DNA from: an uncultured virus (IMG/VR IMGVR_UViG_3300028888_000068)
Taxonomy: Duplodnaviria; Heunggongvirae; Uroviricota; Caudoviricetes
Direction: 5' to 3' (one strand)
IMG/VR virus record: IMGVR_UViG_3300028888_000068
Length of the DNA: 64,000 bases
Shown: positions 1 to 64,000 of the stretch, piece by piece
How positions within the stretch are numbered: position 1 is the stretch's first letter
Layout of the letters: the number at the start of each line of letters is the position of its first letter
Position numbers and translations under genes: made by a program
Notes under the pieces: model-generated
What the model was told of the DNA's origin: nothing
The model's database searches: none
The model's input: the letters and a program-made list of their open reading frames with translations, nothing else

Positions 1-2250
1 CAAAATATTACAGCGACGGTAGGTGGCTCGTCAGGGGCGGCAACTTTAACATTAACTGGTCCAGACCTTAGCTCTTATCTAACCTCATCATCCACCTTAG
101 ATGCTACGAAACTCAGCGGAACAATCCCTTCTTCCTGCTATACAGATACAGATACCGATATACGTTTTGCAGATTTCTTTGGTTCTTGTAGTACTGCTGC
201 ATCGACAGCAGAAAAAGTGACCTCAAATAATTCAAAAACTCTTGCGGCGTCGGATCTAGTTGACGGCTTGACTGCTATCATATATCATTCTACAGCAAAC
301 TCTGCCAGTTATCCAACTCTTAATGTTGGTGGGTCGGGAGCTAAGACTGTATACGGTGCGACAGGTAACTCTAGATTAACTGGCAATACGGCTTGGGCAC
401 AGTACGATATTATACGTTGGGTATATGATGCTGGACAAGGCGGATGGAGAAAGAATGCAGTACTTGGAAATGGAACCAGTCATCGATTAAGGCTACTAAC
501 TGATAGGGCTCCACTGTATTCATTTACAGAGACATCATTATCTAAAGGAACAACATCTGGTAGTGGTAATGCTGTAACAGATATTTCTGTTTCTGGTCAT
601 ACTATTACCCTAACTAAAGGAAAAACATTTCTTGAATCTGAAACTTATAAAGGCACTGTAACCTCTATAACCCTAACATCTGGTACTGGTATAACAGTTA
701 GTGATTCTGGGACTGCGATAACGTCAAGTGGAAGTAGAACTATCTCCTTGGCATCTGTATCGGGATTAACTGCAGGAACATACAAAAGTGTTACTGTAGA
801 TACCTACGGAAGAGTTACAGCTGGAACTAATCCAACAACTCTTAGTGGATATGGGATTACAGATGCTAAGATTGCTAGTGGCGTTATTACCCTTGGGAGC
901 AACACTATTACCCCACTAACCTCATCATCTACCTTAAATGCTACAAAGCTTAGTGGTACCATTCCTACATCGTGTTATACAAATACTGATATTCGTTTTG
1001 CAGATTATTTTGGTGAATCTACTACTGCTGCTAGTACAGTTGCAAAAACAACAACAAATAATTCTCCAGCATCAGTTACCCTAGCTACGGGTCTTTGTGC
1101 TATTATATGGCACCAATATAAAAATAGCGCATCCAATGCTACACTTAATGTTGCCGGATCAGGCGCTAAAGCCGCATATAATGCAGCTGGAACAAGGATA
1201 TCTGGATCAACTGGTACGTGGACAGCAGGAGATATTATTAGGTGGGTTTATGATGCATCTTTAAACTCTGGTTCTGGTGGATGGAAAATTAGTGCAATTT
1301 TAGGTAACGGAGACTCACATAGATTTAGGGTCCTTACCGGTGGAAAAACTCCGCTATATTCAGAAACAACCCTCGATAGTATTTCTGATGGCTCAACTAG
1401 AAAATTAGCAAACTACCTTCCTCTTTCTGGTGGCACTATGACGGGGGATATTACCCTAAACGGTGTTTCAATTCTTCCTTCAACGGATGCCACGAATGGT
1501 GCAACTTCTGGATTAGGTTACTTAGGATCAAGTTCAAGACGATTTAGAGCAGGATATATACGAGATATTTTCACATCATACTTTAATTTTATAGATGGAG
1601 ATACTGCTGCTACTCTCGGAAGTATTAATTTCATGTCGGGAGCGGCATTCCTACGTCCTGTCGATGAAACTGATAGTAATAAATTTTTTGATTATAAGTT
1701 TTATGTAAATTCTACAAGCAATGGATTTTTCTACGAAGAAGGAACAGGTGTTTGTGTTCCTCTTGGTAAGTCCGACCATCGTTGGAGCAAAGTATGGGCC
1801 ACAGATGCTGATTTTTCTGGCAGCCTTGTGATTGGTGGCAACATCGTTCCGTCCGCCGACCTCGGCTCCCAGCTCGGTTACTCCAATAGGCGGTTCTCCA
1901 ACTTGAATGTGAGGACTATCGGAAGTGTTAAGGAAATCAATTTCAAGGATTCAAACAATTCTGCCACGACCGGATATTTGTCGTTCGCTAACGGATGGAT
2001 GATTCTCCGTTCCGGGGCGGACTTGAACAGCTCCTACAAGCAGATTACCTTCCACGAAACTTACGGCTTATATCCAGAAACGGCCGGGGTTAATCTTGGC
2101 TACAACGGGACGAACTACCGCTGGGCAAATGTTTATGCCGTTAATGGAAATTTCTCTGGAACAATTACTGCAAACGGACAGACTGTACTTGATGAATCTA
2201 TGGCACTGACTACTTCTGAAATTGATACAATCCTCGCTAATGCAACTTAA
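1..2250 (+). CDS. Tail fibre / receptor-binding protein (5' partial)
   Basis: Frame is open from base 1. G/S/T-rich, with VTVDTYGRVT and YLPLSGGT fibre motifs, an internally duplicated ~150-aa domain, and C-terminus LTTSEIDTI. Confidence 0.8.
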   Translation, partial: QNITATVGGSSGAATLTLTGPDLSSYLTSSSTLDATKLSGTIPSSCYTDTDTDIRFADFFGSCSTAASTAEKVTSNNSKTLAASDLVDGLTAIIYHSTANSASYPTLNVGGSGAKTVYGATGNSRLTGNTAWAQYDIIRWVYDAGQGGWRKNAVLGNGTSHRLRLLTDRAPLYSFTETSLSKGTTSGSGNAVTDISVSGHTITLTKGKTFLESETYKGTVTSITLTSGTGITVSDSGTAITSSGSRTISLASVSGLTAGTYKSVTVDTYGRVTAGTNPTTLSGYGITDAKIASGVITLGSNTITPLTSSSTLNATKLSGTIPTSCYTNTDIRFADYFGESTTAASTVAKTTTNNSPASVTLATGLCAIIWHQYKNSASNATLNVAGSGAKAAYNAAGTRISGSTGTWTAGDIIRWVYDASLNSGSGGWKISAILGNGDSHRFRVLTGGKTPLYSETTLDSISDGSTRKLANYLPLSGGTMTGDITLNGVSILPSTDATNGATSGLGYLGSSSRRFRAGYIRDIFTSYFNFIDGDTAATLGSINFMSGAAFLRPVDETDSNKFFDYKFYVNSTSNGFFYEEGTGVCVPLGKSDHRWSKVWATDADFSGSLVIGGNIVPSADLGSQLGYSNRRFSNLNVRTIGSVKEINFKDSNNSATTGYLSFANGWMILRSGADLNSSYKQITFHETYGLYPETAGVNLGYNGTNYRWANVYAVNGNFSGTITANGQTVLDESMALTTSEIDTILANAT

Positions 2251-2265
2251 TAGGAGATACATGAT

Positions 2266-3618
2266 ATGGCAAAATATTTATCATACTCTGGTCTTCAAAA
2301 AGTATGGGCTAAGATAAAAGCAAATTTTGTATCAGCACTAGGAACAAACGGTAATTATCTTACGTGGACAAAAAATGGGACAACTAATAATATAACCGTC
2401 CCATTTGCTACCACATCGTCAAAAATAGGAAGCACAACTGTTGGTTCATCTACAAGACCTGTTTATATAAGTTCAGGTACACCAACAGCAATATCTTATG
2501 TAGGTGATAATTATCTTAGTTGGGGAGACACAGCTATTACGGGGAGCTTTACTGTCGGTGATTGTATTTTTAATGAATATATAAGTCCAAATAGATTTGC
2601 CGGACTAAAAGCCGCTGGAATAACCGCCGAATATAGTCGAGATTCTGGTGCGACTTGGGTAGATTATGAGGCGTCTGATATATCCAAACGCAGACTGTTT
2701 ACTACTCGCACCGCATCATTTAGAGTCGGCGGAGAGTATACAGCAGCAGATAAGTCCGGATGTCAGCTTAGAATTACTATAGATACATCAGCCGGCGGAA
2801 TATATACGACTCTTTATAAATTTCACATATACGTATCCACAAACTATAGTCAGAATTGTAAAGTAACTATTAAAGCCGCCTTAGGAAATAACGAAACAAA
2901 TTTTTCAAAAGTAATCTGTGAAAATCAACCTATATCTGGCTGGAGCGGATGGAATGTTATACCCATCTCTGGCGGCCTAACTACTTATGGAAATACGCTA
3001 AGCTCTCAGTATAAGAAGATTCAGTTTACTTTTACACAGACCGGGCTATCTGATACAACAAAAACAACTGCTGGACTTAATGTAATATCTATCTTTGGTT
3101 TTGGTGGACAGGGCTGGGCTACTCCGTCTAATATGGCAATGAACGGACACGCTTATTCCTATGATGGAGATATGAGTGTAACCTTTCCAGCAAATATAAC
3201 AGCCACAACTACAGGATATGGAGTTATTACAGCACTAAAGTTTGTAAAATCTGGTGGCACGTCTAGTCAATTTCTTAAGGCAGATGGTTCAGTAGATTCA
3301 AATACTTATGCAACTACATCTAGTCTTGGATCATATCTTCCTTTATCTGGCGGAACATTAACCGGAGCCACTAACCCTCTCTTGGTATTAAATGGAACTG
3401 GAAGTCAAGAAACTGCTATTCAATTTCGTAGAAGTAATACAGTAAAGGGTTGGGTTGGATACAGAGATAATTATGGGATATATCTATATAACTCAGCTAG
3501 ATCTAAATACCTTCAATATAAGGACGATGGTACGTTATTATTTGAAGAAAAAACAGTTTATCACTCTGGAAATCTCCTAGAGCTTGGTACGTCAGAAATA
3601 GAAACTATTTGTGTATAA
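2266..3618 (+). CDS. Tail fibre-like protein
   Basis: FLKADGS and YLPLSGGT motifs; N-terminus MAKYLSYSGLQKVW, C-terminus LGTSEIETICV. Confidence 0.8.
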   Translation: MAKYLSYSGLQKVWAKIKANFVSALGTNGNYLTWTKNGTTNNITVPFATTSSKIGSTTVGSSTRPVYISSGTPTAISYVGDNYLSWGDTAITGSFTVGDCIFNEYISPNRFAGLKAAGITAEYSRDSGATWVDYEASDISKRRLFTTRTASFRVGGEYTAADKSGCQLRITIDTSAGGIYTTLYKFHIYVSTNYSQNCKVTIKAALGNNETNFSKVICENQPISGWSGWNVIPISGGLTTYGNTLSSQYKKIQFTFTQTGLSDTTKTTAGLNVISIFGFGGQGWATPSNMAMNGHAYSYDGDMSVTFPANITATTTGYGVITALKFVKSGGTSSQFLKADGSVDSNTYATTSSLGSYLPLSGGTLTGATNPLLVLNGTGSQETAIQFRRSNTVKGWVGYRDNYGIYLYNSARSKYLQYKDDGTLLFEEKTVYHSGNLLELGTSEIETICV

Positions 3619-3648
3619 AAAACAATAATTAACTAAATCTAATTTATA

Positions 3649-6054
3649 ATGGCAAAATATTTATCATATGGCGGTCTCGAAAAAGTATGGGGACTGGCTA
3701 AAAACTATTTTCCAACAGTTAAAACAGCTACTGCCAATGGAACAGAAGTAACCTGGCAAACTAATGATGGAATTTCGGCAGGTAATGTTGCTACCTTTGC
3801 AGTAGATGCTAATGGCTTGGTTAGTCTTCAGGGTATTACAGCTAGCTCTCTAGCTTCCAGTCATACTCATGCTCTTAGTATTGCAGCAGACTCTGGCAAT
3901 AGTCAGCTTGATATGAGTGCTAACACTACGTATAAGTTGACTGCTGGCGGAAGTACATTTATATTCAAAACTCCGGCGCACCAAGCCCACCAAACTTTAG
4001 GACTTATTGTTGCAGCTTCAGCAACGTCTAATTCAGAATCAGGGACTAGGGGAAATACTACAACCTTTGTCAATCTCTTAGGCGGTGGCACTCTTAAAGA
4101 CAGTGTTCAGTTTACAGGATCAGGGAGCGTGTCTGTTACTGGTGCTAATGGAAAAGTTACTATAACAGGCTCTCATCAAGATTGGGGCCTAGTTGCAGCC
4201 GGTTCGTCTGGAGCGGCTAATGTAACTACGACCACATCAGATCCATACATAAACCTAGTTAAAGGGGAAACGCCAACATTCGATTCAGGTGTTCAGCTTA
4301 AAGGAAGTAATAATGTTACTGTTTCTGCTAATGGAGGAACTATTACTATTTCTGGCAAGGCAAATACAGTAACTGGTCCTAGTTTAACCGCTAATCAGAT
4401 AATTTTAGGAAATGGTAGTAGCGCCGTCAAAGCTAGCGGAAAAACTATAGCTACTACCCTAGGCTCTGATGATTCAACAGTTCCTACCTCAAAGGCCGTA
4501 GCTACTGCAATTTCTAATGCTACTTCAGGACTCTCTGGGGCTATGCACTTTATTGGAACCTCGTCTGATACAATGACAGACGGCCAAACAACAAATCCAA
4601 CTGTCACAGGGGTTTCAGCGTTCTCCGCCGGTGATGTAGTTGTTGATGCTACAGAAACTGAGTTCGTACTTGGTAATGAGGAAACACCAAAGTGGCATAA
4701 ACTAGGTGATGCTAAATCATATGCACTTAGCAGTGTTAGTATTACGGGAACAGGTGCCTTAGGTGGTGGCGGAACTCTTGCTTCTAGTAGAACCATAACA
4801 CATAATACTTCTGGTGTTACTGCCGGGAGTGCTGGTCCGACAGCTGCTGTTTCTGGGGCAAATGCAATAAGTGTTCCAAGAATAACGGTTGACGAGTATG
4901 GTCACGTAACAGCGCTTTCTTCTCAGACTTATACTGGCGTGGCGGCGGCAGGGACTGGAAGAATGACAATTTCTGCCAATGCTGGAACAGCAGTAAGTAC
5001 CCTATTTACTGCAAACGTAAGTAGTGCCACAAATGCTATTGATTTTACACAAGGCACCGGAATTACAACCGCCGTTACTGCATATTCTGGAACAACGCCA
5101 GCAAAGGTAACTATCACACATGCAGCTCCTGGAACTGGTTCGGCAATGACCACTACGGATGGTGATGCATCGGCTGCCTCTGCTGGATCGACCTATGCAG
5201 TTATAACTGGAGTTACTGTATCTAAAGATAGTCTTGGCCATATTACAGAAGTTTCTACAACAAGACAGAATATTGTATCTGACTCACATCATCAGGCAAA
5301 GAATGTTGTTGCTACTACGAATGCAAAGACTGCAAATGAGGCAACAGCAAATACGACTACTTTCTTAAATCTGGTCGAAAACGGGTCGGTTCGTAGCTCT
5401 CACCAAATTAAAGGTGCGGGCGGTGTTTCAGTAGCTTCTACCGCGGCTGGGGTTATTACTATTACTGGAACAACTTATACAGTAAATAACGCAACTCTTA
5501 GTTTACAGGGTACTTCTGGAAATGCAACCTCTACTGGATTTAGTGCCAATGGAAATACAAATACTACGCTTAAATTTGCTGTTACGGGGAGTGCAGTTAC
5601 AGGAGTTACTACTACTGCTGCTTCGGATGGGGTTGCAACAATAACAATTGCTTCTGCAAGTTCTCTCAAGAACCCAAATTCTTTCACGGTTGGAACTAAG
5701 GCATCTAGTACTGGAACAGCTACTAATTTTGTTACATATGACGGCTCAGCATCTGGAAAGGCAATCTACTTCTCAACGGCAGCAAAAAGTACTACAAATG
5801 TTCAGTTTGCAGTTGATGCTAATGGATTTGTAACTGGTACCGTAAATGATTCTGGAAATACAGCATCACTTAAGGTCTCTGATGCAACAAATAGAAAAAT
5901 TAGCACTACAGAAACTTCATCTAAATACATTCAATTTACAGGTGGAACTAATAAATTTACTGTAACAGATGGGACTAGTTCTTTTGACGTTTCTGTTGCT
6001 AATGGAATGGAAGAAATAACAGAGGCTGAGATTAATACAGTTTGTGTAATCTAA
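3649..6054 (+). CDS. Tail fibre-like protein
   Basis: T/S/G/A-rich; ITVDEYGHVT and KDSLGHIT repeats; termini shared with neighbouring genes. Confidence 0.8.
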   Translation: MAKYLSYGGLEKVWGLAKNYFPTVKTATANGTEVTWQTNDGISAGNVATFAVDANGLVSLQGITASSLASSHTHALSIAADSGNSQLDMSANTTYKLTAGGSTFIFKTPAHQAHQTLGLIVAASATSNSESGTRGNTTTFVNLLGGGTLKDSVQFTGSGSVSVTGANGKVTITGSHQDWGLVAAGSSGAANVTTTTSDPYINLVKGETPTFDSGVQLKGSNNVTVSANGGTITISGKANTVTGPSLTANQIILGNGSSAVKASGKTIATTLGSDDSTVPTSKAVATAISNATSGLSGAMHFIGTSSDTMTDGQTTNPTVTGVSAFSAGDVVVDATETEFVLGNEETPKWHKLGDAKSYALSSVSITGTGALGGGGTLASSRTITHNTSGVTAGSAGPTAAVSGANAISVPRITVDEYGHVTALSSQTYTGVAAAGTGRMTISANAGTAVSTLFTANVSSATNAIDFTQGTGITTAVTAYSGTTPAKVTITHAAPGTGSAMTTTDGDASAASAGSTYAVITGVTVSKDSLGHITEVSTTRQNIVSDSHHQAKNVVATTNAKTANEATANTTTFLNLVENGSVRSSHQIKGAGGVSVASTAAGVITITGTTYTVNNATLSLQGTSGNATSTGFSANGNTNTTLKFAVTGSAVTGVTTTAASDGVATITIASASSLKNPNSFTVGTKASSTGTATNFVTYDGSASGKAIYFSTAAKSTTNVQFAVDANGFVTGTVNDSGNTASLKVSDATNRKISTTETSSKYIQFTGGTNKFTVTDGTSSFDVSVANGMEEITEAEINTVCVI

Positions 6055-6077
6055 TTTTATATATAGTCTAATTTATT

Positions 6078-8093
6078 ATGGCAAATTTTCTTGATCAAAC
6101 TGGTCTAGGTATTGTATGGGCCAGAATTAAAGCTAAATTTATTGCTCAGCCTGCAGCTAATACAGTAACCGCAGAGCATGTTGCTACATTCACAAAGACT
6201 GGTTCCGGCGAGAACACAGTAATTGGTGTTCAAGATTCAGGCTTTACTATTGCTTCTAGTGTTCCTCAGAATGCCGTCTTTACTGATGAGCATACCACAA
6301 AGGCTGGTCACTATGATGCTTCGGCAGATGAATATACTCCTACTGCCAATAATACAAACCTAGCCTGGGAAGCCGCTGTTATTACTGGAATTTCAAAGGA
6401 TAGTAAAGGCCATATCACAGAAGTCTTTACAACTAAACTTCCAGCTAATCCAGTAGACCCCAATACTGTTACTTCCGGAGATACCTTAACAGCCGACAAG
6501 GTTATCCTAGGCGCAGGTTCTAAGGGCATTAAAGCTTCTACTTATGGACTTGGTGGCGCTAATTTCGAAGCTACACCATCCAGTACCACACTTGCAACTG
6601 AGCAGGGTGTTCTAAATTATGTAACTGATGCCGTCGCTGGTCTAGCCGGAGCTATGCACTTTGTTGGAATGACAGAAGACACGATGACTGATGGGGCTAC
6701 AACAAATCCCACTATCTCGGGTGTCTCTTCATTCGCTGCAGGTGATGTGGTTATTGATGCTACTGAAACTGAATTTGTCTTTGGTACAGACTCTAAGTGG
6801 CATAAACTAGGTGATGCGAATTCTTATGCTCTCGCCAATAATGTAGTTAATTCATGGCAGGGTACTGGTGATTCTTATATTACCGTTGTTCCTACATCTG
6901 CTACAAAGGGTGCAGTCAGCGCTACATTTACTCACGCCCTAGTTTCTAATGGTGCATATTCTGCTAAGGGCTCTACTACAAAGGTCCCTCAGATTACTAC
7001 AGATGCCGCCGGTCACGTTACATTAATTTCAGAACAGGATATTGCATTCCCTGTAATTAGTGTTGCCGGAAAGACTGGTGCTGTTGTCTTAGATAGCTTC
7101 AAAGTTGGTACAAAGAATGGTTCTGCTGCAGCTGTCGACCAGGTTGAATATAATGGTTCCGCCGCGAAGAGCTTATACTTCTCATCTGCTGAAGCTACAG
7201 AGACAAATGTTCAGTTCTCCGTAAGTGAAGATGGTATTGTAACAGGTACCGTTTCCGCTGCTGCAACTCCTGGTAATGGCGCACTTAAAGTTCAAGGTAC
7301 ATCAGGAAATGCTACAGCTACTGGATTTACTGCAAATGCTAGCTCTGATGGAACAATCGTATTTGCAAAGACTGGTGATTCTATTTCTGGAATTACTACT
7401 TCCGGTGGAACAGTAACCATTGCTGGCGTTGACTCCTTAAAGAACCCTAATGCTCTCAATGTTTCTGCCGGTGCTTATTCTGGTACCGCTGGAGCTCTTG
7501 CTGATGGCTATGATGGTTCTGCTACAAAGAGCCTCATCTTCGATAATACTGCCGCTGCTGCTCCTGCAAACGTCTCTTCTACTGGAAACATTCAGTTTAC
7601 AGTTGCTACTGACGGTCATATCAAGGGTGAATTCAAACTCCCTGAGAATGCATTCAAGGATACAACTTATTCCACTGGTGTAGGTCTCGATTATTCTGGA
7701 ACTGAGTTTAAGGCTCACCTCAAAGACGAAACTGCCAATTCTGGAGCATCTGCAAGAAGCACCTCTTCTGATGGTGGTTTATATGCTATTGAGGTTGATA
7801 GTAATGGTGATCTTGCTGTACGCGTTCCTTGGACAGATACTAATACTATAGCATCTGGATTTACTGCTTCTGGTGAGGCCGATAGTGGAGAGCATGATGG
7901 TGCTGTAACTGCTACTATTACTAATCTAACTGGTAGCACACAAAGCACTGTTACCGGCTATATTCCTGTTGCTACTACTTCTACATCTGGTGTTATGTCT
8001 GCCGGAATGAAGACAAAGCTGGACGGAATCGAGGCAGGTGCTACTAATGATGGTGCATTAACTGAGGCTGAAATCATTGCAGCTTGTTCATAA
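6078..8093 (+). CDS. Tail fibre-like protein
   Basis: KDSKGHIT, TDAAGHVT and GVMSAGMKTKLDGI motifs; shares modules with 3649..6054. Confidence 0.8.
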   Translation: MANFLDQTGLGIVWARIKAKFIAQPAANTVTAEHVATFTKTGSGENTVIGVQDSGFTIASSVPQNAVFTDEHTTKAGHYDASADEYTPTANNTNLAWEAAVITGISKDSKGHITEVFTTKLPANPVDPNTVTSGDTLTADKVILGAGSKGIKASTYGLGGANFEATPSSTTLATEQGVLNYVTDAVAGLAGAMHFVGMTEDTMTDGATTNPTISGVSSFAAGDVVIDATETEFVFGTDSKWHKLGDANSYALANNVVNSWQGTGDSYITVVPTSATKGAVSATFTHALVSNGAYSAKGSTTKVPQITTDAAGHVTLISEQDIAFPVISVAGKTGAVVLDSFKVGTKNGSAAAVDQVEYNGSAAKSLYFSSAEATETNVQFSVSEDGIVTGTVSAAATPGNGALKVQGTSGNATATGFTANASSDGTIVFAKTGDSISGITTSGGTVTIAGVDSLKNPNALNVSAGAYSGTAGALADGYDGSATKSLIFDNTAAAAPANVSSTGNIQFTVATDGHIKGEFKLPENAFKDTTYSTGVGLDYSGTEFKAHLKDETANSGASARSTSSDGGLYAIEVDSNGDLAVRVPWTDTNTIASGFTASGEADSGEHDGAVTATITNLTGSTQSTVTGYIPVATTSTSGVMSAGMKTKLDGIEAGATNDGALTEAEIIAACS

Positions 8094-8137
8094 AAAAAAA
8101 TAGATAGGGTTAGACTAGTTCTTTCCCTATTTATTTT
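8093..8137. terminator. Bidirectional terminator at the convergence of structural and accessory genes
   Basis: ATAGGG/CCCTAT stem flanked by an A-run and a T-rich tract. Confidence 0.5.
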
Positions 8138-8471
8138 CCCACTTTCCTTCTACTTTTCGAACCCGCGGTTCAGGAGAGTATATGTTGTTAATATATATTG
8201 ATGACTCATATACTGGCGAATACATCAATATATAGTCTGCTCCAAGATATCCGCCTTCAAAAAATACTTCATTCTTTTTAATTATTTTATTTCTAGAATA
8301 TTCTTTTAGCCATCCAATATGAAAAACAATATTAACTCCAAGTGCAGCCTTTATAATTCCAAGATATTCCTTCCAGCCAGCATTTATACCAACAAAGAGA
8401 GGAAATCTGTCATATAGGTAAGTTTCTAATTCTCTGGTATTCATTCTAAAAAACTTCTCAACACTAATCAT
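8127..8471 (-). CDS. Hypothetical protein
   Basis: ORF in the minus-strand run; start trimmed to the ATG overlapping the upstream stop. Confidence 0.6.
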   Translation of the reverse strand: MISVEKFFRMNTRELETYLYDRFPLFVGINAGWKEYLGIIKAALGVNIVFHIGWLKEYSRNKIIKKNEVFFEGGYLGADYILMYSPVYESSIYINNIYSPEPRVRKVEGKWENK

Positions 8472-9081
8472 TAGAATAACCAGACTTAAGAAGCTCTGCC
8501 AATCTATCTCTTTCTTCTTTAAGTTTCTTTTCACAATCTACCAGTTCATCCTTCGCTCTCTTAATGTGAAATTCTGTTGAAGCTTTGGATTTTTCTAGTT
8601 TTTGTGCAAACTCTTTCTTCTTATTCTCATAAATTTTCCAAGGGTCATCTAGAAAAGACCTAATAGCGGCTTTTTGATTTTCTAGTTCATCTATTTTATT
8701 TTTTACTAGATAAGCCTCAGCCTCTGTTTTATTTTCTAGAATTATACATCCGGAGTTTCCTGGATGAATTGAGATAAGAACTTTAGGGACATAACTGAGA
8801 TTTAAACCAACACAAGTATATAGGACTGGAATAACAGCATCAGGTGAATAATGTACTATTATACACTCATCATAACGACTGCCTCGTCCTATATAGAGAG
8901 TCTTTACTTCTGGGTGTGCTTTTCTTATATCTTCAATTGACACATAGACAGCTGGATCTGGAGCTATAGATAAACCAAGCCCCTGTACACCATAATCGTA
9001 TACAGGGGAAGTGGTTATTCTTATATTTCTATTTTCATCTGCTGCTATCTTAGCTTTTTCTATATCTGTCCAGCTAAACAT
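8464..9081 (-). CDS. Hypothetical protein with C-terminal coiled coil
   Basis: 205-aa ORF overlapping both neighbours. Confidence 0.7.
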   Translation of the reverse strand: MFSWTDIEKAKIAADENRNIRITTSPVYDYGVQGLGLSIAPDPAVYVSIEDIRKAHPEVKTLYIGRGSRYDECIIVHYSPDAVIPVLYTCVGLNLSYVPKVLISIHPGNSGCIILENKTEAEAYLVKNKIDELENQKAAIRSFLDDPWKIYENKKKEFAQKLEKSKASTEFHIKRAKDELVDCEKKLKEERDRLAELLKSGYSND

Positions 9082-9388
9082 TTGTCCATTTTACTATTTT
9101 ATCTCCTTCTCTTTCTACCGGAGCCCACGCCCAATTCTTTCCATCTCTCTGTCTGATTCTAAAACTATTCATTCCAGATTCATACACAACGAGGACTGTC
9201 TTGGTGGTGTTCTCTGTATCAATTAGGTCTTCGAAGTCTTCTGGCATCTTTTTATCAGGGGTTATCCATTTCGTTTCTTCTGCAAAACTGATTCCCTTGC
9301 AGAAAGCGCCATACAGAGTGTCATGAGAGTCAACCATGTTCTTGATTCCACCCATCACTAACGAGATTTTGTAGTCTTTAAGTTTCAT
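9074..9388 (-). CDS. Hypothetical phage protein (DUF551-like WI...PE motif)
   Basis: KWITPDKKMPE...VKW; promoter-motif variant at 9410-9420. Confidence 0.6.
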   Translation of the reverse strand: MKLKDYKISLVMGGIKNMVDSHDTLYGAFCKGISFAEETKWITPDKKMPEDFEDLIDTENTTKTVLVVYESGMNSFRIRQRDGKNWAWAPVEREGDKIVKWTNV

Positions 9389-9412
9389 TGTTTTAGTATT
9401 TTATGTTGTCAA

Positions 9413-9721
9413 TTATAAGGAAATTGAGTCCCAGGATAAATATAGTTCGCCTTTCCTTGGATAATAATCTTGATAATAATATCTTGCATTTCCTAAAGAA
9501 GACCACACTATTATGTCAGAATATGTTTTAGTTATTATATCATACATAGGGAATTTATAACAATCCTTGTGCTTATATAAATCTATACTTCTTTTTATAG
9601 AGATATAGTATTTTTTCTTGCCTTTCGGAAATTTAAAATAGAATGAAAATTTTATTTCCAGAATTTCTAAACATTTATATAATTCTGGATCAAATAATAC
9701 TTCAGTTTTCGTTTTCATCAT
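9413..9721 (-). CDS. Hypothetical protein
   Basis: Starts at the promoter motif 9719-9728. Confidence 0.6.
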   Translation of the reverse strand: MMKTKTEVLFDPELYKCLEILEIKFSFYFKFPKGKKKYYISIKRSIDLYKHKDCYKFPMYDIITKTYSDIIVWSSLGNARYYYQDYYPRKGELYLSWDSISL

Positions 9722-9871
9722 TAATAAGAAAAAGAGAGGTTGAAGCCTCTCTTAGACACCAAAATTCATCTCTAAGATACTAAAATCTTAAGAGTTTTCC
9801 TAGTGCCAAATATCTATTTATCTATTACATTGGAAAGAACTCTAGTCGTTAGTGTATAGGGTTGTTATAAA

Positions 9872-10360
9872 TTACCACCTATTAGGATTTCCGTTCGGGA
9901 CAGCTTGTAATACATAGCTGCCGTTCGGTACCCAGTTTATTCCTCCACTAGAAAATGGCTGAGGATTATTAACTGGTACAAAAGTATTTCCATTTTGATA
10001 ATAGGCTGGCTGATTTGAATAGTAGTTGTCTTTCTTAAACAACCTAGAACCAGCATCTACTACCATAGAAAGTGATTGGGCGAACGTAAATAGTTTCCCA
10101 CAAGTTTCACCAGCTCCGCGAATTGCAGCTGAAATTGTTTCCGTATTAGATCTTTTAACCTCCTGGACTGGAGCCTGAGGAGCGTTATTAGATATTTCAG
10201 GCGGGAATGAACTTTTCTTATCATCACCACTTTTTTGCTGTGGCTTCTGTTGTGAATCACCACCTGATAGAGCCTGGCCTATGCCAATGAATACTGCCGT
10301 CCCCGCAACGACTGCTGTCAGAATTTTGAATCCAACTGTCGCAATTAATCTTACGTTCAT
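9872..10360 (-). CDS. Membrane-anchored hypothetical protein
   Basis: N-terminal hydrophobic helix; start trimmed to MNVRL. Confidence 0.65.
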   Translation of the reverse strand: MNVRLIATVGFKILTAVVAGTAVFIGIGQALSGGDSQQKPQQKSGDDKKSSFPPEISNNAPQAPVQEVKRSNTETISAAIRGAGETCGKLFTFAQSLSMVVDAGSRLFKKDNYYSNQPAYYQNGNTFVPVNNPQPFSSGGINWVPNGSYVLQAVPNGNPNRW

Positions 10361-10467
10361 TTTACTTAGAATTCTTTCTTTAATAAATTTAGTTAAACTT
10401 TTTTCATACGCTTTTAAATTTTGAATTTGCAATTTTGAAATTTGTTTTGGAGATTTGTGCACTATCT

Positions 10468-11094
10468 CTAATATAAGATTTTGACGTATTTTCCTTTATT
10501 TGCTGGCATATCGATATTAGAGTTAATATACCTCCTTACTATATCGATATACTCAGGCGAATAGGTATCAAAAGCCCCGCAATGATATAAGTAGAAAACC
10601 TCTTCAAAACAGTCACTAAATTCAGAAGCATATTCTAGATAACCCGGTAAGGTTACATCATAGCTGGAATATAAAGTTCTTGGAGTTTCGAGACATCTTC
10701 CATATCTAAGAAGCTTACCATCACTTAAAAAATCATTCCAATCAATGAAATTATCATCATATATCTGAGAATCTCGAAATACGAATTTGCCGAACTCAAA
10801 CAGTCTATCGTGGTGAATAGCACATTGAAAGGCTTTGTATTTTTCCCAGGCCGTAAGAATAGGAATAGCTATTGATAAAGATTGGTTATCAAATTCTACA
10901 GTCTGAATCATGTCAGTCCAAGGTATTGAATGATATTCTAGATATTCAATCATCTTAAGACTGTTAAGGTAAGTGGACTCTTCTCTTACACTACCAGCCG
11001 GAAATGCTATCCATATTCTATCTTTATCTGAAATCCTATTGTAGGTGATCTTGAGGTACTTAGGAAAACTCATACAATTCTCTTCTTGGTCCAC
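10468..11094 (-). CDS. Hypothetical protein
   Basis: 208-aa ORF in the operon. Confidence 0.7.
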   Translation of the reverse strand: MDQEENCMSFPKYLKITYNRISDKDRIWIAFPAGSVREESTYLNSLKMIEYLEYHSIPWTDMIQTVEFDNQSLSIAIPILTAWEKYKAFQCAIHHDRLFEFGKFVFRDSQIYDDNFIDWNDFLSDGKLLRYGRCLETPRTLYSSYDVTLPGYLEYASEFSDCFEEVFYLYHCGAFDTYSPEYIDIVRRYINSNIDMPANKGKYVKILY

Positions 11095-11630
11095 TCTTCA
11101 TAAGCCTCATCACTAATATCTATCCAGCCGCGATCTGCAAGAACTACTATAAGATCTGGTAGAGTAAATGCAGTTATCTGTAGTATATACTGAGCAGACC
11201 CCAGTTCTACTGCCATCTGAAGTTCTTTTAGCGTTATAAGTGGATCATCTCGGAAATAAACAAGCTTATCCGTGTATTCCAGTTTAAAGGCACCACATAA
11301 AGGTTCAAATAGTAGACGTTTTTCTCCGCCTGAAACCAATGTTAGAATCCCTTCTTCTTTTTTATTCAGGCGTCTTATTATAGTTTGCCCAGAATCTTCA
11401 GTTATACACATTTTTATTCCAGGCTTAAGTAAATTTTCAAACCTCTTCTTTCCTTTTGGCCCTATTCTTAGTTTTTTCACAGATTGCCATGAGATAGAAA
11501 ACATATTTATATCTTCTTCTCCAAAATATCCGTAGACTGGATAATGTAATTTTTCAAAATCCTTTAGGTCAATTAGCATGTCTAATGGACTATCGTATAA
11601 GAACCCTAAGAATTCTTTACAATTTTCCAT
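11070..11630 (-). CDS. Hypothetical protein
   Basis: 186-aa ORF in the operon. Confidence 0.7.
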   Translation of the reverse strand: MENCKEFLGFLYDSPLDMLIDLKDFEKLHYPVYGYFGEEDINMFSISWQSVKKLRIGPKGKKRFENLLKPGIKMCITEDSGQTIIRRLNKKEEGILTLVSGGEKRLLFEPLCGAFKLEYTDKLVYFRDDPLITLKELQMAVELGSAQYILQITAFTLPDLIVVLADRGWIDISDEAYEEWTKKRIV

Positions 11631-12837
11631 AATGCTTTTCTCTTATCTCTAGTAGGATTTCTTCAAGTTTATCTATGGGTGGAAGGTCTGGGATAGTTGA
11701 CTCTGCGAAGGCCTTTTCCATCTCTTCCTTTTTCTTTTCACACAGGGCCATAATCTCATCATAGGTCATCTTATGGTTTTTAATATCCATAAGAAGGTCT
11801 GCATCAATTCCACGTCGGTCTAAGATTAATCCCTTTCCTTGTGCAATTTCTAGACCCTGAACCATAAGACGATAGCAGTGTGATAGATTCTTGCTATTAA
11901 AACCGTGCTCAGAGTCTATCACAAAACGGTCTTTATTCCTTTTATCTACCCATTCCCAATATTCTTTGTACTTCCGACAATGTTGTTCAAAGGCATCTTG
12001 GTTATATTGGAAGATACATAGTGGTCCTCGGGATTGATCGGCTTTTGGAATACTGGTGAGTCGAAGTTGTGTTCCTTCCTCTTCTTTCTTTGATATAATT
12101 CCGCGGTAGGTTATAGCTTCTCCTGCCGCTTTCTTCAGGTTTTCTAGCTCTCTCCTATACTTTCCAATACTCCATGAGCTTGCCTTAGGATATTGAAGTG
12201 CCATATAATCTTCAACCCTAGATTCCTTATCCTCTCCCCAGTTATAATAGAGATAATACATTCCCTTACCCGGCTGAATATGAGCTAGGCCGCAATGTTC
12301 CTGTTTTAATCCTCTTTCGTCAAGCCAGGTCCTAAGATTAATAGTACCTCCACCATCGAGACGTATCACATAACAGAAATCGATTGGTGTTTTTCTGACC
12401 TTTACTTCCTCAGGATTGATTGAAATTTTCTTATTCTTTCCACGTGCCTTCATAAGCTGGTCGTGTGCATAACCTGAGAATGATTTAAAACATGCCTTGC
12501 TAAGAACCTGATCTCTAATATCCCATAACGGCTGGAGGCATGGGTCGAAATGTAAGATTTTATCGGATGGTGTGAAGAGTGAGATTATAGCATCAGGATT
12601 AGACTCTTCAAGGAGATGTATATATTTCCCAATGTCATACCAAGTGTCATCATTCTTCTCACTTCTAACGTCCGGGACATAATCTTTTCCCGACCCAAGA
12701 AGCCAGCCGACAGGACAACACCAAATTCCGAATGTATCTATATCACTAGTCGGTCCGTTGAGTCCATATAAGTGACTTCCTCGGATAGATTCAAAAAGGA
12801 GGTCACCTGATTTTCGGATTGTATCAAAAGTTATCAT
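11617..12837 (-). CDS. Pol-beta superfamily nucleotidyltransferase (RlaP / T4 NrdC.11-like)
   Basis: GSHLYGLNGPTSDID (GS...DxD) motif; C-terminal KNLSHCYRL. Confidence 0.8.
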   Translation of the reverse strand: MITFDTIRKSGDLLFESIRGSHLYGLNGPTSDIDTFGIWCCPVGWLLGSGKDYVPDVRSEKNDDTWYDIGKYIHLLEESNPDAIISLFTPSDKILHFDPCLQPLWDIRDQVLSKACFKSFSGYAHDQLMKARGKNKKISINPEEVKVRKTPIDFCYVIRLDGGGTINLRTWLDERGLKQEHCGLAHIQPGKGMYYLYYNWGEDKESRVEDYMALQYPKASSWSIGKYRRELENLKKAAGEAITYRGIISKKEEEGTQLRLTSIPKADQSRGPLCIFQYNQDAFEQHCRKYKEYWEWVDKRNKDRFVIDSEHGFNSKNLSHCYRLMVQGLEIAQGKGLILDRRGIDADLLMDIKNHKMTYDEIMALCEKKKEEMEKAFAESTIPDLPPIDKLEEILLEIREKHYGKL

Positions 12838-12840
12838 TTT

Positions 12841-13152
12841 TTACCAATAATTAGTTTGTTCATCTCTATCATTCCCGTGAAGAGCCCACCATTTTCTATT
12901 TTTCTCTTCCCACTCTTTGTCTTTCTTTACTTGTTCTGGGGTTCTAAATATTACACCCCAGGAATAATCAATCCACACAAAAGGGCCACGACAGTTTGGA
13001 CAGGGGTACTGTTTTTTATTATTTAAGTACCAACATCCGTCACAGACCATACACCCCGATCCATCATCTTCTGGTCGGCAAACAATTAGCTTTGTTCCGT
13101 CAGACGCTATATGTTCCTGTCCAAGTTCCCAAGGATTATCGTTTTTTATCAT
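12841..13152 (-). CDS. Cys-rich hypothetical protein
   Basis: CxxCxxC and CPxC motifs. Confidence 0.65.
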   Translation of the reverse strand: MIKNDNPWELGQEHIASDGTKLIVCRPEDDGSGCMVCDGCWYLNNKKQYPCPNCRGPFVWIDYSWGVIFRTPEQVKKDKEWEEKNRKWWALHGNDRDEQTNYW

Positions 13153-13547
13153 ATCTTATACATATCTTTGGGTGCCTCAAGAGCAAGACCCATAGGAATC
13201 AATCCACAATAATCAAAGTGGTTCTTATTACACCAATCAGCGGCAAAATGCGGTATAACCTTTCCACGCATTGAATCATCGCCATTGGCTGCCTTTGTTA
13301 AGCATTCAGCATATAGTTTTTCATCTTTAACGTGTTCTTGTTTTAGTTCCTCTTTTTCTTCCTCTGTCATATTGGACATTGGACGGAGATAAGGAATAGG
13401 TAATCCACCCATCGCGTTACAGATACCAATTTCTAGATTGATTTCATATAGTTTTTCCGGGTTCCACCCTTCAAAATGTACCATTACACCATACGGCAAT
13501 CTAGCACAAAGGTCCTTAAGTAGAAGCTGTTTTTCTTCTTTAGTCAT
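13149..13547 (-). CDS. Conserved Bacteroidota-phage hypothetical protein
   Basis: LLKDLCARLPYG...PYLRPMS...GLIPMGLALEAP pattern, recalled from Bacteroidota phages. Confidence 0.7.
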   Translation of the reverse strand: MTKEEKQLLLKDLCARLPYGVMVHFEGWNPEKLYEINLEIGICNAMGGLPIPYLRPMSNMTEEEKEELKQEHVKDEKLYAECLTKAANGDDSMRGKVIPHFAADWCNKNHFDYCGLIPMGLALEAPKDMYKI

Positions 13548-13734
13548 GACTGTATGGTTTTATAGTGTAGTGTTCTCCGTCATAGTCATAAGGATATTTC
13601 TTCATCTCTTCACACTTTTTATGCAGTGCTGCTTTAGCTGATTTATGTGATGGGTACAAAGAAATAAATTCATTATTGCAATATAAAGCCCACTGTTTTG
13701 GTTTATATAGCAATCGTTTCTCTTCTTGTGTCAT
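13540..13734 (-). CDS. Small hypothetical protein, similar to 48888..49055
   Basis: WALY-NN-FI--Y-S pattern shared with 48888..49055. Confidence 0.6.
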   Translation of the reverse strand: MTQEEKRLLYKPKQWALYCNNEFISLYPSHKSAKAALHKKCEEMKKYPYDYDGEHYTIKPYSHD

Positions 13735-13870
13735 AGATGATCCGTATTCTCTTTAAAAAATTCTTCCAAGAATTTAAAATATTCAGGAAGTGTTAAAACT
13801 TTAATATCCTCTTTTTTCATATCAAATATAAGGAATTGCTCTCACCCGGTCTTTAATGCCTTATATAGTG

Positions 13871-14043
13871 AGGAAGGACCATAGGATGTACTTAGAAGGT
13901 TGCCTATGGGAGGGCGAGCCTAGGAGAACATGATGACTTATCCACTTGCGGCCTGGGATGACGACCTAGACTAAGGATATGGTTTTCCTAGGCATAACCC
14001 TTACCCTTAAAATAAAATAGAGAGCTCTGTGTCTCTCTTTTTT
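13871..14043 (+). ncRNA. Candidate structured small RNA
   Basis: Promoter variant at 13859-13870; stems CCATAGG/CCTATGG and GCCTAGGA/TCCTAGGC; terminator 14019-14043; no convincing ORF. Confidence 0.45.
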
Positions 14044-14918
14044 TACATAAAGAACATAGATACATACAGCCGTGCTATAAAAATTGGTGTATCAACTATA
14101 TTCTCATGAAACAAATTTGCATATATTTTGTCAATATTATCCCAAAAGATGTCAAGAACTTCGTCTGTCTTACAGGAAGCTAGGCTTTTCTTATTCTTTA
14201 TACCAGCACAAATAATCACCAGCCTAAGATCATCGGAGGTATATGATGGAACTTTTATGGATTTGAGATAGTTTTCAATCCATTTCTCATCCACCTTATT
14301 CTCTCTGAGCTCCTTAAACCACCCAACTATACGTTCTTCTGGTCGTAAATCTTTGTCTGGGATAGTTTTGGTAAAAAAGTCTATATGATTTTGAATAAAC
14401 TCCTCTATTTCTTTTTTGTCGTCCTTTTTTGTATATCTATCCAAGACCGGTTTTTCTCTAAGTCTGTTAAAAGTGGGTATAAGTAGTCTTTCCATAACAT
14501 TCTGGAAAACCGAATAGTGGGTGTGATCTTTATTGACCTCTTCTAGTCCTTTAACCCAAGCTGCAGGCAATTCCTTAAGAATTTCTGGATTTTCAAAAGT
14601 TATTGCTCGCATTATAGAGAACAGTCTCTTAGCATATACAAAGGCAACTGCTAAGATAAGGTCTTGTGGGTTATTATTACTAGGAGCCTCAAAAGATAAT
14701 TCTACTGTATATTTATAGAGATCTCTTATTCTCTTAGTTATCTTAATTAGCTCTTTTGAGGAATATTTATTATAAACTTCAAGTACTGGTCGACCTGTTT
14801 CCCATCGATTTTCAAATATTTTCTTTGGGTCTATATAATTAATTATATCCTCTGACGAAAATGCAAATCGTTCGCGTTTAGATAAAAGTTTTCTAAAAGT
14901 AATTAAATCTATTAACAT
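14043..14918 (-). CDS. Hypothetical protein
   Basis: 291-aa ORF starting 1 nt after the promoter motif. Confidence 0.75.
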   Translation of the reverse strand: MLIDLITFRKLLSKRERFAFSSEDIINYIDPKKIFENRWETGRPVLEVYNKYSSKELIKITKRIRDLYKYTVELSFEAPSNNNPQDLILAVAFVYAKRLFSIMRAITFENPEILKELPAAWVKGLEEVNKDHTHYSVFQNVMERLLIPTFNRLREKPVLDRYTKKDDKKEIEEFIQNHIDFFTKTIPDKDLRPEERIVGWFKELRENKVDEKWIENYLKSIKVPSYTSDDLRLVIICAGIKNKKSLASCKTDEVLDIFWDNIDKIYANLFHENIVDTPIFIARLYVSMFFM

Positions 14919-14919
14919 A

Positions 14920-14949
14920 CATTAATAAGGAAGAAACGCCTTATTAATG
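14920..14949. promoter_or_regulatory. Back-to-back divergent phage promoter motifs
   Basis: CATTAATAAGG-N8-CCTTATTAATG, each followed within 1-2 nt by an ATG. Confidence 0.7.
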
Positions 14950-14951
14950 AA

Positions 14952-15368
14952 ATGGAATTTTTGATATTAGATAAAAGTATAAGTAGGAAATCTGGAGGTA
15001 GGTGGTTAGAGATAATAGGCATCTTTGAATCGCCATATTGTATTATTTCAGAAAAACGAAGACTTCATGACTTATCTCTTTCTCAGAGGTGGGTTAAAGA
15101 TTATCAATTTAGAAAGACAACTAGGCCACAGGCTGAACTGGAATTAGTGATAATCTTAAAAATAGACCATAACAAGAAGATTAATCCACTTGAAATAAAA
15201 AGAAGGCTTAGAAGAGGAGAGGGAGTTCCGTATTTTCATAATGATTCACCAAAGTGGTGTGGGGCGGTCTTATTAAATACAACTCGGTTAGAACTAAATG
15301 GCACGGATTTAGGGAAAGAGCTATTTCTTAGAAGACTGATAAGAGAAAAAGAACTAGGTTATTACTAG
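14952..15368 (+). CDS. Hypothetical protein
   Basis: Starts 2 nt after the promoter motif. Confidence 0.65.
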   Translation: MEFLILDKSISRKSGGRWLEIIGIFESPYCIISEKRRLHDLSLSQRWVKDYQFRKTTRPQAELELVIILKIDHNKKINPLEIKRRLRRGEGVPYFHNDSPKWCGAVLLNTTRLELNGTDLGKELFLRRLIREKELGYY

Positions 15369-15394
15369 TTCTTTTATTTTTCTTTAGGAGAAAC

Positions 15395-15421
15395 AAAAAA
15401 TGAACCCCCTTTCGGGGGTTC
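15395..15421 (-). terminator. Rho-independent terminator
   Basis: GAACCCCC-GAAA-GGGGGTTC followed by a U-tract on the minus strand. Confidence 0.75.
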
Positions 15422-15457
15422 GCTGCCGAGGAGGGCAGGCGCCGGTGTGGCGCTACG

Positions 15458-15664
15458 CTACTTGTTTTCCTTCTCGTCAGTCTTGCCGGCCTCAGGGGCC
15501 GGAGCCTCCGGCGCAGGGGCCGGGGCGGCAGGTTGTTCAGCACCTTCCTCCGGCTTAGCCGGGGCGGTGGTTTCGTTGTTGTTCTTCTTGGTGGCACGGT
15601 AGATACCGTAGCCAAGGCCAGCAGCGGCGAGGGCCGCGGCGGCGATGATCAGAATCTTTTTCAT
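15458..15664 (-). CDS. Small membrane-anchored protein with P/A/E-rich tail
   Basis: MKKILIIAAAALAAAGLGYGIYRA; markedly GC-rich coding sequence. Confidence 0.75.
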   Translation of the reverse strand: MKKILIIAAAALAAAGLGYGIYRATKKNNNETTAPAKPEEGAEQPAAPAPAPEAPAPEAGKTDEKENK

Positions 15665-15736
15665 TATTTTTGAGTATTGGTTTTGCTTCGAAAGAATTTT
15701 ATACCCTTTCTTGTGTCGAAATTTGGTATAATTAAT

Positions 15737-15807
15737 AATCTAAGACAGGAATCGAACCTACATCTCTAGATATACATCTAGCGCTCTAACCATTAAGCTA
15801 CTTATCT
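15737..15807 (-). pseudogene. Degenerate tRNA / tRNA-like RNA
   Basis: D-arm TAGCTTAATGGTTAGAGC and T-arm GGTTCGATTCC present, but the anticodon loop is 6 nt and the acceptor stem has 2 mismatches; promoter motif at 15811-15821. Confidence 0.65.
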
Positions 15808-15834
15808 TATCATATATAAGGCATTTAGGTCTTC

Positions 15835-16215
15835 TCAGACGGTGTAATTTTTAAAGTCAATTCCAAGGTCTGAAATGCCAAAAATAGCATTATCATGTCT
15901 GTCAAATACTGTAAATTCATCTTCTGAGATTCTAAAAAATTTAATATATTTGGTCCAGACTCCATTATTTCTAATTATGGGTGTTGTTGCCTGAAGATCT
16001 ATAATTCTTAGACATATATCTGTTATTACATCTATAACTTTATCCTCTTTAATTCGCAAATATTCATCTTGTGGATTGTTTGCCCAAGCTGAATTGGATA
16101 GAGTCACTTGTTTTGGAAATCTAGTATCAATACAAATATACGAAGCTTTTCGTACTTCTTGAACTTCAAGGTTTTCTATAGGTACTTCCCAGCTCATATT
16201 CATCGGGGTTATCAA
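15835..16215 (-). CDS. Hypothetical protein
   Basis: ORF in the operon. Confidence 0.6.
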   Translation of the reverse strand: MITPMNMSWEVPIENLEVQEVRKASYICIDTRFPKQVTLSNSAWANNPQDEYLRIKEDKVIDVITDICLRIIDLQATTPIIRNNGVWTKYIKFFRISEDEFTVFDRHDNAIFGISDLGIDFKNYTV

Positions 16216-16921
16216 TAATTAAAGTTCCTTCTATACCATCTAATTTAGGAAAAAATTCATTCCAAAGCCATTTTCTAACTAGTACATGAAGACGATTATA
16301 CCAATGGTCTAAATATATTGTATGAGTTTTAAAGCTCTTTGCCGCCCAAACTGCATAAAGGATTCTTAACATCTGAGTATATCCCCCTCCCATGACATCT
16401 CTAGGAAATATTTGACCTTTTATTACAGCACTACCATTATTTAAAACCTCAGAAACCTCTGAAAATACCAGAGGAATTACTGAATTAAATAATTTAATTG
16501 GACTTTCAGAGAAGTATCTAGGAAGACAAATACTTGTTAGGGTTAATGTATAACTAGTTACATTTCTGCAGAACTCTTTTATCTTTATTAAATTAAGAAG
16601 TTCATCTTTCTCTTCTTTCCCTATAATAGAGGAAGACGATAAATTTTCAAAAACAATATCCCCTTCTGGATTAACGGCCTTGCTATATGTTCCTTCATCA
16701 GTTTCTATAACTATTGTTGCTACTTCTTCATCATTAATAAAGTTAAAGCGTACATCGTCTACGAGAAGGTCTGGAATTAGCTCTCTAAAAATATAATCTA
16801 GACCATAAAAATCTGAGTCCGGCTGGGTGTAAATACACTTGTTTTCTGGAAACTTAAGGTTTGTATTTCCAGGAACTCCTTTATAGATTAAATTGTCAAA
16901 GTAAATCCTACGAAGTCCCAT
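16166..16921 (-). CDS. Hypothetical protein resembling a degenerate ABC/AAA_21 ATPase
   Basis: MGGGYTQML...IYLDHWYNRLH echoes the signature/Walker B/LHP region; no Walker A; start trimmed. Confidence 0.5.
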   Translation of the reverse strand: MGLRRIYFDNLIYKGVPGNTNLKFPENKCIYTQPDSDFYGLDYIFRELIPDLLVDDVRFNFINDEEVATIVIETDEGTYSKAVNPEGDIVFENLSSSSIIGKEEKDELLNLIKIKEFCRNVTSYTLTLTSICLPRYFSESPIKLFNSVIPLVFSEVSEVLNNGSAVIKGQIFPRDVMGGGYTQMLRILYAVWAAKSFKTHTIYLDHWYNRLHVLVRKWLWNEFFPKLDGIEGTLIIDNPDEYELGSTYRKP

Positions 16922-17285
16922 CTTCTGATCTTTTGAACTGTGAATTCCAATAAGAAACATACATATTGTACTTGTCCTCACTGATTCCTGCTCTCAAAAT
17001 AATTTCATACTCTCGTGCCTTAAGTACATTTAGACTAATTTGAGCAGCCATTAGGGGAATCTGAAGCTTTAACCAACAAGAAGCCGTCGGTTTTTTCTTA
17101 AATATATCTGGTTGGTATTCTAATATCATAAGATTATCCTCACCAGAATTATAGTTTAAAACTACGACATAATTAGACATTCTTCCACCAAAGAATGAAT
17201 GTGGAAAGTATATAGGATAGTTAGTTTTTATAACACAGATTTCTCTACTCATATTCATAATAGTAGTCTGCATAAGTTTTTTCAA
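16908..17285 (-). CDS. Hypothetical protein
   Basis: ORF in the operon. Confidence 0.6.
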   Translation of the reverse strand: MKKLMQTTIMNMSREICVIKTNYPIYFPHSFFGGRMSNYVVVLNYNSGEDNLMILEYQPDIFKKKPTASCWLKLQIPLMAAQISLNVLKAREYEIILRAGISEDKYNMYVSYWNSQFKRSEDGTS

Positions 17286-17814
17286 CTCGTCCCACTATTC
17301 TTTCAGCATTTATTTTATAGTACTCTTTTCCTATATATATTCCAACTTCATAAGTTTTGGCATTATAATAACTGTCACCTCTTATGCATATATCGCCTGC
17401 TGTTATGCAAGAATAATAGTTAGATTTCCATTTTATAATTAAACGAGTTTTCCCAGGAATATCTAAATCTGTATATCTTCCTATATGAATTGGCTTAACA
17501 GTTATCAATGTAGGCTTATCTTCATCTTCTGCATTAGCTACATGATATTCTTCAAATAATATAATCTTATATTCCCCTTTATATTTAGAAAACTTACCTG
17601 GATTTTGAATGTAGGCTTTATCTAGTGGACATAGCGCTAAGTTATGTCTAACAACAATATTCTTATCGTTTGGAATTACTGTTGGTTTTAGGTATAGTGG
17701 AGAACGAACAAATTCATCACATATTACCTTGTTTATTTTAATAGGTCCTGTTGGAATTATAAGTATAGCTAACCCAGCAATGACAAAAATCGCCACTAGT
17801 GTAAGTCCAATCAT
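17245..17814 (-). CDS. Hypothetical protein with N-terminal TM helix
   Basis: MIGLTLVAIFVIAGLAILII. Confidence 0.7.
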   Translation of the reverse strand: MIGLTLVAIFVIAGLAILIIPTGPIKINKVICDEFVRSPLYLKPTVIPNDKNIVVRHNLALCPLDKAYIQNPGKFSKYKGEYKIILFEEYHVANAEDEDKPTLITVKPIHIGRYTDLDIPGKTRLIIKWKSNYYSCITAGDICIRGDSYYNAKTYEVGIYIGKEYYKINAERIVGRVEKTYADYYYEYE

Positions 17815-17826
17815 AATATTACAAAA

Positions 17827-18225
17827 TTATAAAAATATTTCTTCCCAATTAACATCTTTAAATCCATTATTCATCCACGTAGGTACATTCTCTCGACTGA
17901 ATACTATAGTTCTTCTCACTCTTCCCGTTTCATAATTAAAATCGACAAGAGCATATAGTTTATCTACACCTGGATACGATAGTATATCTGGTTGTTTGAT
18001 GGATATTCGAATAACACCACAGCCGTAGACGTGTGAAACAATCTTTACTGGGGCACAACCCTTTTTTATAAGTTTTCCTTTTCGTATGCATTTCCCATAA
18101 AGTCCAAGGTCCTTTTCAGAGAACTCATATTCAGTTGCGTCTTCAAATATATCTCCCCAGTTGATTTCTGATAAAAATATTTCTAACTCTTCTTTATCTA
18201 ATTTTAAAAATTGATAAACTTTCAT
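17827..18225 (-). CDS. Hypothetical protein
   Basis: Starts 1 nt after the promoter motif at 18227-18237. Confidence 0.7.
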   Translation of the reverse strand: MKVYQFLKLDKEELEIFLSEINWGDIFEDATEYEFSEKDLGLYGKCIRKGKLIKKGCAPVKIVSHVYGCGVIRISIKQPDILSYPGVDKLYALVDFNYETGRVRRTIVFSRENVPTWMNNGFKDVNWEEIFL

Positions 18226-18252
18226 TCATATATAAGGAAAAAAGAAGAGGAC

Positions 18253-18768
18253 TCAGTCCTCTCTTAATATCTCAATTTTAAGTTGTTTCCATAGACCTAA
18301 GGTGTCAGGCCACGGCTTAAGGAAGTCCACCGTGTTTCTTATACCACAGAGGTCATGAACTTCCCACACGCCTGCTATCCTTTTATCTTCGTGGTGTACA
18401 AAGATCTTATCTCCATAATTCATATGTTGGAGAAGATCTTTACTAACCGCACACCATCTAAGCTTACCAGAAACTAGGTGCTCATGATTGATTTCCTTTC
18501 CGTCCGCCGTTACCCCAGGATTATCCCCACACTGTTCTTTGGTGGGATTGTAAACGGTTCCTCTTACGTAGAGGTACTTAGGTTCTACATTCTCCTCATT
18601 TTCGATTTCAGGAAGGAGAGCTTCTTGAACTGCCGATGTATCAGGCAGCTGGTCCTCTCTTACTTCGGACCCCTTTGCCACACCCCAACAGAGGAGCGGC
18701 ATCACGATAAATGGGATAAGGACGAGACATTCCTTCGCTCTTTCCCAACATTCTTTTAGATAACTCAT
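18253..18768 (-). CDS. Membrane-anchored 3D-domain (MltA/RlpA-like) putative cell-wall enzyme
   Basis: TVYN...TADG...CAVS-DL...V-D...VDF pattern after a TM helix; start trimmed. Confidence 0.7.
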   Translation of the reverse strand: MSYLKECWERAKECLVLIPFIVMPLLCWGVAKGSEVREDQLPDTSAVQEALLPEIENEENVEPKYLYVRGTVYNPTKEQCGDNPGVTADGKEINHEHLVSGKLRWCAVSKDLLQHMNYGDKIFVHHEDKRIAGVWEVHDLCGIRNTVDFLKPWPDTLGLWKQLKIEILRED

Positions 18769-18824
18769 TTCTATTATATTTATTGGTTTCATTAATAAGG
18801 GTCTTAGAAGAAATAAGGCGGAAT

Positions 18825-18900
18825 AAAAAAACAGGGGTATCTTCACGACAACCCTGCCAAAATCCAAAGATGGAACACTAAAACAACATCATATATAAGG
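18825..18900 (-). ncRNA. Mini transcription unit (promoter, ~33 nt, GTGA-loop hairpin, U-tract)
   Basis: Motif at 18890-18900; hairpin at 18832-18856. Confidence 0.5.
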
Positions 18901-18935
18901 CTTTAATCAATCTTTGGGCGGTATAAAAAGAGGGA

Positions 18936-19067
18936 TTACTTTCCCTCTTCTTTCTGCTGTTCCTCTCCTATCTCAGCAATTGACCGGATACCTTTCACGG
19001 TCACGGCAACTGTTGCAATCACCCCAAGGGTGTACATACAAAGGAGGGACCATAACTTTTTATTCAT
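18936..19067 (-). CDS. 43-aa membrane peptide (not in ORF track)
   Basis: MNKKLWSLLCMYTLGVIATVAVTVKGIRSIAEIGEEQQKEEGK; promoter motif at 19087-19097; terminator-like hairpin at the stop. Confidence 0.65.
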   Translation of the reverse strand: MNKKLWSLLCMYTLGVIATVAVTVKGIRSIAEIGEEQQKEEGK

Positions 19068-19466
19068 ACGCTTTTAAATTTTGGTTCATATGTAAGGCTT
19101 TAAAGATATACTAGACGGAAAAAATAAAGGGCATCATCACGACGTCCTTATATTTCGAACTTAAATCAGTCTATCACCTCTTCATATCTTTCTTCACGCA
19201 GAACTTTCTGCCTGACTGATTTTGTTCTTAGCTGTGGCTAATTCTAATACATATATAAGGCTTTGATAGATTATTAGACGGAATAAAAAAAAGAAAAACT
19301 TAGCAGAAATTTATGCTATAGTAAGTAGCTTGGATTGCATATGAATATTAGAAGTAATATACATAATAAGCCGCTAAGTCTTTCCTAGACTTCATATATT
19401 ATCTATTAAACACTATTCTTATTTAAATCTTCTTTCTTCATCATGTATAAGAATTTGAGGGCTTCA

Positions 19467-20381
19467 TTAGCTCCCATCTACTACACAATCATGAATCAGG
19501 CGGGTAAACTGTTCGAGAGATAATTTTCCTCCCGCTGCAGATTTATGTCCTCCGCCACCATAATATGATTTCATAAACTCTCCAGCATTAAAATCACAGT
19601 TATCATTCGTATATATAGAAAAGTTATACAGATTTGGTTCCTTTCTATTTACACATATATAGCAGTCATATTGGTCTTTAACACTGTCGAATTGAGAAGA
19701 GCCAAAGGTATTAGTTAGCATGCATATTCCCTTATACTTCCCAGCCACTAGAACATCAAATGCATATCCTTTGACACATCCTTTCCACGTATTCTTAAGA
19801 TATTTCAAGACTCCATTTCCCTCAATCATAATTTTATCTACATCTCTGAGTATGCTTTCAAAGTTGCTATAAAATTTTTGAGCGTTTAGCGAATATTCTG
19901 CTCTTAGTCCATACTGATAAGGAAGAATAACATCATCCCAGGAATAAATATCGTGTCTCCAAGTATCATAGTGAGACATATATAGAACTCCTAGAGGAAC
20001 ATCTTGGTCTGGATAAAAGAAGCTCCAACATAATTCACAAGCGGCCGTTCCATTAACTCGAACTCCCGGCATCTCAGAATAACCACATTCTTGAGACTCA
20101 GTGATCTGAGTTATATGATGGTCTATCCACACTGCTTTGCCGGAATTAGCGAGTTTTAACATATCGGCCGTAGGGAAAGATATGTCAACTAGGTAAATCT
20201 GATCTTGGGAGGATATAAGTTCGTCAATATCTGGAATAACGTCTCCATAGTTAAATCCAAACGTCTCAATATAAACTCCCTCATGATTTAAGGCTGACTT
20301 AGCTATGGACATTGAACATAATCCATCGTAGTCAACTCTATGATAAATAATTAAAATTTTTTTATCCATATCAATAATCAT
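19467..20381 (-). CDS. DHH-family phosphoesterase
   Basis: H-x-x-DYDG, LVD, IDHH and GGGH motifs. Confidence 0.9.
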   Translation of the reverse strand: MIIDMDKKILIIYHRVDYDGLCSMSIAKSALNHEGVYIETFGFNYGDVIPDIDELISSQDQIYLVDISFPTADMLKLANSGKAVWIDHHITQITESQECGYSEMPGVRVNGTAACELCWSFFYPDQDVPLGVLYMSHYDTWRHDIYSWDDVILPYQYGLRAEYSLNAQKFYSNFESILRDVDKIMIEGNGVLKYLKNTWKGCVKGYAFDVLVAGKYKGICMLTNTFGSSQFDSVKDQYDCYICVNRKEPNLYNFSIYTNDNCDFNAGEFMKSYYGGGGHKSAAGGKLSLEQFTRLIHDCVVDGS

Positions 20382-20790
20382 TTACTTCTATATCAAGAAT
20401 ACACTCTATTATCTCTTTAAATCTAAATTTCATCTCAAATCTTCCGACGGTTTTCATTATGTCGTATCGTTTCTCATTAACATTCCATCTGAGAGCATAA
20501 ATATTTCTATTTCCTCCCCATCCCCGGCGACTTTTAGTGTCTCTGAGAAAATTTATGAGATCCGACAGTCTTTCATTGAGCTCTGGTACTTCTGAATCTT
20601 TATAAACAAGGAAGGCGTCTAAGAAACTTTTTTTAACTTCAAGGTCTTCTGTTATTTCTTTCCCATTTTTATATCCAAACTCTTGCTTTAGATAGCACCG
20701 AACCGTTTGAACATTATACCCTTGTTTATTAAAAATAGATTTTATTTTATTTTCCGAAGCCCAAAAATGCCATGAAAACCACTTAGACAT
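20371..20790 (-). CDS. Hypothetical protein
   Basis: ORF in the operon. Confidence 0.7.
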   Translation of the reverse strand: MSKWFSWHFWASENKIKSIFNKQGYNVQTVRCYLKQEFGYKNGKEITEDLEVKKSFLDAFLVYKDSEVPELNERLSDLINFLRDTKSRRGWGGNRNIYALRWNVNEKRYDIMKTVGRFEMKFRFKEIIECILDIEVNDY

Positions 20791-20795
20791 ATTTC

Positions 20796-20972
20796 TTATA
20801 GTTTATATACACATTCAGTGTCGGATGTTGCAGGTGGAGTTTGAAAGTAAGTAGCATAATTAATCTCCTTAGACTTTCTATCTTCCTTATACATCTTATA
20901 CCTAAAACACCCTTCACACATCTTACATAAAAGTCTTCCAGTACATCTACAAATATCATCTACGCCAAACAT
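20796..20972 (-). CDS. Small Cys-rich protein (not in ORF track)
   Basis: 58 aa, MFGVDDICRCTGRLLCKMCEGCFRY...; fills the gap in the operon. Confidence 0.55.
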   Translation of the reverse strand: MFGVDDICRCTGRLLCKMCEGCFRYKMYKEDRKSKEINYATYFQTPPATSDTECVYKL

Positions 20973-21307
20973 AATCCTGTAAGTGCTTTAAATATATTTT
21001 GTAATTGATGAATATAGTCTACTTTAAACTTAGCAATAATACCAAGATTATCGTATATTATAAAATTAAATCTCTCCGTATTATCTGGTATTATATATTT
21101 AATAAGGAATTGCCCTACATCTTTCATTACATCTATTTTATCAGTGAATGTAGTAGAAACAAACCCCAAGTCGCTCTCTAAAGATTCTATAAGAATTGGT
21201 TTTCCGGTTATTTCTGGAGAGTCTATATTATCTTTAGAAATTACAACAGTCTCAGATCCGTAGTCGTGTTTAATTCTGGCTATATTTCCTATTTCGAACT
21301 CACTCAT
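20960..21307 (-). CDS. Hypothetical protein
   Basis: C-terminal YIHQLQNIFKALTG motif, recalled from Bacteroidota phage proteins. Confidence 0.7.
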   Translation of the reverse strand: MSEFEIGNIARIKHDYGSETVVISKDNIDSPEITGKPILIESLESDLGFVSTTFTDKIDVMKDVGQFLIKYIIPDNTERFNFIIYDNLGIIAKFKVDYIHQLQNIFKALTGLCLA

Positions 21308-21975
21308 AATTCTAAGATTGTTTTTAGGTTATTTAAGGAGGCTATAAATTTATTTTTATTCTCTTCCTTATCTACTTCTTTTGCTTCGCTTGGGTCATCA
21401 GCAGCTTCATCCATATACCTTGCTTTCACTATAAGTTCATACCAGTCTTTATTGGTCCTATACAGCTTGCCAAAAGTTTTTATAGAATAAGATTTATCAT
21501 AAAAATCTCTCTTTTCTTTTTCGGTAATCCAGGATAAGTGCATTAGTTTTGAAACCCACTCCCGAAGAAGTTCTAATTCTCCGTTTGGGAGTTTTGCTAA
21601 CATTGATGGAGTTATCTCTATTGAAGAATTATTACTAGGGAAAGACTCTTTTGCTTGGACAATTATATAGCCCGGAAGACTAACCAGATTATCCTCTGTA
21701 TAATAATCTCCTTTATTGGCCGTTATTCCAAGAGAAGACAGGTGTATCTCTACATTAGATGAAGTTTTAAATATTCTGGGATATTTTTTAGACATTTCTA
21801 GGGCGTCTTTATCTGGATAAGTCTCTAAAAGAATCTTTGTTGCCGCCTTAGAGATTAATTCTAAAAGAGATTTATATTCTTCAGAGTCTCTTAACTTCTT
21901 TGTTATCTCTTCTCTTAAATAGTGTGCATCGCTATTAGAAAAATATTTATTAGCTAGTTTTTTACTTAATTCCAT
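21304..21975 (-). CDS. Hypothetical protein
   Basis: 223-aa ORF. Confidence 0.7.
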   Translation of the reverse strand: MELSKKLANKYFSNSDAHYLREEITKKLRDSEEYKSLLELISKAATKILLETYPDKDALEMSKKYPRIFKTSSNVEIHLSSLGITANKGDYYTEDNLVSLPGYIIVQAKESFPSNNSSIEITPSMLAKLPNGELELLREWVSKLMHLSWITEKEKRDFYDKSYSIKTFGKLYRTNKDWYELIVKARYMDEAADDPSEAKEVDKEENKNKFIASLNNLKTILEL

Positions 21976-22520
21976 TACGATTTAATTAGATTATACAGTT
22001 CTATATAATTTTCTTTTATACTTGTAAGCGTGGCCTCTTGATTAGCCAAAACAGTTCTAAGCATTCGAAGTCTTTTGGCACAGTCATAGGCAAATAATAC
22101 TAAAGCTGTATATTTTTCAATAAAAGTTTTAGTAAATTCTGGAAACTTCTCTCTAAAACTCTTGCAGTCCTCTAAACCACATACAATATCTTCTGCAGTA
22201 AAGAAGAGCGGCAGTTTGTGAGAGGACATTGGGATTTTTCTGATTTTAGAATAGAAGAACTCACTTGCAATAGAAACTATTGAGCTGTCTAATCCTGGTA
22301 ATACGGATACGTCTCTATACCAAAAATCTATATCTCTTTGTAGAATTATACCCTTAGAGCCTTTTGCTAGAAGAGTAAATATGCTCTCAGGGTAATAAGA
22401 TTTAATGTAATTAATACAATAGGTAGCTAGTTCCTGCCGCAATTTATCAATCTCGGCATCAAAATTTTTAAGTTTTTTGTACTTCTCTAAAGTACTATCT
22501 ATTAGTGATGTTTGTATCAT
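21975..22520 (-). CDS. Hypothetical protein
   Basis: Starts 2 nt after the motif at 22523-22533. Confidence 0.7.
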   Translation of the reverse strand: MIQTSLIDSTLEKYKKLKNFDAEIDKLRQELATYCINYIKSYYPESIFTLLAKGSKGIILQRDIDFWYRDVSVLPGLDSSIVSIASEFFYSKIRKIPMSSHKLPLFFTAEDIVCGLEDCKSFREKFPEFTKTFIEKYTALVLFAYDCAKRLRMLRTVLANQEATLTSIKENYIELYNLIKS

Positions 22521-22592
22521 ATCATTTATAAGGTAATGATTTGCTCTTAAGTCGCCTTTTAACTCTTATAAATGAATTAAAACACGTATATT

Positions 22593-23237
22593 ATGGATTG
22601 GAAACAACAACTAAATAAGCGTATAGGCTACGGTTCTGCAATTCCTAATTCTGAATATTTTTTAGGAATTGTTCCCCTTCTTGAATTTCTAATAAATGAC
22701 CTTGAGAAATTTTTAGATCGAGAGGGGAGATACTACGGAATTATGGTAACTTATATTCACAAAACGAGAGAGATCTTGAAAAATATAAGACCAGATTTAG
22801 AAGAAGAGGATGATATTACTTGGAAACGAATAATATTTCTTTATAAACCTATAATTTTGAAAGAATATAAAAAATTTCTTAGAAGAAAAGTTACTAGGGC
22901 CGATGCAATTATATGTATAGTACGAAAGATTATAGAAATTATATTAACTTATGCAGAAGATGAAGTCTTTGAAAAATTTAATAATATTTACATAATCTTT
23001 GGAAAAATGTATACAAATATAAAAAACAAAGGAAAAGAATATTCCCTTCCCATCTTATGTTCTGTAGTTGATGGGTCTATTGAGGAAGGTCTTGTTGGTC
23101 TTCACAAATTAGATAAATTTTCTATCGTAGAAGAAGAAAATAAAAGAAAAGCTAAAGACGAGATTAGTGGAAGTGGGATTAGAATAAAAGAAAGCTCAGA
23201 TAATTTAATTTCAGAAGTATCATGGATAGACGAGTAG
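22593..23237 (+). CDS. Hypothetical protein
   Basis: Motif at 22565-22574 upstream. Confidence 0.7.
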   Translation: MDWKQQLNKRIGYGSAIPNSEYFLGIVPLLEFLINDLEKFLDREGRYYGIMVTYIHKTREILKNIRPDLEEEDDITWKRIIFLYKPIILKEYKKFLRRKVTRADAIICIVRKIIEIILTYAEDEVFEKFNNIYIIFGKMYTNIKNKGKEYSLPILCSVVDGSIEEGLVGLHKLDKFSIVEEENKRKAKDEISGSGIRIKESSDNLISEVSWIDE

Positions 23238-23242
23238 TTAAT

Positions 23243-23428
23243 ATGCTTATAGTGAACGATGACGATCTAAATTGTGATTGTAAATCGAAAACTATTGACG
23301 ATATTAGTATAATTAATGTCGGATTTAGTATTGGCGTTTTAGATAAATTTGAGATGGTAGTATATAAAGGTTCTAAAGGAACAAAAGTACTTAAATCGGT
23401 TTATACTAAAACGGGAACAATAAAATAG
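23243..23428 (+). CDS. Small hypothetical protein
   Basis: Followed by a bidirectional hairpin at ~23425-23455; start trimmed. Confidence 0.55.
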   Translation: MLIVNDDDLNCDCKSKTIDDISIINVGFSIGVLDKFEMVVYKGSKGTKVLKSVYTKTGTIK

Positions 23429-23461
23429 GATAGAATTAAATCTATCCTATTTTTATCTTAT

Positions 23462-24664
23462 CTACTGATTGCCACAAAAGCGGTCAATCAAGTTATGTAT
23501 TTGCTCAGGAGTTGCTTCCTTTTCGGGTTCAGGCTCCGGTTTTGTCTCCTCCTCTACATCTACGAAAGAGTCGATGAAAATCTTGCCATTTTTAGCAGTA
23601 TCATAGAATCTTGCCATAGAGTCGAATCGTCCACTCTTGTTCGGAGCATGGAATATAACTCCGCCGACTACAAATTCATCCAGAATAGCTGCAGGATTAT
23701 CATCCTTCTTGCCAATCCTTCTGATTGTGAAATCGTTAACATAGTATTCAACAATTTCATTTGCTTGAGCCAAAGTTATCATGCATCTGTCGCTCTCTTT
23801 TCCAAAGAGATCCTCTTCCTGGAATCCCAAAGAATACATCAGCTCGACACACCTGCCTTTGATAGAGTCGAGAATCAGAGTTTCTCCTTCAGCCTCAGAT
23901 TTTCTCTGAGCATCCTTCTGAATCACTTGGTCAAAGTCGTTTCCAACTTTTTCCTGAAGCTTCTTCAGTTTTTCAGGGTCGCTCCAATCTTCATAGAGCC
24001 GGACGGCTCTATTTTTCTTATTATCAGAGTCATTAGTGTCATCATCATATACTTTCTTCAGAATCCAATTAGGAACCTCCAAAAGCTGAACTCTTCTTGT
24101 ATCGGAACCGACGACCGCATACGAATATTCCATCACAGCGACCATCTTGCTCCAGGCGGGGTCTTCATCTTTGCTTCTGCCAAGAATCTGAGACATAACG
24201 TACTTCCCAGAATCTTTGCAAGCGGAGATGATATCTTTAATTCTCAATTTGTTGAAATTGCCAACGTTGTTGGTATATTCGGGAACCTCAATCAAAAGTT
24301 TGAGGCAACGATTTCCGCTCATCACATCCTCCATGATATGGAGAAGCTTAGCATCTTCAGTACAGACTTCGCTAAGATTGATAAAGCTTTCATCCACTCC
24401 AGAATTTTCCGAACTTACGACGGCGTAGAGAGCCTTTACGAAATTTCTTTCAGACTCTTCCTCATGCTCGGTAACTTCTTCCTTCATTTTCTCAGGGGAC
24501 ACACCGAGCTCCTGAATTTCCTTATTCGCAGCCTCCTCAGCTTTGATAAGTCTTTTCTCTTCCTTCTTTACGGCCCTATAAGCTAACACAGCACCAATGC
24601 CGGCAGCTACAAGGCCGAAGATTACTTTGAACAGCTTGCTTTTGCTGTCATTTTCTTTGTTCAT
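23462..24664 (-). CDS. Membrane-anchored acidic protein
   Basis: N-terminal VIFGLVAAGIGAVLAYRAVKK; start trimmed to MNKEND. Confidence 0.75.
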   Translation of the reverse strand: MNKENDSKSKLFKVIFGLVAAGIGAVLAYRAVKKEEKRLIKAEEAANKEIQELGVSPEKMKEEVTEHEEESERNFVKALYAVVSSENSGVDESFINLSEVCTEDAKLLHIMEDVMSGNRCLKLLIEVPEYTNNVGNFNKLRIKDIISACKDSGKYVMSQILGRSKDEDPAWSKMVAVMEYSYAVVGSDTRRVQLLEVPNWILKKVYDDDTNDSDNKKNRAVRLYEDWSDPEKLKKLQEKVGNDFDQVIQKDAQRKSEAEGETLILDSIKGRCVELMYSLGFQEEDLFGKESDRCMITLAQANEIVEYYVNDFTIRRIGKKDDNPAAILDEFVVGGVIFHAPNKSGRFDSMARFYDTAKNGKIFIDSFVDVEEETKPEPEPEKEATPEQIHNLIDRFCGNQ

Positions 24665-24702
24665 CTCTTTTTTAAGGTTTAGATTAGTGTCTGTAGTTTG
24701 TT

Positions 24703-24954
24703 TCAGTGTCTGCTTCTTCCTTGCGAGTCTCTGAAATCTCTGTTTTCTTTGTGAGGAGCCTCGACGGGCTTGCAGAAGAAATCGACGACCGCATTGAAGA
24801 CAACAGCTCCTAACCCTATAATGGTTAGTCCAGCACCGGCGATGGAGCACCACCGCCTACCATTTTCTTTTAAATTTGGGAAATGTTTTGGGTTTTCCCT
24901 TGAATCCGCGAATTTGTTCACGATTCTTCCCATTACTTCGGCGTTGTTTGCCAT
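24703..24954 (-). CDS. Small membrane protein
   Basis: One hydrophobic helix. Confidence 0.65.
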   Translation of the reverse strand: MANNAEVMGRIVNKFADSRENPKHFPNLKENGRRWCSIAGAGLTIIGLGAVVFNAVVDFFCKPVEAPHKENRDFRDSQGRSRH

Positions 24955-24961
24955 AAATCTT

Positions 24962-25123
24962 TTAGTTGGCTTTATTAGTTTTACGGATAATTACATCGGA
25001 ACGGACCGCAGCAATTTCCGACACCAGAAATGCTACTACGGCAACACCGATTCCGAGTTTTCCAGCTTTCCAACAAACTGCTTGGATAGCTTTTAATCTT
25101 GCAATTCTTTTGTTGTTTTCCAT
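24962..25123 (-). CDS. 53-aa membrane protein (not in ORF track)
   Basis: MENNKRIARLKAIQAVCWKAGKLGIGVAVVAFLVSEIAAV... Confidence 0.65.
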   Translation of the reverse strand: MENNKRIARLKAIQAVCWKAGKLGIGVAVVAFLVSEIAAVRSDVIIRKTNKAN

Positions 25124-25377
25124 TGTTGTTAAATAATTGTTATAAAATGTTGTTCGTTTATAAGGTTTTTATCGCTGGCGGCTTAATGTGCTATTTATAG
25201 ATGCCGCCACATCTTTTAATACCTAAGGGGACTGGAAATATTACCAATCCCCTATCGGTACCTAGATAAATTATTGGAACAAGTTTTCACAATACAAAAA
25301 CATTATAGAAAGAACAGAAGAGTGTTTAGCTTTTACACTAAACACCCTTCCCACTATATAAAGAGATGAAGTATAGA

Positions 25378-25623
25378 CTATTCCTCAGTCTTGGCCTCTT
25401 CTGCAGCAGGCTCTTCGGCCGCTGCTTCCTTGACCTCTTCCTTGACTTCCTCCACGACATCTTTGGCCTTCTTGGTCAGTTTGCCCCAAGTATCTTTTCC
25501 CCACTTGATGGCGTCCTTTCCGAAGGTTTCAAGCTTGTCGTAAGCGTTTCCGTTTTTCTGAGTGTACCCACCAGCAACATAGCCAAAAAAGGCCAGCGCT
25601 GCAAGTCCGATAATCTTTTTCAT
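25378..25623 (-). CDS. Small membrane-anchored protein with acidic tail
   Basis: MKKIIGLAALAFFGYVAGGY. Confidence 0.75.
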   Translation of the reverse strand: MKKIIGLAALAFFGYVAGGYTQKNGNAYDKLETFGKDAIKWGKDTWGKLTKKAKDVVEEVKEEVKEAAAEEPAAEEAKTEE

Positions 25624-25635
25624 GTTTCTCTCCTC

Positions 25636-25992
25636 CTAGTTGTTGTTCCACTGCGACCGGCGATAGTTCCGGTTCCGATTCTGATACTGATAACCGTTAC
25701 GGTTATTGTTGAAGTTGGGCTTCCTGTACTCAACTTCCACGCCTTCAGCCTCATACTCAGCAACCTGAGCCGGCTTGGTCTGAGGAAGCTCTTCTTGAGT
25801 CTCCTCCGTCTTCGACCAAGGGAACTTGATTCCCTTTGCGAAATTCACAGTGGCAGTTCTGCAGCCTTTGAAATTAGTCGCAAACGCGAAAGTGGCTGCG
25901 CCAAGAACGGCATATCCGACGACGGCGCCGATCTTCTTCAGAATTCCAGTCTTCTTAGGCTGATTCTGGACATTTTCTTTGTTCTGTTCCAT
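25636..25992 (-). CDS. Membrane-anchored protein with N/R-rich tail
   Basis: IGAVVGYAVLGAATFAFA; start uncertain (25992 or 26025). Confidence 0.7.
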   Translation of the reverse strand: MEQNKENVQNQPKKTGILKKIGAVVGYAVLGAATFAFATNFKGCRTATVNFAKGIKFPWSKTEETQEELPQTKPAQVAEYEAEGVEVEYRKPNFNNNRNGYQYQNRNRNYRRSQWNNN

Positions 25993-26126
25993 ATTTATCT
26001 TAATGGTTTTATTGTTATCATTCATGTCTCGATTAAGGTTTTAGGTTTCACTCTTCATCTTGGTTTTATAATGTTGTCTGTTTAGTATTTTGATTTTATG
26101 ATGAAGAAGTTTACACCTATAAGGAA

Positions 26127-26870
26127 TTAAGGCCTTCCTCGTTTTTCGACAAATTCATTAAACTTGTCTCTAAAATCCCAATCATCATAACAATATCTAT
26201 CTCCACAAGACTCCCAGCTCCATATTCCCTCTTCAACGTCGTATACAATCTCAACATCATATAGATCTACCTCTGGTTTTTCTAAATAAACCTTAATTAA
26301 TGTCACTTCATTATTTACTGAGGTCTCTGTTATTCCTTTTACAGTATATCCATCCTCTTCAAAATTCATCCTTATATCCATGTGAAGAGTCTTAGCTGCC
26401 TTCTTTAACATCCCCAGGACAAACTGATTAGGAGTTATTGGAGGATTGTCGGGTCTGAACTCAATATTATATTTTCTTCCATACATCCAAAGAATATAGC
26501 TAACTACTGCTTGACTTCTAGATTGTCCAGCTCTGCAGTGAACTATAATATCTCTAGAGGGAATATTATTACTTATGAATCTAACAATCTTAAGTGCTTG
26601 GGCCATTGATATACCTTCAGCGATTCTAATTCCAGATTCGTCTAGAAACTCAAAAGGCGTAGATATATCATCAAAGTCCAGATTTAAAATATTATCAGTA
26701 TTAAATTGAAAGTAGTGTGGCTCTGGTTCTCTTAGGATTGTAGATTTTACATCATTTGTAGAACAAATTGATATAAATGCTTTATCTTTCGGTACGTTAT
26801 TGCCAGTCCACCCAGAGCTCATGCATAGGTCATCGAACTCTCTTTTACTATAACAATATACTTTTTTCAT
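26127..26870 (-). CDS. Protein-tyrosine / dual-specificity phosphatase
   Basis: HCRAGQSRS (HCx5R) and FDD motifs. Confidence 0.9.
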   Translation of the reverse strand: MKKVYCYSKREFDDLCMSSGWTGNNVPKDKAFISICSTNDVKSTILREPEPHYFQFNTDNILNLDFDDISTPFEFLDESGIRIAEGISMAQALKIVRFISNNIPSRDIIVHCRAGQSRSQAVVSYILWMYGRKYNIEFRPDNPPITPNQFVLGMLKKAAKTLHMDIRMNFEEDGYTVKGITETSVNNEVTLIKVYLEKPEVDLYDVEIVYDVEEGIWSWESCGDRYCYDDWDFRDKFNEFVEKRGRP

Positions 26871-27235
26871 ATTATTTTAACAATTATCTCTCCAGAAGGT
26901 GTTATTTCTTTTAGTATGAATTTGGGATTGACATAAAATCTGCTCTTGATATAACCAATTAATCTATTCCTGGAGATATCAGTTAAACATATCGTAAGGC
27001 GGCCGTGTAATTCCGGAATCATGTCAGACCAAACAAATTTTACTAACTCAGGACTATATCCAAGAACTAAATATGTTCCCTCGTCTTGAAACTTTATGTC
27101 CTTGATATCAACCAGTCCTTTCAATAAAAATTCTTTGTAACTCTCAGAATCTCTGGCTTCTATTCTTGCTTTAAGTTTATCGGGGATTATTATAAATTCT
27201 CCTATTACTATTTCTTCAGTTTTATTCTCCATCAT
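26867..27235 (-). CDS. Hypothetical protein
   Basis: Starts at the motif 27233-27243. Confidence 0.65.
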   Translation of the reverse strand: MMENKTEEIVIGEFIIIPDKLKARIEARDSESYKEFLLKGLVDIKDIKFQDEGTYLVLGYSPELVKFVWSDMIPELHGRLTICLTDISRNRLIGYIKSRFYVNPKFILKEITPSGEIIVKII

Positions 27236-27259
27236 ATATAAGGAAAATAAGAGAGGACT

Positions 27260-27604
27260 TTAATTTTTATCCTCTCTTATATTTTTATTTCTTGCCATCA
27301 TTCTTCTTCGTCTTCTTTCCATCATAACCTCACCTCCAGCTACTTCTGAAAGCATTTTATTAGCACCAGAGCCGAAAGTGTAACATCCAACGCAAAGAAT
27401 GAATATACCTAGCTTTGAAAGGTCTGTATCTATGACTCCATCAACCACAATATCCCACACTAAGATAAAAGCAATTGATAGTCCTATAATAGCACCAACG
27501 AGAGCACTAATAACCAGACCAAAGGATTTACTAGATTCACCAGAACTATTTCGTATCAATGATTTAAAAAGCCTCCACATATTCACTTTCAAAGAAAAGG
27601 CCAT
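27260..27604 (-). CDS. Two-TM membrane protein (holin-like)
   Basis: SSK motif, two TM helices, basic C-terminus. Confidence 0.55.
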   Translation of the reverse strand: MAFSLKVNMWRLFKSLIRNSSGESSKSFGLVISALVGAIIGLSIAFILVWDIVVDGVIDTDLSKLGIFILCVGCYTFGSGANKMLSEVAGGEVMMERRRRRMMARNKNIREDKN

Positions 27605-27860
27605 TTACTGCCTCATATGAACCTGGTCCCCACTTGATTATATAAGACCCAGGAAATACGTGAGTTACTTCATCACCGGGACCAAAAATCTTAAAGTCCC
27701 AGTTATCCTCCCTTACACGTTTTTCAAAATCTTCCCATGTTGGAAACCACTCATTGAATTTAGGGTGATGTGTATCAAAGAAATCAAATACTTCGCGGAG
27801 ATTAGTTCCGTCCCACTTAATAGCCTCTATCTCTCTAGGCCTTCGTATATATTTTCCCAT
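27564..27860 (-). CDS. Phage protein, PGDYIIK-like family
   Basis: IEAIKWDG...PGSYIIK. Confidence 0.7.
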   Translation of the reverse strand: MGKYIRRPREIEAIKWDGTNLREVFDFFDTHHPKFNEWFPTWEDFEKRVREDNWDFKIFGPGDEVTHVFPGSYIIKWGPGSYEAVNGLFFESEYVEAF

Positions 27861-27862
27861 AC

Positions 27863-28486
27863 CTACTTAGACCTCTGACTAGTTATTCTAAGCTCTATCT
27901 CATATGCCTTCTTCAGATATCCAACTAAGCCCATATATGATTTTGCTTTTACGAATACCCTAGGACAAATTTTATTTAATTCCTGAAGGTCAATTTCTAG
28001 AACATCTCCCTTAAGTTCATCAAGAGGTCCACAATGTTCTTCTAGAGATTTAATATCTTCTTTAAACTTGTCTGGAATTTCCCCTGTAGCTTTCTTCTTT
28101 TCAGGGGATTTTTTAGGTTTTTCTACAGGATTTTCTGGTTTCACAGCAACCTCTTCTTTCTTGGGTTCTTCCTTAGGCTGCTCTTCTTTTACCTCAGATT
28201 TTAGTTCTATATCAGGCAAAATTTCTTCATAAGTCTTCCAGAAAATATTTGGTTTACAAGGAAAAACCTCTCCTGTCACTCCTTTGACAATAAAGTCTCC
28301 AGGCCTAGCTTCAACAACTCCATCTACGGTATGAATGTATAAGGAGCCGTGTTCTCCCTTAAAATATGGATTATTTGCCATAAATAATCTTATATTAGGA
28401 GATTCAATAGTCTCATGCTTGCCGTCCCATTCGAATGCCTCTACTGTGGTTGGGCTGTTTGTAAATTTTCTAATTAAACCTGTCAT
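27863..28486 (-). CDS. Phage protein, PGDYIIK-like family with extra C-terminal domain
   Basis: VEAFEWDG...PGDFIVKGVTGEVFPCKPNIFWKTYE; start trimmed. Confidence 0.75.
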   Translation of the reverse strand: MTGLIRKFTNSPTTVEAFEWDGKHETIESPNIRLFMANNPYFKGEHGSLYIHTVDGVVEARPGDFIVKGVTGEVFPCKPNIFWKTYEEILPDIELKSEVKEEQPKEEPKKEEVAVKPENPVEKPKKSPEKKKATGEIPDKFKEDIKSLEEHCGPLDELKGDVLEIDLQELNKICPRVFVKAKSYMGLVGYLKKAYEIELRITSQRSK

Positions 28487-28892
28487 GATTAATCTCAGTT
28501 TGTATAAGATTTTGATATTCTTCTGTAATTTCACGCACTATAAGATTTTTCTCAGTTGCTTTCTTAATCATATCTCTAGTACCAGGAGATTCTCCAAGAG
28601 GAAAGGCTATAAGCGCATTACCTACTTCTGCCATTTTCCCATTTCGTATTCCCCCAGCACGCTTTCCATATTTTTTCCAGTCTGGTTCAAATATCCTAAC
28701 ATTGAAGCCTCTTTCTTTAGCATACAACTCTCCTAATGTATCAGCGCCTTTTGCATGTCCTGATATTATAGTTATCTTGTATCCTTCTGCGAGTCTTCTT
28801 TCAAGAAGCTTATCGCAGACATATTTAAGAACTTCGTAGTTATTAAAATTTCTTGAACCTGCTATTATTACATTTAATTCTTTATCATCCAT
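28470..28892 (-). CDS. SLOG-family protein (YspA / DUF2493)
   Basis: IIAGSR...IISGHAKGAD...AGGIRN...SPGT. Confidence 0.85.
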   Translation of the reverse strand: MDDKELNVIIAGSRNFNNYEVLKYVCDKLLERRLAEGYKITIISGHAKGADTLGELYAKERGFNVRIFEPDWKKYGKRAGGIRNGKMAEVGNALIAFPLGESPGTRDMIKKATEKNLIVREITEEYQNLIQTEINHDRFN

Positions 28893-29400
28893 TTTGCATA
28901 TAATAGGATCTAAAACTATTTATGAGGTCCTGATTGTTGAAGAATATCTGTCCTGTCTGCTCGTCAAACATAAGATATTTTCCAACACTAAACTCTTCTC
29001 CTGTAATAGTTTCTGTCCATCTTCTAACAACACTTGGAAAATCTGGTCTCTTCTTTTTTCTTCCTTCAAGTGGAGGCAATTCTATACCTCGAACTGCATT
29101 CCACGCCGCGCTAATAATATCGTCTTTAAGTCCCTTTCTGTTGATACACTCGTAGACCGACATATTCTCAAAAGTGTCGTCATCCATTAACATAGAAAAG
29201 TAACGACTTCCGTAGTCATTTCTTCGTGTAATAATTAACTTAACACTTCTTCCAGATAATTTTGATTTCCAGTCAGGATGAAGTGGAAATACAACTCCCA
29301 TCAAGAAGTCGTAATCTTCATTAGTAACTGGCGTGCCTATCGGAGTTGAATGTAAAATAGACTTACATCTTTCCAGAATTTCTTCCTTTATTGTTGCCAT
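28885..29400 (-). CDS. DCL / DUF3223-like protein
   Basis: HPDWKSK...F...DD...SVYEC pattern. Confidence 0.55.
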   Translation of the reverse strand: MATIKEEILERCKSILHSTPIGTPVTNEDYDFLMGVVFPLHPDWKSKLSGRSVKLIITRRNDYGSRYFSMLMDDDTFENMSVYECINRKGLKDDIISAAWNAVRGIELPPLEGRKKKRPDFPSVVRRWTETITGEEFSVGKYLMFDEQTGQIFFNNQDLINSFRSYYMQNG

Positions 29401-29728
29401 ATTGTTTAAAAATTAGTGGTATTTCGTCAGCTTTTGGTCTTATATTTTTCCCAATCTCATGTTCATAGAAAGGACAATAGTCAAAGAAGTTTGTAAATAC
29501 TGCTGTTTTCATGCATGTAACATAAGTAGTTGAGTCAGTATCACAGTTACCTAGAATATACCAATAACAAGTTCCACATCGCTTAGGTTTTATTGGTATT
29601 TGGTACTCACAACTAGTAGACTTCGGGTGTTTAATGTATTTCCACCCAAGACCAACTCTACAATAACTATTAATATCTAAGAATCCACAATTAGAACAAT
29701 AATCAGTTTTCTTTATTATTCTTTTCAT
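29363..29728 (-). CDS. Cys-rich hypothetical protein
   Basis: Two CxxC repeats; motif at 29736-29746 upstream. Confidence 0.65.
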   Translation of the reverse strand: MKRIIKKTDYCSNCGFLDINSYCRVGLGWKYIKHPKSTSCEYQIPIKPKRCGTCYWYILGNCDTDSTTYVTCMKTAVFTNFFDYCPFYEHEIGKNIRPKADEIPLIFKQYGNNKGRNSGKM

Positions 29729-29824
29729 GTTCTTTCATAGATAAGGAAATAGTTTCCAAAAGGTCGCGAAATTCACCATCTAAGAGCTCTTCAAATATCA
29801 ACTTAAAGAACTCTCCTCTAGTCA

Positions 29825-30094
29825 TCATACTTTTTTCGTGTAGATTCGACCATCTGAGCTCTGCAGAAAAATTTTATTAATTTCAACAATCTCGAAATGA
29901 TCTTCTGCATATTGATAAAGATTGTTTCTAAATATATCCCCAGGAGGACATTTCAGAACATTTCTAACAAAGTCAAAAGCTTTTTTAGCTTGTGGATAAC
30001 TAAGCCGGCCTTCTCGCGCAGCTCTTAGTGTAGTATATCCGGCAAGATTTCCAACTACCTCTCCTGTGTCTCGATCTATAATGATGTATCTCAT
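29825..30094 (-). CDS. Hypothetical protein
   Basis: ORF in the operon. Confidence 0.65.
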   Translation of the reverse strand: MRYIIIDRDTGEVVGNLAGYTTLRAAREGRLSYPQAKKAFDFVRNVLKCPPGDIFRNNLYQYAEDHFEIVEINKIFLQSSDGRIYTKKV

Positions 30095-30396
30095 TTAGTT
30101 TTGCTTTTCCAGATATATCTCATTATCTCTTTTTCTTCATCGCTCCTCTTGCCATACCCAAGAGCCGCCGGACAGTTATAGCCAATATAGATAAAACCTA
30201 AGAGATTTCCGTTGGGGTGAAAGTCTTGTTTAGCCTCATTATATTCTACTGTATCAAGACCATCTTTCCAACCCTGTGGAAAATCTAAGGTATCAAGGTA
30301 GACATATGACCATTCATTATTTTCTTTTATCATAACACAGTCTCTTCCACCTAGGTCAAGACTGTCTCGTAGCTTTCTAAATTCTACAGGATTCAT
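30091..30396 (-). CDS. Hypothetical protein
   Basis: ORF with 4-nt overlaps. Confidence 0.65.
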   Translation of the reverse strand: MNPVEFRKLRDSLDLGGRDCVMIKENNEWSYVYLDTLDFPQGWKDGLDTVEYNEAKQDFHPNGNLLGFIYIGYNCPAALGYGKRSDEEKEIMRYIWKSKTK

Positions 30397-30668
30397 ATTG
30401 CAATTTTACAAAATAATAGGTCAGTTACTGCTATAAGCTCAGACAGAGTTAGCATATCAAGGTATGTCGTTGGAACAAAAGAGGATTCACTAAGCTCTCT
30501 AGGATTATCACATTCTGGATTATAGTAGTCATCAAGCCATACAAGATTATTGTCTGAGTCTATAAAGAAGCCATCAAAGTACTTCTCTTCTTGCTTATCT
30601 AAGAACTCACGCACTTTATCTAAGATTAGGTTTCTTAGATTTTCTTTTGCCTCCCATATTACATCCAT
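30393..30668 (-). CDS. Hypothetical protein
   Basis: ORF in the operon. Confidence 0.65.
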   Translation of the reverse strand: MDVIWEAKENLRNLILDKVREFLDKQEEKYFDGFFIDSDNNLVWLDDYYNPECDNPRELSESSFVPTTYLDMLTLSELIAVTDLLFCKIAI

Positions 30669-31498
30669 CCTAAGATATCCTCCTTTGCTTTTATAGGTTC
30701 CATCTTTATTCTTCCTTCCTTAATTTCATCCACCTTTCCTTTAAGCCAGTCTAGTCCTTCTTTTTCTTCCTTAGTCCAGCCTTCTTCTTGATATCCTATG
30801 AAGATAAAACCATAACCAAGATATAAAGACTCAATTATATCTCCGTATATTTCTGCAATCATATATGGTGGATATGGTTTGAGTTCCTCGGGCTGGAGAA
30901 TATAAACTTTCGTATCCGCCTCTTCATGTTCCGCCGAGACTAAGTATTTCTCTTTCTTCTTTGGTCTCTTTGGAAGCGGCGGAAGGAAGGCGGTTATTTC
31001 TTTTCCTGTCCAGCCCGATATCCAAACCTTTTCTGGCTTAGGATCTATATCGTATCTTATGTTTGCCCTAGATTCTCTGAGCGTCAAGATTGCATATTCA
31101 CTAGAAGCTCCCGGAATAATAGATTTCTCGGCAGTAACTTTAATATGCATACTGTCATCATATTCAGTAATTCCAAGGTCATTTACAACAAACCTAGTCC
31201 AGATATCTTCAAGGTTTTTTATAAGATTGCTGGAGTCTTTGTGTGATGCGTTTTTCTTTAGGATGAATCTAAGATGTAGCTCAAATTGTTTCGTCGTCCT
31301 GAGCCACTCCAAGTATTCGCTAAAATCAACTGCCAGAAGCTGACATCGTACTTCAGATTCAACACGATTAGCTTCTGGATTTTTATATATTGCTGCTATA
31401 GGTTTACCTCCTTTATAGATAACCCTAGCATTATACAGAGCATTGACTGAAACGAACTTAGATTGAAGCGTAATCAGAACATTAAGTTCTTTTACCAT
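30659..31498 (-). CDS. RusA-like Holliday junction resolvase with C-terminal extension
   Basis: SVN..Y, DSSNLIKNLED and DD motifs. Confidence 0.7.
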   Translation of the reverse strand: MVKELNVLITLQSKFVSVNALYNARVIYKGGKPIAAIYKNPEANRVESEVRCQLLAVDFSEYLEWLRTTKQFELHLRFILKKNASHKDSSNLIKNLEDIWTRFVVNDLGITEYDDSMHIKVTAEKSIIPGASSEYAILTLRESRANIRYDIDPKPEKVWISGWTGKEITAFLPPLPKRPKKKEKYLVSAEHEEADTKVYILQPEELKPYPPYMIAEIYGDIIESLYLGYGFIFIGYQEEGWTKEEKEGLDWLKGKVDEIKEGRIKMEPIKAKEDILGWM

Positions 31499-31503
31499 GA
31501 CTT

Positions 31504-32901
31504 TTATGGATTAATGAATGGATTAAAACCAATTTGTTTTTGCTGTTGTTTTCTTTTTGCTTCAACATCAGCCCTAATCCTATTTTCTTGTGCATTCTGT
31601 TGACCAATCATAGAATCTATTTCAAATTCTGTATACATGTGTTTTTCTGTATCAGTCTTAAGTTGGTCGTATAAGCCCTTCGGAATCTCTTTCCATCTAC
31701 CATTATTAAGTCGAATTGTATATGCCTTAGCTCCTTCTTCACCACGACGATTTTTACTAATCTTGATGGTGTGAAGATGATTAGGACATTTTTCTTCTCG
31801 ACCTATACCAATAATCATATCAGCCGTGTGTTGTTTTCTTGATGATTCGCCTATATCAGACATTTCAAGAACACTATTATTCCAAGCCGTGATTTTTGGT
31901 TGAGATGCGATAAAGACTAATTTCCCAAGAAGTACAAGCTCATTTATCGTCTCATATAGCTTGCCGAATTCATTATACATCGAGTCTCCTTCTCCAACAC
32001 CTTTCGAGTTAGAGTCATAGTCAACGATAACTACATCATAGAATGCACCTCTAGATTTTACAAATTCAACTATTTCATCTGCACTAACTTTTCCGGCTGC
32101 ATTAATTGAGATTTCTAAGTTGTCATTAAGAACTTGACACATACTATTATAAATATCTCCCAGCTGTCTTTGAGTGTCTGCAAATGATAGTCCACTAAAC
32201 ATAGCTCCCGTTCGTACTATAAAGTCTTTCATATTTAAGTCACCAAGAGCTACATAAAGAGTTTTATATCCATGAGTTGCAAAATATAGGGCTTCACTCA
32301 TTAGCCACAGACTCTTTCCAGTTCCAGGAGCAGCACATACAATTGCCATCATTCCTCTTGGATATCCTGGATTTGGGTCAAAGCTTAAGTTTACCCAATC
32401 ATATCGACTTGGAATATATGAGTCGGCTGAATCTGCAATAATAGTATTTATATCAATCTTTGAAAAACCAGTCGAACCAAAGATATCAACATTTGTAGAA
32501 ACATAATCTACATTCTTTAGATACTTAAGATATTCTGCTGGAGATTGATTATAAAACTGTCCTGCTTTTCGTATAATCGCCGCTGCACAAATATTATTAA
32601 GGTAGTCAGCAGCGGGTTGTATTTGTTCTTTTGTGTAGGATTTCCATCTTAGTATTTCATCCATTATTTGTCTGCTTTCCTGTGGAGTTTTTGCACACTT
32701 CGCTAGGATAGAATCAAATAATGGTTGTCCTATAGCATCAAGGTTGTAATCCCTGATGGCATGTAAGATTTCTTTTACTAGTGGATTTCCCGAAGTATTT
32801 GGATTAGTATCAAAATAATATTCAATGTTTTCTATATTCTGTTTAGCCTGATTGAATATAAACTGATTCAATAGACTAAACAACATTTGCATATTCTCCA
32901 T
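31504..32901 (-). CDS. DnaB-like replicative helicase
   Basis: Walker A APGTGKS, VIVDY, ASQ, ESSRKQHTAD and KNRRG. Confidence 0.85.
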   Translation of the reverse strand: MENMQMLFSLLNQFIFNQAKQNIENIEYYFDTNPNTSGNPLVKEILHAIRDYNLDAIGQPLFDSILAKCAKTPQESRQIMDEILRWKSYTKEQIQPAADYLNNICAAAIIRKAGQFYNQSPAEYLKYLKNVDYVSTNVDIFGSTGFSKIDINTIIADSADSYIPSRYDWVNLSFDPNPGYPRGMMAIVCAAPGTGKSLWLMSEALYFATHGYKTLYVALGDLNMKDFIVRTGAMFSGLSFADTQRQLGDIYNSMCQVLNDNLEISINAAGKVSADEIVEFVKSRGAFYDVVIVDYDSNSKGVGEGDSMYNEFGKLYETINELVLLGKLVFIASQPKITAWNNSVLEMSDIGESSRKQHTADMIIGIGREEKCPNHLHTIKISKNRRGEEGAKAYTIRLNNGRWKEIPKGLYDQLKTDTEKHMYTEFEIDSMIGQQNAQENRIRADVEAKRKQQQKQIGFNPFINP

Positions 32902-34403
32902 TATAGATTTACTTCAAAAATCTCACTATCTGTAATATCACAATATTTATAGTATGTGTGAATTAACTCATCTCTATTTTCCATACCCTTCGAATAGACT
33001 GGTATCTTTTTCTTTGGGTGTGGTTCTAGGCTGATAAGATTCATATGTGCTCCGCGGGCTGTTCTACCTACACTCTGAAGAACAACTCCGGCCGCTTTTC
33101 CTTGCGCTAGAAATGTGGTCTCAAGACCAGGTAAATCTAGCGCTCTAAATCCGGCCGATGTGGAGGGAATTATATCAACCAGCCCATTTCTCACATATTC
33201 ACAAGCCTTTTCTAGTGTCTTAAGATTAGTTCTGTTTCCTTGAAGATCATAATATATATAACCCTCACCACAAATCAAGAGAATCCTAAAGACACCCATA
33301 AACCAATTATTTACCCACTCTGAAATAATCTTCTCAAGGTTATTCATTGGAAGATACATCATCGGATATTTCTTACCGAGCTTAACTATAACTTGACAAA
33401 CTTCTGGAGTTGTAAATATTCTAGTCAAGGCATTTAAATATTGGTTTGTTCCATCAGCAAAATCATCGGGCAGGAACTTTACTTGATTGAGAGCATTAGT
33501 TTTAACTCGAATATTGTCAATCTTTAGTGTCAGCGGCATTCGATAGACTAGACTTGGTCCAAAATATTTAACTAAGTCTTTATTTCGGATTATAACATCA
33601 TCTAGTCCATTTACGAAAGTTATCATTTCTCCTTTCGCCTTATCTGCTGTTCCTGAGAATCCATAGAAGTGGTCTGCATGAATAATTCTGTCATATAAGA
33701 ACATTCCAGAATCATTAATCGTATATTCTACTTCATCAACCATTAAGACATCAACACTTGACCAATAGGCTTCAAGTTTTTTAAGTTCAGCCGGATCTCT
33801 TACATCTTTTCGATTTAGAAGTCCAGAAGTTATCATACATTGAAGTCTTCCGTCGGCTGTAGGAAGCTCAATTCCAAATCTTTCTTTTATTCTCTTTTCA
33901 AGTTCCTGTCGTGGTTTCTGCTGAGGTGCAACAAGAAGTACTGTTTTTCCAATACTATAGAAATAATTAGCCAAAGTTGCTATCAACTCAGTTTTTCCAT
34001 ATGAGGTATAGCATGAAAATAATCCAACCTTATATTTTAAGAGGTGTAAGGCATCTTCATTTTGATAATCTCTAAGATTTGGAAACGGTGCTTCTCGATA
34101 GGTTTCAGACATAATTGCACTTAAGACATCATTGTAGTCATCAAGACTCATATAAGTTTTGAAGACATTAAGAATATATGCTGCAAATCCAAGACCTACC
34201 CGAAATGTATATACACCTCTAGAATCAGCTTTGGGTTTCCTACCATCATAAAGTCTGGTTGTGGTTACTATAGTTCCCCATTGCTTTTTCCAAGGTATAT
34301 ATCCAGTATCTCTTTTGGTAGATTCTAGGAGATATGCAACACTGCTATCATCTGTCTCAATCACAATCTTCCCAACCGACCTGTCTACATAAACATGGAT
34401 CAT
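32901..34403 (-). CDS. SF2 helicase (UvsW-like)
   Basis: LRDYQ, TSYGKT, VDEVE, SGT and QSVGRTAR. Confidence 0.85.
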   Translation of the reverse strand: MIHVYVDRSVGKIVIETDDSSVAYLLESTKRDTGYIPWKKQWGTIVTTTRLYDGRKPKADSRGVYTFRVGLGFAAYILNVFKTYMSLDDYNDVLSAIMSETYREAPFPNLRDYQNEDALHLLKYKVGLFSCYTSYGKTELIATLANYFYSIGKTVLLVAPQQKPRQELEKRIKERFGIELPTADGRLQCMITSGLLNRKDVRDPAELKKLEAYWSSVDVLMVDEVEYTINDSGMFLYDRIIHADHFYGFSGTADKAKGEMITFVNGLDDVIIRNKDLVKYFGPSLVYRMPLTLKIDNIRVKTNALNQVKFLPDDFADGTNQYLNALTRIFTTPEVCQVIVKLGKKYPMMYLPMNNLEKIISEWVNNWFMGVFRILLICGEGYIYYDLQGNRTNLKTLEKACEYVRNGLVDIIPSTSAGFRALDLPGLETTFLAQGKAAGVVLQSVGRTARGAHMNLISLEPHPKKKIPVYSKGMENRDELIHTYYKYCDITDSEIFEVNL

Positions 34404-34596
34404 CTTCTGCTACTTTTATTTGACTAATGATGGTTTCAACGGTTCTGACTGGATATTGGTCTATGTACCAGATTCTCCAGACTTCTCCCATAACAGTATC
34501 TACAACAAATTCTGCTTTCCATAGTAGTCCTTTAAAACCCAAACCCACTTGCACTGGGGTTCCATATTTCAAATCCAGAATCTCTTTTCTTGTCAT
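34357..34596 (-). CDS. Hypothetical protein
   Basis: Small ORF overlapping both neighbours; start trimmed. Confidence 0.45.
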   Translation of the reverse strand: MTRKEILDLKYGTPVQVGLGFKGLLWKAEFVVDTVMGEVWRIWYIDQYPVRTVETIISQIKVAEDDPCLCRQVGWEDCD

Positions 34597-35524
34597 CTTT
34601 TCTTTCCCACTGCAGACTCCATCCATTCTTAATTCTTTTCTTTAGATTTTCCTCAGGGTCTTCTCCGTCGGATGGAATTATATGAATTGGACAGTAATCT
34701 ATTGTGCTTTTAACTCGGTCAGCTATTTTCTTTGATATTTTAGTTTCGTCCATATAAATTAATATCTCTGACGGAACGTACTCTCTAAGAAATTCTAGCT
34801 GATAATCTGATATACTCGAACCTAGAACGGCAAACGGTATATATTCAGGGAACATTATTAAGTCAGCTATTGCATCAAAAACACCCTCTGAAATTATCAT
34901 CTTATTTCCGCTAGGTTGTACATTATGATCTATCACATAAGGTGGTTTTGCTGATATTGGCGGGAAGAAGTATCGTATTGGACTATCACCAGTAAATCTA
35001 ATCTGATAATAGAATATTTCGCCTTTATATTTAAACGGCATTACTACATTATCTTCCCAAAATTTGAAGTCTAAGGCTTTATACAATTCTTTCATAAATC
35101 CGTGCCTCCCGATTAGATATTGTACGCCTTTCTCAGAATAATCATCAAATTCATACTTAAACTTATCGAGAGACCAAGTTGGATCAGTCAGAGGAACGAG
35201 ATTAAACCCTTTCCAGCCAAAGAAATTTCCAAACTCAGGTACCTTAAATGATACATCAACATTATCATTTATATTAATGAAGGCTCTTGTACAGACAAAA
35301 CAGTGTCCTTCCGAAAGATCTTCTTTTATGTATAATTTGTGCTTAGTATGTCCCTCTGCTTTACAAAACGGACAATGACAAATATACTCTCCGGTCGATT
35401 CATTGAGAAACGTTCTTACTTGGTCCATGGTTCCAACGCCATAGATATCCATAAGAAGGTCCTCCATATTGCAGAATACTACTTTCTTTCCTTTTTTAGT
35501 AGTTATTTCTTTGTAATCAACCAT
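34532..35524 (-). CDS. DNA primase
   Basis: CPFC...H...CFVC zinc finger; TOPRIM ISEGVFDA and YMD. Confidence 0.85.
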   Translation of the reverse strand: MVDYKEITTKKGKKVVFCNMEDLLMDIYGVGTMDQVRTFLNESTGEYICHCPFCKAEGHTKHKLYIKEDLSEGHCFVCTRAFININDNVDVSFKVPEFGNFFGWKGFNLVPLTDPTWSLDKFKYEFDDYSEKGVQYLIGRHGFMKELYKALDFKFWEDNVVMPFKYKGEIFYYQIRFTGDSPIRYFFPPISAKPPYVIDHNVQPSGNKMIISEGVFDAIADLIMFPEYIPFAVLGSSISDYQLEFLREYVPSEILIYMDETKISKKIADRVKSTIDYCPIHIIPSDGEDPEENLKKRIKNGWSLQWERKDDKKRDSGFEIWNPSASGFGF

Positions 35525-35583
35525 AATCTTAAAAAATTAAAATGAGAGCCCTTAGAAAATATCCAAGAGACTCTCATTCAGAT

Positions 35584-35979
35584 TTATTCTTCCGTACCGT
35601 CCGCTTTCTTAACTCGGATTGTACGCTTCTTTGGGAGCTCTTCTTCTACTTGAGCTTCCTCTTTCTGCTCTTCTACTGGTTTCTCTTCCTCTGCTTCCTT
35701 AATTACTTCGGGAGCTTTAGGAGCGAATCTTTGAATAGCTTCTTCTAGAGACTGAACTACATAATTGACGGCAACAGGATTACTTGAGGTCATAGACAGC
35801 TCATATGGTCCTGCTACGATAATTGCTAGCTCATCTGTTGTAAATGATGTTACAATTAAGCTAATCAGATCATTAGTAATTCCTAGGTTTCCAGAAACGG
35901 ATTTAGGTTCAATACTAATTCTTTCTTTTCCTGCATAAGGCAGACTTACTTGTGAATTGGTTCCATTATAAATTCGCAT
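35584..35979 (-). CDS. Hypothetical protein
   Basis: 131-aa ORF followed by a hairpin at ~35543-35578. Confidence 0.7.
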   Translation of the reverse strand: MRIYNGTNSQVSLPYAGKERISIEPKSVSGNLGITNDLISLIVTSFTTDELAIIVAGPYELSMTSSNPVAVNYVVQSLEEAIQRFAPKAPEVIKEAEEEKPVEEQKEEAQVEEELPKKRTIRVKKADGTEE

Positions 35980-36074
35980 ATCTTAAAACGTTTTAAAAAT
36001 GTTCTAAATATTTTAAATTTCACTATCAATTCTTAATAATCTTTCTCTCAGGTAATTCCTGAGAGTCTCTACTA

Positions 36075-37316
36075 TTAAGAGTCTTGGTCCTTCGTCTCCG
36101 CAGATTCAACTGTTTCAGGTTGAATTTCTGATTCTGGTTCTGAAGCTTCTACTCTTTCCTGTAGTTCGCAAAATTCAAGGGACTTGTTATTAATGTAGAG
36201 CATATAGTTTTTCATCTCAGCTCCATCTAATCTCTTAAACATTCCAAATCCCCAAAAATGAGGCTTTATTGCAGTTATTATGAAAAGCTTCTCACCCGCT
36301 CGACTAGATCTAACTTCCCACCCTTTATCTTCAGAATAATAGTGCTTTATCGTCTCAACTACGTGCGGCCTAAATAAGGATAGGATTGCAAGGTCAGAGT
36401 CTGTATCCTTTGGTGTGATAAAATCTTCATAATACTTATAAATATCATCCTCAAGGCTTCCAACTTCAACATCAAAATCCCTGGTCTCTTCATAAGCTTT
36501 TCCAAGTCGTATCTCAAGTTCTTCTGGAACGTATATTGTGTCCTGAAATCCAAGAGGAATTATATGATTTACGTCAAGCTTTAGAGAAACTTCAACGGCT
36601 CTCTTGATTGGTTTAAGAAGCTTAAAGACTGATTTATCAAGAGAATACATTTTAGGATTCTTTATCTCTTTTCCTATAAGACTGTCAAGATAATCTCTAT
36701 CTTGTCTTGCAGCAAAAATATCTCTAGATGATAAGAAGCCTAAAGTTACGTAAGAAGCAAAGAATTCTAGGAGATATGGAACAGAAAAACTATCAATAAC
36801 AGCCTGAGAAGAGACATGCCCTCCAAAAGCATTAAATCCAATAATCTGAATTGCCTCTTCTTCCGCCCATGATATAATTTCGTAATTAAAGTTTAGTGGG
36901 CATATATCCATTCCAATATATTCAAGATTCGGTAAAACGGTCTGTATATCTTTGATTCTATCAACTGATTCTGGATTATATATACCAATTGCATCTACAT
37001 ACCCCCTATCAACTAAGAAAGATAGTTCGTCAGCATATTTAATGAAATCACACTTTGCATCAACTAGAAGAAGGTCTATTGTTCCTCTTCCAAGCTGATC
37101 TAAGTGCAATCCTACCGCTTCAGATGACCTGTCTAAGAAATCAATTTTAGTAACAAGAGGAGAACCAGAACATTGTTTGACATATTCTGAAATTGCATCT
37201 TCATTATTTGCTGTAATTGAAGTGCAAAGATATCCAAATTCGTTGTCCTCTGATGGCGAATAGTCTAATGTTGTAAGATCTAATCCAGCTCCTTCTATTT
37301 TAAATAACTTGCTCAT
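36075..37316 (-). CDS. Divergent aldo/keto-reductase-fold protein
   Basis: LDQLGRGTIDLLLVD, LVDRGYVDAIGIYN and IQIIGFNAFGG echo AKR motifs in the correct order. Confidence 0.55.
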   Translation of the reverse strand: MSKLFKIEGAGLDLTTLDYSPSEDNEFGYLCTSITANNEDAISEYVKQCSGSPLVTKIDFLDRSSEAVGLHLDQLGRGTIDLLLVDAKCDFIKYADELSFLVDRGYVDAIGIYNPESVDRIKDIQTVLPNLEYIGMDICPLNFNYEIISWAEEEAIQIIGFNAFGGHVSSQAVIDSFSVPYLLEFFASYVTLGFLSSRDIFAARQDRDYLDSLIGKEIKNPKMYSLDKSVFKLLKPIKRAVEVSLKLDVNHIIPLGFQDTIYVPEELEIRLGKAYEETRDFDVEVGSLEDDIYKYYEDFITPKDTDSDLAILSLFRPHVVETIKHYYSEDKGWEVRSSRAGEKLFIITAIKPHFWGFGMFKRLDGAEMKNYMLYINNKSLEFCELQERVEASEPESEIQPETVESAETKDQDS

Positions 37317-38284
37317 ATGATTGAAATATTAATAAAGTCGTCTGTTCTATATTCTGAGATTGGCGACCATAGAAGATTAAATCCAGTGTCGCCTTTATCG
37401 GGATCTAAGAGAACGGTATTTTTCAAGAATACAGTATCTCTAAGAGTTCTCACAAACCTGGATATTTCAAGAACTACATCAAAGATTAACTTGGTAAACG
37501 CTTTGTTTCGCATTATACCTAGCTTAATGATTACATAGTCTTGATATGTTAGATTACGGATAGGAAACTCTTCTCCATTTTTATACAACTTAAAGAGGGA
37601 CTTTACATTATCATATTCTGTATTGAATAATTTAATGCACTGGTCGCCTATCTTAAGTCTCTTGCTTTTTCTATCTCCATTAGGATTTAGAATAGAATAT
37701 CTGCTATGATGTTTCTTGTCAAAGGGAACCATCTCTGGAAACCTAATTTCATAATCTCCGATAATAGTTTTATCCTTTTCGAGAACAACCCCAGAATAAA
37801 GTCTAGTAAGATTGACTATTTTTATTCCTTCCAAGTTATCCATTGATATAATCTTTGGATATCCAGGTTTCCAGTCTAGGAACCAAATTTCATTTCTTCC
37901 CGGAGGGTCCAAAGAATTAACTACCTTTTTAAAGACATTATAGTCATGCGGGAATGTAGTTTTAAGATAAATATCGTCAACAAGAAACAATTGATAATAT
38001 CTATCACCAGGAAGTTTAGAATAGAAGTCTTTTATGTTCCTAATAATACCTCCTGTCAGTGCTTCTTGTTCAGATTTCTTCTTAGGAGCACAATCCCAAC
38101 ACGGACAATAATAGAAATTTGGGTCTAGGTATGTTAGTGGTTCAAGAGGGGAATTGCATCTATAACAAAATCCGTCCTCGTCGGGTTCAAGAGTTAGTTT
38201 TATTTCAGTAAACTCTTGATATCCCATAAAATGTTTTTGTCTTATTTCTTTTTCTAGCTCTACAGAATCATTAGCTATTTTCAT
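37313..38284 (-). CDS. Hypothetical protein with zinc ribbon
   Basis: CYRC...CWDC. Confidence 0.7.
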   Translation of the reverse strand: MKIANDSVELEKEIRQKHFMGYQEFTEIKLTLEPDEDGFCYRCNSPLEPLTYLDPNFYYCPCWDCAPKKKSEQEALTGGIIRNIKDFYSKLPGDRYYQLFLVDDIYLKTTFPHDYNVFKKVVNSLDPPGRNEIWFLDWKPGYPKIISMDNLEGIKIVNLTRLYSGVVLEKDKTIIGDYEIRFPEMVPFDKKHHSRYSILNPNGDRKSKRLKIGDQCIKLFNTEYDNVKSLFKLYKNGEEFPIRNLTYQDYVIIKLGIMRNKAFTKLIFDVVLEISRFVRTLRDTVFLKNTVLLDPDKGDTGFNLLWSPISEYRTDDFINISII

Positions 38285-38290
38285 ATTATT

Positions 38291-38566
38291 TTAATTAGTT
38301 TTTATAGGTAGAAAAAGACTAACGATTCTATCATAGTAAACATAACCGCCTCTACCGTCTTCTCCTCTAATCTCTGCTCCATAATCTACTACAACAGTTT
38401 CTACATTATTTGTATTTGAAAAATTCTGAGCAACCTGTTCAGCATCACTTAGAGAATCAAAGCATAATTGTTTATCATATCTGCTAGTAATACCAACACA
38501 GTCACTGTCAGTTGCTTTATATAATCTTCCAAACAACCAATAATACAGTCTAAATCTCTTCTTCAT
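38291..38566 (-). CDS. Hypothetical protein
   Basis: ORF in the operon. Confidence 0.6.
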   Translation of the reverse strand: MKKRFRLYYWLFGRLYKATDSDCVGITSRYDKQLCFDSLSDAEQVAQNFSNTNNVETVVVDYGAEIRGEDGRGGYVYYDRIVSLFLPIKTN

Positions 38567-39531
38567 TATTTTAGCTTATCAAATCCAGCTTCGGTATACA
38601 AGTCTCTGAGAGCTGATGCTAAAACCCTGACTTCATCTTGAGCTGACTTGTCGGTTCTAAGATAGAAAAATCCTTCTTTCTCCGTCGAACCTTCTTCTGG
38701 CTCTCTAAAGTAGTCCTCGATGAAACCTACCATATAAAACTCAGTCTTACAGTCCTCAGGAAGACCACCTCTTGCATCCTGTGGTTTAAGTCTTGTTGAT
38801 TCTTCGGTTGTAGTTTCAAACTTATATTCATCTTCGGCCTTTCTCCAGAGTTCATCACGTCCGGCTGCAGTTCTATCCTCACAAATCAATGTTCCCCACA
38901 GTTTCTCACCATCTTCATCTAGTACCCATGTTCTTGGTTCTGTCTCTGGCCATTTACAAGTAGAGGCTATTTTCTCTCTAATTGTATATGCCCATTGAGG
39001 AAGAATAATTGTGAGGCCCTCTTTATAATTTATATGTCTTTGCGATTCTTGATTATAACAGAAAGCACGATGTCTAACTACCTGATGTGAACAAGCCCTA
39101 GAACAAACCCAGTGAGATGTTCTTCGGTGGTAAAAATCGGCCGTTGGTTCTCTCCAGTATCTTTCTATTACCCCTCGACCGATTCCTAGTTTGAGACAAA
39201 TTCTATAGTCGGTCGTTACATGAAAGTCTCCATCGGCCGTCTCACTCCACCGAATAAAAGGGCCATATTTTTTTAGTGTATCTATACCCATTAGTTTTTC
39301 AATAAGGTCTAGGTCGTATCTTGGAACATTAAGATATACAGTTCCACAACTAAGACAAGACCAATGTCCAATTCTAATGAGCATGTCTACAAATTTTTCA
39401 TGAGAGTCTTCTGTTATCCTGTCAAAGCTAAGATAACTGATTCTTCCACATTTTTCTATGTGTTTTAACATTCCTGCGATACCTGGACCTTGTTGATCTA
39501 GGATATCTACACTTGGCTTAATTATTTTCAT
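38566..39531 (-). CDS. thyX: FAD-dependent thymidylate synthase
   Basis: IEKCGRISY, GHWS, RHRAFCYNQES (RHRx7S) and PQDARGGLP. Confidence 0.9.
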   Translation of the reverse strand: MKIIKPSVDILDQQGPGIAGMLKHIEKCGRISYLSFDRITEDSHEKFVDMLIRIGHWSCLSCGTVYLNVPRYDLDLIEKLMGIDTLKKYGPFIRWSETADGDFHVTTDYRICLKLGIGRGVIERYWREPTADFYHRRTSHWVCSRACSHQVVRHRAFCYNQESQRHINYKEGLTIILPQWAYTIREKIASTCKWPETEPRTWVLDEDGEKLWGTLICEDRTAAGRDELWRKAEDEYKFETTTEESTRLKPQDARGGLPEDCKTEFYMVGFIEDYFREPEEGSTEKEGFFYLRTDKSAQDEVRVLASALRDLYTEAGFDKLK

Positions 39532-39622
39532 ATATTTTATTTATTTATGTGCATTCTATTAATAGGGCTTTCATTTTCTCTAGGACGCAAAAAGGGGTAT
39601 TTCAACAACAAAAAAGAGAGGG

Positions 39623-40360
39623 TTATAATTCCCTCTCAATGGTGTCTCTTTCAAAACTCTTAACCTCAAGCTGCTTTATGCTATTGAGAAATACCCCAAT
39701 TTTTCTAGAATACTTCTCAGCATTAAATCCAGGCAGCTCTCCAGAAAGAAGATTATGAACTAGAGCTACGTCATTATTTTTATACAGTCCAACAGGTTTT
39801 AGCCAGAAATTATCGTTATCACCATCGATTTCAAAAACTGCGAATTGAGTTTTTGTCCACAGGATATCGATTTTGTATCCTTTTGCTATTCTCTGTGTTT
39901 TCCACCTAAGGTTATTTCTTAGATTAGTAATTAAGTTAATCTGAGCACTGTTGTCAGATGGATTTAGCTCTATCATTGGAAATTTTCCTTGGGCATCAGG
40001 AGATACTACTTTAACAGTCGGTATTCCTATAAGACGCCTAACTTGTTCTTCCCAATTAATCTTCTTTTTCTCAATGACCCCTTTTTCATTTTTCAGGCCA
40101 TCTTTGAATTCTTCAGGAAAAGTTGCGTAGACTATTTCAGTTTCCTCGCTTTCTCCTTTTCTGTCAGTTTTTTCTGTAACCTTCGTAATCGTGAGATAAG
40201 GTTTCAGAGTTTTCTTATTATAGCTTGGGCTACATACTAAGTAAATATACCCAGAATCTCCAAGACTATTGTTGGTTGTAAAGAATGGGTAGTAATTCCC
40301 AATAAGAGTACTATTTTCTCTTTCCATTTTTATTTTTCTTAGTACTTTTGTCTTCTTCAT
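39623..40360 (-). CDS. Hypothetical protein
   Basis: 245-aa ORF. Confidence 0.7.
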
Positions 40361-40601
40361 TCTCTATTACTTTACGTATTGGGTCTATACGAGTTACAAT
40401 CCTTCCTCTTGTAAGATCATACGGACTCATTTCTAGCTTAACCCTATCTCCGGCCATAATACGTATAAAATTCTTTCGTATTTTTCCAGAGATGGTACAG
40501 ACTACCTCTCTCGGTGGATCATCTAGGTCAACCCTAAAGAGAGAGTTACCTAATTCTTGAGTTACCGTTCCAAAAAGATCTATATTCTGCTGCTTACTCA
40601 T
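40311..40601 (-). CDS. infA: Translation initiation factor IF-1
   Basis: [32 protein letters not shown]. Confidence 0.95.
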
Positions 40602-40603
40602 CT

Positions 40604-42196
40604 TTATTCAAGAACTCTGTCTTTATCTGCTTGCACGACAATACGTGTGAACTTTTTCTTGATAATTTCAGACTTAAGTTCATCAGATATAGAATCTTTT
40701 AGGTAATCAATAATATCTTCCACAGTAACTTCACAAGATATATACTCTTTCGGTGATTTTTTAGTACCTATATTGTATATAGCAAACTTTGAAGCTCCTG
40801 CACCGTGGTTATCTTTTGCAAAATTTACTACTTCGATAACTGCATCTCTGAGGACTCCTTTACCCAAGAGTTTTTCAATAGTTACTATATCAATACTATA
40901 TGAAGTAGTATTAACTCTTTGACGAGAGATTAAGTCTATGTCATTATTTCGTTTATCGAAATAGAAACTATACTTCATAAAATCTTCAAAGTTATCACAA
41001 AATCTAGAATCGTCCCAGTCTAATAGAACTCTTTCCAAAATTTTGTCTAGATCAATACCCATACACTTTAAAAGGGCTGGATAATATGCACTCTTTGAAA
41101 TATTTACGTCTCTCGTTAGATTGTATATAGTTCTTTCCAGAGCTTTTTTATTGTCATCCGCAGATTTACTACTCATTATAGTCAGGTTATTATCTGACCG
41201 CTGAATTCCATACCACTCAACAAGTGCATCAGTAGCTAAATCTCTAAGAATTCCTTTAAACTTAGAAACTATATTCTCTGGATAAGTTAGGTTTGCCCAA
41301 CTGGAGAAGTAGCTAAAGACTTCAAATATTTTATATGTATCAACGTATCCAACATAGTCCTTTGACCTGTTAAATTTGCAGGCTTCTACAGCATTATCAA
41401 GCATCACATCCCAGTAATTCTGTATCTCTGCAGTCTCAAAATCATTTGTTAGAACTTCGCCAGATTCTACAGCACTTGGAAGAGCGAAGATAACCTTTAT
41501 ATCTTCAGGCTTTGGTCCGAAAACTCTAGTCTTAAATATATCACTGATGGATTTGTCCTTATCTGTAATAATATTTGTATACAGATATGCAGTAGCCATT
41601 CCTAGGTTATCCTTAAACTCCGAATTGTTTAAGGAATCTTTTCTTGATGCAAAAGTGCCTAAGAAGAAGTAGGTTTCTTTTATAGTATCATATCTATGTC
41701 CCGGAATCCACTTCTTAGTCTTTTTATTCGTTTCACAGTTTATTCTTCTCTTCATTTCTTCAAAGTATACCTTATATTCTGGCATCTCTGGACAAACGAA
41801 GGAAACTACATTTGGAGATGATTCCGAAAATATCGCTTCAAACACCTTTCCTTCAAACTTTCCTTTATTTGAATCAAGTGATAAGAAGATATCGGACATC
41901 GTATCATCACAAAAATTCATAACCCTATACCAAGAGTCGTCTGAGAATACTTCGGGACTCTTAATAAACGCGCCCACAGAAGAAGTTATCCACTCTTTTT
42001 GCAGCTTTTCGAATTTAAATTCAAGTTCATTTATATCCGAAGAAATTTCAGTATAGGGCCTATCCTGAATAAGTTTTACGATCGCGTTTTTATCTGCCTT
42101 TTTATCTCTAGAGGCAAGATAAACTCGTTTCTCGTGGTCTACTACATCAACAAAAGCCAAAAATCCTGGCGTAAGCCTCCAATCATTAATTATCAT
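40604..42196 (-). CDS. Hypothetical protein
   Basis: 530-aa ORF. Confidence 0.8.
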
Positions 42197-42611
42197 CGTT
42201 ATCTATTGTTAATTTTATTTTCTTTTTCACACTATTAAATTGTATTCGATCACCACCAATAAACTCTTTTATCTTGGTGATCTCATCTTTAAGAGTTTCA
42301 TCGTCGTCAAAGAGCGAATCGGCATAATTCAGCTTAACTGTTGCTGATTTAAACTTCCTTTTCTTCTCATCTGGCTCTTCGATTTCAATACAACAGAATA
42401 ATTTTCCCTCAGTTCTCATAACTATTTCACTGAGTTCTGGAATTTTAGATGCTTCAAAATTGAATCGTCTTTCTATAAACTCTTCAAAAGATGTACATCG
42501 TTCCTGATAAGTTTCTGGAGTTCTTCTTACACTACAATAGTCTTTCTCGTAACTCTTAAGTGTTTTATTTACGTTAGCTATTATAGTTTTTAATGCTTGC
42601 TCTGAGTCCAT
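42186..42611 (-). CDS. Hypothetical protein
   Basis: ORF in the operon. Confidence 0.7.
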   Translation of the reverse strand: MDSEQALKTIIANVNKTLKSYEKDYCSVRRTPETYQERCTSFEEFIERRFNFEASKIPELSEIVMRTEGKLFCCIEIEEPDEKKRKFKSATVKLNYADSLFDDDETLKDEITKIKEFIGGDRIQFNSVKKKIKLTIDNDDN

Positions 42612-43183
42612 ATCAACATATTTCTTAGTGATCTATCAATCTTTCTTAATTTCGGCATATCATACGGAACTTTCAATCTTTCTGGATACCCTAAGAGAAG
42701 CTCTTTGGTCCAAGTTCCAGATTGTCTTAAAGTTATATCTGTAGAAAATCCAATTCTATCATTCTTAATTCTGAACTGGCCTTCTTTTAGATTATTCATT
42801 AGGTCTTGACAGATATATAAATAATCATGATAGTCAGAAGAATATGAAAGGCAGTTCTTTGTATATATTTTATCAGGAGTATCAGACAATTTTATAAGCT
42901 TCCAGTCTGAAAAGTCTATTGCTTCATCTTCATCTATTGTCATAGACTCAAAAACTCTAGGAATTATAACTAAGTTTAAGAAGTCTACGTATACAAATGC
43001 TCCCTCACCTGGTTTTTCAAAATAAAGGAACATATTAGTTGAAGCAAATGGAAACGACTTATCAGTGCAATTTCTATGATAAGTTTCTGTAGACGCCTCC
43101 ATAAGAACTAGCGGTTTCTTAATATACTCTTTGTTATCTCCTACCAGTATATCAAAATATTCTTCAGTTATTGGTTTTATCAT
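42590..43183 (-). CDS. Hypothetical protein
   Basis: ORF in the operon. Confidence 0.7.
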   Translation of the reverse strand: MIKPITEEYFDILVGDNKEYIKKPLVLMEASTETYHRNCTDKSFPFASTNMFLYFEKPGEGAFVYVDFLNLVIIPRVFESMTIDEDEAIDFSDWKLIKLSDTPDKIYTKNCLSYSSDYHDYLYICQDLMNNLKEGQFRIKNDRIGFSTDITLRQSGTWTKELLLGYPERLKVPYDMPKLRKIDRSLRNMLIWTQSKH

Positions 43184-44151
43184 AGACTTCTAAAATAATC
43201 TAATAGTCCTACACTATCCCAAGAAACTCTATCTTTAGATCTAGATGTTCTGGCATATTCTCCATTGACAGCGTCTATATACATTGAGTGACTTCCTTCA
43301 TCGCCCATATATAAAGAGTTCCATTCATAGTCTGTCAATGAACTCTTAATATCTAGCTGTTCAAGAGCCAAATTATCAAAGCCAATAGTTCTTCCTTTAC
43401 TAAGATTATTTGTATTTCTTAGGCGCTGTTTATAAATATTTCTCTTTACTATACGTTCAAACTCCTTAATATCTTCTGGAAGTTCAGTATTCTTTGCTCT
43501 TCCCCACTGCTTATATCCAAGAATTAGTATAGGCATGTCAGCGCTTTCAAATAACTCTTCTAATTGGCTAGATGGAAAAACACCAGCAATTATATGAGCT
43601 ACGTACGTTTGCAAGCGATACTCACTAATCCAGAAAGACTCATCTAGTTTTTCATCTAAAAGATTTACAAACGTTTTTCGCAGTGATGGTCCAAAGGGGT
43701 TGTCATCATACAGTACAGGAAGACTGTCTAAACTGACTCCAACTCCACCAACTGACTTTATAATTTTCTTTGATTCTTCACTACAGGTATTTAAGTCCTT
43801 TATATTAACTGTTACCCTAGTTCTATATCCTTCTTCATTTAGCAGGTTGACCAGTTTTAGAGTTTCTTCTGGTGAATCTAAAACATTTCCACCACCTATA
43901 GCAATTTCTATTGGTACTTTTGGAAGTTGAGACAATATTTCCATAGTTTTTTCAAGATCAAAGATTTTCCCTTGAGGTGTACTAGATTCATGACAGAACG
44001 AGCATCCCCAAGAACATCTATTTGATATCTTTAAGTCTATAGAATCTGGAAAATCAGCAACTAAGTCCTCACCAAATCGGCAGGCTCTTTTTATCATGTC
44101 TCCTTCTCCAGTTTGATATACTATGTAGTTTCCGTTTTTATAACTTTTCAT
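43180..44151 (-). CDS. Radical SAM protein
   Basis: CSWGCSFC (Cx3Cx2C) and AIGGG. Confidence 0.9.
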   Translation of the reverse strand: MKSYKNGNYIVYQTGEGDMIKRACRFGEDLVADFPDSIDLKISNRCSWGCSFCHESSTPQGKIFDLEKTMEILSQLPKVPIEIAIGGGNVLDSPEETLKLVNLLNEEGYRTRVTVNIKDLNTCSEESKKIIKSVGGVGVSLDSLPVLYDDNPFGPSLRKTFVNLLDEKLDESFWISEYRLQTYVAHIIAGVFPSSQLEELFESADMPILILGYKQWGRAKNTELPEDIKEFERIVKRNIYKQRLRNTNNLSKGRTIGFDNLALEQLDIKSSLTDYEWNSLYMGDEGSHSMYIDAVNGEYARTSRSKDRVSWDSVGLLDYFRSL

Positions 44152-44153
44152 AA

Positions 44154-45155
44154 TTAAAAATCTAATAATATGTCAAACTTTTTAGTCCACAACCTCATGG
44201 GAGCCAAAGCATAATCTGTTCCTTGGCTGATCTTATTTTCTTTAAGTAATTCAGAGAAACTCAGCTTATTTGGACTTTTCATACTCTCTGCTATTAAAGA
44301 AGACACTGAATTTCCATAGAAAGCTATATATATTTTGCCATCTATTAGAATACTTTCAGAAGGATAAAATAAATCGAGGTCTTTGAATGAACTAGGCTCT
44401 ATAAAGTCGAATTTTTTCTTAGATATAGACCAAGATATGTCGTTTAAGAAATAATTACTATCACTATTCTTAATTGAATAGAGCATATCATAATCATCCG
44501 GTCGGAAGTCGTTTATAGTAAAGTCTATTATTCCAAGAGGATTTCCAAAATTTATAGAAGCTATCAGATCTGGATCATCTTTTGAAGACTCTATTTTAGT
44601 TTCATTATAAAATCCTTCTGGTGCATCAGAGTTATCATTTCCTCCATACCACCAGCTATTAGGATTTAAAAGAAAATTCCGAATAGTATCTTCATTTTCT
44701 AGGATCTCCTCTTTCATATCAGAATAAGAGTTGTGGTTTATTTCTGGGCAGCTTAAAGTTCCTGGATTCTCTCCTGCTTTATATGCCCGAACATAATCCT
44801 CAACCCACTGGAACTCAACTCTCTCGACACCAAAAATTTTCTTTAGGATCTTTTCGAGTTTCTTTTGGCTTTTTTGAGTTCTTGGATCTTGATAGTTATT
44901 AAAATAAAATCCGCAAAGGTATTGGAGTTTTGTTAAGCAAGAGTTAGATTTTGTCCATTCCCAGCCAAACTCTTGAAATCTACTAGGAATATATAGAACA
45001 CCATCATTAATTATCAAATCAAAACCAGAATCTCCTGGTTTTAGGTTAGTCTTCGAATCCATGCATATTGATACAGCATGTGAAGATGATGAATTAGTCT
45101 CTATTAGTCCGCCTCCTCGGCGGACCATCTTTAATTTCTTACTATTATTTTCCAT
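44154..45155 (-). CDS. ETNSSS-motif phage protein (radical SAM partner)
   Basis: IETNSSSSH, EFGWEW, INHNS and GNDN. Confidence 0.7.
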   Translation of the reverse strand: MENNSKKLKMVRRGGGLIETNSSSSHAVSICMDSKTNLKPGDSGFDLIINDGVLYIPSRFQEFGWEWTKSNSCLTKLQYLCGFYFNNYQDPRTQKSQKKLEKILKKIFGVERVEFQWVEDYVRAYKAGENPGTLSCPEINHNSYSDMKEEILENEDTIRNFLLNPNSWWYGGNDNSDAPEGFYNETKIESSKDDPDLIASINFGNPLGIIDFTINDFRPDDYDMLYSIKNSDSNYFLNDISWSISKKKFDFIEPSSFKDLDLFYPSESILIDGKIYIAFYGNSVSSLIAESMKSPNKLSFSELLKENKISQGTDYALAPMRLWTKKFDILLDF

Positions 45156-45156
45156 A

Positions 45157-45189
45157 CATATATGAGGAATTGAGAATTCCTTATATATG
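45157..45189. promoter_or_regulatory. Back-to-back divergent phage promoter motifs
   Basis: CATATATGAGG-N11-CCTTATATATG with ATGs 1-2 nt beyond each. Confidence 0.7.
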
Positions 45190-45191
45190 AA

Positions 45192-45542
45192 ATGATAACT
45201 TTAGAAAACTTAATTGATAGAGGATACAGAGAATATCCTGTTCCAAAATATTCAGGATGGTCAAACGCACAGAAATTTTTTCAAAAGAAAATCATAGTTA
45301 TAGAAGATGCTGATGAATTTTATATCGATGCATACATATACGATTTTAGAAACTATGATCCAGCCATGAAAGTAGATTTTGTATTTGATTGTCAATTTAA
45401 TGGTGATTACGATGGGACTACTTTTAATATAAATACAGTTGGGTGGAAAAACGAAGAGAAAACCTTAGACAGAGTTGAAGAATTTTTCATGGAAGTATAT
45501 AAATTATCTAAAAAATTTAGAAAAATAAAAGAGGATATATAG
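45192..45542 (+). CDS. Hypothetical protein
   Basis: Starts 2 nt after the motif. Confidence 0.7.
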   Translation: MITLENLIDRGYREYPVPKYSGWSNAQKFFQKKIIVIEDADEFYIDAYIYDFRNYDPAMKVDFVFDCQFNGDYDGTTFNINTVGWKNEEKTLDRVEEFFMEVYKLSKKFRKIKEDI

Positions 45543-45556
45543 TCCTCTTTTTTAAT

Positions 45557-45976
45557 TTAGTCCCCGAAAAATGGAAGAAACTGTATCTCTACCTCTGTAT
45601 CTTCTCTATGTAAATACACTCCATAGTTTTTAAAATAGATTACAACAGTCCATCTATCTATTTTCCAAGATTCAGAAGCCCAAGGTAATAGGAGCATCTT
45701 ATCACGCAGTCTTTTAAAATCATCCTTAGCCTCTATACAAGTACAAAATGATTTCTTAAAGATTACATTATTCACATACACAGAATCAAAAACTGTATAT
45801 GTCATCTTTCTATATTGTCCCCAAAAACACACCTCATTCTCAGAATTCCAATTAAGTTTTCTAGCTTCTTCCGTAAGTTTTTCTATGGTCCATCTTTCTG
45901 TTATTCCATCTCTTTGTGCATATCCTGAAAAAGACATTAATAGCACAATACCAACGACTAATATAAATTTTTTCAT
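45557..45976 (-). CDS. Secreted hypothetical protein
   Basis: Signal peptide MKKFILVVGIVLLMSFSGYAQ; the A-Q cleavage pattern is typical of Bacteroidota. Confidence 0.7.
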   Translation of the reverse strand: MKKFILVVGIVLLMSFSGYAQRDGITERWTIEKLTEEARKLNWNSENEVCFWGQYRKMTYTVFDSVYVNNVIFKKSFCTCIEAKDDFKRLRDKMLLLPWASESWKIDRWTVVIYFKNYGVYLHREDTEVEIQFLPFFGD

Positions 45977-45995
45977 GTCATTTATAAGGAAATAG

Positions 45996-46027
45996 AGAAC
46001 TCAGAAATTACTTCTGAGTTCTTTTTA
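45996..46027. terminator. Terminator hairpin
   Basis: GAACTCAGAA/TTCTGAGTTC stem. Confidence 0.7.
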
Positions 46028-46042
46028 TATATATAATATAAA

Positions 46043-46395
46043 GTTATTAATTCCCGCGACAGCCCAATATAAGAGGCCGTAGGAACAACTGCAAAACTAC
46101 TACTCTTCCTTCTGGTCGAGATGAATTTAGCATGGGATTTGATAGAGCTTTGTGCTTTTAGTCCTGATCTTTGAGTTATATTGAACTTTGATCTTTCTAA
46201 CTTTAAGCTTCTTAGCTCTAAGCTTTTATTAGCCATTAATTTACGCGCTTCAAATACGTAAAATTTATCGTGTCTAGATTAAAAGTCTAGTCGATTATAC
46301 CTTTTAGCGTTATCATCGCTAAAAAACATCCTAATTTACTTCCGAATGTGAGAGAAGGCGTTATTTATGGCCTCTTTCGCCGTAGTATTAATAAC
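46043..46395 (-). ncRNA. Candidate structured RNA with heptamer repeats
   Basis: Terminal pairings 46043-51/46387-95 and 46071-78/46369-76; internal hairpins; ~9 AAAGNTY-like units. Confidence 0.6.
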
Positions 46396-46401
46396 CTTAC
46401 C

Positions 46402-47037
46402 TTAGTCCTCGATTTCTATGAAAGTAGTCGAATTACTTTCAGAAAGAACATAGTCGACGTTTGTTTTAAAGTCTTCTATATCTTTCTCGAGGGACTCTAT
46501 TTTTTCGGCAATATTGATTGGATCTACGAAAGCTGCTTCGTAGAGCTTTTCAATTGTATCTAGAGCATCTTTTTCAAGGTCCTTTGCCTTTGTGTCTCCA
46601 CTTTTTCCAGTCTGGTCCTTGACGATTGTCTCAACACGAGCTCTGTTTTCAGCTTCAACAGCTTCTTTCTCTTTTTGAGCTCTAGTAAACTGAAGCTTTA
46701 AAACTCTCAGTTCCTCCTCCTGCAGGTAAATAAGATTTTTTCTTACAATTGCCTGCTGGACTGTCATTTCTTTGCCTCCAATCTTAACTATTGTCGTTAA
46801 GTTGGATTTATCTATCTCTTCTTTTAATCTGGTTATTCGATTTCTTATGGCTTCAACGCTCTGAAATTGAGCAATGGCCTTTCCTTCGAATACTTCTTTT
46901 GTGAATTGAGAGTTTGGCTGACGGAGAGCCTGACCTTTTCTAACTGCAATAAAGCTAGAACGGTTTAGCTCAGAGCCATACCGATTTTTCAACAGTTTTA
47001 ATTCTGCTAATGCTCTGGTAATTGTTATCTTTGCCAT
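46402..47037 (-). CDS. Coiled-coil protein (DIP1984/DUF6847-like, from recall)
   Basis: ITITRALAELKLL...IDKSNLTT...VDP...VDYVLSESNSTTFIEI. Confidence 0.7.
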   Translation of the reverse strand: MAKITITRALAELKLLKNRYGSELNRSSFIAVRKGQALRQPNSQFTKEVFEGKAIAQFQSVEAIRNRITRLKEEIDKSNLTTIVKIGGKEMTVQQAIVRKNLIYLQEEELRVLKLQFTRAQKEKEAVEAENRARVETIVKDQTGKSGDTKAKDLEKDALDTIEKLYEAAFVDPINIAEKIESLEKDIEDFKTNVDYVLSESNSTTFIEIED

Positions 47038-47076
47038 AAACTTATAAATTTTAAAGTGTTGAAATAAAATAAACGC

Positions 47077-47177
47077 CGCCTAATTATTAAGCTTCCGATT
47101 CAAACGGAATATTGAATATACTAGTAGTAGTATATCCCGGTTTGTCCCTCTTAAGCCTAGTCCATAATAATTAAGCG
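47077..47177 (-). other. Structured leader with a T-arm-like hairpin
   Basis: 13-bp near-perfect closing stem; TTCCG-TTTGAAT-CGGAA; ATATACTA/TAGTATAT. Confidence 0.4.
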
Positions 47178-47383
47178 AAAATCTAATTTATTATGGTTTT
47201 TGTTTGTCTAGAAAATAGTTAATTTAAAATGCACCTTATGAATCAGAACTTCGGCCCTATAATAACGACCTACTTTCTCCCGAAGATATCTCTTCTCGGT
47301 TCTAGTATTCTGGGATACATTACGTATACCAGAAGGGTTCATAATGTATATAATATATGAATTTTAATGTCTTGAAAAGAATG

Positions 47384-47482
47384 GGAGCGAATGGGCTGGC
47401 CGGGAGTTGGTTCCCTACATACTTTGCCGTTGGCGAGGAGAAAGGTATGTTTAAGGTTGGGACCAGCCCAAGTTATCGCTCC
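47384..47482 (-). ncRNA. Candidate rod-shaped GC-rich RNA
   Basis: Nested stems GGAGCGA/TCGCTCC, TGGGCTGG/CCAGCCCA and ACATAC/GTATGT; motif at 47511-47520 upstream. Confidence 0.5.
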
Positions 47483-47733
47483 TTAGGTTTTGTGTTGAAA
47501 GTTTTTAATTCATTTATAAGAGTATGAGGGCCGTGAAGTCTGCTCCTGTTTTTAGGGGGTACCAAGCGGATATAGCAGGCTTGGCCAAGACGATGATGAT
47601 TCCCACAAAGGCCGCAACGATGATGATGAGCCTGCTAGAAACCAATACTGTTCCGCTAAAAATATCGCGGCCCTATTCATACTCAGTTCTCATTTATAAG
47701 AATTTGAGGGTTTCTTAGTTACCCTCTTTTTTG

Positions 47734-47804
47734 TTGAGATGTAGCGATTCGAACGCTAACTAAGGGAACCAAAATCCCTGGTGCTACCATTACACCACAT
47801 CTCA
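47734..47804 (-). tRNA. tRNA-Gln(TTG)
   Basis: Full cloverleaf: TGAGATG/CATCTCA, loop TTTTGGT, GTTCGAATC; motif at 47809-47818. Confidence 0.92.
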
Positions 47805-47887
47805 ATTCCATTTATAAGAATTTAAGGGCCTCGTAGTTTCCCTTTTATTTCTCTTTAAAGCCTTATAGATGAAAACCAATACATGAT

Positions 47888-48097
47888 ATGAAAGAATTAA
47901 TTTTAATGCGCCTTGCGGCTACTAAAATTAAGCTTATAACGGCGCGGGAAAAGTTGGTTGCTGATTTCAATGAGATTGAAAAGCAACTAGAAGTTCTTGA
48001 AAAGAGAATTGCTAATGCTGAGAGCGCTGAGGAGATCTCCAACGCGCTTGGAACGGCTATTCAATTCTTAGATTCTTATGAAAAGAAGGGAAACTAG
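47888..48097 (+). CDS. Small coiled-coil protein
   Basis: Own motif at 47861-47871 and a terminator at the stop. Confidence 0.65.
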   Translation: MKELILMRLAATKIKLITAREKLVADFNEIEKQLEVLEKRIANAESAEEISNALGTAIQFLDSYEKKGN

Positions 48098-48214
48098 CCC
48101 TTCTTTTTTATTCCCTTCTATATCCCTTCAAAACCTTATATATGTAGAAGATACCTAAAGACTAAGACTGACGCTTTGGGTATTTTATGTCTTTAGTCAG
48201 TCAAGAATTAAGAT

Positions 48215-48400
48215 ATGGAATTTTTTGCTATATTGGCATGGCTTGGGAAAGTCATTGCCATGTTCGCCGCATTGGCGATCCTGGTCCTGGTCATTATGGC
48301 CTGGGCTGGGAATACAATGAAAAAGTCCCGGGAAGCCCGGGAAAAGTCTAACTCCGTCCTGCAGAAGTGTGGGCGCGGTGACATCCGGATTCAGAAATGA
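48215..48400 (+). CDS. Small membrane protein
   Basis: Hydrophobic N-terminal half; motif at 48134-48144. Confidence 0.7.
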   Translation: MEFFAILAWLGKVIAMFAALAILVLVIMAWAGNTMKKSREAREKSNSVLQKCGRGDIRIQK

Positions 48401-48503
48401 TCCGGATTTTTATTTCCCCCAAAGCCTTATATATGTAGAGGAGCTAAATTTTATTATATAGCCAGGCCTCTACATTTTGTAAACTACTAAAACCAAACCT
48501 ACT

Positions 48504-48638
48504 ATGAGCAACATAGAAACTGTTGTATTGGTGATTACTGGGTCTCTTGGACTTATGTACATCACCTACATATCTGGGCTCATTGTAATCTCTTTATTCA
48601 AGGGATTTTTGACGAGCCTGAAGAAATGGGGAAAGTGA
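48504..48638 (+). CDS. 44-aa membrane peptide (not in ORF track)
   Basis: MSNIETVVLVITGSLGLMYITYISGLIVISLFKGFLTSLKKWGK; motif at 48425-48435. Confidence 0.65.
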   Translation: MSNIETVVLVITGSLGLMYITYISGLIVISLFKGFLTSLKKWGK

Positions 48639-48670
48639 AAACTTTCTTCATTTTTTTATCCTCTCAAATT

Positions 48671-48845
48671 CTTATATATGACTTTTTAACGTCTTGTTTG
48701 ACATCGGTGCTAGAGAATATCTGGGGAGGTATCTCTAGCACTATTTTCTTTGTCTCCTTCTAATTCCTTATAAATGAATTTAGCTTATTCATATTTGGTA
48801 TTAGGAAGGGTAGTCCTCGGTTGCAAAACTGGGGGCTACTTTATT
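48671..48845 (+). ncRNA. Two tandem mini transcription units
   Basis: Motifs at 48671-80 and 48766-76; hairpins at 48707-48741 and 48810-48839. Confidence 0.5.
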
Positions 48846-48887
48846 GATAATGATAAAAAAGAAGGAAAATAGCTTCCTTCTTTATTT

Positions 48888-49055
48888 TCATAGCGGGACA
48901 ATTATATATTCTAATTCATTGAGGTCTCCGATATCAAAAGCTTCGGATTCTGCTTTTCTTTTTGCTCGTTCGGCCTCTCTTTTAGAATTATAAGTTCCTA
49001 CCAACATGCCGTTTTCTAAAAGTCCCCACGGCTCATACTTTTCTTCTTTTGCCAT
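48888..49055 (-). CDS. Small hypothetical protein
   Basis: Start trimmed to MAKEEK; similar to 13540..13734. Confidence 0.6.
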   Translation of the reverse strand: MAKEEKYEPWGLLENGMLVGTYNSKREAERAKRKAESEAFDIGDLNELEYIIVPL

Positions 49056-49665
49056 CTTCTTTATCTTTTCTAAAACTCGTCTTCTTGTCGAACCCATGAC
49101 TCTCGGCCTTTTCTTCATCGGTTCTTGAATCTGTTATTACCGGCTCTTTCATTTTCAGGAGATAGTTATAAATTCCGTTCCATATTTCTTGAGCCGAGAG
49201 AAATCCGATGAGAGGGAGGCCGACCAGGATAGGGTTCTTCACATAATCCCAAGAATCCCATCGTGAACCAGTCTCTCGATAAGCTAAGACGAGAGGAGCC
49301 TGTGGAGATATTAGTTCTTTATCAACTCCATAATAAGGATCGGATACCCACCAAGGCATCCAACTCTTTTTCTTCTGATTCTTTAATTCTCCATCCATAT
49401 CGTATTCCTCAACGGTGAATTTTATATTATCACCGTCATAATCTCTATTGACAAGGAACCTCTTTTTATAATCTTCGCCTGCCTGAATATATAAGTAGTA
49501 ATTTCGGCTAGGCTCATTTTTAAGAGAGTTGAATGGCCTATGGTATCCGTCAAGCTCTTTTCTTGCTACAACGGAATTTCTTCTATCATATACTACATAC
49601 TCATCTATGCCATTTATTCCGGCAAGATAATCGTAAAAATCTTTTTTGTTATCTATTATTTTCAT
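49033..49665 (-). CDS. Conserved phage hypothetical protein
   Basis: KDFYDY...HGFDKKTSFR; starts 2 nt after the motif at 49668-49678. Confidence 0.75.
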   Translation of the reverse strand: MKIIDNKKDFYDYLAGINGIDEYVVYDRRNSVVARKELDGYHRPFNSLKNEPSRNYYLYIQAGEDYKKRFLVNRDYDGDNIKFTVEEYDMDGELKNQKKKSWMPWWVSDPYYGVDKELISPQAPLVLAYRETGSRWDSWDYVKNPILVGLPLIGFLSAQEIWNGIYNYLLKMKEPVITDSRTDEEKAESHGFDKKTSFRKDKEDGKRRKV

Positions 49666-49686
49666 ATCATCAATAAGGCTTTAATC

Positions 49687-49980
49687 CCTTATATATAAGT
49701 TTCATATAATGATAGGTTTTAAGTCCGGCTATTGTGATAATACCCGGGCTTTTTTATTTATACCGCCCAGGAAGCCTTAATTCCTTATATATGTAGGTTT
49801 AGGTTTTAGTACACAACGGGCCGACAAACTATTAAAAAGATCTGATTTATGTCGGCCCTTAATTATTAACTAAAACCTAGGAAAACTATTTTTTTCGTCC
49901 TATTAAATCCTTATATATGAAATTTTCATGTAGTTACATTTGCCGGAGTCCAGTTGTTGCGAAACACCTGGGCTTTTATT
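49687..49980 (+). ncRNA. Three tandem mini transcription units
   Basis: Motifs at 49687, 49783 and 49909; hairpins at 49721-51, 49800-79 and 49947-74, each followed by a U-rich tract. Confidence 0.5.
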
Positions 49981-50001
49981 TGTCCCTTTAAATTCTTATA
50001 T

Positions 50002-50244
50002 ATGAAAATGACAAATATTGAAAAAAGAACTTTAAAAAGAAATCGAAGAGTACGAAAAAAGTATTTTAAGATTTTTTATAAAGACGTAAAAAGAGCACTA
50101 GCAACAGATTATCCAAAAACTGAAAATGGAGACTTATTTAAAAGTCTAGAGATACTTGCAGATAACCCGGTGCTACTGTTCAAAGCGGACATGGAAGAGA
50201 AGCATCATGTTGCAGAGGTAGTTTTGGTAGATTCATTAAGTTGA
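50002..50244 (+). CDS. Small basic hypothetical protein
   Basis: Start trimmed to the motif at 49995-50004. Confidence 0.6.
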   Translation: MKMTNIEKRTLKRNRRVRKKYFKIFYKDVKRALATDYPKTENGDLFKSLEILADNPVLLFKADMEEKHHVAEVVLVDSLS

Positions 50245-50367
50245 AAAATCCAGAGACCTGTGTAAAATATAAAGTCAATCAAGCAGTTGCAGAATGGATT
50301 GACAGCTGTGATGACATGGCAAAACAAAATACAGTAAGTTTAACACTTTATTTAAATAGCATTTAAT

Positions 50368-50901
50368 ATGGATCCAACTGAAGCTACTGTAAATCAGTCT
50401 AAAACAGAAAACAAGTCTGACTGGTCTTTCCTGAAAGTACTTGTGGACAGAAATGAGCCGAAAGTTCATTTTGGCTCTCCTAAATTTACCCAATATTCTT
50501 ACGTCGACAAAACAGACGGAAGAAAAAGAATCGTGGTAAAATGTGAAATGGAGTCTCAGCTAGTCCTTCCTGAGGGTTTTTTCAGGGATGATGAAATGGG
50601 AACAGAAGAGTTCATTCATTATCCTTCGGTAAAAGTCATCAAGACTACTGGTAAGGCAATCTGCGACGAAAGAGACGAAGAAAATTTCAGCCTAACTCTT
50701 GGCATGAGAGTTTCTCGTGTTCGTGCAGAAAAGAGGGCGTTCGAAAGACATGCCAAAGCCCTTGAAGCTAGAATGACTAAACTTCTTGATTTCTATCACA
50801 ACTCTCTAGACAGTTTCATGGCAAAAGCTGACAAAGTCCTAGCTGATGAGATTATCTGGGAAGAGAAGAAGAAAGAAGAAACGCCGTCAGAAGAGAAGTA
50901 A
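50368..50901 (+). CDS. Phage hypothetical protein
   Basis: GKAIC...D...F...LG...RA pattern common in phage proteins. Confidence 0.7.
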   Translation: MDPTEATVNQSKTENKSDWSFLKVLVDRNEPKVHFGSPKFTQYSYVDKTDGRKRIVVKCEMESQLVLPEGFFRDDEMGTEEFIHYPSVKVIKTTGKAICDERDEENFSLTLGMRVSRVRAEKRAFERHAKALEARMTKLLDFYHNSLDSFMAKADKVLADEIIWEEKKKEETPSEEK

Positions 50902-50945
50902 AACTTGGGGCTAGGTAAAAATTCCTAGCCTCTAATTTATAAAAT

Positions 50946-51698
50946 ATGAGAAAATTACTTCTTATTATAGACCCTCAATATGATTTTGTAAATCCTTACG
51001 GGTCTTTATTCGTTAATGGGGCTCCAGAAGCTATAAAGAATATTGCATCTTATATAAGAAAGCATGGAGAAGATCTTTCCGGAATAGCAGTAACTATGGA
51101 TACTCACCATAAGTATCATATTGCTAATCCTGGATATTGGAGCCCTAGACCAAAGCCATTTACCAGAATAACTGCGGAAGACGTCGCTTCTGGAAAATTT
51201 AGGCCAATTAAGGAAGAGTATAGGGAGACTACTAAAAGTTATTTAGCCTCTATTGACGGAATAACAATCTGGCCAGAACATTGTCTGGAAGGTTCTCCTG
51301 GTTGGGCAATGCCTCGTGAGCTTTCTGAGGCTATTCATGAGTGGGAGCTTCAAACAGAGCCGGTAGAGTTTGCAGAATACTATCAAAAAGGAACAAATCC
51401 TACTTTTGAAGCATTCTCATTATTCACAGAGGCTCCAGGAATGGAAGGTTACCGGCCCTATGCAGACATCAATGTATTCTCAGACTATGATAAAATTGTA
51501 GTTTGCGGTTTTGCAAAAGATGTCTGTGTAGCAAATACAGTTATGGATATGCTTAGAGATGGAGAAGAATATTACAGAGATAAGCTAATGTTCTTTGAAG
51601 ATGGAATGGCTAGCATTGATCCAGAAAGTCCTATGAACCAGGTATTTCAGGATGCTATTCTGCAGTTTGGTGCTGAATTAGAAGTTGATATAAATTAA
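50946..51698 (+). CDS. pncA: Nicotinamidase (isochorismatase family)
   Basis: IDPQYDF, D-T-H, WPEHC, KG and GFAKDVCV. Confidence 0.85.
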   Translation: MRKLLLIIDPQYDFVNPYGSLFVNGAPEAIKNIASYIRKHGEDLSGIAVTMDTHHKYHIANPGYWSPRPKPFTRITAEDVASGKFRPIKEEYRETTKSYLASIDGITIWPEHCLEGSPGWAMPRELSEAIHEWELQTEPVEFAEYYQKGTNPTFEAFSLFTEAPGMEGYRPYADINVFSDYDKIVVCGFAKDVCVANTVMDMLRDGEEYYRDKLMFFEDGMASIDPESPMNQVFQDAILQFGAELEVDIN

Positions 51699-51759
51699 AA
51701 ACAATAAAGGCAGAAAAATAAACTGCCTTTCTCTTTCCTCGCTTTTCCTTATATATGTT

Positions 51760-52197
51760 ATGTATATACTAGTAAATAAGAAACCAGTTGATGTATTTAA
51801 AATAGATGCCGTATCTTCAATTATTCCGTTAGATATGAAAAGGTATAGAGCAGCGGTTAATTATCTTGAAGATCCTACTTTTGAAGGATTTCGTAAGAGG
51901 AAGATACAAGCAGATAAAAAGAAATCACAAAATATAGTAGAAAACATTATTAAATATATGATTAATGATGTTAGACACGAAGACTATAAAACGATGACAG
52001 GATATATTCCTACTAAATTTTCCGATGATTATGAGAAAAAGAATCTTGGATACTACTTTTGTATATCGCCGGGAAAGGATGAAGACTATATTTGTTCTAG
52101 AATATACAAAACAGAAGCAGAAGCAGAGAAAAACTTAAAAGATTTTCTTGAGCTTATAAATACCGTTAGAAGCATAGTATCTGAAATTACTATTTAG
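51760..52197 (+). CDS. Hypothetical protein
   Basis: Starts 2 nt after the motif at 51747-51757. Confidence 0.7.
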   Translation: MYILVNKKPVDVFKIDAVSSIIPLDMKRYRAAVNYLEDPTFEGFRKRKIQADKKKSQNIVENIIKYMINDVRHEDYKTMTGYIPTKFSDDYEKKNLGYYFCISPGKDEDYICSRIYKTEAEAEKNLKDFLELINTVRSIVSEITI

Positions 52198-52260
52198 AGA
52201 GGACCTTAGAATCCTCTCTTTAAATCCTTATATATGAAAAATTATTAATTAAACACAAAA

Positions 52261-53448
52261 ATGGAAGGAATTATTAAATCAAAATTAGAAAATGACCTTT
52301 ACAAATTTTCAATGAGTTATTTCTATATGATGAAATATCCCAAAGCACAAGGGATTTTTGCATTCCATGATAGAAATAATTCCACATATACGAAGGAATT
52401 TGTGGAAAGGCTTAAGAAGGAGATACGGCTGTTTGCTGAACTAAGAATGACCAACGAAGAGTTCGAGTGGGCAGTTAAGAATATCCCGTATATCCCTAGA
52501 TTTTTCTGGGAATGGTATCGTGGCTTCCAATTTGACCCTTCGGCTGTATCTATAAGCCTGGATTCCGAAAACCATCTTAAAATTTCGGCCTCTGGATATC
52601 TTTATCAGATTACTTTTTGGGAGGTTCCTATTCTCGCTATGGTGTCTGAGATTAAGAATGAACTTGAAGGAAATATCGAAAAGCTTGATGTTAACAAGTT
52701 TACTGATGCTCTAAAGAGAAAAATCAAACTTTCTAATGACAATGGAATGAAATTTTCTCTCTTTGGAATGCGGCGGAGATTCAGTGGCCCACTGGAGGCT
52801 CAGGTAACGGATATTTGCAGTAGAGAGGCAAAATATTGTGTTGGAACATCCAACGTCTGGTTTGCTTATGTCTATCATATGAGACCAACTGGAACGCTCG
52901 CCCATGAACTTATTATGGCAGCAGGAAGTTGGTATGGTTACAGGATGGCTAACTGGAGAGTGATGGAAGATTGGTCTAGTGTCTTTGGAATTGACCTTGG
53001 AACTATGCTGATCGATACCTTTACCTGTGATGTATTCTTCTGGAATTTCACAAGGGAACATGCTCATCTATTCTCTTCGTTGAGAATCGATTCTGGTGAT
53101 GAGTATGAAATTGCTGATAAAGCTATTAAATCATATCAGAAACTTGGAATTGATCCAACTCAGAAAACTCTAATATTCTCAAACTCTCTTAATTTCCCTA
53201 AGGCACTTGCTATTCAGCAGTATTGTGGAGATAGAATCAAGACTAGCTTTGGAATTGGAGGAAATCTTACAGCGGATGTTCCCGGAGTTAAGCCTAGCAA
53301 TATCGTTATGAAGCTATCCCGCTGTAGATTGACAGAAGATATGGATTGGCGAGATTGCATTAAAATCTCAGACGATCTAGGCAAACACATGGGAAATGAG
53401 ATTGAGCTAGAGAGAGCCTTAATTGAGCTAGAAATAAAGAATCCTTAA
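52261..53448 (+). CDS. pncB: Nicotinate phosphoribosyltransferase
   Basis: NDLYKFSM, FGMRRRFS, GTSN, GTLAHE, RIDSGD, FGIG and KISDDLGK. Confidence 0.92.
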   Translation: MEGIIKSKLENDLYKFSMSYFYMMKYPKAQGIFAFHDRNNSTYTKEFVERLKKEIRLFAELRMTNEEFEWAVKNIPYIPRFFWEWYRGFQFDPSAVSISLDSENHLKISASGYLYQITFWEVPILAMVSEIKNELEGNIEKLDVNKFTDALKRKIKLSNDNGMKFSLFGMRRRFSGPLEAQVTDICSREAKYCVGTSNVWFAYVYHMRPTGTLAHELIMAAGSWYGYRMANWRVMEDWSSVFGIDLGTMLIDTFTCDVFFWNFTREHAHLFSSLRIDSGDEYEIADKAIKSYQKLGIDPTQKTLIFSNSLNFPKALAIQQYCGDRIKTSFGIGGNLTADVPGVKPSNIVMKLSRCRLTEDMDWRDCIKISDDLGKHMGNEIELERALIELEIKNP

Positions 53449-53462
53449 TACAAATTCATCGT

Positions 53463-53494
53463 GAGCTAAGAACTAAAATTCTTAGCTCTTATTT
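53463..53494 (+). terminator. Terminator hairpin
   Basis: GAGCTAAGAA/TTCTTAGCTC stem followed by a T-rich tract. Confidence 0.7.
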
Positions 53495-53524
53495 CCTTAT
53501 ACATGAATTAAACATATAAAAACA

Positions 53525-54220
53525 ATGGGAAAATTTAAAGATTTTTTGAAAAATGCTGTTTTCGAAGAAGAAAACGAGAAAGAGAAAACAGTTAAACAAC
53601 AAGCCACTCCAGAACCTGAAAAGCAGACTAATTTTCGTTTAGTCGCGAGGGAGGAGAAGGCTAAGATTACAGAAACATCTTCTACTATAGAAGATGAAGA
53701 TGAAGGGGAAGTTAGCGAAGCTATTCTTGACATGCTAGAGAACGATCTAGAGCAAGAAAATATCCCCGGACCTGATTATCTTGAACTGAAAGCAGCTGCG
53801 GAAGATGAAGAAAGCATAAAGACGGAGCCTGATGAAAGAAAAAGATATCGCCAGGCTTTCTCTAATATGAAAAGATTTTTCCCAGATGCAGGTGTCACTG
53901 AAGATCGTATTTTTGACTCTGTAGAGCACTACAAAAAGGTTCTGCAGGCCAAAGAAGCAGATGCGAAAGAAGAGCTTGAAAGAAAAATTCAGACTGAAGT
54001 TATCTCATTGCGTGACGGAATTAGCGCCGAGGAGAAAGAGCTTCAGCGTAGAGAAGAACAGATTCGTCTCGAAAGGCAAAAGCTGGAAGAGAGAAAAGCT
54101 ACTATCGCAGAAAGAGAAAAGTCCCTTACTAAGAAAGGAAAAGACTTTATTAAGACTGCAGCATTTATGCAGCAAGCTCTTGACAGTGACCTCAAGAAAA
54201 TCAAAGAATATCTTAAATAA
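53525..54220 (+). CDS. Coiled-coil protein, first gene of the ABC/OmpA operon
   Basis: NIPGPDYLE motif; promoter motif at 53495-53505. Confidence 0.75.
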   Translation: MGKFKDFLKNAVFEEENEKEKTVKQQATPEPEKQTNFRLVAREEKAKITETSSTIEDEDEGEVSEAILDMLENDLEQENIPGPDYLELKAAAEDEESIKTEPDERKRYRQAFSNMKRFFPDAGVTEDRIFDSVEHYKKVLQAKEADAKEELERKIQTEVISLRDGISAEEKELQRREEQIRLERQKLEERKATIAEREKSLTKKGKDFIKTAAFMQQALDSDLKKIKEYLK

Positions 54221-54229
54221 TAAGATACT

Positions 54230-55261
54230 ATGGACAACAACAACGGTTTAGTTCCGATGGGATCTGAATTCTCATCGAAGAAGTCACCCTGGGAAAAACC
54301 CGGAGGGAAACTTGGAATGGTTGTAGCAGGATTGGGGATTGCAGGGGCAGGATATCTCCTCTATCTCCTACTGCCAATCATGATCTCACTCGCGTCAAAT
54401 GTTCTTTACCTGATTCTGATGCTTTTTGGTATTGGAATCCTAGGATACATCTTGACGTCTAAGAAGTTCTGGAATACGTTCAAAGTTGCGTATTTCATCA
54501 TCATGCGAAGAATCACTGGGTTCTTCATCAAGATTGACCCTGTTGCTATTCTCGAAGATTATATTAGAGATCTTCAGAAAAGAATCAGAGAAGTTTCGGA
54601 CAACATCAATCAAGTCCGTGGACTCATTAAGAAGAACGAAAGAAAACTTAATGAAGTAACGGATAAAAGAAACAACACTATTCTTGAGATTAAGCACTAT
54701 CGTCAAAGCGGTCAGAATGCTTTTGCTCAACAGAAAGAAGGCCTCTTAGTACTTTATGAAAAATCTGTTAAGGATAGAACAGCAAGACTTGAGACCTCCA
54801 AAAAGTGGTTAGAAGCGTTGACCAAGCTTCAGCAATATGCTACGTTCTCTGTCACTATCAATGAAGAAAAAGTTAAACTCTTTAAAGATGAGTACGAAGA
54901 ACTTAAGGCACAGGGAAAAGCCTTTAGGTCTATCAAATCTGCTCTCAATGGTGATCCTGATATGATGGAAAACTTTGAGACCGCTGTAGAAATCATGGAG
55001 AATGAAATCTCTATGAATCTCGGTGAAATCGAAGATATGATCGATGAGACTAACGGTCTTCTCGGTCAGGCTGACATGGAAAATGCAGTTATTTCCGACA
55101 AGGCCACGGCTATCCTTCAGAAATATGATAATCAGGAAGGAATTTTCAATGAAAATCGCTGGAAAGGTCTTCCTGAGCCTGAAGCTCAGCCAATTCAAAG
55201 ACTCTCTAATGAAGAGCTTTCTAAGAGAGATGCTAAAGGTAGAAAAAGTTATTTTGACTAA
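54230..55261 (+). CDS. Two-TM coiled-coil protein (PspA-like)
   Basis: Two TM helices, then IDPVAILEDYIRDL and a long coiled coil. Confidence 0.7.
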   Translation: MDNNNGLVPMGSEFSSKKSPWEKPGGKLGMVVAGLGIAGAGYLLYLLLPIMISLASNVLYLILMLFGIGILGYILTSKKFWNTFKVAYFIIMRRITGFFIKIDPVAILEDYIRDLQKRIREVSDNINQVRGLIKKNERKLNEVTDKRNNTILEIKHYRQSGQNAFAQQKEGLLVLYEKSVKDRTARLETSKKWLEALTKLQQYATFSVTINEEKVKLFKDEYEELKAQGKAFRSIKSALNGDPDMMENFETAVEIMENEISMNLGEIEDMIDETNGLLGQADMENAVISDKATAILQKYDNQEGIFNENRWKGLPEPEAQPIQRLSNEELSKRDAKGRKSYFD

Positions 55262-55283
55262 ACTCACATAAACAAAAACAATT

Positions 55284-56870
55284 ATGGCAAAAGTAAAACC
55301 CTGGGTGAAGATTGTAGGAATTGCACTCGTCGCCGCTGGCGTTGGACTTGGTCTTAACGCCGCTGGAGTCTTCAAGGGCTCTGAAAACAAAACCACTACT
55401 GAAAAAAGCAGTGGAGAGAAGAAACCCTCTGGAATTTTTGGAGGGAAAACTAAGAAAATTGACTACATAACTGTAGGAACCAACACCTATGCTGGCTTCT
55501 TGCCATTTATGTATCTCAACAACGGCCTGGAACCGAACGAAGACTGTATTCTCTATAAGGAGTATGGCCTTAAGATGAAAGTTGTCATTCAAGACGACTT
55601 CCAGGCTGGACGTATGGCTTTCAAAAATGGAAACATTGACGTTATCTACTGTACTGTCGATGCTATTCCCGTCGAAATGGGCGAAGGTTCTGAAATGACG
55701 GACGCTAAGGTCTTCAACCTCAGTAACTGGAGCCGCGGAGCAGATGCTATCGTTGTCGGAAAAAATATTAAGAAGGTAGTAGACCTTATCGGCAAAGTAG
55801 TAGCCTGCTCTGAAGGAACGGCCAGCCATACATTACTTCTCAATACCCTTGAGACCTCTGGCATTGGTTACGATAGAGTTAATCTCAAATCCTCTATCGA
55901 ACCTGACAAAGTTAATATTAAGGTAGTAGGCTCTGGGCTCGATGCTGCTGCTGCATTTAAGGCAGGTGCTTGTGATGCTGCTGTAGTGTTTTCACCGGAC
56001 GACCAGGACCTTGTAAATTCTGGACTCGGTCATGTCCTAGTCTCTACCAAGCAAGCCTCTAGTATTATCTGTGATGGACTTATTGCAAAACAGGATTTCA
56101 TTGACGCAAATCATGAAAATCTTGAAAAACTTATCGGCGCTCTCTTGTCTGCTAATGTCAAGATGAATACTGATATGTCCGCCGTCCGTCAGGCAGCACG
56201 ATATTTTGCCAAAGCTTATGGAACAGACGAAGATTTTGCCATCGAGGGTTCTAAAAACATTTACTACGTAACCCTTGAGGATGAAGCCAATTTCTTCGGA
56301 CTTAGGTCAGACTATACTGGAATGAAGGGAGACGAGCTTTATTCCAAGATGGCTAGAACTTATAGCGGTCTTGGTCTAGTTCGGAATCCCATTTCCTGGA
56401 GAAAAGCTTCTGATGATTCAGTTATTGAGGCTCTTCTCGGAAAGCCAGACTTAACTTCCGGAAATCAGGCTGCAGAAACTGGACCTGAATTTGAAGAAAG
56501 AGCCGGCCTAGAAACCGCTCCCGTATTCTCAAACAAGTCAGTTACCATTGAATTTCCGACAGGTTCTGCTACGCTCGATAACAATGGAAAAACAATTATC
56601 GATCGAGAGTTTAAGACTCTGGTTAAGCAGTTCTCTGGAGCTCGGTTTAGAGTTGAGGGAAATACTGACAACACTGGCTCGGCTGCAACTAATGAGGCAC
56701 TGTCTAAGAGGCGTGCTCAGGCTGTTGTAGATTACCTAGTCAGAGAATGCGGTGCTGATAGAAATCAGTTTACTGTTGTAGGCAATGGTTCCAAGCATGC
56801 AATTGATGCTGGTTCCAAAGGCTCAGATAGTAGATACAGAACTACTGATCTTTTACTGATCAGTGAATAA
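55284..56870 (+). CDS. ABC substrate-binding protein (SsuA/NMT1-like) fused to an OmpA-like peptidoglycan-binding domain
   Basis: WSRGADAIV; C-terminal FPTGSA...EGNTD...NEALSKRRAQAV. Confidence 0.85.
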   Translation: MAKVKPWVKIVGIALVAAGVGLGLNAAGVFKGSENKTTTEKSSGEKKPSGIFGGKTKKIDYITVGTNTYAGFLPFMYLNNGLEPNEDCILYKEYGLKMKVVIQDDFQAGRMAFKNGNIDVIYCTVDAIPVEMGEGSEMTDAKVFNLSNWSRGADAIVVGKNIKKVVDLIGKVVACSEGTASHTLLLNTLETSGIGYDRVNLKSSIEPDKVNIKVVGSGLDAAAAFKAGACDAAVVFSPDDQDLVNSGLGHVLVSTKQASSIICDGLIAKQDFIDANHENLEKLIGALLSANVKMNTDMSAVRQAARYFAKAYGTDEDFAIEGSKNIYYVTLEDEANFFGLRSDYTGMKGDELYSKMARTYSGLGLVRNPISWRKASDDSVIEALLGKPDLTSGNQAAETGPEFEERAGLETAPVFSNKSVTIEFPTGSATLDNNGKTIIDREFKTLVKQFSGARFRVEGNTDNTGSAATNEALSKRRAQAVVDYLVRECGADRNQFTVVGNGSKHAIDAGSKGSDSRYRTTDLLLISE

Positions 56871-56935
56871 ACCGTCTTGTTGTTTTGTTGGGGTGGGCAG
56901 TTGAAATATATTGCTCACCCTTTATCTTAAACAAT

Positions 56936-57202
56936 ATGACTAAGAAAGCTGATTGGAAACTAAAAAGAGAAGCTCAAGCAGACATTCTTCTTCCGTGGGC
57001 ACAAAACAAGATTAAGAAACTTGGATATAACGCCAAAATAGAAGGATATTCCGTTGTCTTTAGGGTTGGAGTCTGTAAAGTAAGATTCTATCCCTTTACT
57101 GGTGGAATTCAGTGGCAAGGAACTCCAGGGATAAAAGAAAGAGGAATGAGCAATCTTATAAAACTCATCAATGAACATGAAAAAACTAAAGGGACTGTTT
57201 AA
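56936..57202 (+). CDS. Hypothetical protein inside the ABC operon
   Basis: Start trimmed to MTKK; FYPFTG motif. Confidence 0.6.
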   Translation: MTKKADWKLKREAQADILLPWAQNKIKKLGYNAKIEGYSVVFRVGVCKVRFYPFTGGIQWQGTPGIKERGMSNLIKLINEHEKTKGTV

Positions 57203-58025
57203 GTTTGGAGGAAGCAGTGATTTTGGAAAGCTAACGCCGTTAGTCTCGGTGATAGGAATTCTTTTCCTTATTGGACTTTGGTGGTTAGAAGCTAAGTTTG
57301 AAGTTATACCAACTAAGATTCTTCCTGGACCATTCGATGTTTTAGGCTCTTATCCTGGTCTTATCACGGAGAATAGCCTCTTCGGAAATCTATGGTTCAC
57401 GGTTAAACTGAATCTCTTGGCATACTTCTGGGCAATATTAATATCTCTTGTAGTCGGATTTGCACTATCACTGATTCCTTTCCTTAACCTAGCGTTGGGA
57501 AAATATCTTAGTGCCCTTCGCTATACCCCACTGCCGAGTATCTCTGGTGTCTTCATAGCCGTTGCAGGACTCACATTTGGAATGAAAGTGAGTTTCCTTG
57601 CGGCTGGCTTGATAATCTTTATACTTCCGGCAGTAGCAGCGAAGGTAAACGAGCTACAGAATCCAACCAATGACTCCAATATCTACTTAGAGACTATGGA
57701 AACTCTGGGTGGAACTAGTTGGCAGAAGTTTAGGTATGTCTATTTCCCATATGTAACCTCCACAGTCAGTCAGGAAATTATAACCCTAACTGGTGTATCA
57801 TATTCCTACTGTGTTATCGCCGAACTTCTTTATAAATCCGGCGAAGGAATTAACGGCGTGGGAAGTTTAATCAATACCCTAATCAGACAATCTCATATGC
57901 CTGAAGCCTGGGCATGTTTGTTCCTGATTATTGCCGTCGGTGTACTTCAAGATTTTCTATTTAAGAAGCTTGATATTGCCCTATTCCCCTTTAAGTATAA
58001 CAAGAAAAGCATCTGGAGGAAATAA
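57171..58025 (+). CDS. ABC transporter permease (SsuC/TauC-like)
   Basis: About 6 TM helices; EAA-like ETMETLGGTSWQKFRYVYFP. Confidence 0.88.
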   Translation: MNMKKLKGLFKFGGSSDFGKLTPLVSVIGILFLIGLWWLEAKFEVIPTKILPGPFDVLGSYPGLITENSLFGNLWFTVKLNLLAYFWAILISLVVGFALSLIPFLNLALGKYLSALRYTPLPSISGVFIAVAGLTFGMKVSFLAAGLIIFILPAVAAKVNELQNPTNDSNIYLETMETLGGTSWQKFRYVYFPYVTSTVSQEIITLTGVSYSYCVIAELLYKSGEGINGVGSLINTLIRQSHMPEAWACLFLIIAVGVLQDFLFKKLDIALFPFKYNKKSIWRK

Positions 58026-58027
58026 AG

Positions 58028-58999
58028 ATGGGAATATTTAAGAAAGAGCTTGAAGAAAAGAGAAGACAGGAGTTAGAGGCTGAACTTGAGAAAGAAGAAG
58101 TCCTCGATAAAACAAGTGTCAAAGTAGAAACTGTGCCTCAGGAAACATTTGACAAACCGGAGGAAGTAGAAAAAGAAGTTCTTGAAAATGTTAATGTGTT
58201 CGACCTTAAGAATATTAATGTTTCTTTCAAGGTAGGACAAGAAGTCAAACATCTTTTCCAGGACTTTAACCTAGAAATCCCTGATATTCCTGGAAAATCT
58301 CAGGTGATTGGGTTTGCTGGTCCGTCGGGTTGTGGAAAGTCTCAGCTCCTTAGAATTATCTCAGGGCTGTCTAAACCACAATCTGGAGAGGTCCTAGTCT
58401 ATGGCCAACCCTATACAGACAAGACCCATTTTCCGCTGATTTTCCAAAGATACAGCAACTATGATTGGATGACCGTCTATGATAATCTTGCCCTTCCCCT
58501 TAAAATGAGAGGTATGAAGGACGGCGATATAAAGGCGGCCGTAGAAGAGATGATTGATATCTTAGGACTTCGTGGACATGAGCAGAAGTGGGGATATCCG
58601 GGAGGTGGACTTTCTGGTGGTCAATGTCAGAGAATTTCCATCGGCCGTAGTATTCTCGCCGCTGCAGGAAATAAAGACTCTAGGGGAAATCAAATCCTTC
58701 TCCTAGACGAAGCCACTAGTGCTCTTGACATCGTATCTAAGCACGAAGTTCATGACACCCTAATGAATATCTTGTATGGGACCGAACTAGACCCGACTAT
58801 GATAATCGTTAGTCATGATCCGTCTGAACTAGCTTTCCTGTGTGATAAAGTCTTCGTTCTTGCTCCCTGGCCCTGTCGTATTCATAAAGTTGTGGACATC
58901 GACTATGGGGTGGGAAAGAGAACGAGAGAAATCAAAGAAAGTCAGAAATGTCAGGACTATGCAAAGGAAATTGAGCAGTCTATCCGAGAAATTGAATAG
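58028..58999 (+). CDS. ABC transporter ATP-binding protein (SsuB/TauB-like)
   Basis: GPSGCGKS, LSGGQCQR, LLLDEATSALD and VSHD. Confidence 0.93.
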   Translation: MGIFKKELEEKRRQELEAELEKEEVLDKTSVKVETVPQETFDKPEEVEKEVLENVNVFDLKNINVSFKVGQEVKHLFQDFNLEIPDIPGKSQVIGFAGPSGCGKSQLLRIISGLSKPQSGEVLVYGQPYTDKTHFPLIFQRYSNYDWMTVYDNLALPLKMRGMKDGDIKAAVEEMIDILGLRGHEQKWGYPGGGLSGGQCQRISIGRSILAAAGNKDSRGNQILLLDEATSALDIVSKHEVHDTLMNILYGTELDPTMIIVSHDPSELAFLCDKVFVLAPWPCRIHKVVDIDYGVGKRTREIKESQKCQDYAKEIEQSIREIE

Positions 59000-59008
59000 A
59001 CCCCAAAT

Positions 59009-59087
59009 CCTTATAAGTGACTGTTTTTAAATCATCGCTGTTAGTTGAGTTAGGCCAGAGTGTAATAGCTTTGGCCTTTCTCTTTTT
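59009..59087 (+). ncRNA. Mini transcription unit
   Basis: Motif variant at 59009-19; hairpin at 59052-77; U-tract. Confidence 0.45.
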
Positions 59088-59095
59088 CCTTATAT

Positions 59096-59395
59096 ATGAT
59101 GGGATTCTGTTATATTAGTAAAGGTATATTTAAGTATAGAAAAACTTTAGGTCTATCTATATATCTACCAGGGCTTATTTGGTTAGATGAAGATAAAGTT
59201 AGTTCAGTACGGGTAAGTTGGAAAGAGAAATTGCTCTTTGTTGAGTGGAAAGATAGTTATGATATTGGTCTCTTATTTGAGAGTTCTTATGACTTAAATG
59301 ATTGTAGACTTTCTGGACCAAAATCAGTATTTGAATTATTTAGTGATGTAAGTTTAGACTACCTGGCTTCGGTTATGTCAGAGCTTCCTTTCTAA
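59096..59395 (+). CDS. Hypothetical protein
   Basis: Starts at the motif 59088-59098. Confidence 0.6.
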   Translation: MMGFCYISKGIFKYRKTLGLSIYLPGLIWLDEDKVSSVRVSWKEKLLFVEWKDSYDIGLLFESSYDLNDCRLSGPKSVFELFSDVSLDYLASVMSELPF

Positions 59396-59543
59396 TGACC
59401 GATAAATTCCTTATATGTGAACATATTAAATAACAAAAAAATAGACTCGATAGTATACACCAGGTTGTCGTGTATATTTATCGGTCTGGGATATGGACAG
59501 TCCGGGTGAGAGCTCCGACTGTTTTTTTGTCTTTTCCTTATAT

Positions 59544-59804
59544 ATGATGGAAAAGAAAGTTAGAGTTAGATTTAATTATAACTTATACGAAACCATTAAA
59601 GATTGTATACATGTAGAAGTATACGACTGGTCCTGTAGAGAAATTATAATTTTATCTAAAGAACAGGACCTAATCCGAGCGAAATTTAAACCTGTTGCTT
59701 GGACTGAAAGACCAGAGGGAGAATATTTACATACCCCTGGAATGCTATTTATGTATATTCCAGAAGAACTTCTAGAAATATATAGTGATCTTGAAAGAAT
59801 ATAG
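59544..59804 (+). CDS. Paralogue-family protein
   Basis: VRFNYNLY...MYIPEELLEIYSDL; start trimmed to the motif. Confidence 0.7.
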   Translation: MMEKKVRVRFNYNLYETIKDCIHVEVYDWSCREIIILSKEQDLIRAKFKPVAWTERPEGEYLHTPGMLFMYIPEELLEIYSDLERI

Positions 59805-59807
59805 TCA

Positions 59808-60059
59808 ATGAGGCTTAGATTTGCGCTAGTAGAATTTGATAGATTTATTTTTGATAATTTTAAAGATGAAATTCAAGTATATATCAAAAAAGAAGGCACA
59901 GCTTTTTTAGATGTTGAAAAAATTGGAACAAAATATATAGGACGATATCTTTCGGAAGATGGAGTATGGGAAGTTCGGACCCTTTCCAAAGAAGAGTTGT
60001 ATTTGGGTATTCCTATATATTTATCAGAGACTTTTACTAACCTAGTTCCCTATGCTTAA
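59808..60059 (+). CDS. Paralogue-family protein
   Basis: VEFDRFIF...GIPIYLSETFTNL. Confidence 0.65.
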   Translation: MRLRFALVEFDRFIFDNFKDEIQVYIKKEGTAFLDVEKIGTKYIGRYLSEDGVWEVRTLSKEELYLGIPIYLSETFTNLVPYA

Positions 60060-60321
60060 AACAACCCCAGACCCAGGAACAGCAAGGGTAAAGTTTAATT
60101 ATAATCTATATAAAATATTTAAATCAGAAGTTCGTGTTCTTTATTATAAACGAGCTTGGGATGCGTACTGGTGCTACGATATAATTCCATTAGTTAAGAG
60201 TGGAATAACATACAGGGCATATGCAAATAGAGACAATTATAAGTTGGTTATTGATACCAATCTTTATATGTATGTTCCAGATTATTTCTTAGAGCTTTTT
60301 GAAGACCTAGAAGTGACATGA
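60052..60321 (+). CDS. Paralogue-family protein
   Basis: VKFNYNLY...MYVPDYFLELFEDL. Confidence 0.7.
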   Translation: MLKTTPDPGTARVKFNYNLYKIFKSEVRVLYYKRAWDAYWCYDIIPLVKSGITYRAYANRDNYKLVIDTNLYMYVPDYFLELFEDLEVT

Positions 60322-60620
60322 TAGTAGAAGGAATTGCAGTAGAGTTTGATAAGCATATATTCGATACATTTTACACAGAAGATCATCAATGGCCACCTGA
60401 AGTAGAACTATATTCTAAGGATGAAGGAAGACCATTAAGCTGTATCAAAAGAATAGGCTCAAGTTATTTGGCAGTAGAATTAAGATGGGAAAGCGACACT
60501 ATACATACACGACAGCTAGAAGAAAAAGATATTATGATGGTAGTCCCTAGATATCTTATTGATATATTTGATAACTTGAAAATAATTGAAGGTCTTCCCA
60601 TAACTAACTACAGTGTTTAA
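60318..60620 (+). CDS. Paralogue-family protein
   Basis: VEFDKHIF...VVPRYLIDIFDNL. Confidence 0.7.
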   Translation: MIVEGIAVEFDKHIFDTFYTEDHQWPPEVELYSKDEGRPLSCIKRIGSSYLAVELRWESDTIHTRQLEEKDIMMVVPRYLIDIFDNLKIIEGLPITNYSV

Positions 60621-60672
60621 TATATTTTATTTTGCGCCTGAGAAGCCTTCAAATTCTTATATATGTTAAATT

Positions 60673-60744
60673 GCTGGGTTCGTATAACGGTTAGTACCCG
60701 AGATTTTCATTCTCGTAACAGGAGTTCGATTCTCCTACCCAGTA
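60673..60744 (+). tRNA. tRNA-Glu(TTC)
   Basis: Cloverleaf; CGAGA-TTTTCAT-TCTCG; motif at 60656-60665 upstream. Confidence 0.92.
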
Positions 60745-60750
60745 CTACAT

Positions 60751-60823
60751 CGCGGCGTAGAGCAGTTGGTAGCTTGCAAGGCCCATAACCTTGAGGTCGT
60801 CGGTTCAAGTCCGTCCGCCGCTA
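60751..60823 (+). tRNA. tRNA-Met(CAT), initiator-like
   Basis: CAAGG-CCCATAA-CCTTG; C1:T72 mismatch; TTCAA T-loop. Confidence 0.9.
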
Positions 60824-60827
60824 CTAT

Positions 60828-60860
60828 GAAATAGGATTAAAGTCCTATTTCTTTTTTTTT
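60828..60860 (+). terminator. Rho-independent terminator
   Basis: GAAATAGGA/TCCTATTTC stem plus T9. Confidence 0.8.
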
Positions 60861-61107
60861 CTGAAATATATGTTTTTGCCGCTCTTAGGGAGGTAAAATC
60901 TTATATATGAAGTTAAAGATATTATTTATTGAAGCGTAATGCAAATCTATAAATGATATCTTTCTTTTCAAATAGATGTTATCATGTTTTGATAGGGAGG
61001 GGAAGTAAAAGAATAGCTACCTTTGAAAACCCTCCTGATATTAAAATATGAATTGGTATAATATTAAAAACTAGGAAGCTACTAGGATAAAAGAGGCAAT
61101 TAAAACA

Positions 61108-62382
61108 ATGATAACAATTGATGATCTCCCAGAAGAAGGAGGAAATTATGCAAAAACCAAAAAAGAGTGGGAAGAAGTAGATCACCTGTATATTCATTAT
61201 TTTTATAAGATAACCAACAATATTAATAATAAATATTATTACGGTATTCATTCTATCCTAAAAGAAGATCCAAAATCAAATGACCTAGTAAATGATGGCT
61301 ATTGGGGTTCTGGTACTGCTATTCATGAGGCTGAAATAAAATATGGGCTTGAAAATTTTACTAAAACCGTTGAAGCAATTTTTTCTACACGAGCCGAAGT
61401 TAGAATTTATGAAGCAGAAATAGTAACGCAGGAATTAGTAGATGATAGAATGTGTTATAATATGGTTCTAGGAGGATGCGAGAGTCCTATATGGCAAGGA
61501 GGATGGATATTAGTTAATTATAGAGATGAAAGTCTAAGAAAAGAAAAAATGTTCAGTATTCCAACAGAAGAATATCAAAGTAACAAAGACAAATATATAA
61601 CCTCTATGTCGGGGCTTATTTCTGTTAATTATCGAGATCCAGAAAAACGACTTCCTAAATTTTTTACAATAAGTTCTGAAGAATATTACAAAAATAAAGA
61701 CCTATATATAACTTCGTTTTCTGATAAAGTAGCCTATAAGAATAAAGAAAACTGGGAAGACGTTAGGTGGCTTAGCTCTGATGATCCATTAGTATTATCT
61801 GGTCAGTTTATAGGGATAACTAAGGGTCTTAAGCAATCTCAAGAAACTATAAACAAAAAGATAGGAGAGAAAAATGGATCTTATGGTAGTTTTTGGGTTA
61901 CTAATGGAAAAGAAAATAAGAAAATAAGCAATCAAGATATTCCTGAGGGTTGGTGGAAGGGGAGAATTATTGATGAGACAAAAATAAAATACTGTTATAT
62001 AAATATAGAAACCGGCGAACATAAATATTTCTTAAAAACTGAGAATCCTGGACATCCTTGGTTTAAAGATTTTATGGTAGACAAAAATTTAGAAGTAATA
62101 ACCATAACCAGATTAGAGGGATATCTAAAGGATGGAAAAACAAAAAAGGAGTTATCAGAAATTTTTGGTATATGTATAAAGTCGGTGGCCAAACTAGTAA
62201 AATATTATATAGGTCTTGGGAAACTTGATAATAAATATTATATACTTAAAAATTCAGTTCGTCATCAGGCTAGTACTAAGTATATGTTTATTAGAGATAA
62301 AAGTACTGGAAAGGTTCGCAGGGTGTTATCTGAACAAGCCAAAAAGTTCCTAAATAATACAGATGCATTTGAAAAGCTTTAA
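61108..62382 (+). mobile_element. Free-standing GIY-YIG (Seg-like) homing endonuclease gene
   Basis: YFYKITNNINNKYYYGIHS...YWGSG...E...YN; NUMOD-like GEKNGSYG and WVTNG; located inside the tRNA cluster. Confidence 0.85.
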
Positions 62383-62410
62383 ATTCCTTATATTTGAAAA
62401 TCATCTTCGT

Positions 62411-62750
62411 GGCTCGATGGTGAAACTGGTAGAATTGTCTGCCTCTCTATAAAGAAATTTATAGAAGATAGGTCCCCTAAACGGTGAAGACTAAACAGAA
62501 ATGCATGTTAATACCGTGGCAAATCCTGAAAAGGATAGTCCGTAGAGAATATACAGGGACAGCCTAAGGGAAATCTAAGGCTAAGATTGATTCCAGACCA
62601 CAAACAAATACGATAGTAAGAGTTGGAACATCTAACATAATACAAAATTTCATGTATTTGGTAGCGAAAACTATAGTGGTCCAAGACACGAGGGACTTAA
62701 AATCCCTTAGCCCGAAGGGGCTGTGGTGGGTTCGATTCCCCCTCGAGCTA
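62411..62750 (+). tRNA. tRNA-Leu(TAA), intron-split (exons 62411-62430 and 62684-62750)
   Basis: Joined exons give GGCTCGATGGTGAAACTGGT|AGACACGAGGGACTTAAAATCCCT...TCGAGCTA with a long variable arm. Confidence 0.88.
62431..62683 (+). mobile_element. Group I intron (no ORF)
   Basis: P1 GGTAGA/TCTGCC with U.G, P3 GTCCC/GGGAC, P4 ACGGT/ACCGT, P7 GAGAAT/ATTCC, P8 AGCCT/AGGCT, P9.0-like ACCAC/GTGGT. Confidence 0.85.
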
Positions 62751-62767
62751 CAATTCAACACAAAATC

Positions 62768-62851
62768 GGACCGGTGGCGAAATTGGCGAGACGCGCTAGT
62801 CTTAGGAACTAGTACATTGATACACTGTGGGTTCAAATCCCACCCGGTCTA
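62768..62851 (+). tRNA. tRNA-Leu(TAG)
   Basis: GGACCGG/CCGGTCT; CTAGT-CTTAGGA-ACTAG; long variable arm. Confidence 0.9.
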
Positions 62852-62884
62852 CAGACCAACCAACTTAACAAAAAACTATTCATG

Positions 62885-62921
62885 CTGCATACCTTTGGAG
62901 GGGTATGCAGCTGTTTTTTTT
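62885..62921 (+). terminator. Rho-independent terminator
   Basis: GCTGCATACC/GGTATGCAGC stem plus a T-run. Confidence 0.8.
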
Positions 62922-62958
62922 ATTCTTCTTAAATTCTTATTAATAAAGAAAAAAAATT

Positions 62959-63189
62959 ATGCCACGAATTTATAGTAAAGATGTAAAACTGACTAGAACA
63001 CAAAAAAGACGTCTACGATATGTTCTTTGTGATTTTATTTGGGGGGATGACCCTACACTAATTAATATAGAACATGATGCAGACAGTGTTAAGCTCACTA
63101 TTCAGATGTCTAATGCAGACTGGGTTAAAACTATGGGAGAGTCGTGGCCCAAAGAAGATATGAGCATTGAAGTAAAACGCCGTAAGTGA
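62959..63189 (+). CDS. Hypothetical protein
   Basis: ORF following a motif variant at ~62936. Confidence 0.6.
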   Translation: MPRIYSKDVKLTRTQKRRLRYVLCDFIWGDDPTLINIEHDADSVKLTIQMSNADWVKTMGESWPKEDMSIEVKRRK

Positions 63190-63539
63190 TGAGAGTATTT
63201 TGGAATAAAGAGTTTTACGAAAAATACAGTAATGTCTTTAATATTCAAGTCTGGGCTATAAAAGAAATTCCAGAGAGCAACGGATATTATTATAATTACT
63301 ATAACTATGGTGATACTACAACTAGGTCTTATATTGTACTCTTAGACCTCTCTTTTAGTTGGTCAGAATCAGACGGAAAACTTACAGCGCTTAACTGGGA
63401 ATCTGGAATTTATGAACACTTTCCAGTAAATACGGTATATATGGAGCTTCCTGATGAACTTAAAGACATATTTCCAGATCTTGAACCGTGGATAGACTAT
63501 AACTTTTCCATGACATTTTCTTCAACTTCAGATATATAG
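63186..63539 (+). CDS. Paralogue-family protein
   Basis: VFWNKEFY...MELPDELKDIFPDL. Confidence 0.7.
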   Translation: MMRVFWNKEFYEKYSNVFNIQVWAIKEIPESNGYYYNYYNYGDTTTRSYIVLLDLSFSWSESDGKLTALNWESGIYEHFPVNTVYMELPDELKDIFPDLEPWIDYNFSMTFSSTSDI

Positions 63540-63541
63540 TT

Positions 63542-63832
63542 GTGGAAAGAATCAAGTATATATATTGGAACCATGACTTATATAAAACATATAGAGGACT
63601 GTTTGATATTCAAGTATTTTATAAGGATGGTCACTACGCTTTGTTGAGAATACCATCTAATCTCAAACAATCCTATAATGAAAAATATTTTAAGGTAGTG
63701 GATCCTAAGGGAATTAATAGAATATATTTGAGTTCTGAAATAATTCTTGGGGTTCCTGAAGAATTATTTAATCTATTTTCTGATCTTAAGCTTATTGATT
63801 TTTCAATATTGATAATAAAAAACAGTATATGA
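63542..63832 (+). CDS. Paralogue-family protein
   Basis: IYWNHDLY...GVPEELFNLFSDL. Confidence 0.7.
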   Translation: MERIKYIYWNHDLYKTYRGLFDIQVFYKDGHYALLRIPSNLKQSYNEKYFKVVDPKGINRIYLSSEIILGVPEELFNLFSDLKLIDFSILIIKNSI

Positions 63833-64000
63833 GCAAGATAATTGAATTTGACCCTGGACTTCGGAAGGATATTGAATCAGGTAAATACGAAGTACAGACT
63901 AGAAACGGAAGAAAAGTAAATATCATTGACTGGGAATGTAAATGCTATGATAGAAATGATATTGTAGCTAAAGTTTCAAGTGGAAATGGAAAATCTGAGA
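63829..64000 (+). CDS. Hypothetical protein (3' partial)
   Basis: MSKIIEFD...QTRNGRKVNIIDW; runs off the window. Confidence 0.6.
   Translation, partial: MSKIIEFDPGLRKDIESGKYEVQTRNGRKVNIIDWECKCYDRNDIVAKVSSGNGKSE

Follow-up and report, generated by a model that had tools for sequence, protein, structure and literature searches.

The window analysed here is a stretch of 64,000 nt from an uncultured virus of the Caudoviricetes (IMG/VR record IMGVR_UViG_3300028888_000068). It contains short promoter-terminator units, six of which had been predicted earlier. All six lay where they were expected, each with a promoter, a variable segment, a stable hairpin and a T-rich tail. The window holds three more that lack an ORF and share the same build: u19260 on the minus strand, and u49783 and u59409 on the plus strand.

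u18900, 18822 to 18900, minus strand: promoter CCTTATATATG, 31-nt segment, hairpin at 18830-18858 (7-bp lower stem, T.C mismatch, 4-bp upper stem, GTGAA loop), T-run.
u19260 (added here), 19112 to 19260, minus strand: promoter, ORF-less segment of about 100 nt (99 nt) without CAT, hairpin at 19127-19149 of the same class as in u18900 (A.C mismatch, GTGAT loop), T-run.
u48670, 48670 to 48752, plus strand: promoter TCTTATATATG, 25-nt segment, long hairpin with GGGG loop, T-tract.
u48766, 48766 to 48846, plus strand: promoter CCTTATAAATG, 5' hairpin AUGAAU:AUUCAU, then a 16-bp hairpin with GCAA loop.
u49687, 49687 to 49758, plus strand: promoter variant CCTTATATATA, 23-nt segment, hairpin at 49721-49751 (C.C mismatch, GTGAT loop), T-run.
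u49783 (added here), 49783 to 49895, plus strand: promoter at 49783-49793, host-like 22 nt at 49794-49815, hairpin at 49818-49858, a stretch at 49869-49881 complementary to part of the 22 nt, T-run at 49889-49895.
u49909, 49909 to 49982, plus strand: promoter, 25-nt segment whose CAU pairs with the 5' AUG, hairpin at 49945-49976 (T.C mismatch, GCGA loop).
u59009, 59009 to 59087, plus strand: promoter variant CCTTATAAGTG, 32-nt segment (GUGA:UCAU pairing), 10-bp hairpin.
u59409 (added here), 59409 to 59532, plus strand: promoter CCTTATATGTG, ORF-less segment of about 75 nt with an internal hairpin, terminator hairpin of the mismatch class at 59495-59524 (C.C mismatch, GAGA loop), T-run.

The variable segments of the six predicted units measure 23-32 nt and contain 44-58% T. 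The units are grouped in a variable region that lies between two gene arms. The T-rich tail of u59009 merges into the next promoter at 59088. The hairpins differ from unit to unit, unlike the repeats of one CRISPR array.

The promoter of the six predicted units is CCTTATATATG or differs from it by one or two bases. Its consensus is yCTyAAAt-CCTTATATATGA, a yCTTATAWATG motif plus an AAA box, with the upstream box weakly conserved. The motif occurs far above chance and is a real promoter. With up to two mismatches allowed, the window holds 67 matches versus 33.0 ± 5.6 expected, a number reached in none of 100 shuffles. A matrix search at 12 bits or more returned 42 matches versus 0-2 (mean 0.6) in 20 shuffles, in a test that is partly circular, as the 28 strict instances from which the matrix was made are among the 42. 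Without exception, the matches lie on the strand of the local genes. Three of the five tRNAs have the promoter 2-7 nt upstream, and many ORFs have their ATG 0-5 nt downstream of it. Transcription probably starts at or beside the ATG of the consensus. Three distant IMG/VR phage contigs are likewise enriched for the motif (7, 16 and 25 copies versus 0 for the reversed motif used as control). Sigma-70-like sites, with 58 in the window versus 57.3 ± 7.7 expected, show no enrichment. Many of the 28 strict sites are directly adjoined upstream by a hairpin and T-run.

Part of the terminators belong to a special hairpin class, in which a GNRA or GNRA+1 loop caps a 4-bp upper stem, an N.C 1x1 mismatch sets this stem off from a lower one, and a T tail follows. 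The window contains five of them versus 0.0 in 20 shuffles, and all five sit in ORF-less units. Hairpins of the class were found again, with different stems, in relatives. Compensatory changes are present in L065 and L064: a G-C to A-U exchange in the u49687 hairpin of L065, and changes in both stem strands of the u49909 hairpin of L064 that keep the fold. In G002 the same class also occurs 3' of protein genes. It is therefore a type of terminator rather than a hallmark of sRNAs.

The original prediction read the variable segments as guides that block initiation by pairing with host or phage mRNAs across their start codons. Its starting observation holds: CAT is present in all six segments, with a chance of about 0.001 for one named trinucleotide, and among the 64 trinucleotides only CAT and TTT occur in all six. 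The build of the units is sRNA-like, and phage RNAs that cover a ribosome-binding region are known (P22 sar, P1 c4, DicF), which gives the idea a precedent. The CAT signal is soft, however, since it was noticed post hoc, is absent from the sibling segments of u49783 (24 nt) and u19260 (99 nt), and includes two units, u49687 and u49909, that are paralogues judging by their 62% identity outside the promoter (0.48 ± 0.04, maximum 0.58, for 300 random segments). Moreover, in three of the six units the CAU is predicted to pair with the RNA's own 5' AUG or GUG.

A search for targets did not favour start-codon guides either. That no segment fully matches a gene of the window was borne out: the longest complements are 10-12 nt, and none of seven segments exceeded the lengths obtained with shuffles. 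Duplex energies at 84 start regions were no better than at internal control sites or with shuffled guides, contrary to the expected enrichment at start codons. BLAST searches of three unit regions against 121 Bacteroidales genomes at E ≤ 0.01 gave only 3, 8 and 3 scattered, chance-level matches, and a fourth query gave nine scattered matches outside the u49783 seed, the four that were fetched lying in unrelated contexts; these searches reach seeds of at least about 15 nt, and shorter ones might still pair with mRNAs of the phage's own host. The guide sequences are not conserved among related phages, as described below. Silencing at initiation sites thus finds no support in the window, at the 84 start regions or in the 121 genomes, and we regard start-codon antisense guides as highly unlikely.

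The ATG of the promoter motif admits another reading, in which the RNAs start at the AUG as leaderless micro-ORF attenuators and translation through the hairpin sets the read-through into the next gene. When read by eye, frames from the ATG or GTG of the motif do cross the hairpin in u48766, u49909 and u59009. However, the frames are erratic in the other units (about 3, 4, 1 and 0 codons in u48670, u18900, u49783 and u49687) and neither L065 nor L064 preserves them, and every downstream gene has its own promoter right past the T-tract. We give such attenuation very little chance. Even less probable is a role in replication, with the 48.6-50.0 kb cluster supplying priming or activating RNAs at an origin. 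The cumulative GC skew has its minimum at about 47-50 kb, where gene orientation switches from the minus to the plus strand. Gene orientation alone can produce such a skew change, though, and units of the same build lie away from the switch, at 18.9, 19.2, 59.0 and 59.4 kb.

A comparison with relatives revealed turnover of whole units. u48670 is a clean whole-unit indel that is missing in both L065 and L064. u48766 is kept in L065 and is absent from, or not alignable in, L064, where the slot of u49687 is filled by a 68-aa ORF. In G001, two tandem units have identical flanks and unrelated inserts. The 5' segments vary as well. Identity to L065 is 57% for u49687 and 79% for u49909, and identity of the latter to L064 is 58%; an alignment of u48766 with its relative, counted by eye, has 6 differences in 30 columns. 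By contrast, the host-like stretch of u49783 keeps 23 of 24 columns in L065 (96%) and 21 of 24 in L064 (88%). At four-fold codon sites, the window is 0.555 and 0.507 identical to L065 and L064, respectively (pooled neutral range 0.51-0.56), and neutral sites of an adjacent ORF are 0.75-0.86 identical. By these figures, the 5' segments of u49687 and u49909 diverge at about the neutral rate, and a sequence-specific function is hence not demonstrated for any of the six predicted units.

Such a pattern could also be left by empty or decayed cassettes. On this reading, nearly every gene of the phage is boxed between its own promoter and terminator, and recombination that removes or swaps the cargo would leave promoter-spacer-terminator shells whose short RNAs are functionless. 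The indel of u48670, the ORF in the u49687 slot, the near-neutral divergence and the grouping of the units between the gene arms all agree with this, and the promoter-early stem-loop (PeSL) cassettes of T4-type phages behave likewise (PMC2839356, PMC4122927). On the other hand, ORF-less units retain their promoters and hairpins, compensatory changes included, in genomes whose four-fold sites are only about 50% identical; roughly 9 of the 42 promoter matches belong to ORF-less units; and u49783, built identically, holds a precisely conserved stretch of host origin. We consider it rather doubtful that the units are mere shells.

This stretch sets u49783 apart. Its 22 nt at 49794-49815 are identical (22/22) to an element of Bacteroidales chromosomes, and with some genomes (G376) the shared sequence extends to 33 of 33 nt. 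An exact 20-mer was found in at least 120 Bacteroidales genome contigs (species-level genomes), its invariance among host loci being partly by construction, as the search was for exact matches. The 20-mer is single-copy in all four genomes checked, and in a sample of one family 54 of 121 genomes have a match over the 22-nt stretch among the matches listed. In 76 of 79 chromosomal loci, TGCAAC-N15/16-GCATC lies 7 or 9 nt before the conserved 22 nt. A hairpin and T-run follow the conserved segment in 66 of 78, with 50 distinct hairpin sequences. This anatomy suggests an sRNA gene, with a predicted length of 64 nt (median). It matched no Rfam 15 family when 7 loci were searched at the gathering score and 4 loci with E ≤ 1. 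In five host genomes, long sites complementary to the seed showed no enrichment (17 non-self matches versus 67 for a control pattern).

In the phage, the upstream TGCAAC-N15/16-GCATC is missing and the phage promoter stands in its place. The hairpin of u49783 starts 2 nt past the conserved segment, and the T-run lies 30 nt beyond the hairpin. A 13-bp duplex is predicted, in the window as in L065, between the host-like 22 nt and a 3' stretch of their own RNA; it would mask the 22 nt. The same 22 nt, with a different hairpin, lie directly before a tRNA-Asn in a GC-rich phage that is unrelated to this one and is represented by three IMG/VR contigs, which are identical across the 660 nt compared.

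Taken together, we favour the view, at about an even chance, that the units are cassette-borne sRNA genes of the phage, one of them a copy of a host sRNA. A large Bacteroidales phage from the rumen would carry them as short transcription units without an ORF, each being the standard gene cassette of that phage, a phage-specific promoter plus an intrinsic terminator, with an RNA in place of the protein gene. The products most likely are non-coding RNAs of 55-140 nt that combine a free or lightly folded 5' segment with a 3' terminator hairpin, the usual build of bacterial sRNAs that act in trans. The RNA data considered were contigs assembled from four metatranscriptome runs, which are blind to small RNAs; they revealed no transcript ends, and none spans 49721-49921. 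Recombination between the promoter and terminator repeats would allow whole units to be gained, lost, duplicated and swapped. At its 5' end, u49783 would reproduce 22 nt from the conserved 5' end of the sRNA-like Bacteroidales gene, and its RNA would probably be a stand-in for, or a competitor of, the host RNA.

Of the modular antisense sRNA set that had been proposed, a common chassis with exchangeable 5' segments fits the anatomy of the units, whereas guides antisense to gene starts find no support, with no complementarity above controls in the window. The host-identical 22 nt of the neighbouring u49783 lend a modular set of small phage RNAs indirect support. A bolder version, which we offer tentatively, is that the cassette chassis serves as a plug-in rack for sRNAs. 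At least one of these would carry a 5' seed captured from the host and switch on or jam a host regulon, the unrelated phage would have captured the seed independently, and the other units would be guides specific to host strains. The captured host sRNA would then be an undescribed one, common to many gut and rumen Bacteroidales and possibly dependent on an alternative sigma factor.

To our knowledge, riboregulation in Bacteroidales is poorly known, and we know of none for their large phages. If the favoured interpretation is correct, these phages have a defined promoter with near-leaderless messages, their sRNA genes can be recognised by cassette anatomy, and a widespread, apparently undescribed Bacteroidales sRNA candidate forms a testable pair with the copies that two unrelated phages carry. 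The host element deserves attention by itself, given its presence in at least 120 species-level genomes and its absence from Rfam 15 for the loci searched. Should the units be empty cassettes instead, they would still exemplify PeSL-like modular shuffling outside the T4 group.

Among known sRNAs, the Bacteroidales element recalls RybB and MicA of Enterobacteria, envelope-stress sRNAs that depend on an alternative sigma factor and whose seed forms the extreme 5' end. The putative host RNA resembles them in design only: it would be a short RNA with a conserved single-stranded 5' end and a terminator hairpin, behind a two-box promoter that is unlike the housekeeping type. u49783 in turn resembles the element in having the 22 nt at the predicted 5' end of its RNA, followed by a GC hairpin, and differs from it by the phage promoter, a longer hairpin and the added 3' stretch complementary to the 22 nt.

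PeSL cassettes, as described in PMC2839356 and PMC4122927, consist of a terminator hairpin and a strong promoter between small genes in variable regions of T4-type phages. The phage studied here also repeats a stem-loop terminator and a promoter between genes, and indels or replacements between relatives (u48670, u48766, the u49687 slot) are bounded by these repeats. However, its promoter is not sigma-70-like but a motif of the phage lineage that ends in TATG beside the start codon, and several of its cassettes lack any ORF. Trans-acting sRNAs of phages and prophages, such as DicF and the GcvB target mimic AgvB, are treated in the review PMC12197685. These RNAs, too, are short, have a promoter and a terminator of their own, and are thought to act on host RNA networks. 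In the available part of that review the examples come from prophages or temperate phages of Enterobacteria, unlike the phage here, and the terms 'jumbo', 'lytic phage' and 'Bacteroid' have 0 occurrences. While AgvB mimics the targets of a host sRNA, u49783 would copy the 5' end of the sRNA itself.

The original prediction listed six units in which a promoter motif is followed by a variable segment, a hairpin and a T-tract. This build is confirmed in all six, and three further ORF-less units share it (units are named by u and their position). One of the three, u49783, had been missed and carries a stretch that is identical to a chromosomal element of Bacteroidales hosts. The additional units and the relevant parts of u49783 are:

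19260, minus strand: further unit
49783, plus strand: further unit, placed between u49687 and u49909
49794-49815, plus strand: 22 nt of u49783, directly after its promoter, identical to the host element
49869-49881, plus strand: 3' stretch of u49783, complementary to the 22 nt
59409, plus strand: further unit

The promoter motif CCTTATATATG, with which each unit starts, is a genuine and common signal: it occurs 67 times in the window at ≤2 mismatches, against 33.0 ± 5.6 expected. The consensus of 28 strict instances reads yCTyAAAt-CCTTATATATGA; a weaker box rich in C/T lies around -21 to -16. A matrix made from these instances finds 42 sites (training sites included) versus 0-2 in 20 shuffles. 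All promoter sites share the strand of the local genes. Of the five tRNAs, three lie 2, 4 and 7 nt downstream of a motif end; many ORF ATGs lie 0-5 nt downstream of one or are part of the motif itself. The probable transcription start is thus at the motif's ATG or right next to it, which would make many messages nearly leaderless. The exact 11-mer is also enriched in three distant IMG/VR contigs (138-305 kb, 26-39% G+C), with 7, 16 and 25 copies compared to 0 for the reversed control. In G003, a 254-kb IMG/VR phage, four near-identical leaders (around positions 7000, 8218 and 8748 of L057 and 2234 of L058) consist of promoter, ~30 nt, hairpin and T-run. They lie a few bases upstream of paralogous small genes, and the chassis is used there as a 5' leader with a terminator.

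The window is phage DNA with a G+C content of 36.7%. Its genes form two long arms, one on the minus strand (~8-47 kb) and one on the plus strand from ~50 kb, and include replication genes, NAD-salvage genes, a tail-fibre-like gene and 5 tRNAs. At 50946-53448, an isochorismatase-domain protein adjoins a nicotinate phosphoribosyltransferase, a pair that looks like a phage NAD-salvage module. The cumulative GC skew has its minimum at 47000-50000, where the arms diverge and at least 12 promoters lie within 3 kb; the region may hold an origin of replication. A tRNA at 15736-15808 (minus strand) received no ARAGORN assignment (anticodon 'ta') but 44 bits from Rfam; it has a promoter motif directly upstream and could be an unusual or suppressor tRNA. 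At gathering score, Rfam reported only the 5 tRNAs, with nothing but sub-threshold noise in 46900-50100.

Most of the public runs that contain this DNA are gut metagenomes from sheep and cattle. The close relatives are metagenome contigs of 82-212 kb, syntenic with the window at ~70-91% DNA identity. A 209-aa protein is 95% identical in one of them, L064, and 87% in another, L065 (which is identical to L066). A protein search of IMG/VR gave no relatives for the 209-aa or a 395-aa ORF. GenBank phages yielded no near match to 47000-53000, and only weak partial matches (E 0.2-0.6) to u49783 and 48660-48860. One window protein shares 64-66% identity with Prevotella Lak megaphages. However, the helicase is unrelated to that of Lak phages, and each 41-kb Lak locus holds 3-5 loose motif matches, none with the upstream AAA box. 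We thus rejected Lak membership and call the virus only a large Bacteroidales-type phage.

Five of the nine units are terminated by a special class of hairpin. Its lower stem measures 4-9 bp and its upper stem 4 bp; between the two is a 1x1 mismatch, invariably with C as the 3' base. The apex is a GNRA loop, in some cases enlarged by one base, and a T tail follows the stem. The window contains 5 such hairpins, compared to 0.0 in 20 shuffles. The class recurs with quite different lower stems in L064, L065 and two further relatives, G001 and G002. The apex reads GTC-(N)-GTGA-(N)-GAT in a number of units from the window, G001 and G002; those of u49687, u49909 and u59409 differ. In G002 the hairpins sit downstream of protein genes; the class thus represents a kind of terminator used by this phage group rather than the mark of an RNA gene.

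The comparison with L064 and L065, which covered u48670, u48766, u49687, u49783 and u49909, revealed turnover of units. The entire u48670 is absent from both relatives, and u48766 is present in L065 and not alignable in L064. L065 retains the u49687 hairpin with a G-C to A-U exchange; identity across the 5' segment of this unit is just 57%. In L064 a 68-aa hydrophobic ORF takes its place, with a variant promoter and a different terminator. For u49909, both stem strands have changed in L064 with the fold retained, and the 5' segment is 79% (L065) and 58% (L064) identical, with indels. Identity at four-fold sites was 0.555 (L065) and 0.507 (L064) for eight neighbouring genes pooled, and 0.75 and 0.86 for the ORF next door. 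Measured against these sites, the promoters and hairpins are constrained, whereas no constraint is visible in the 5' segments of the listed units. G001 carries two tandem units with identical flanks and unrelated inserts. Such gain, loss and swapping is cassette behaviour, and the main rival account of the units is that they are empty cassettes.

The variable segments had been proposed to contain CAT throughout and to be antisense to start-codon regions. CAT does occur in 6/6 listed segments (chance ~0.001 for one named triplet), and only CAT and TTT of the 64 triplets are common to all six. This signal is weakened because the triplet was chosen post hoc, two sibling units lack it, u49687 and u49909 are paralogues, and CAU can pair within the RNA itself. 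Such pairing, with the RNA's own 5' AUG or GUG, is predicted for u48766, u49909 and u59009; as this is true for only 3 of the 9 units folded, we rejected 5' AUG masking as the origin of every CAT. The longest complements of the segments in the window measure 10-12 nt and were equalled or bettered by 0.28-0.99 of shuffles. Duplex energies at 84 start regions were the same as at internal sites and for shuffled guides; the fraction of 30 shuffles that did equally well or better was lowest for u49687 (0.07) and 0.43-1.00 for the others. Unit regions other than that of u49783 matched 3, 8 and 3 of 121 Bacteroidales genomes at scattered places. Matches of u49687 in four genomes were dismissed as chance identities (16-17 nt in unrelated contexts). 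The start-codon antisense reading is not supported.

The alignment of the 22-nt stretch of u49783 spans 24 columns, of which L065 retains 23 and L064 21. A 20-mer from this stretch is also present in an unrelated GC-rich phage, represented by three IMG/VR contigs that do not differ across the 660 nt compared; there it is followed by a different hairpin and then tRNA-Asn. An exact-match search recovered the 20-mer from at least 120 Bacteroidales genome contigs, so its invariance among hosts is partly due to the search itself. It is single-copy in 4/4 genomes checked. Among the matches listed, 54 of 121 genomes sampled from one family match the stretch, by up to 33/33 nt; in an even sample of the whole class, 8 of 301 do so at ≤2 mismatches.

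The host loci have an anatomy of their own. TGCAAC-N15/16-GCATC is located 7 or 9 nt upstream of the stretch in 76 of 79, and a hairpin with a T-run follows in 66 of 78 (50 different hairpin sequences; median predicted length 64 nt). Across many gut and rumen Bacteroidales families (L124-L203 and L244-L249), the order is TGCAAC-N15/16-GCATC, 7-9 nt, the conserved 22 nt, a variable hairpin and the T-run. The layout is that predicted for a small RNA gene whose 5' end is conserved and unpaired. No Rfam family (Rfam 15) matched the loci searched, full-text literature gave no match to a 17-mer as DNA, RNA or reverse complement, and the motif was not found in the accessible portion of Ryan et al. 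2020 (PMC7366714). We consider the element a candidate for a new family of sRNAs, whose transcription may depend on an alternative sigma factor. In some hosts, GCATC-TTATATATG lies immediately upstream of the 22 nt and overlaps the phage promoter motif. Because of this overlap, 49784-49816 is identical to the host locus L244 (G376) over 33 nt, 10 nt of which belong to the phage motif. The overlap may have helped recombination to capture the host sequence; alternatively, it may reflect a shared polymerase specificity.

Several roles for u49783 can be envisaged. It may act as a copy of the host RNA seed on the targets of that RNA, or as a decoy for binders of the host RNA 5' end. It may also be a sponge for the host RNA: the predicted duplex between 49869-49881 and the seed spans 13 bp in the window and in L065 but only 8 bp in L064, and the unrelated GC-rich phage has none. 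Five host genomes showed no enrichment of long anti-seed sites of the host 22-mer (17 non-self matches versus 67 for the control).

Assembled contigs from four rumen metatranscriptome runs (X2, X7, X16 and X18) include none over 49721-49921, although such contigs are silent on small RNAs either way; 48127-49647 is covered by a single contig of RNA run X2. Two neighbouring stretches on the minus strand are also of note. The first, 47060-47513, is an ORF-poor 454 nt behind promoter 47521(-), with a high depth of RNA-run contigs. It is near-identical in L064 and L065, compared to 75-85% for neighbouring genes, and folds far better than shuffles (z = -4.4, 0/100 equal it). It has no Rfam match, and host counterparts of 47040-47720 are marginal (1/121 genomes). 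One IMG/VR contig matched an 18-mer of it and was discarded, having no wider similarity to the window. This stretch is a candidate large structured phage RNA. The second, a ~163-nt unit at 47531-47693, lies between promoters 47701(-) and 47521(-), adjoins tRNA-Gln and has the top contig depth of the covered stretch in run X2 (bin 47510-47710: 2319). L064, L065 and L067 retain this unit, though with insertions, and its fold is no better than that of shuffles (z = 0.76). Next to these, a 211-aa ORF (46402-47037, minus strand) matches a tail-fibre PHROG (E 2e-51); ~1.06 kb including it (45998-47061) is missing in L064 and L065, and loose RNA-contig ends at 46987 and 47027 hint at variants that lack this segment.

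Taken together, the best reading of the units, to which we give roughly even chances, is that they are cassette-borne small-RNA genes, one of which copies a host RNA. In their cassette behaviour the units resemble the promoter-early stem-loop cassettes (PeSLs) of T4-type phages, as described in the available text of PMC2839356 and PMC4122927. Phage sRNAs as such are already known (available part of the review PMC12197685), and in the literature seen, that part of the review included, we found no case of a phage copying the 5' end of a host sRNA itself.

What the first reader, a model, noticed from the sequence alone, without database searches (positions are those of the whole stretch)
46043..47037. 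Coiled-coil protein followed by a ~355-nt closed RNA with AAAGNUY repeats: candidate RNP system
Seen: 6 nt after the stop of 46402..47037 begins an element whose ends pair (GTTATTAAT/ATTAATAAC, GCGA/TCGC, AAGAGGCC/GGCCTCTT). It encloses three hairpins (46240-62, 46274-90, 46302-24) and a run of ~9 heptamer-like units on the minus strand (AAAGCTT, AGAGCTA, GAAGCTT, AAAGTTA, AAAGATC, AAAGTTC, AAAGATC, AAAGCAC, AAAGCTC; ~46145-46226). A terminator follows. The protein resembles, from memory, the uncharacterised DIP1984/DUF6847 family. Inference: an oligomeric protein binds the repeats one per subunit, as TRAP or CsrA do on repeat RNAs, forming a toxin-antitoxin-like or scaffold RNP.
Basis: partly seen in the sequence, partly recalled or inferred. 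Interest (0 to 1): 0.85.

Follow-up and report, generated by a model that had tools for sequence, protein, structure and literature searches.

The report
Phage protein paired with ornate repeat RNA
A small helical protein gene is followed by a roughly 350-base, highly knotted noncoding RNA carrying a run of seven-base repeats, and this unannotated pair recurs in hundreds of phages, including T5, and in some Bacillus chromosomes.

Summary
Six bases after the 211-aa gene (46402..47037, minus strand) lies a ~355-nt noncoding element (46042..46396). It is closed by long-range helices and carries an array of AAAGNUN heptamers.

In 28 relatives, a seven-helix structure with two pseudoknots is 91.5% paired. 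23 of 34 pairs show compensatory change, and 0 of 500 shuffles reached this. A helix-plus-box signature follows the protein gene in 130 of 163 distinct loci. These include T5 (gene T5.085), Klebsiella KB57, Pseudomonas M5.1, Bacillus and Vibrio phages, and stand-alone loci in Bacillus chromosomes.

No Rfam 15 family matches. The T5 stretch matches 444 phage records, and most sampled records leave it unannotated. Eight literature searches found no description. The overlapping 84-aa ORF is not conserved.

The protein is phrog_1491, mislabelled 'tail fiber'. It has the fold of 3KDQ (DUF6847/DIP1984) and is predicted to self-associate.

Best reading: a co-transcribed ribonucleoprotein module in which the protein binds the RNA, probably at the heptamers. 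Binding and function are inferred, not shown. The toxin-antitoxin idea has no support.

The parts
46402..47037 (-). Gene for the 211-aa helical protein (phrog_1491 family; 3KDQ/DIP1984-like fold)
   Evidence: ORF. phrog_1491 at E 7e-52. AlphaFold model pLDDT 90.9. 3kdq at VIA Z 11.3 over 151 of 152 residues. RNA contigs of runs X1 and X6 both begin at 47041, 4 nt before the ATG (weak hint of a transcript start).
46042..46396 (-). Whole noncoding RNA element, from the P1 5' strand to the P1 3' strand
   Evidence: No Rfam match at E <= 10. No conserved ORF.
46387..46396 (-). P1 5' strand (GGUUAUUAAU); pairs with 46042-46051
   Evidence: Read from the sequence. In other clades P1 is continuous with P2; the contiguous closing helix has a median of 10 bp in 130 elements.
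46379..46382 (-). P2 5' strand; pairs with 46057-46060. It is followed by the conserved GAAA box at 46375-46378.
   Evidence: helix 1: 96.4% paired, with 3 of 4 pairs changed on both sides.
46369..46376 (-). P3 5' strand (AAGAGGCC); pairs with 46071-46078
   Evidence: helix 2: 8 of 8 pairs show compensatory change and 96.9% are paired. Family-wide, the longest stem averages 6.27 against 4.52 in shuffles.
46360..46364 (-). P8 5' strand (AUAAC of the AAAUAACGCC box). It pairs with the P7 loop at 46085-46089, forming a pseudoknot.
   Evidence: helix 3: 95.7% paired, with 3 of 5 pairs changed on both sides. In T5 and KB57 the equivalent is ATCTTAC/GTAAGAT and ATCTTG/CAAGAT, seen by eye.
46326..46357 (-). 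P4 hairpin (46353-46357 with 46339-46343). Its loop (46344-46349) pairs with 46326-31, giving an H-type pseudoknot.
   Evidence: P4 is 78.5% paired on a gappy alignment. The loop-to-downstream stem averages 6.6 against 4.7 in shuffles and is >= 5 bp in 26 of 28 sequences.
46240..46324 (-). Three clade-specific hairpins in the variable region. In other phages this region holds different hairpins or even a tRNA.
   Evidence: tRNAs nested here in L057 and L179.
46145..46226 (-). Array of AAAGNUN heptamers (nine clear units)
   Evidence: Family logo is A-A-A-G-n-U-n. Spacings of 7 (207), 14 (71) and 21 (25) were counted among 664 logo units from 89 elements.
46132..46140 (-). AAAUCC box and P5 5' strand. 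P5 pairs with 46063-46067 and crosses P3, forming a pseudoknot.
   Evidence: helix 5: 96.4% paired, with 2 of 5 pairs compensatory and the CC:GG pairs invariant. Covariation is visible across all clades.
46079..46120 (-). P6 hairpin (46118-20 with 46103-05) and P7 hairpin (46097-46100 with 46079-82). P7 carries the conserved loop GUUUUGCAGUUGU.
   Evidence: helices 6 and 7: 91.7% and 78.8% paired, each with 3 compensatory pairs.
46057..46078 (-). 3' strands of P3 (46071-78), P5 (46063-67), the conserved CUG (46060-62) and P2 (46057-60)
   Evidence: RNA contigs of X6 and X12 both end at 46057, the last base of P2 (weak hint of a 3' end).
45996..46022 (-). Terminator-like hairpin after the RNA

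Best explanation
This is a conserved two-part module: a gene for a ~210-aa helical protein and, on the same transcript immediately 3' of it, a ~300-355-nt noncoding RNA.

The RNA folds into a compact core held by long-range helices (P1/P2, P3) and at least two, probably three, pseudoknots: P5 crossing P3, P8 between a 5' single strand and the P7 loop, and an H-type knot at P4. From this core hangs an array of roughly 9-14 heptamers, AAAGNUN.

Shown: the RNA structure, its conservation, and its strict linkage to the protein gene.

Inferred: the protein is predicted to self-associate and has a basic N-terminal half. I infer that it binds this RNA, most likely on the heptamer array with a register of 7 (or 14) nt per binding unit. 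This would give a defined ribonucleoprotein particle that acts in trans.

The cellular target is unknown. The module is constantly embedded in, or sits next to, tRNA gene clusters in phages, and it also exists as a stand-alone locus in Bacillus chromosomes. This points to RNA metabolism or translation rather than virion structure.
For: RNA structure:
- On 28 relatives, the 7-helix model is 91.5% paired against 72.3% in shuffles and 26-51% with slid partners.
- The covariation score is 0.532 against 0.176, and 0 of 500 shuffles reached it. 23 of 34 pairs changed on both sides.
- G-U pairs and the repeats occur only on the gene strand. The densest 100 nt holds >= 4 AAAG in 140 of 163 regions, against 3 of 163 on the opposite strand.

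Linkage to the protein gene:
- The helix-plus-box signature is found 3' of the gene in 130 of 163 distinct loci. Controls gave 3 reverse complements (regions of >= 420 nt, duplicates not removed) and 14 of 534 shuffles.
- With perfect helices it is found in 104 of 163, with 0 hits in both controls.
- All 5 annotated phages inspected have an empty gap of 365-559 nt after the gene.
- Of 10 exact pattern matches in IMG/VR, the 3 with a perfect P5 and repeats all have the protein upstream.
- In 91 Bacillaceae genomes, 16 have the protein and 15 of those have the RNA directly adjacent. No protein-less genome has a full-length RNA.
- The gap from the stop codon to the closing helix has a median of 17 nt.

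Not coding: the longest ORFs in 28 relatives run 21-97 aa at shifting places and strands. The closest relative's match to the 84-aa ORF is split between two frames.

Expression:
- The stretch is held by 14 RNA-library runs.
- In four laid runs the contig covering gene plus RNA has a higher word depth than flanking contigs (X1 674 against 78-99; X6 20.4 against 2.8; X3 43 against 9).
- Single contigs span the gene and most of the RNA. Contig depth is a poor measure of expression.

Protein:
- The four-copy prediction 'supports binding; it does not show it'. Score 0.59, best of 3 controls 0.00.
- That mark was reached by 20 of 30 proteins solved as pairs of one chain and by 1 of 23 solved as single chains.
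- The runs agree in >= 89% of contacts and partner pLDDT is >= 81. The calibration used two copies and its own alignments, so the counts hold only roughly.
- Residues 1-100 carry net +11 and residues 141-211 net -12.

Sister family: genes of DUF6847 (= 3kdq) are also followed by a different conserved RNA-like element in the Bacillota loci inspected.
Against: - No tool here tests protein-RNA binding. Adjacency alone does not prove it.
- The protein as a whole is slightly acidic (median pI 5.76 in 45 relatives) and has no known RNA-binding domain.
- The array is not shown to be single-stranded. Folded alone it is only 46% unpaired, with median z -1.25 and 31% of arrays below -2. The heptamers are partly self-complementary.
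- The unbiased column-pair scan did not list a conserved helix internal to the array, but repeats align ambiguously.
- 33 of 163 loci fail the automated signature. Most look like true members by eye, but a few (L037, L039-L041, L056) have a different downstream element.
- The family-wide test of P8 did not discriminate (6.94 against 6.39).
- The RNA contigs cannot show strand, ends or level, and no DNA run was laid as a control.
Confidence: 0.6

Rival explanations
1. The RNA works on its own, or on a host factor. For example, it could be a decoy or sponge whose heptamers soak up a host RNA-binding protein, nuclease or tRNA, or it could be an RNA-only machine like ROOL/GOLLD. The neighbouring protein would then be only a co-expressed helper or unrelated cargo.
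For: - The core is far more elaborate than a protein sponge needs: three pseudoknots.
- The RNA sits in tRNA operons, with tRNAs directly after it in five of the loci scanned (L001, L046, L057, L061, L075) and nested inside it in L057 and L179. ROOL and GOLLD share this context as reported (PMC9241854, passages read).
- The protein has no known RNA-binding domain.
Against: - Linkage and order are very tight across hosts from Proteobacteria to Bacillota.
- The sister protein family DUF6847 has its own downstream RNA-like element. A shared RNA-partner role explains this most simply.
- No full-length RNA was found without the protein.
Confidence: 0.2
2. The element is a cis-acting 3' untranslated region of the protein's own mRNA. 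It would act as a stabiliser or an autoregulatory site and have no trans function.
For: - The element starts a median of 17 nt after the stop codon.
- No sigma-70-like promoter lies between the gene and the element.
- Single RNA contigs run from 47041 across the gene into the element.
Against: - About 300 nt with three pseudoknots and a conserved repeat array is excessive for a stabiliser.
- In several phages a tRNA follows directly or is nested inside. tRNA processing would then release the element from the mRNA.
Confidence: 0.1
3. It is a type III-like toxin-antitoxin pair: a toxic protein neutralised by a repeat RNA.
For: A repeat RNA lies next to a small protein gene. The protein is predicted to self-associate.
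Against: - The repeats are 7 nt and lie downstream of the gene, not about 36 nt and upstream.
- There is no endoribonuclease fold.
- There is no significant PADLOC match (best E 0.0032, to unrelated models).
- The module is carried by lytic phages in 714 records.
- It is stably kept between housekeeping genes in Bacillus.
Confidence: 0.03
4. It is a DNA-level element, with iterons of a replication origin or partition site bound by the coiled-coil protein.
For: Short direct repeats lie next to a helical protein gene.
Against: - The repeats and helices are strand-specific and use G-U pairs.
- Compensatory changes preserve RNA helices, including crossing ones.
- The 7-nt units are too short and too closely packed for typical iterons (general knowledge).
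- The stretch is present in RNA libraries.
Confidence: 0.02

Closest known systems
CsrA with CsrB/RsmZ-type sponge RNAs
   Same: One RNA carries many copies of a short motif that a small, self-associating protein could bind. This is how the module may work.
   Different: - The motif here is AAAGNU in a strict 7-nt register, not GGA in hairpin loops.
- The protein has no CsrA fold.
- The RNA has a large pseudoknotted core.
- The RNA is encoded on the protein's own transcript.
- No Rfam match.
TRAP bound to the trp leader (and HutP-type repeat binders)
   Same: Regularly spaced short repeats are read by one subunit each in an oligomer.
   Different: - TRAP reads triplets spaced 2-3 nt apart and is a beta-sheet ring (recalled knowledge).
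- Here the period is 7 and the protein is an elongated helical bundle with a small sheet.
- The stoichiometry is unknown.
tmRNA with SmpB
   Same: - Similar size.
- The ends are closed by a long-range helix.
- Several pseudoknots flank a less-structured central segment.
- There is a dedicated small protein partner.
   Different: - ARAGORN finds no tmRNA.
- No Rfam tmRNA hit.
- No acceptor or CCA end is seen.
- There is no tag reading frame: the repeats shift frame every unit.
- The protein is unrelated to SmpB.
ROOL and GOLLD large ornate RNAs
   Same: Phage or prophage-borne, next to tRNA genes, abundant, function unknown (PMC9241854 discussion; PMC12286853 seen in listing and abstract only).
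   Different: - No Rfam match to either.
- This RNA is smaller.
- It carries a heptamer array.
- It always has a dedicated upstream protein gene.
OLE RNA with its Oap proteins
   Same: A large structured bacterial RNA that functions as an RNP with proteins encoded beside it (PMC12054373, abstract in the listing).
   Different: Different RNA and different proteins. OLE is about 600 nt and confined to Bacillota extremophiles and anaerobes. This module is mainly in phages.
DIP1984 / DUF6847 family (PDB 3KDQ)
   Same: - Same fold: Z 11.3 with 151 of 152 residues aligned.
- A shared I-[ND]-x-[ST]-N ... G..T..EA motif.
- DUF6847 genes also have a conserved downstream RNA-like element.
   Different: - About 155 aa against 210 aa.
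- The profile-profile link is weak (probability 20%, E 0.0011).
- The downstream RNA is a different one with no heptamers.
Type III toxin-antitoxin systems (ToxIN)
   Same: A protein gene is adjacent to a tandem-repeat RNA.
   Different: See the rival explanation: repeat length, gene order, fold and context all differ.

Membership tests
phrog_1491 (labelled 'tail fiber protein') | Full-length match to the PHROG profile | tested here: met
   E 7.1e-52, residues 1-210 on profile positions 2-210 of 211.
Phage tail fiber proteins (the functional label) | Lies in the virion/tail gene module and has a fibre-like fold | tested here: not met
   - The gene sits among early, tRNA and replication genes in T5, KB57, M5.1 and Brizo.
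- It stands alone between housekeeping genes in Bacillus.
- The model is a helical bundle like 3kdq.
- In Thurquoise it lies upstream of portal genes but after a tRNA array.
DUF6847 / DIP1984 (PF20935) | Pfam profile match above the curated cut-off | tested here: not met
   The window protein has no hit at E <= 1. 5 of 45 relatives hit at E <= 1, the best at 6.5e-05.
DUF6847 / DIP1984 (PF20935) | Fold of PDB 3KDQ | tested here: met
   - VIA-align Z 11.3, rmsd 8.1, 151 of 152 residues; the next best is Z 7.5.
- Foldseek E 0.035.
- Profile E 0.018.
- 3kdq matches a DUF6847 alignment at E 6e-44.
Any Rfam 15 family (tmRNA, RNase P, 6S, CsrB/Rsm, ToxI, ROOL, GOLLD, OLE, raiA and others) | Covariance-model match | tested here: not met
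   - No match at gathering score in the window.
- Only chance-level hits at E <= 10 over 45900-47300.
- Nothing over the element in 5 named phages or in 5 bacterial loci.
tmRNA | tRNA-like acceptor/T-arm domain plus a tag reading frame | tested here: not met
   ARAGORN finds tRNAs only. The heptamer register rules out a fixed reading frame.
CsrB/RsmZ-type sponges | Multiple GGA motifs in hairpin loops, and a CsrA-family partner | tested here: not met
   The motif is AAAGNU. The partner has no CsrA domain.
Type III toxin-antitoxin | A ToxN/AbiQ-like endoribonuclease preceded by ~34-40-nt tandem repeats | tested here: not met
   There is no such fold or defence-model match. The repeats are 7 nt and downstream.
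Repeat-RNA-binding oligomer (works-like class: TRAP, CsrA) | Direct, repeat-dependent binding of the protein to the RNA | not testable with these tools
   Only indirect support is available: linkage, predicted self-association and a basic N-terminal half.

The most novel reading that the evidence does not exclude
The DIP1984/DUF6847/phrog_1491 superfamily is a previously unrecognised class of RNA-binding proteins. Each branch would be encoded with its own ornate partner RNA.

The phage branch would form a particle that displays a dozen Lys-codon-like AAAG units from a pseudoknotted core. That particle would act on the translation or tRNA apparatus, for example as a decoy or shield in the conflicts over tRNAs that drive phages to carry tRNA genes.

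If so, T5 and hundreds of well-studied phages carry an overlooked RNP.
Probability: 0.25. Interest if true: 0.95.

Novelty: categorically new. Interest (0 to 1): 0.85.

Why it matters
**Scale.** The protein family has 3523 clusters at 50% identity with E <= 0.001, of which 1474 are at E <= 1e-30. It matches 714 deposited phage genomes. These include the classic phage T5 and many Salmonella, Klebsiella, Pseudomonas, Vibrio and Bacillus phages considered for therapy. In those records the gene is called 'hypothetical' or, wrongly, 'tail fiber'. In a spread sample of 60 of the 444 records matching the T5 element, most have nothing annotated over the RNA.

**What it would add.** A ~300-nt RNA with three pseudoknots and a strict heptamer array is among the more complex bacterial or phage RNAs without a known function. 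Unlike ROOL, GOLLD or raiA, it comes with a dedicated protein.

**Testability.**
- The module is present in T5 with E. coli K-12 and in non-pathogenic Bacillus chromosomes, so genetics, RIP-seq and cryo-EM are immediately feasible.
- It also gives a first functional lead for the structural-genomics orphan 3KDQ/DUF6847.

Tried and rejected
- **Single-protein scan of viral contigs** found no relative. The alignment-based scans worked.
- **DNA search of phage records** with the window element gave no match. The element is recognisable only by structure and motifs.
- **Earlier findings of this scan:** nothing to show.
- **No whole genome** is held for the window.
A tighter pattern replaced it.
- **Phage K long RNAs next to tRNAs** (PMC9241854, passages read). 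The one stretch read (13595-14229) has no heptamers, and gp233 is unrelated (probability 0.1%). The second stretch was not read. This is a different RNA.
- **RNAalifold on the DUF6847 downstream alignment** was uninformative (8 pairs, -2.15 kcal/mol). A hand-drawn two-helix test gave only modest support.
- **Family-wide crude test of P8** did not discriminate.
- **Folding the array alone** did not settle whether it is single-stranded.
- **PADLOC:** only insignificant hits.
- **NCBIfam and the PDB sequence search** with the single protein gave nothing meaningful.
- **ESM Atlas:** the nearest named cluster is DUF6847 at 0.87, on 16% of members. This is a lead only.
- **Coding reading (the 84-aa ORF)** is rejected.
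- **Parts of the laid stretch without RNA-contig cover** in X3, X6 and X12 are not interpreted.
Full report
**1. The observation**

On the minus strand, the 211-aa ORF 46402..47037 ends 6 nt before a stretch whose ends pair:
- GGTTATTAAT (46387-46396) with ATTAATAACT (46042-46051).
- GCGA with TCGC.
- AAGAGGCC (46369-46376) with GGCCTCTT (46071-46078).

The three hairpins at 46240-46324 and nine AAAG-type heptamers at 46145-46226 are present. A terminator-like hairpin follows at 45996-46022.

The 421-nt stretch folds with z = -3.39, and 0 of 100 shuffles fold as well. The repeat chain is unique in the window: 5 in-phase units against at most 2 elsewhere.

**2. Setting**

The window is a divergent large phage. 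It has five tRNAs, a DnaB-like helicase, a primase, a thymidylate synthase, a nucleotidyltransferase and a radical-SAM protein. No whole genome is held for it.

A motif, CTTATAAATG, occurs 7 times against 1.18 expected. It precedes tRNA-Gln, two further short units upstream of the protein gene, and the gene downstream of the RNA. No sigma-70-like promoter lies between the protein gene and the RNA.

**3. The protein**

- It matches phrog_1491, labelled 'tail fiber protein', at E 7e-52.
- It matches no Pfam or NCBIfam family meaningfully.
- tblastn finds it in 714 phage records, 711 of them over >= 80% of its length, all below 60% identity. These include T5-like phages, Vequintavirinae, Otagovirus, Bacillus Herelleviridae, Vibrio phages and jumbo phages.
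- A profile search of 1.84 billion representatives gives 3523 clusters at E <= 0.001 and 1474 at E <= 1e-30. Nearly all of the 150 listed are 202-231 aa, with one of 280.
- The AlphaFold model (pLDDT 90.9) is a long helical bundle with a small four-stranded sheet at one end.
- Its only outstanding structural match is 3kdq: VIA Z 11.3 with 151 of 152 residues aligned, next best 7.5; Foldseek E 0.035.
- 3kdq belongs to DUF6847 (E 6e-44).
- At sequence level the link is weak: hhalign probability 20%, E 0.0011. 5 of 45 relatives touch PF20935 at E <= 1. The ESM Atlas lead is 0.87.
- Four copies are predicted to associate through a symmetric interface: score 0.59 against a best control of 0.00, with the calibration caveats given under evidence.
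- Residues 1-100 are net +11 and the C-terminal 70 residues net -12.
- The 'tail fiber' label does not fit the gene's position or fold.

**4. The element recurs wherever the gene does**

In all 5 annotated phages examined, the gene is followed by an empty gap:
- KB57: 402 nt.
- M5.1: 426 nt.
- T5: about 440 nt.
- Thurquoise: 559 nt.
- Brizo: 365 nt.

Each gap holds the same run of AAAG units and an AAAUCC box.

I collected 80 viral, 80 metagenomic and 36 bacterial-genome loci by the protein.

Among 163 distinct downstream regions of at least 420 nt:
- 140 have >= 4 AAAG within 100 nt on the gene strand, against 3 on the other strand.
- 86 have >= 3 neighbouring units in 7/14/21 register, against 0 on the other strand.
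- A structural signature (AAAYC box, a 5-bp P5 helix to a C[U/A]G box, a 5-bp P2 helix to a GAA box) is found in 104 of 163 with perfect helices. Controls gave 0 reverse complements and 0 of 534 shuffles.
- With one mismatch allowed it is found in 130 of 163. Controls gave 3 reverse complements and 14 of 534 shuffles.
- The window, T5 and the four other named phages all pass.
- Most of the 33 misses look like members by eye. A few carry something else, for example arrays of AAAAGGA in L039 and L041.

The closed element has a median length of 307 nt and begins a median of 17 nt after the stop codon.

**5. Structure**

An alignment of 28 relatives of the window's version was scanned without prior assumptions for covarying column stacks. 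This returned P2, P3, P5, P6 and an unexpected helix, P8, between the conserved AAAUAAC segment and the loop of hairpin P7.

The seven-helix model was then counted:
- 91.5% of cells are paired, against 72.3% in shuffles and 26-51% with partners slid.
- The covariation score is 0.532 against 0.176, and 0 of 500 shuffles reached it.
- 23 of 34 pairs have changes on both sides.
- P3 has compensatory change in 8 of 8 pairs.

P5 crosses P3, and P8 crosses P7 and P5, so there are two pseudoknots.

A third, H-type knot joins the P4 loop to the next segment. Its stems average 6.6 against 4.7 in shuffles and are >= 5 bp in 26 of 28 sequences, with different sequences in different members.

Across all clades:
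- P3 is supported (6.27 against 4.52; >= 5 bp in 114 of 130).
- P8 is supported only in the window clade and by eye in T5 and KB57, where ATCTTAC/GTAAGAT and ATCTTG/CAAGAT covary. My crude family-wide test of P8 did not discriminate.

G-U pairs and strand-specific repeats show that the structure belongs to the transcript of the gene strand.

**6. The repeats**

In 89 elements, a logo built from 664 AAAG units reads A-A-A-G-n-U-n. Spacings are 7 (207 times), 14 (71) and 21 (25), with 8 and 15 as minor classes. The median is 8 exact AAAG per element.

In GC-rich hosts the unit drifts (CAAGNC in a Deinococcus MAG, AACGUUC in Bacillus), but the period stays.

Whether the array is single-stranded is open:
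- The unbiased scan did not list a conserved helix internal to the array.
- Folded alone, arrays are only 46% unpaired, with median z -1.25.

**7. Not coding**

The 84-aa ORF is not conserved. The longest ORFs in the 28 relatives range from 21 to 97 aa at different places and strands. In the 71%-identical relative, the similarity is split between two frames.

**8. Expression**

The stretch is held by 20 public runs, 14 of them RNA libraries from animal gut samples. Four were laid, from four studies, all as contigs.
- In each, the contig covering the gene and most of the RNA has a higher word depth than flanking contigs: 674 against 78-99, 43 against 9, 20.4 against 2.8, and 7.8 against 0.6 in the one flanking bin with any cover (X12).
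- Two runs' contigs start at 47041, 4 nt before the ATG.
- Two runs' contigs end at 46057, exactly the last base of P2.

Contigs cannot show strand, true ends or level, and no DNA run was laid. I therefore take this only as consistent with one abundant transcript running from 47041 to about 46057.

**9. Beyond phages**

Of the 36 bacterial-genome loci, many lie on large chromosomal contigs of Bacillus species.
- In B. altitudinis and B. paralicheniformis, the pair stands alone between ordinary genes: permease, subtilase and PTS genes in one; rok and TetR/SMR genes in the other.
- In Pseudobacteroides cellulosolvens it sits beside conflict-system genes.
- In 91 Bacillaceae genomes, 16 have the protein.
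- In 15 of those, BLAST finds the RNA directly adjacent.
- Three protein-less genomes hold only partial remnants of the RNA.

The sister family DUF6847 was found in 15 of 301 Bacillota genomes over its cut-off. In the loci inspected, its genes are followed by a different conserved element (blocks ACUACC and GUGAGGGUGGG) with a covarying 5-bp helix. The formal support is modest: covariation 0.245 against 0.183, reached by 7 of 500 shuffles. Neither element matches Rfam.

**10. Is it known?**

- No Rfam 15 family matches.
- The T5 element (downstream of T5.085) matches 444 phage records, and 432 of them are >= 90% identical to it.
- In a spread sample of 60 of those records, most have no feature annotated over the match.
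- Full-text searches found no description. The terms covered T5 noncoding RNA, DIP1984, structured RNA next to tRNAs, Tequintavirus, ROOL/GOLLD-type phage RNAs, T5.085, DUF6847, and phage structured-RNA discovery.
- A catalogue of 10,006 candidate viral structured RNAs (PMC10690425) does not describe it in the passages I read. I did not open its supplements, so an unnamed overlapping candidate cannot be excluded.
- Papers in subscription journals were not searchable.

**11. Reading**

The best-supported explanation is a co-transcribed RNP module.

Shown:
- A conserved, pseudoknotted RNA.
- A strict 7-nt repeat array.
- Obligate linkage to a self-associating helical protein.
- Presence in RNA libraries.

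Inferred:
- The protein binds the RNA.
- It does so on the heptamers.
- The particle acts in trans, probably on RNA metabolism or translation. The tRNA context suggests this: tRNAs lie directly after the RNA in five of the loci scanned and inside it in two.

The rivals are an RNA that acts alone or on a host factor, a purely cis 3' UTR, a toxin-antitoxin pair, a DNA element, and a coding region. They are weighed in their own sections.

**12. Verdict**

This is a real, widespread and apparently undescribed RNA-protein pair, and it is present in model phage T5. Interest is high. The mechanism remains to be tested.

Noticed in passing
window 47530-47690 (-): A ~165-nt GC-rich element closed by a ~14-bp stem. 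It starts right after a CTTATAAATG motif and lies downstream of tRNA-Gln. It has the highest RNA-contig depth of the 5 kb laid (about 3000 in X1, 147 in X3). No Rfam or tRNA call. A 42-aa ORF overlaps it. It is probably another small stable RNA.
   Followed up: partly
window 22523, 22565, 45979, 47511, 47691, 47809, 48767: The motif CTTATAAATG occurs 7 times against 1.18 expected. It sits just before tRNA-Gln, short RNA-like units and genes. It is likely a phage promoter or start signal. RNA contigs of two runs begin 4 nt before the ATG of the 211-aa gene, after a related TTTATAAG.
   Followed up: partly
L208-L221 (downstream of DUF6847 genes in Bacillota genomes): Genes of the 3KDQ/DUF6847 family are followed by a different conserved noncoding element of about 200-250 nt. 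It has the blocks ACUACC and GUGAGGGUGGG..GGGG, a T-arm-like hairpin in some members, and one covarying 5-bp helix. No Rfam match.
   Followed up: partly
L057 2213-2287; L179 1907-1983: A tRNA(-like) gene is nested inside the variable region of the RNA. In L001, L046, L057, L061 and L075 a tRNA follows the RNA directly. tRNA processing enzymes would therefore cut at or within the RNA.
   Followed up: partly
L039, L041 (viral contigs): The same protein gene is followed here by 17 or more tandem AAAAGGA heptamers flanked by inverted repeats. This is a variant array with a different unit.
   Followed up: no
G315, G320, G349 (Bacillaceae genomes): Partial BLAST remnants of the Bacillus-type RNA occur in genomes without the protein gene. 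They look like decayed modules.
   Followed up: no
window 15736-15808 (-): ARAGORN calls a tRNA with an irregular anticodon loop ('tRNA-???'). Rfam scores it as a tRNA at 44 bits.
   Followed up: no
window 46087 and 47667: RNA contigs of X3 and X1 carry adapter-like loose ends at these places. This may mark frequent fragment ends inside the RNA's P7 loop and inside the 165-nt element.
   Followed up: no
L166 1090-1730 (Staphylococcus phage K, 13595-14229): The published abundant long noncoding RNA next to tRNA-Met in phage K is a different RNA. It has no heptamers, and the upstream gp233 is unrelated.
   Followed up: partly

Follow-up and report, generated by a model that had tools for sequence, protein, structure and literature searches.

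The source genome is a relative of the Lak megaphages, giant gut phages, and carries a complete and intact ABC system dependent on a binding protein (SBP), in which the SBP is fused to an OmpA-like domain and is accompanied by a PspA-like protein. The domain content tips the balance slightly towards a captured module for envelope maintenance and solute uptake that would work at the inner membrane of the infected host, and stabilisation of the membrane during infection would be its most plausible role. The analysis covered the whole 64-kb stretch of DNA (the window), together with related loci from IMG/VR and from genomes. The ORFs, Pfam matches and sequence motifs confirmed the complete ABC transporter, the OmpA-fused binding protein and the PspA-like gene of the original prediction. 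All six ORFs were found on the + strand where they had been placed (53525-58999); the description as a six-gene operon holds for their presence, but the small ORF falls outside the conserved five-gene module. The features of the locus are the following.

50946-51698: isochorismatase-family gene (Pfam), upstream neighbour of pncB and the operon
52261-53448: pncB, directly upstream of the operon
53463..53488, + strand: terminator-like hairpin closing the pncB unit, 10-pair stem and T-rich tail, directly before the motif
53493..53506, + strand: motif TTCCTTATA(CATGA), putative operon promoter, 16 copies against 1.84 expected
53525..54220, + strand: cc1, acidic coiled-coil protein, 231 aa
54230..55261, + strand: two-TM PspA/Vipp1/ESCRT-III-like protein, 343 aa
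55284..56870, + strand: SBP-OmpA, 528 aa
56890..56921, + strand: internal hairpin 3' of the SBP-OmpA stop codon, 12 pairs, 6 of them G-C
56936 (ATG) or 56885 (TTG) to 57202, + strand: small lineage-specific ORF, 88 aa from the ATG
57171..58025, + strand: TauC/SaoP-like type-I ABC importer permease, 284 aa
58028..58999, + strand: ABC ATPase with a charged N-terminal extension of ~55 residues, 323 aa
59052..59077, + strand: terminator-like hairpin closing the operon, the next motif copy lying at 59086-59094

The SBP-OmpA protein scored above the Pfam cut-offs for OmpA (60.4 bits, cut-off 27.2), NMT1_2 (36.7, cut-off 24.7) and NMT1 (26.7, cut-off 20.5), and phrog_25518 was matched over the full length (E 3e-46). 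Hydropathy indicated a single N-terminal TM anchor. The closest solved structures of the SBP were TauA (6ssy, E 2.6e-18) and SsuA (2x26, E 3e-16), and by sequence the domain is assigned to the SsuA/TauA class. OmpA-like domains of the PDB were matched down to E 5.8e-33 by the family profile, whose underlying alignment (A2) includes the window protein as one row. The OmpA-like domain contains GNTDNTGSAATNEALSKRRA at residue 459, and D462, R477 and R519 are the same in each of 18 sequences. The Asp and Arg of this motif have a role in peptidoglycan binding, and the domain is predicted to be a peptidoglycan binder. In the SBP, the polar residues N79, T124, S150, D154 and D333 do not vary among 18 sequences that share 26-47% identity, as would suit a ligand site under conservation.

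The ATPase was readily assigned to ABC_tran (76.5 bits, cut-off 25), and its six motifs, said earlier to be intact, were all located by residue (Walker A 98, Q-loop 139, LSGGQ 195, Walker B 223, D-loop 231 and H-loop 262). The permease scored 16.5 bits on BPD_transp_1, under the cut-off of 26.4; its identity to the Aquimarina permease is 42%, and the latter, with a score of 47.4, passes the cut-off of this family. It contains an EAA-like loop, ETMETLGGTSWQKFRYVYFP, at about residues 173-194, and matched phrog_6743 and, weakly, TauC and SaoP. The intact SBP, permease and ATPase of the NitT/TauT class, together with the invariant polar residues of the SBP, would suit a plain nutrient-acquisition set, in which sulfonate, taurine, nitrate or a similar solute feeds replication while the PspA-like protein and cc1 serve only as accessory stabilisers of a transporter made in excess. 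However, cc1 and the PspA-like gene, found together in 40/44 IMG/VR loci and 54/80 genome loci, closely match the ABC genes (41/44 and 57/80) in constancy, and some chromosomes keep the pair beside the SBP-OmpA gene with the ABC genes at another place. In Neolewinella the ABC genes stand apart from the rest, a permease orthologue of 43% identity being located elsewhere in the chromosome. Moreover, simple uptake needs no tether of the SBP to both membrane and wall, and the nutrient-acquisition set is regarded as rather unlikely.

The small ORF is lineage-specific and lies outside the conserved module: its 8 homologues (59-100% identity) are all from close relatives, tblastn gave no match in 127 loci, and no family was matched in Pfam, PHROG or NCBIfam. 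Since the hairpin at 56890-56921 overlaps the TTG start, the ATG at 56936 is the likelier start codon.

The family alignment and the AF2 model of cc1 (mean pLDDT 81.7, and >90 over most of residues 60-230) gave an architecture that begins with a short helix, continues through a disordered, acidic linker and a small domain of helices, and includes a helix of 105 residues; no match was found in Pfam and no fold match in the PDB. The PspA-like protein reached 26.7 bits against PspA_IM30 (PF04012), under the gathering score of 33.9. This was the commonest Pfam match in its family (13/29 members at E<=0.01, best 1.9e-7), and the family profile found PspA (4whe) in the PDB only at E 0.76. The AF2 model (mean pLDDT 70.3) contained helices at residues 104-159, 163-238, 244-274 and 280-301. 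With this model the ten best PDB matches in Foldseek were all Vipp1, with E values from 7.2e-4 (6zvr, the top match) to 2.4e-2, PspA (7abk), Snf7, CHMP2A-CHMP3 and CdvB being ranked lower; the TM-scores against Vipp1 were modest, 0.30-0.43 on the query. The modelled protein has an ESCRT-III-like fold, with the helical hairpin core of the ESCRT-III type and further helices. Hydropathy and AF2 placed a two-TM hairpin at its N-terminus, residues 26-76 (TM segments at about 28-78 by hydropathy), where the canonical amphipathic helix was not found, and the C-terminus carries a conserved aromatic tail. From the constant pairing of the two genes, cc1 may be regarded as the cytoplasmic coiled-coil partner of the PspA-like protein.

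According to the favoured reading of envelope maintenance with solute uptake, a type-I ABC importer of the NitT/TauT (SsuABC/TauABC-like) class would assemble at the host inner membrane, its SBP being anchored N-terminally in the membrane and tied C-terminally to peptidoglycan through the OmpA-like domain, and would be joined there by the two-TM ESCRT-III/PspA-like protein and cc1. The ESCRT-III-like polymer, organised by cc1, would protect or reshape the inner membrane through a long infection, while the wall-tethered importer would take up, or report on, a small anionic or zwitterionic solute. Between them, these activities would maintain the energised state and the integrity of the infected cell up to lysis.

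The double tether of the SBP, by its N-terminal TM anchor and C-terminal OmpA-like domain, and its constant coupling to a TM-anchored ESCRT-III-like protein could also point to a sensor or mechanical device, the ABC engine reading or acting on the membrane-wall spacing or a wall-derived ligand and triggering resealing or remodelling of the ESCRT-III type. Similar gene types in Bacillus phage G, whose host is Gram-positive, agree with this, kinship of the coiled-coil proteins aside. Against it, the permease retains an EAA loop of the importer type and its family is one of the classic classes of importers; such a device appears unlikely. With equal reserve, it is tempting to speculate that the module is no nutrient importer at all, but a wall-to-membrane surveillance and repair machine captured repeatedly by huge phages that infect several bacterial lineages. 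The doubly tethered SBP and the ABC engine would then sense the membrane-peptidoglycan spacing or a wall-derived ligand, and this would drive assembly of the TM-anchored ESCRT-III polymer, organised by cc1. If so, phages would hold the host envelope together or build membrane structures in very long infections, cc1 would represent an ESCRT-III adaptor of a new class, and the C-terminal aromatic tail of the PspA-like protein would be the cc1 docking motif.

The 16 copies of TTCCTTATA in the 64-kb window were a count reached in 0/100 shuffles; the extended form is TTCCTTATA-nnTGA. Two copies flank the operon, at 53493-53501 just 3' of the hairpin 53463-53488 and at 59086-59094 just 3' of the hairpin 59052-59077, and no copy was found inside the operon. 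Most copies lie on the apparent coding strand, as suggested by GC skew and not gene by gene. Position, excess and apparent orientation make TTCCTTATA a putative operon promoter. The operon is thus bounded by a motif specific to this phage lineage and by terminators, and the proposed integration into phage regulation applies to this genome; it does not extend to the wider lineage, in which a host-type Bacteroidetes -7 box stands upstream instead in 13/23 Lak-type loci. A riboswitch search found none.

The operon stretch, in part or whole, was recovered from eight RNA runs, and the RNA libraries belong to three studies. One metatranscriptome contig of run X4, 5516 nt long, covers exactly 53519-59040, from motif to terminator; the remaining X4 contigs end at gene boundaries, and those of pncB and of the operon are separate. 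The contig starts differ (53519 in X4, 53570 in X10), and one X2 contig, 52296-54954, crosses the putative promoter. RNA contigs read through the hairpin at 56890-56921, a possible attenuator or RNA-stability element. The operon appears to be transcribed as a single unit of ~5.5 kb from the phage-lineage promoter motif. The evidence consists of assembled contigs in which DNA carry-over is possible, and what it shows is the presence of the operon in the RNA libraries.

The import of an NAD or pyrimidine-type precursor, paired with the neighbouring pncB and nicotinamidase-like genes, had been proposed from the adjacency to pncB. Indeed, an isochorismatase-family gene and pncB lie directly upstream, one or the other recurs within 8 kb in 4/44 IMG/VR loci (L091, L099, L100 and L113), and the Pfam family of the SBP is named NMT1/THI5-like. 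Yet this adjacency is not conserved: it was seen in 0/80 genome loci and is missing in the closest relative (L090), and neither gene was found within about 8-9 kb of the module in Lak-A1, the 735-kb phage or phage G. The pncB gene also has its own terminator and separate RNA contigs, and among solved structures TauA and SsuA stand closest to the SBP. The proposal is not supported and is judged very improbable.

The five genes (cc1, PspA-like, SBP-OmpA, permease, ATPase) occur in order in 38/44 IMG/VR loci and 41/80 genome loci, among the latter Aquimarina isolates, the gene order being identical in Lak-A1 and the 735-kb phage LR756501. The statement that ABC importers are uncommon in phages was misleading for this module, which is widespread in huge phages, as is already in print. 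Chromosomal homologues and a gene GC of 0.39-0.44, slightly above several neighbours, might be taken as signs of an assembly chimera or host contamination. Against this, DNA contigs of run X5, from another sample, bridge 52821-53967 and 58688-59401, that is, both junctions; copies of the module sit within the Lak-A1/B/C genomes and within many IMG/VR contigs 200-550 kb long; and the closest chromosomal copy is only ~55% identical. A chimera is refuted by the bridging contigs and the copies in other huge phages, its probability being negligible.

Comparison of neighbourhood and phylogeny with bacterial homologues, which had been suggested, revealed chromosomal copies. Aquimarina isolates carry the operon, one of them on a complete chromosome, and in G009 a copy adjoins a rhomboid-protease gene and glycosyltransferase genes on a Bacteroidales chromosomal contig of 875 kb, on which aroC is also present. 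The G009 chromosomal clade and the Lak-type clade are sisters (SH-aLRT 99). These data suggest that a Lak-type megaphage took up an envelope operon from bacteria or shares it with them. In 13 bacterial-type loci a two-domain AAA+ ATPase was found beside the operon (tblastn with the Aquimarina AAA+ query); the same search, which covered the operon and the flanks available for each locus, gave none in the 64-kb window, in any of the 44 IMG/VR loci or in L001-L003. Because the AAA+ ATPase was not found with it, the phage version may work differently. The occurrence of the same operon beside housekeeping genes in bacterial chromosomes, and the lack of a meaningful PADLOC model match, speak against a change of the envelope that serves competition, whether by superinfection exclusion or by controlling when lysis occurs. 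Such a role would be in line with products predicted to act on the envelope and with the way in which bioRxiv 10.64898/2026.10.24.761521, in its passages on huge-phage envelope proteins, discusses them; it is judged improbable.

Among known systems, PspA-PspBC, LiaH-LiaI and Vipp1 have an ESCRT-III-like helical protein that acts on the cytoplasmic side of the inner membrane, and canonical PspA and Vipp1 bind the membrane peripherally via an N-terminal amphipathic helix. The fold match to Vipp1/PspA is shared with classical PspA/IM30, whereas here a two-TM hairpin is part of the protein itself and takes the place of a separate anchor or the amphipathic helix; homologues of PspB, PspC, PspF and LiaI were not found among the genes scanned. 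SsuABC and TauABC, importers of sulfonates and taurine, gave the best family and PDB matches of SBP, permease and ATPase, the NCBIfam equivalog scores all being far under the cut-offs (SsuA_fam 69.3 against 163.5), and relative to them the SBP adds a TM anchor and an OmpA-like domain. Bacillus phage G has a cluster (gp243-gp250) in which gp243 is a permease, gp245 an ABC ATPase, and gp249 and gp250 are SBP-OmpA paralogues (27% and 25% identity); between these lie gp246, which is an acidic coiled-coil protein, and gp247, a coiled-coil protein with TM segments. The gene order differs from that reported here, and profile comparison of gp246 and gp247 with cc1 and the PspA-like family gave nothing significant (hhalign probabilities 0.3% and 4.4%).

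The closest counterparts are the bacterial operons of PspA or TM-anchored Snf7, ABC ATPase, permease and PBPb+OmpA described by Ravi et al. 2024 (mSystems, PMC11237479), who propose a link of membrane remodelling to solute transport; in its sections on these operons, this earlier comparative work interprets the operon likewise. Co-location of a TM-anchored ESCRT-III-like protein, SBP-OmpA, permease and ABC ATPase is shared, and the two-TM hairpin fits their 'TM+Snf7' class rather than canonical PspA. In their example OGG56892.1 the genes are PspA, PBPb+OmpA, permease, ABC ATPase, TM+Snf7 and AAA+, whereas the order here is cc1, TM-PspA-like, SBP-OmpA, permease and ATPase, phage-borne and with no AAA+ gene in the 64-kb window; cc1 is not mentioned as such in those sections. 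For huge phages, bioRxiv 10.64898/2026.10.24.761521 reports complete ABC systems (SBP, ATPase and permease) adjoining 15/189 pspA genes and proposes mitigation of membrane stress; its passages on these loci describe no OmpA fusion, TM anchor, cc1, bacterial counterpart or transcription unit. The kind of module is known already from the bacterial operons and from the PspA-adjacent ABC systems of huge phages, and the operon described here is a further phage member.

The operon observed in the original prediction was confirmed as six close-packed ORFs, all on the + strand (53525-58999), with the following domains:

53525-54220, + strand: cc1, a coiled-coil protein
54230-55261, + strand: PspA-like protein, with two N-terminal TM helices and an ESCRT-III-like predicted fold
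55284-56870, + strand: SBP-OmpA, anchored by an N-terminal TM segment; its binding domain is of the NMT1/SsuA/TauA class, and its C-terminal domain is OmpA-like and bears the usual motif
56936-57202, + strand: small ORF
57171-58025, + strand: permease, TauC/SaoP-like, with an EAA-like loop
58028-58999, + strand: ATPase, with every ABC motif present

The cc1 product gave no family match in Pfam, PHROG or NCBIfam, and in Atlas it matched only clusters of hypothetical proteins. Its AF2 model (mean pLDDT 81.7, confident across residues 60-230) comprised a short helix at the N-terminus, an acidic disordered linker, a small domain of helices (65-118) and a single helix some 105 residues long. Foldseek found no match to this fold in the PDB below E 1, a sequence search of the PDB returned coiled-coil noise only, and VIA-align wide returned only generic long coiled coils (Z ≤7.3) over residues 140-231, the domain 65-118 being barely sampled. 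The PspA-like protein scored 26.7 bits against Pfam PspA_IM30, under the cut-off of 33.9. When its AF2 model, built from a family alignment of 29 sequences, was compared with the PDB by Foldseek, the top ten matches were all Vipp1 entries (best 6zvr, E 7.2e-4), with PspA, Snf7, CHMP2A-CHMP3 and CdvB ranked lower. The family alignment also displayed, at the C-terminus (residues ~310-343), a disordered tail followed by a short conserved aromatic motif, ...SYFD in the window and ...YSDLF in Aquimarina.

The fused SBP-OmpA protein is already present in PHROGs as phrog_25518, function unknown there. The small ORF had no match in 127 related loci and just eight homologues, all close, and is therefore not conserved. 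In many Lak-type ATPases the N-terminus is extended by a charged stretch of roughly 20-85 residues (58028-58190 in the window); those with the extension measure 288-355 aa, versus 264-275 aa in most of the bacterial-type copies tabulated.

The SBP-OmpA protein showed 62-66% identity to proteins of the Prevotella phages Lak-A1, A2, B1-B9 and C1, on the basis of which the window genome is assigned as a relative of the Lak-type megaphages. The identity was 39% to the protein of the 735-kb phage LR756501 and 27% to gp249 of Bacillus phage G. The order cc1, PspA-like, SBP-OmpA, permease, ATPase was identical in Lak-A1 and LR756501. The SBP-OmpA family contained 168 clusters (50% identity) at E≤1e-30, most of the 150 listed having 500-540 residues. 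Related loci were scanned for with a 6-sequence alignment, an 18-sequence alignment being too diverse to serve, and this gave 44 IMG/VR loci and 563 confirmed stretches in GTDB genomes, the best 80 of which were retained. The five genes were found in order in 38 of the 44 IMG/VR loci and in 41 of these best 80 genome loci, as judged by tblastn (E≤1e-3) with phage and Aquimarina queries; many of the missing genes are due to short contigs or cut flanks.

In a FastTree phylogeny of 127 SBP-OmpA proteins, from which locus L052 (428 aa) was left out as being under 450 residues, the window fell inside a 32-row Lak-type clade made up of 18 viral contigs and 14 that are filed in MAGs; the closest row was L090, with 71% identity. 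A quick IQ-TREE search of 43 chosen rows, 12 of them Lak-type, recovered these 12 and a chromosomal clade (the Bacteroidales genome G009 and loci L015-L017) as sister groups (SH-aLRT 99), with LR756501 as the next branch out (SH-aLRT 98), on a long branch. The remaining IMG/VR clades were dispersed among Bacteroidota rows, and the label "viral" requires at least 5-8 changes. These trees carry no fixed root and hence no direction of transfer.

The operon is also a bacterial one and is not confined to phages. All five genes were found in the genomes of six named Aquimarina strains (L051, L060, L066, L070, L073 and L080), one of which (L070, NZ_CP170199) is a complete chromosome. Downstream of the Aquimarina operon come genes for an AAA+ ATPase and for an SF1 helicase (in L070 this region is 11978-16611). 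The two-domain AAA+ ATPase follows the operon on its 3' side in 13 bacterial-type loci (L070 and 12 others from Aquimarina and its closest relatives); the helicase, which is similar to Mokosh MkoA/MkoC in PADLOC, follows in 8 of these 13. By tblastn, with locus flanks of up to 10 kb, the AAA+ partner was not found in the window or in any phage locus. The phage PspA-like copies retain the aromatic end motif although no AAA+ partner gene was detected nearby.

In G009 the five genes occupy a single 875-kb contig, between rhomboid-protease and glycosyltransferase genes on one side and another glycosyltransferase-type gene on the other, with a chorismate synthase gene at about 11 kb; the genome of locus L016 belongs to the same GTDB genus. 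A FopS-family Bacteroidetes sRNA (80.3 bits) was located directly 3' of the adjoining glycosyltransferase gene, at 11157-11229 of the G009 operon locus (L128), about 1.8 kb past the end of the chromosomal operon copy. Full-length SBP-OmpA relatives occurred in 3 of 35 genomes in this genus, in 3 of 170 in the family and, in the order Bacteroidales, in 23 of the 401 genomes sampled (~6%). In Neolewinella just the cc1, PspA-like and SBP-OmpA genes adjoin, among housekeeping genes, and a permease orthologue (43% identity) lies at another chromosomal site.

The stretch was present, in part or whole, in 20 of 23 listed public runs, 8 of these 20 being RNA libraries, and the contigs of four runs (RNA runs X2, X4 and X10 and DNA run X5) were aligned to 48000-63000. 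An assembly chimera with host DNA had been considered as a possible origin of the arrangement. The X5 DNA contigs, from a sample other than the possible source, span 52821-53967 and 58688-59401 and thus bridge both junctions with the flanking phage genes, which are therefore real.

The RNA runs, read as assembled contigs, give presence in RNA libraries without strand or level. In X4 a single 5516-nt contig lay exactly on 53519-59040, from 18 nt past the putative promoter motif to 12 nt short of the terminator hairpin, and other contigs matched single upstream units, that at 52252-53416 being pncB. Contig cover in X4 was interrupted at 53417-53518 and 59041-59398. The X10 pieces, from another study, fell between 53570 and 58753, with none over 52893-53569, and an X2 contig (52296-54954) crosses the upstream junction. 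The X4 and X10 gaps, across which the DNA contigs continue, faintly hint at transcript ends, and the RNA-library contigs give a similarly slight hint that the operon is one transcription unit.

The putative lineage-specific promoter motif TTCCTTATA (extended form TTCCTTATA-nnTGA) occurs in the window in 16 copies versus 1.84 expected, often directly after a hairpin and directly before a start codon, and mostly on the strand that GC skew, rather than a gene-by-gene assignment, suggests to be coding. One stands before cc1 and the next comes after the terminator at 59052-59077; the operon itself contains none. None of the 30 related loci with upstream sequence (32 inspected) has the motif within 90 bases ahead of the cc1 start. 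The Bacteroidetes promoter consensus consists of a -7 box, TAnnTTTG, and a -33 TTTG. Of the 23 Lak-type loci, among which the window is counted, 13 had the -7 box within 120 nt upstream of cc1, against a background of 9.7% of 120-nt windows, and 10 of the 13 had the -33 TTTG in addition. Upstream of cc1 the window thus differs from its relatives, carrying TTCCTTATA in place of the -7 box.

Elsewhere in the window, an isochorismatase-family gene and a full-length pncB (nicotinate phosphoribosyltransferase), with a 145-aa ORF between them, occupy 50946-53448. The former, matched by Pfam only over residues 182-228, is possibly a nicotinamidase, and the two are likely to be an NAD-salvage pair in the phage. 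Arrays of small ORFs (76-117 aa) at 59493-60620 and 62959-63832, partly covered by RNA contigs, have a common C-terminal pattern (...PEELLEIYSDLE, ...PDYFLELFEDLE, ...PEELFNLFSDLK) and appear from their sequences to be a paralogous family of unknown function. A GIY-YIG/SegE-like homing endonuclease gene (61108-62382; phrog_314, E 1.3e-18) is flanked by a tRNA-Glu/tRNA-Met pair (60673-60824) on one side and by tRNA-Leu (62768-62852) on the other. At 62607-62658, joints skipping 46-50 bases occurred in RNA contigs from X2 and X10, which belong to two studies, and could reflect strain variation or a processed RNA; several loose RNA contig ends fall near 62400-62760, where no Rfam family or tRNA was called.

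The original prediction read the operon as an envelope-tethered uptake or stress module and, from the adjacent pncB, proposed an NAD or pyrimidine-type precursor as a possible substrate. The link of pncB to the substrate found no support. As to ligand clues, no riboswitch was detected in 50000-64000 at E≤0.1, nor in five related loci at the gathering score. The closest solved relatives of the binding protein are TauA and SsuA, and the equivalog scores of binding protein, permease and ATPase were all well under the cut-offs. PADLOC returned only domain-level or coiled-coil matches to defence systems. The other half of the proposal stands as an interpretation: we infer that the phage operon is a captured envelope-maintenance and uptake module. 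Because of the identities of its parts, its site of action would be the inner membrane, where an importer with its binding protein fixed to membrane and wall may work beside an ESCRT-III-like protein that is anchored in the membrane and has a constant partner in the cytoplasm.

The operon joins an ESCRT-III/PspA membrane protein to a binding-protein-dependent ABC importer, both well-studied machines, and has been retained in many unrelated huge phages. Since it is widespread, in Bacteroidales and in huge phages, with a related cluster in a phage that infects a Gram-positive bacterium, it is a good entry point to the questions of how bacterial ESCRT-III relatives are recruited and what leads giant phages to devote genes to the envelope of their hosts; in Aquimarina and other cultured carriers the bacterial version is open to testing now.

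Bacillus phage G, whose host is Gram-positive, carries a related gene cluster. Its gp246 and gp247 were considered as cc1 and PspA-like homologues, and protein and profile comparisons were not significant. Bacterial operons of the same domain types are described in the accessible part of Ravi et al. 2024 (PMC11237479), which proposes that membrane remodelling and solute transport are linked. In the accessible part of a 2026 preprint (bioRxiv 10.64898/2026.10.24.761521), 15 of 189 huge-phage pspA genes are reported to have a complete ABC system next to them, and mitigation of membrane stress is proposed. A literature search on Lak phages or megaphages with ABC transporter or PspA returned no further paper on the phage module. 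The operon of the window is a well-documented example of a known operon type and not a discovery.

Follow-up and report, generated by a model that had tools for sequence, protein, structure and literature searches.

A 64,000-nt stretch of DNA from an uncultured virus of the Caudoviricetes (IMG/VR record IMGVR_UViG_3300028888_000068; hereafter the window) carries the two halves of a tRNA-Leu(UAA) gene, separated within the D-loop by an insert whose last base appears to be A. The locus raises two questions: (i) what kind of element splits this tRNA, and (ii) how the exons could be joined if the terminal base of the element is A. The stretch occurs in sequencing runs from sheep and cattle gut, both metagenomes and metatranscriptomes, and four of these runs were examined as contigs, one from DNA (X2) and three from RNA (X5, X9 and X13).

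The gene spans 62411-62750 on the plus strand and is interrupted after U20 (62430) by 253 nt (62431-62683). Its 5' exon, GGCTCGATGGTGAAACTGGT, provides a 7-nt acceptor strand, U8, G9, the D-stem strand GUG and the start of the D-loop, AAACUGGU. The 3' exon provides AGA of the D-loop, the D-stem strand CAC, the anticodon arm (UAA), a long variable arm, the T-arm and the acceptor 3' strand; the discriminator is A, and CCA is not encoded in the gene. The break falls between U20 and A20a and the anticodon arm (62691-62707) is intact, so this is not an anticodon-loop insertion. ARAGORN calls no tRNA in the unspliced stretch, and calls an 88-base tRNA-Leu(UAA) once 62431-62683 is removed in silico. 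The spliced D-loop, AAACUGGUAGA, has the form seen in other class-II Leu tRNAs; for comparison, an intact tRNA-Leu(UAA) in GenBank MT840028.1 reads GGTAGACACGAGGGACTTAAAATCCCTT. Rfam cmscan gave a weak tRNA-Sec match at 62661-62751 (25 bits versus a cutoff of 47), which would make the locus a contiguous, odd tRNA. We rejected this reading because the true 3' two-thirds of the tRNA account for most of the score and because 62411-62430 agrees exactly with an acceptor strand and D-stem.

Five other tRNAs in the window are on the ARAGORN list. The tRNA-Leu(UAG) at 62768-62852 is uninterrupted and has GGC/GAGAC in place of the target string (here and below, a slash marks the insertion site or its equivalent). 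At 15736-15808 (minus strand) ARAGORN reports a tRNA with a two-letter anticodon (ta) and no assigned identity, which scores 44.2 bits with the Rfam tRNA model. Small ORFs (83-117 aa) occur in runs at 59808-60620 and 63186-63832 (plus strand), flanking the tRNA cluster; their ends are similar (...F.NL and ...F.DL...), and these ORFs could represent tandem paralogues of one family. A megablast search of GenBank phages with 24 kb of the window returned zero matches, and blastn matches to GenBank phages were confined to tRNA pieces (7 records).

Addressing the first question, several lines of evidence identify the insert as a group I intron (table). An nhmmer profile built solely from 7 anticodon-loop phage tRNA-Leu introns has a sole match in the window, at 62474-62682 (E 1.2e-16). 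The 341-nt stretch folds at -102.6 kcal/mol (z -4.85), a stability equalled by none of 100 shuffles. We aligned 10 sequences and annotated P3, P4, P5, P6, P7, P8, P9.0 and P9 (35 pairs, 7 helices). Standard pairs fill 96.9% of the 350 cells, compared with 31-41% when partners are slid by 1-3 columns. Compensatory changes on both sides occur at 18 of the 35 pairs, and the observed covariation score was reached by none of 500 shuffles. Covarying pairs make up five of five in P3, four of five in P8 and four of six in P9.0; P7 is invariant. A covariance model built from this alignment finds a single copy in the window, and the resulting structure is the P3-P9 core of a group I intron, with its P3/P7 pseudoknot.

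Features of the split tRNA-Leu(UAA) locus and its surroundings (positions in the window)
Feature	Position	Strand	Basis
Free-standing homing-endonuclease gene, 424 aa, GIY-YIG/Seg-like, ending 28 nt upstream of the tRNA	61108-62382	+	phrog match
5' exon, 20 nt: acceptor 5' strand, U8, D-stem 5' strand, D-loop to U20	62411-62430	+	sequence, ARAGORN
P1 hairpin, GGUAGA (62428-62433) with UCUGCC (62438-62443), loop AUUG; U62430.G62441 wobble marks the 5' splice site	62428-62443	+	sequence, fold, relatives
Group I intron, 253 nt, ORF-less	62431-62683	+	alignment, covariation, covariance model, profile match
Internal guide UGUCUGCC; 62436-62440 with 3' exon 62684-62688 (P10), 62441-62443 with 5' exon 62428-62430	62436-62443	+	sequence, relatives
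P2 hairpin, GAAA loop	62444-62468	+	fold
P3 5' strand, partner 62556-62560; 5 of 5 pairs covary	62472-62476	+	covariation
P4 (62482-62486 with 62512-62516) and P5 (62489-62491 with 62507-62509)	62482-62516	+	covariation
P6 (62518-62519 with 62540-62541) with P6a hairpin (62523-62527 with 62532-62536), GAAA loop	62518-62541	+	fold, covariation
P7 5' strand: G62545, bulged A62546, G62547-U62550; partner 62590-62594	62545-62550	+	covariation, invariant in 10 of 10
P3 3' strand	62556-62560	+	covariation
P8 hairpin: 62561-62565 with 62578-62582 plus inner pairs, GAAA loop	62561-62582	+	fold, covariation
J8/7 (AAGAUUG) and P7 3' strand AUUCC (62590-62594)	62583-62594	+	alignment, covariation
P9.0 5' strand GACCAC, partner 62676-62681	62596-62601	+	covariation, relatives
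Variable peripheral insert of the P9 domain	62602-62661	+	contigs, comparison with L133
P9 hairpin UAGC-GAAA-ACUA, one C.A mismatch in the window	62662-62673	+	alignment, covariation
P9.0 3' strand GUGGUC	62676-62681	+	covariation, relatives
Omega position, A; G in 6 of 9 D-loop and 8 of 8 anticodon-loop relatives	62683	+	alignment, contigs
3' exon, 67 nt	62684-62750	+	sequence, ARAGORN

A first-pass annotation of the window had proposed, from its letters alone, much of this structure. Its full group I core interrupting tRNA-Leu after U20 is borne out by the profile match, the covariation and the ARAGORN call after removal. The P1 that it drew, GGTAGA with TCTGCC and a U.G pair at 62430, corresponds to U62430.G62441, and this wobble is shared by all nine D-loop introns described below. 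Its guide TGTCT, said to pair with AGACA at 62684-62688 and to restore GGU/AGACAC, does form a P10 of five Watson-Crick pairs (62684-62688 with 62436-62440). The P7 G-C pair that it described as retained is G62547-C62593; it lies next to bulged A62546 and is invariant in 10 of 10 aligned relatives. By analogy to a standard P7, we take this to be the guanosine-binding pair. The check that it proposed, cmscan with group I models, gave no support: the Rfam model Intron_gpI (RF00028) found nothing over the whole window at its gathering score, or over 62300-62900 at E<=10. Intron_gpI also misses two clear relatives (L005 and L006) at E<=1, and its seeds include none from bacteria (Williams 2020).

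Exact-word scans of IMG/VR with strings from the core of the insert led to real relatives, and a two-part core pattern then retrieved eight loci. All eight split tRNA-Leu(UAA) at CUU/...G/AAAAUCC, the classical anticodon site. The ends of these introns are ACG in seven and AAG in one, and several contain, within their 5' portion, an ORF with an HNH-like motif. A 14-mer scan gave at least 117 stretches, with 3 real among the matches listed. For D-loop copies, IMG/VR scans returned 0 loci with a P1-specific pattern and 12 loci, all chance matches, with a 3'-junction pattern; a scan of GTDB genomes returned one locus, a chance match within ordinary tRNA genes.

Metagenome contigs were scanned for the P9/P9.0 string followed by AGACAC. 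The 21 loci found comprise 13 chance matches, seven tRNA-Leu genes split at the same D-loop position, and a family member at a degenerate tRNA locus (L142), which is excluded from the D-loop counts. At L142 (minus strand), a tRNA-Leu 5' half and an anticodon-loop family intron join the acceptor 3' strand directly, and a complete tRNA-Leu(UAA) comes next; the arrangement suggests a decayed locus next to the gene that replaced it. The survey for D-loop introns that the first-pass annotation had suggested thus yields, with the window included, nine introns on eight contigs, all at GGU/AGAC. In each of the nine, exon GGU is paired to GCC with a U.G and the 3' exon starts AGACA.

The D-loop introns are of two types. 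Six end in G (L135, L140, L148, L151, L152 and L153), with the tails AAG, ACG, ATG, ACG, TTG and ATG before AGACA; their borders are set by U(-1) and omega-G, except that L152 and L153 are ambiguous by 1 nt. Three end in A: the window intron (CCA) and two introns of contig L133, at 1300-1526 (CCA) and 1662-1854 (AAA). The L133 1300-1526 intron is near-identical to that of the window except for a swapped P9 insert. The other is the second D-loop intron of L133, in a neighboring tRNA-Leu(UAG) (L133:1602-1910), at the same GGU/AGAC site and again A-ending (GAGAAA/AGACAAC). It is 70.5% identical to the window intron over 176 aligned columns. Among the 35 core pairs, 22 are the same, 11 are changed on both sides yet still paired, none is changed on one side, and two are unpaired in one of the introns. 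With 11 double changes and no one-sided change, the fold has been maintained across both A-ending lineages. Overall, the insert is a genuine group I intron, and the tRNA site that it occupies is new and recurrent; its P3-P9 core is, as judged from alignment and covariation, homologous to that of the phage tRNA-Leu anticodon-loop introns.

Other family members and variants were seen in passing. L153 (minus strand; ~1530-1640 of the reverse complement) has a D-loop-split tRNA-Leu that holds an extra ~83-nt insert after GGAGGACUU, in the anticodon loop; this is under group I intron size and forms a long hairpin, GACAGUA...UACUGUC. L135, a human-gut contig (minus strand), has three intron-split tRNA genes in 3 kb, all with introns matched by model R1: a tRNA-Lys-like gene (anticodon loop), a tRNA-Leu(UAA) (D-loop) and a second tRNA-Leu (classical site). 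In DNA run X2, a loose end before 62804 shows a relative of the window tRNA-Leu(UAG) with a family intron ending ...GTGGTACG, at the classical site between U34 and A35. A loose end before 62683 in run X13 shows an intron variant reading ...CCAGACATATATGAAAATATATGAGTATCT, then A, then AGACAC, and may be another D-loop intron with A before the exon. The peripheral insert at 62602-62661 is replaced by unrelated sequence in L133 and in strain variants of RNA runs X5 and X9, with the core unchanged; the strain-variant joints are 62607>62654 and 62607>62658, with other letters between.

The second question concerns the last base. In the sisters, which end NNG/AGACAC, P9.0 is followed by a 3-nt tail as in the window, and homology thereby assigns A62683 to the omega position. 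Specifically, exactly 3 nt (NNG) follow a 5-bp P9.0 in 6/6 G-ending D-loop introns and 8/8 anticodon-loop relatives, and CCA of the window occupies the same columns. A62683 therefore stands in a column that holds G in 14 relatives, and the intron could end in G only if both splice sites moved by 2. In the window, just two bases, C62682 and A62683, lie between P9.0 and the 3' exon. Across the 17 family introns that were aligned or tabulated, G and A are the only bases in the omega column; no pyrimidine occurs there. Contigs that cover 62683 were found in all four runs (X2 record 8, spanning 62300-62713, from DNA; X5 record 17, X13 record 2 and X9 record 26 from RNA). All have A at this position, without variation. 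As the runs come from four samples, we exclude the sequencing error for which the first-pass annotation had wanted the reads checked. L133, an independent assembly, has the same CCA end.

AGA is present at both borders, so four registers give an identical tRNA, the joint is ambiguous by 3 nt, and omega-A does not follow from the sequence of the junction by itself. Just two registers retain a canonical base on one of the borders: U62430 with omega A62683, or G62432 with omega G62685. The first-pass annotation had named A62683 as the last intron base and argued that use of G62685 would delete 2 nt from the D-loop. The homology column agrees with its placement of the last base, but the junction is not unique, and a concerted shift of both sites by 2, which deletes nothing, had been overlooked. 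The deleted product is not the form found joined in RNA (below). That product, with U62430 joined to A62686, is still called tRNA-Leu by ARAGORN, but we set it aside given this difference.

With both sites shifted by 2, the 5' exon would end at G62432 (paired with C62439), omega would be G62685, and the mature tRNA would be the same. Such a shift would fit the AGA at both borders and the 3-letter ambiguity of the joint. The AGA start and the guide UCU, exactly the changes that it would require, are found in 3/3 A-ending and 0/6 G-ending introns, and the guide and ligated exons form 8 contiguous bp whatever the register. The cleavage pair, however, would become a G-C with the purine on the exon strand. 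Among 5292 tRNA introns this has no counterpart: 98.5% combine U(-1) with G(omega), and there is a small C(-1) class (Williams 2020). Moreover, the U.G remains third in P1 in all nine D-loop introns, and this P1 runs into P2 with no linker in between; the helix around the reactive phosphate thus keeps its geometry. The shift would also lengthen the tail after P9.0 to 5 nt, versus 3 nt in 14/14 G-ending relatives, and would leave 62683 unconstrained, yet this base is A in all A-type copies and G in all others. We consider the shifted register unlikely, and less likely than the omega-A register; the 5' splice site is likely after U62430, with A62683 as omega.

Joined exons were sought in the contigs. 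One contig of RNA run X9 (depth 13.8) has the joint 62430>62684, which skips 253 nt (ends AG..CA) and is the predicted exon junction; its shorter side is 25 letters, and 3 letters fit either side. The joint is absent from contigs of DNA run X2 and RNA runs X5 and X13. The likeness threshold was 90%, and joints with a side below 30 in this range often stem from other organisms. In addition, a contig may derive from DNA carried over into an RNA library as well as from RNA, and the X9 joint could therefore stem from an intron-less allele. The 25-letter side exceeds the 20-nt exon, and the joined form therefore reaches 5 nt into the leader of this locus. RNA contigs of two studies (X5 record 16 and X9 record 24) end at 62433, where the DNA contig continues; 62433 is the last base common to spliced and unspliced forms, and these breaks are a weak hint of splicing. 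Since one contig with a short side is all that shows the joined form, the RNA evidence of correct exon joining is suggestive only. Two adapter-flanked contig ends, at 62429 in X13 and at 62597 in X9, agree with neither model of an excised intron and were set aside, and differences in depth between contigs were not taken as a measure.

Alternatively, the change from G to A may block or cripple exon ligation, leaving the tRNA gene dead or nearly so, and the joined contig may come from an intron-less allele of a related phage. The single contig with its short side would fit this, and intron-less alleles do circulate: an intron-less form of the second tRNA of L133 occurs in a contig of run X13 (loose end at 62766). 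The phage also carries further Leu tRNAs, and UUA and UUG make up only 25% of its Leu codons. Several observations speak against a crippled intron. Core pairing has been kept through the 11 double changes between the A-ending lineages, and exons and core are near-identical between the window and L133 although an upstream flank is 79% identical. The joined contig enters the leader of this very locus by 5 nt, and the RNA contigs break at 62433 in two studies. Overall, we judge a crippled intron improbable, to a degree similar to the shifted register.

The weakest alternative, which we regard as very improbable, is a ribozyme that only cuts, by guanosine at the 5' site and by hydrolysis at the 3' site, with the nick in the D-loop sealed by an RNA ligase of phage or host. 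As a general point, omega-A should weaken the second step. Against this, P10 and P9.0 are maintained and even strengthened, which is sensible only for a ribozyme that aligns the 3' exon on its own, and omega-A is reported to lower 3' splice-site hydrolysis (PMC8146996).

The reading that we favor, and think likely, is a working group I intron that splits the tRNA-Leu(UAA) of a rumen phage in the D-loop, with a core homologous to the anticodon-site introns and with A at omega. Points against it are the lack of an Intron_gpI match, the single joined contig with its short side, the four registers that give one product, the unchanged G-specific P7 pair and the small number of A-ending lineages.

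How might such an intron splice? Its P1 and guide sequence are fitted to the D-loop. In the precursor fold, exon GGU (62428-62430) would pair with GCC (62441-62443), and free guanosine, bound at the P7 pair G62547-C62593, would attack after U62430. P10 (AGACA with UGUCU) and P9.0 (GACCAC with GUGGUC) would then position the 3' splice site for attack by the 3'-OH of U62430 after A62683, yielding a tRNA whose D-loop, AAACUGGUAGA, is of the canonical class-II form. The terminal A would sit in a pocket still built for G. From mutant studies of the Tetrahymena intron, such a P7 pocket is said to prefer G, and an omega A should reportedly slow exon ligation strongly. P10 has 5, 5 and 4 Watson-Crick pairs in the A-type introns, compared with 3, 1, 1, 1, 4 and 4 in the G-type, and a sixth P9.0 pair is present in 3/3 A-type and 1/6 G-type introns (a G.U). 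A stronger P10 and a longer P9.0 may compensate for a weaker omega contact. We treat this as a lead and not a result, since the A-type introns represent two diverged lineages, perhaps of one origin, and very few events.

With G18, G19 and U20 tied up in P1, the tRNA elbow should be unable to form before splicing, and the intron would then work without the folded tRNA body on which anticodon-loop introns sit. More speculatively, these A-ending introns may belong to a phage ribozyme lineage that ligates exons with omega A in a G pocket, offset by P10 and P9.0, and that works without a folded tRNA body and gates tRNA maturation. We offer this broader proposal tentatively, as one that could well be wrong.

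The locus also has features of a mobile element. The ORF at 61108-62382 matches a homing endonuclease family (phrog_314, E 1.3e-18), with a weak match to the SegE GIY-YIG domain that falls below the cutoff (E 0.0021). In L133 the same slot is occupied by an unrelated HNH endonuclease (phrog_10822, E 7.8e-48). The segment with tRNA and intron is 88.5% identical between the window and L133, the core being near-identical outside the replaced P9 insert, whereas a segment ~1.4 kb upstream is only 79% identical. This pattern fits a mobile cassette, and the endonuclease is probably linked to the spread of the locus. The arrangement resembles collaborative (trans) homing of cyanophage psbA, in which, according to a 2014 review (PMC3984707), an ORF-less intron is accompanied by a free-standing homing endonuclease adjoining the interrupted gene. 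The interrupted cyanophage gene codes for a protein; here it is a tRNA, and the putative pairing of intron and endonuclease is supported by adjacency and family.

Compared with known systems, the nearest counterparts of the intron core are in tRNA-Leu. Williams (2020) defined 21 classes of tRNA group I introns, all in the anticodon loop, which was the sole place searched, in addition to introns in the T-loop of tmRNA. This agrees with the statement of the first-pass annotation that bacterial tRNA group I introns are known from the anticodon loop, and introns are reported in the anticodon loop only in PMC5733544. According to the 2014 review (PMC3984707), the phage introns known at that time were all in protein genes, although phages have many tRNA genes. 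Our literature search found no published group I intron in the D-loop or D-arm of a tRNA.

Anticodon-site tRNA-Leu(UAA) introns (Leu.3Ug of Williams 2020; cyanobacteria, plastids and the phage loci L125-L132) have a P3-P9 core homologous to that of the window intron and the same J8/7-P7 string. They also share the P9 GAAA hairpin, P9.0, a tRNA-Leu host gene and a short, 3-bp exon part of P1. Leu.3Ug introns insert between U34 and A35, in contrast to insertion after U20 in the D-loop; P1 and P2 are different, the last base is G rather than A, and several phage copies have an HNH-like ORF whereas the window intron is ORF-less. The subgroup of the Leu.3Ug introns is presumably IC3. Closer still are the six G-ending D-loop sisters, which share the GGU/AGACA site, the P1 with U.G and GCC, P9.0 and the 3-nt tail. 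They differ in ending with G, in a guide of UUU or UAU versus UCU in the window, and in that most are larger (283-528 nt); the literature search found no published description of them.

An omega-A is rare but precedented. The hexacoral mitochondrial ND5-717 intron, as described in PMC8146996, is a natural group I intron with A as its last base whose exons are ligated in vivo. That intron lies in a mitochondrial protein gene and has a huge P8 insert with two genes; we liken it to the window intron for its omega-A. Among tRNA-like folds, the tmRNA T-loop is the sole place other than the anticodon loop with a published group I site (Williams 2020); it belongs to a different molecule and is a different loop.

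The recurrence of the D-loop site, with nine copies, widens the places where annotation must look; neither the tRNA nor its intron was called by ARAGORN or Rfam. Because the guide captures the elbow-building G18, G19 and U20 in the D-loop, splicing and tRNA folding must be ordered. Finally, sisters that share a site and an unchanged guanosine pocket but end in either G or A are a matched pair supplied by nature, which would allow a test of what the terminal G contributes to exon ligation and of what may replace it.
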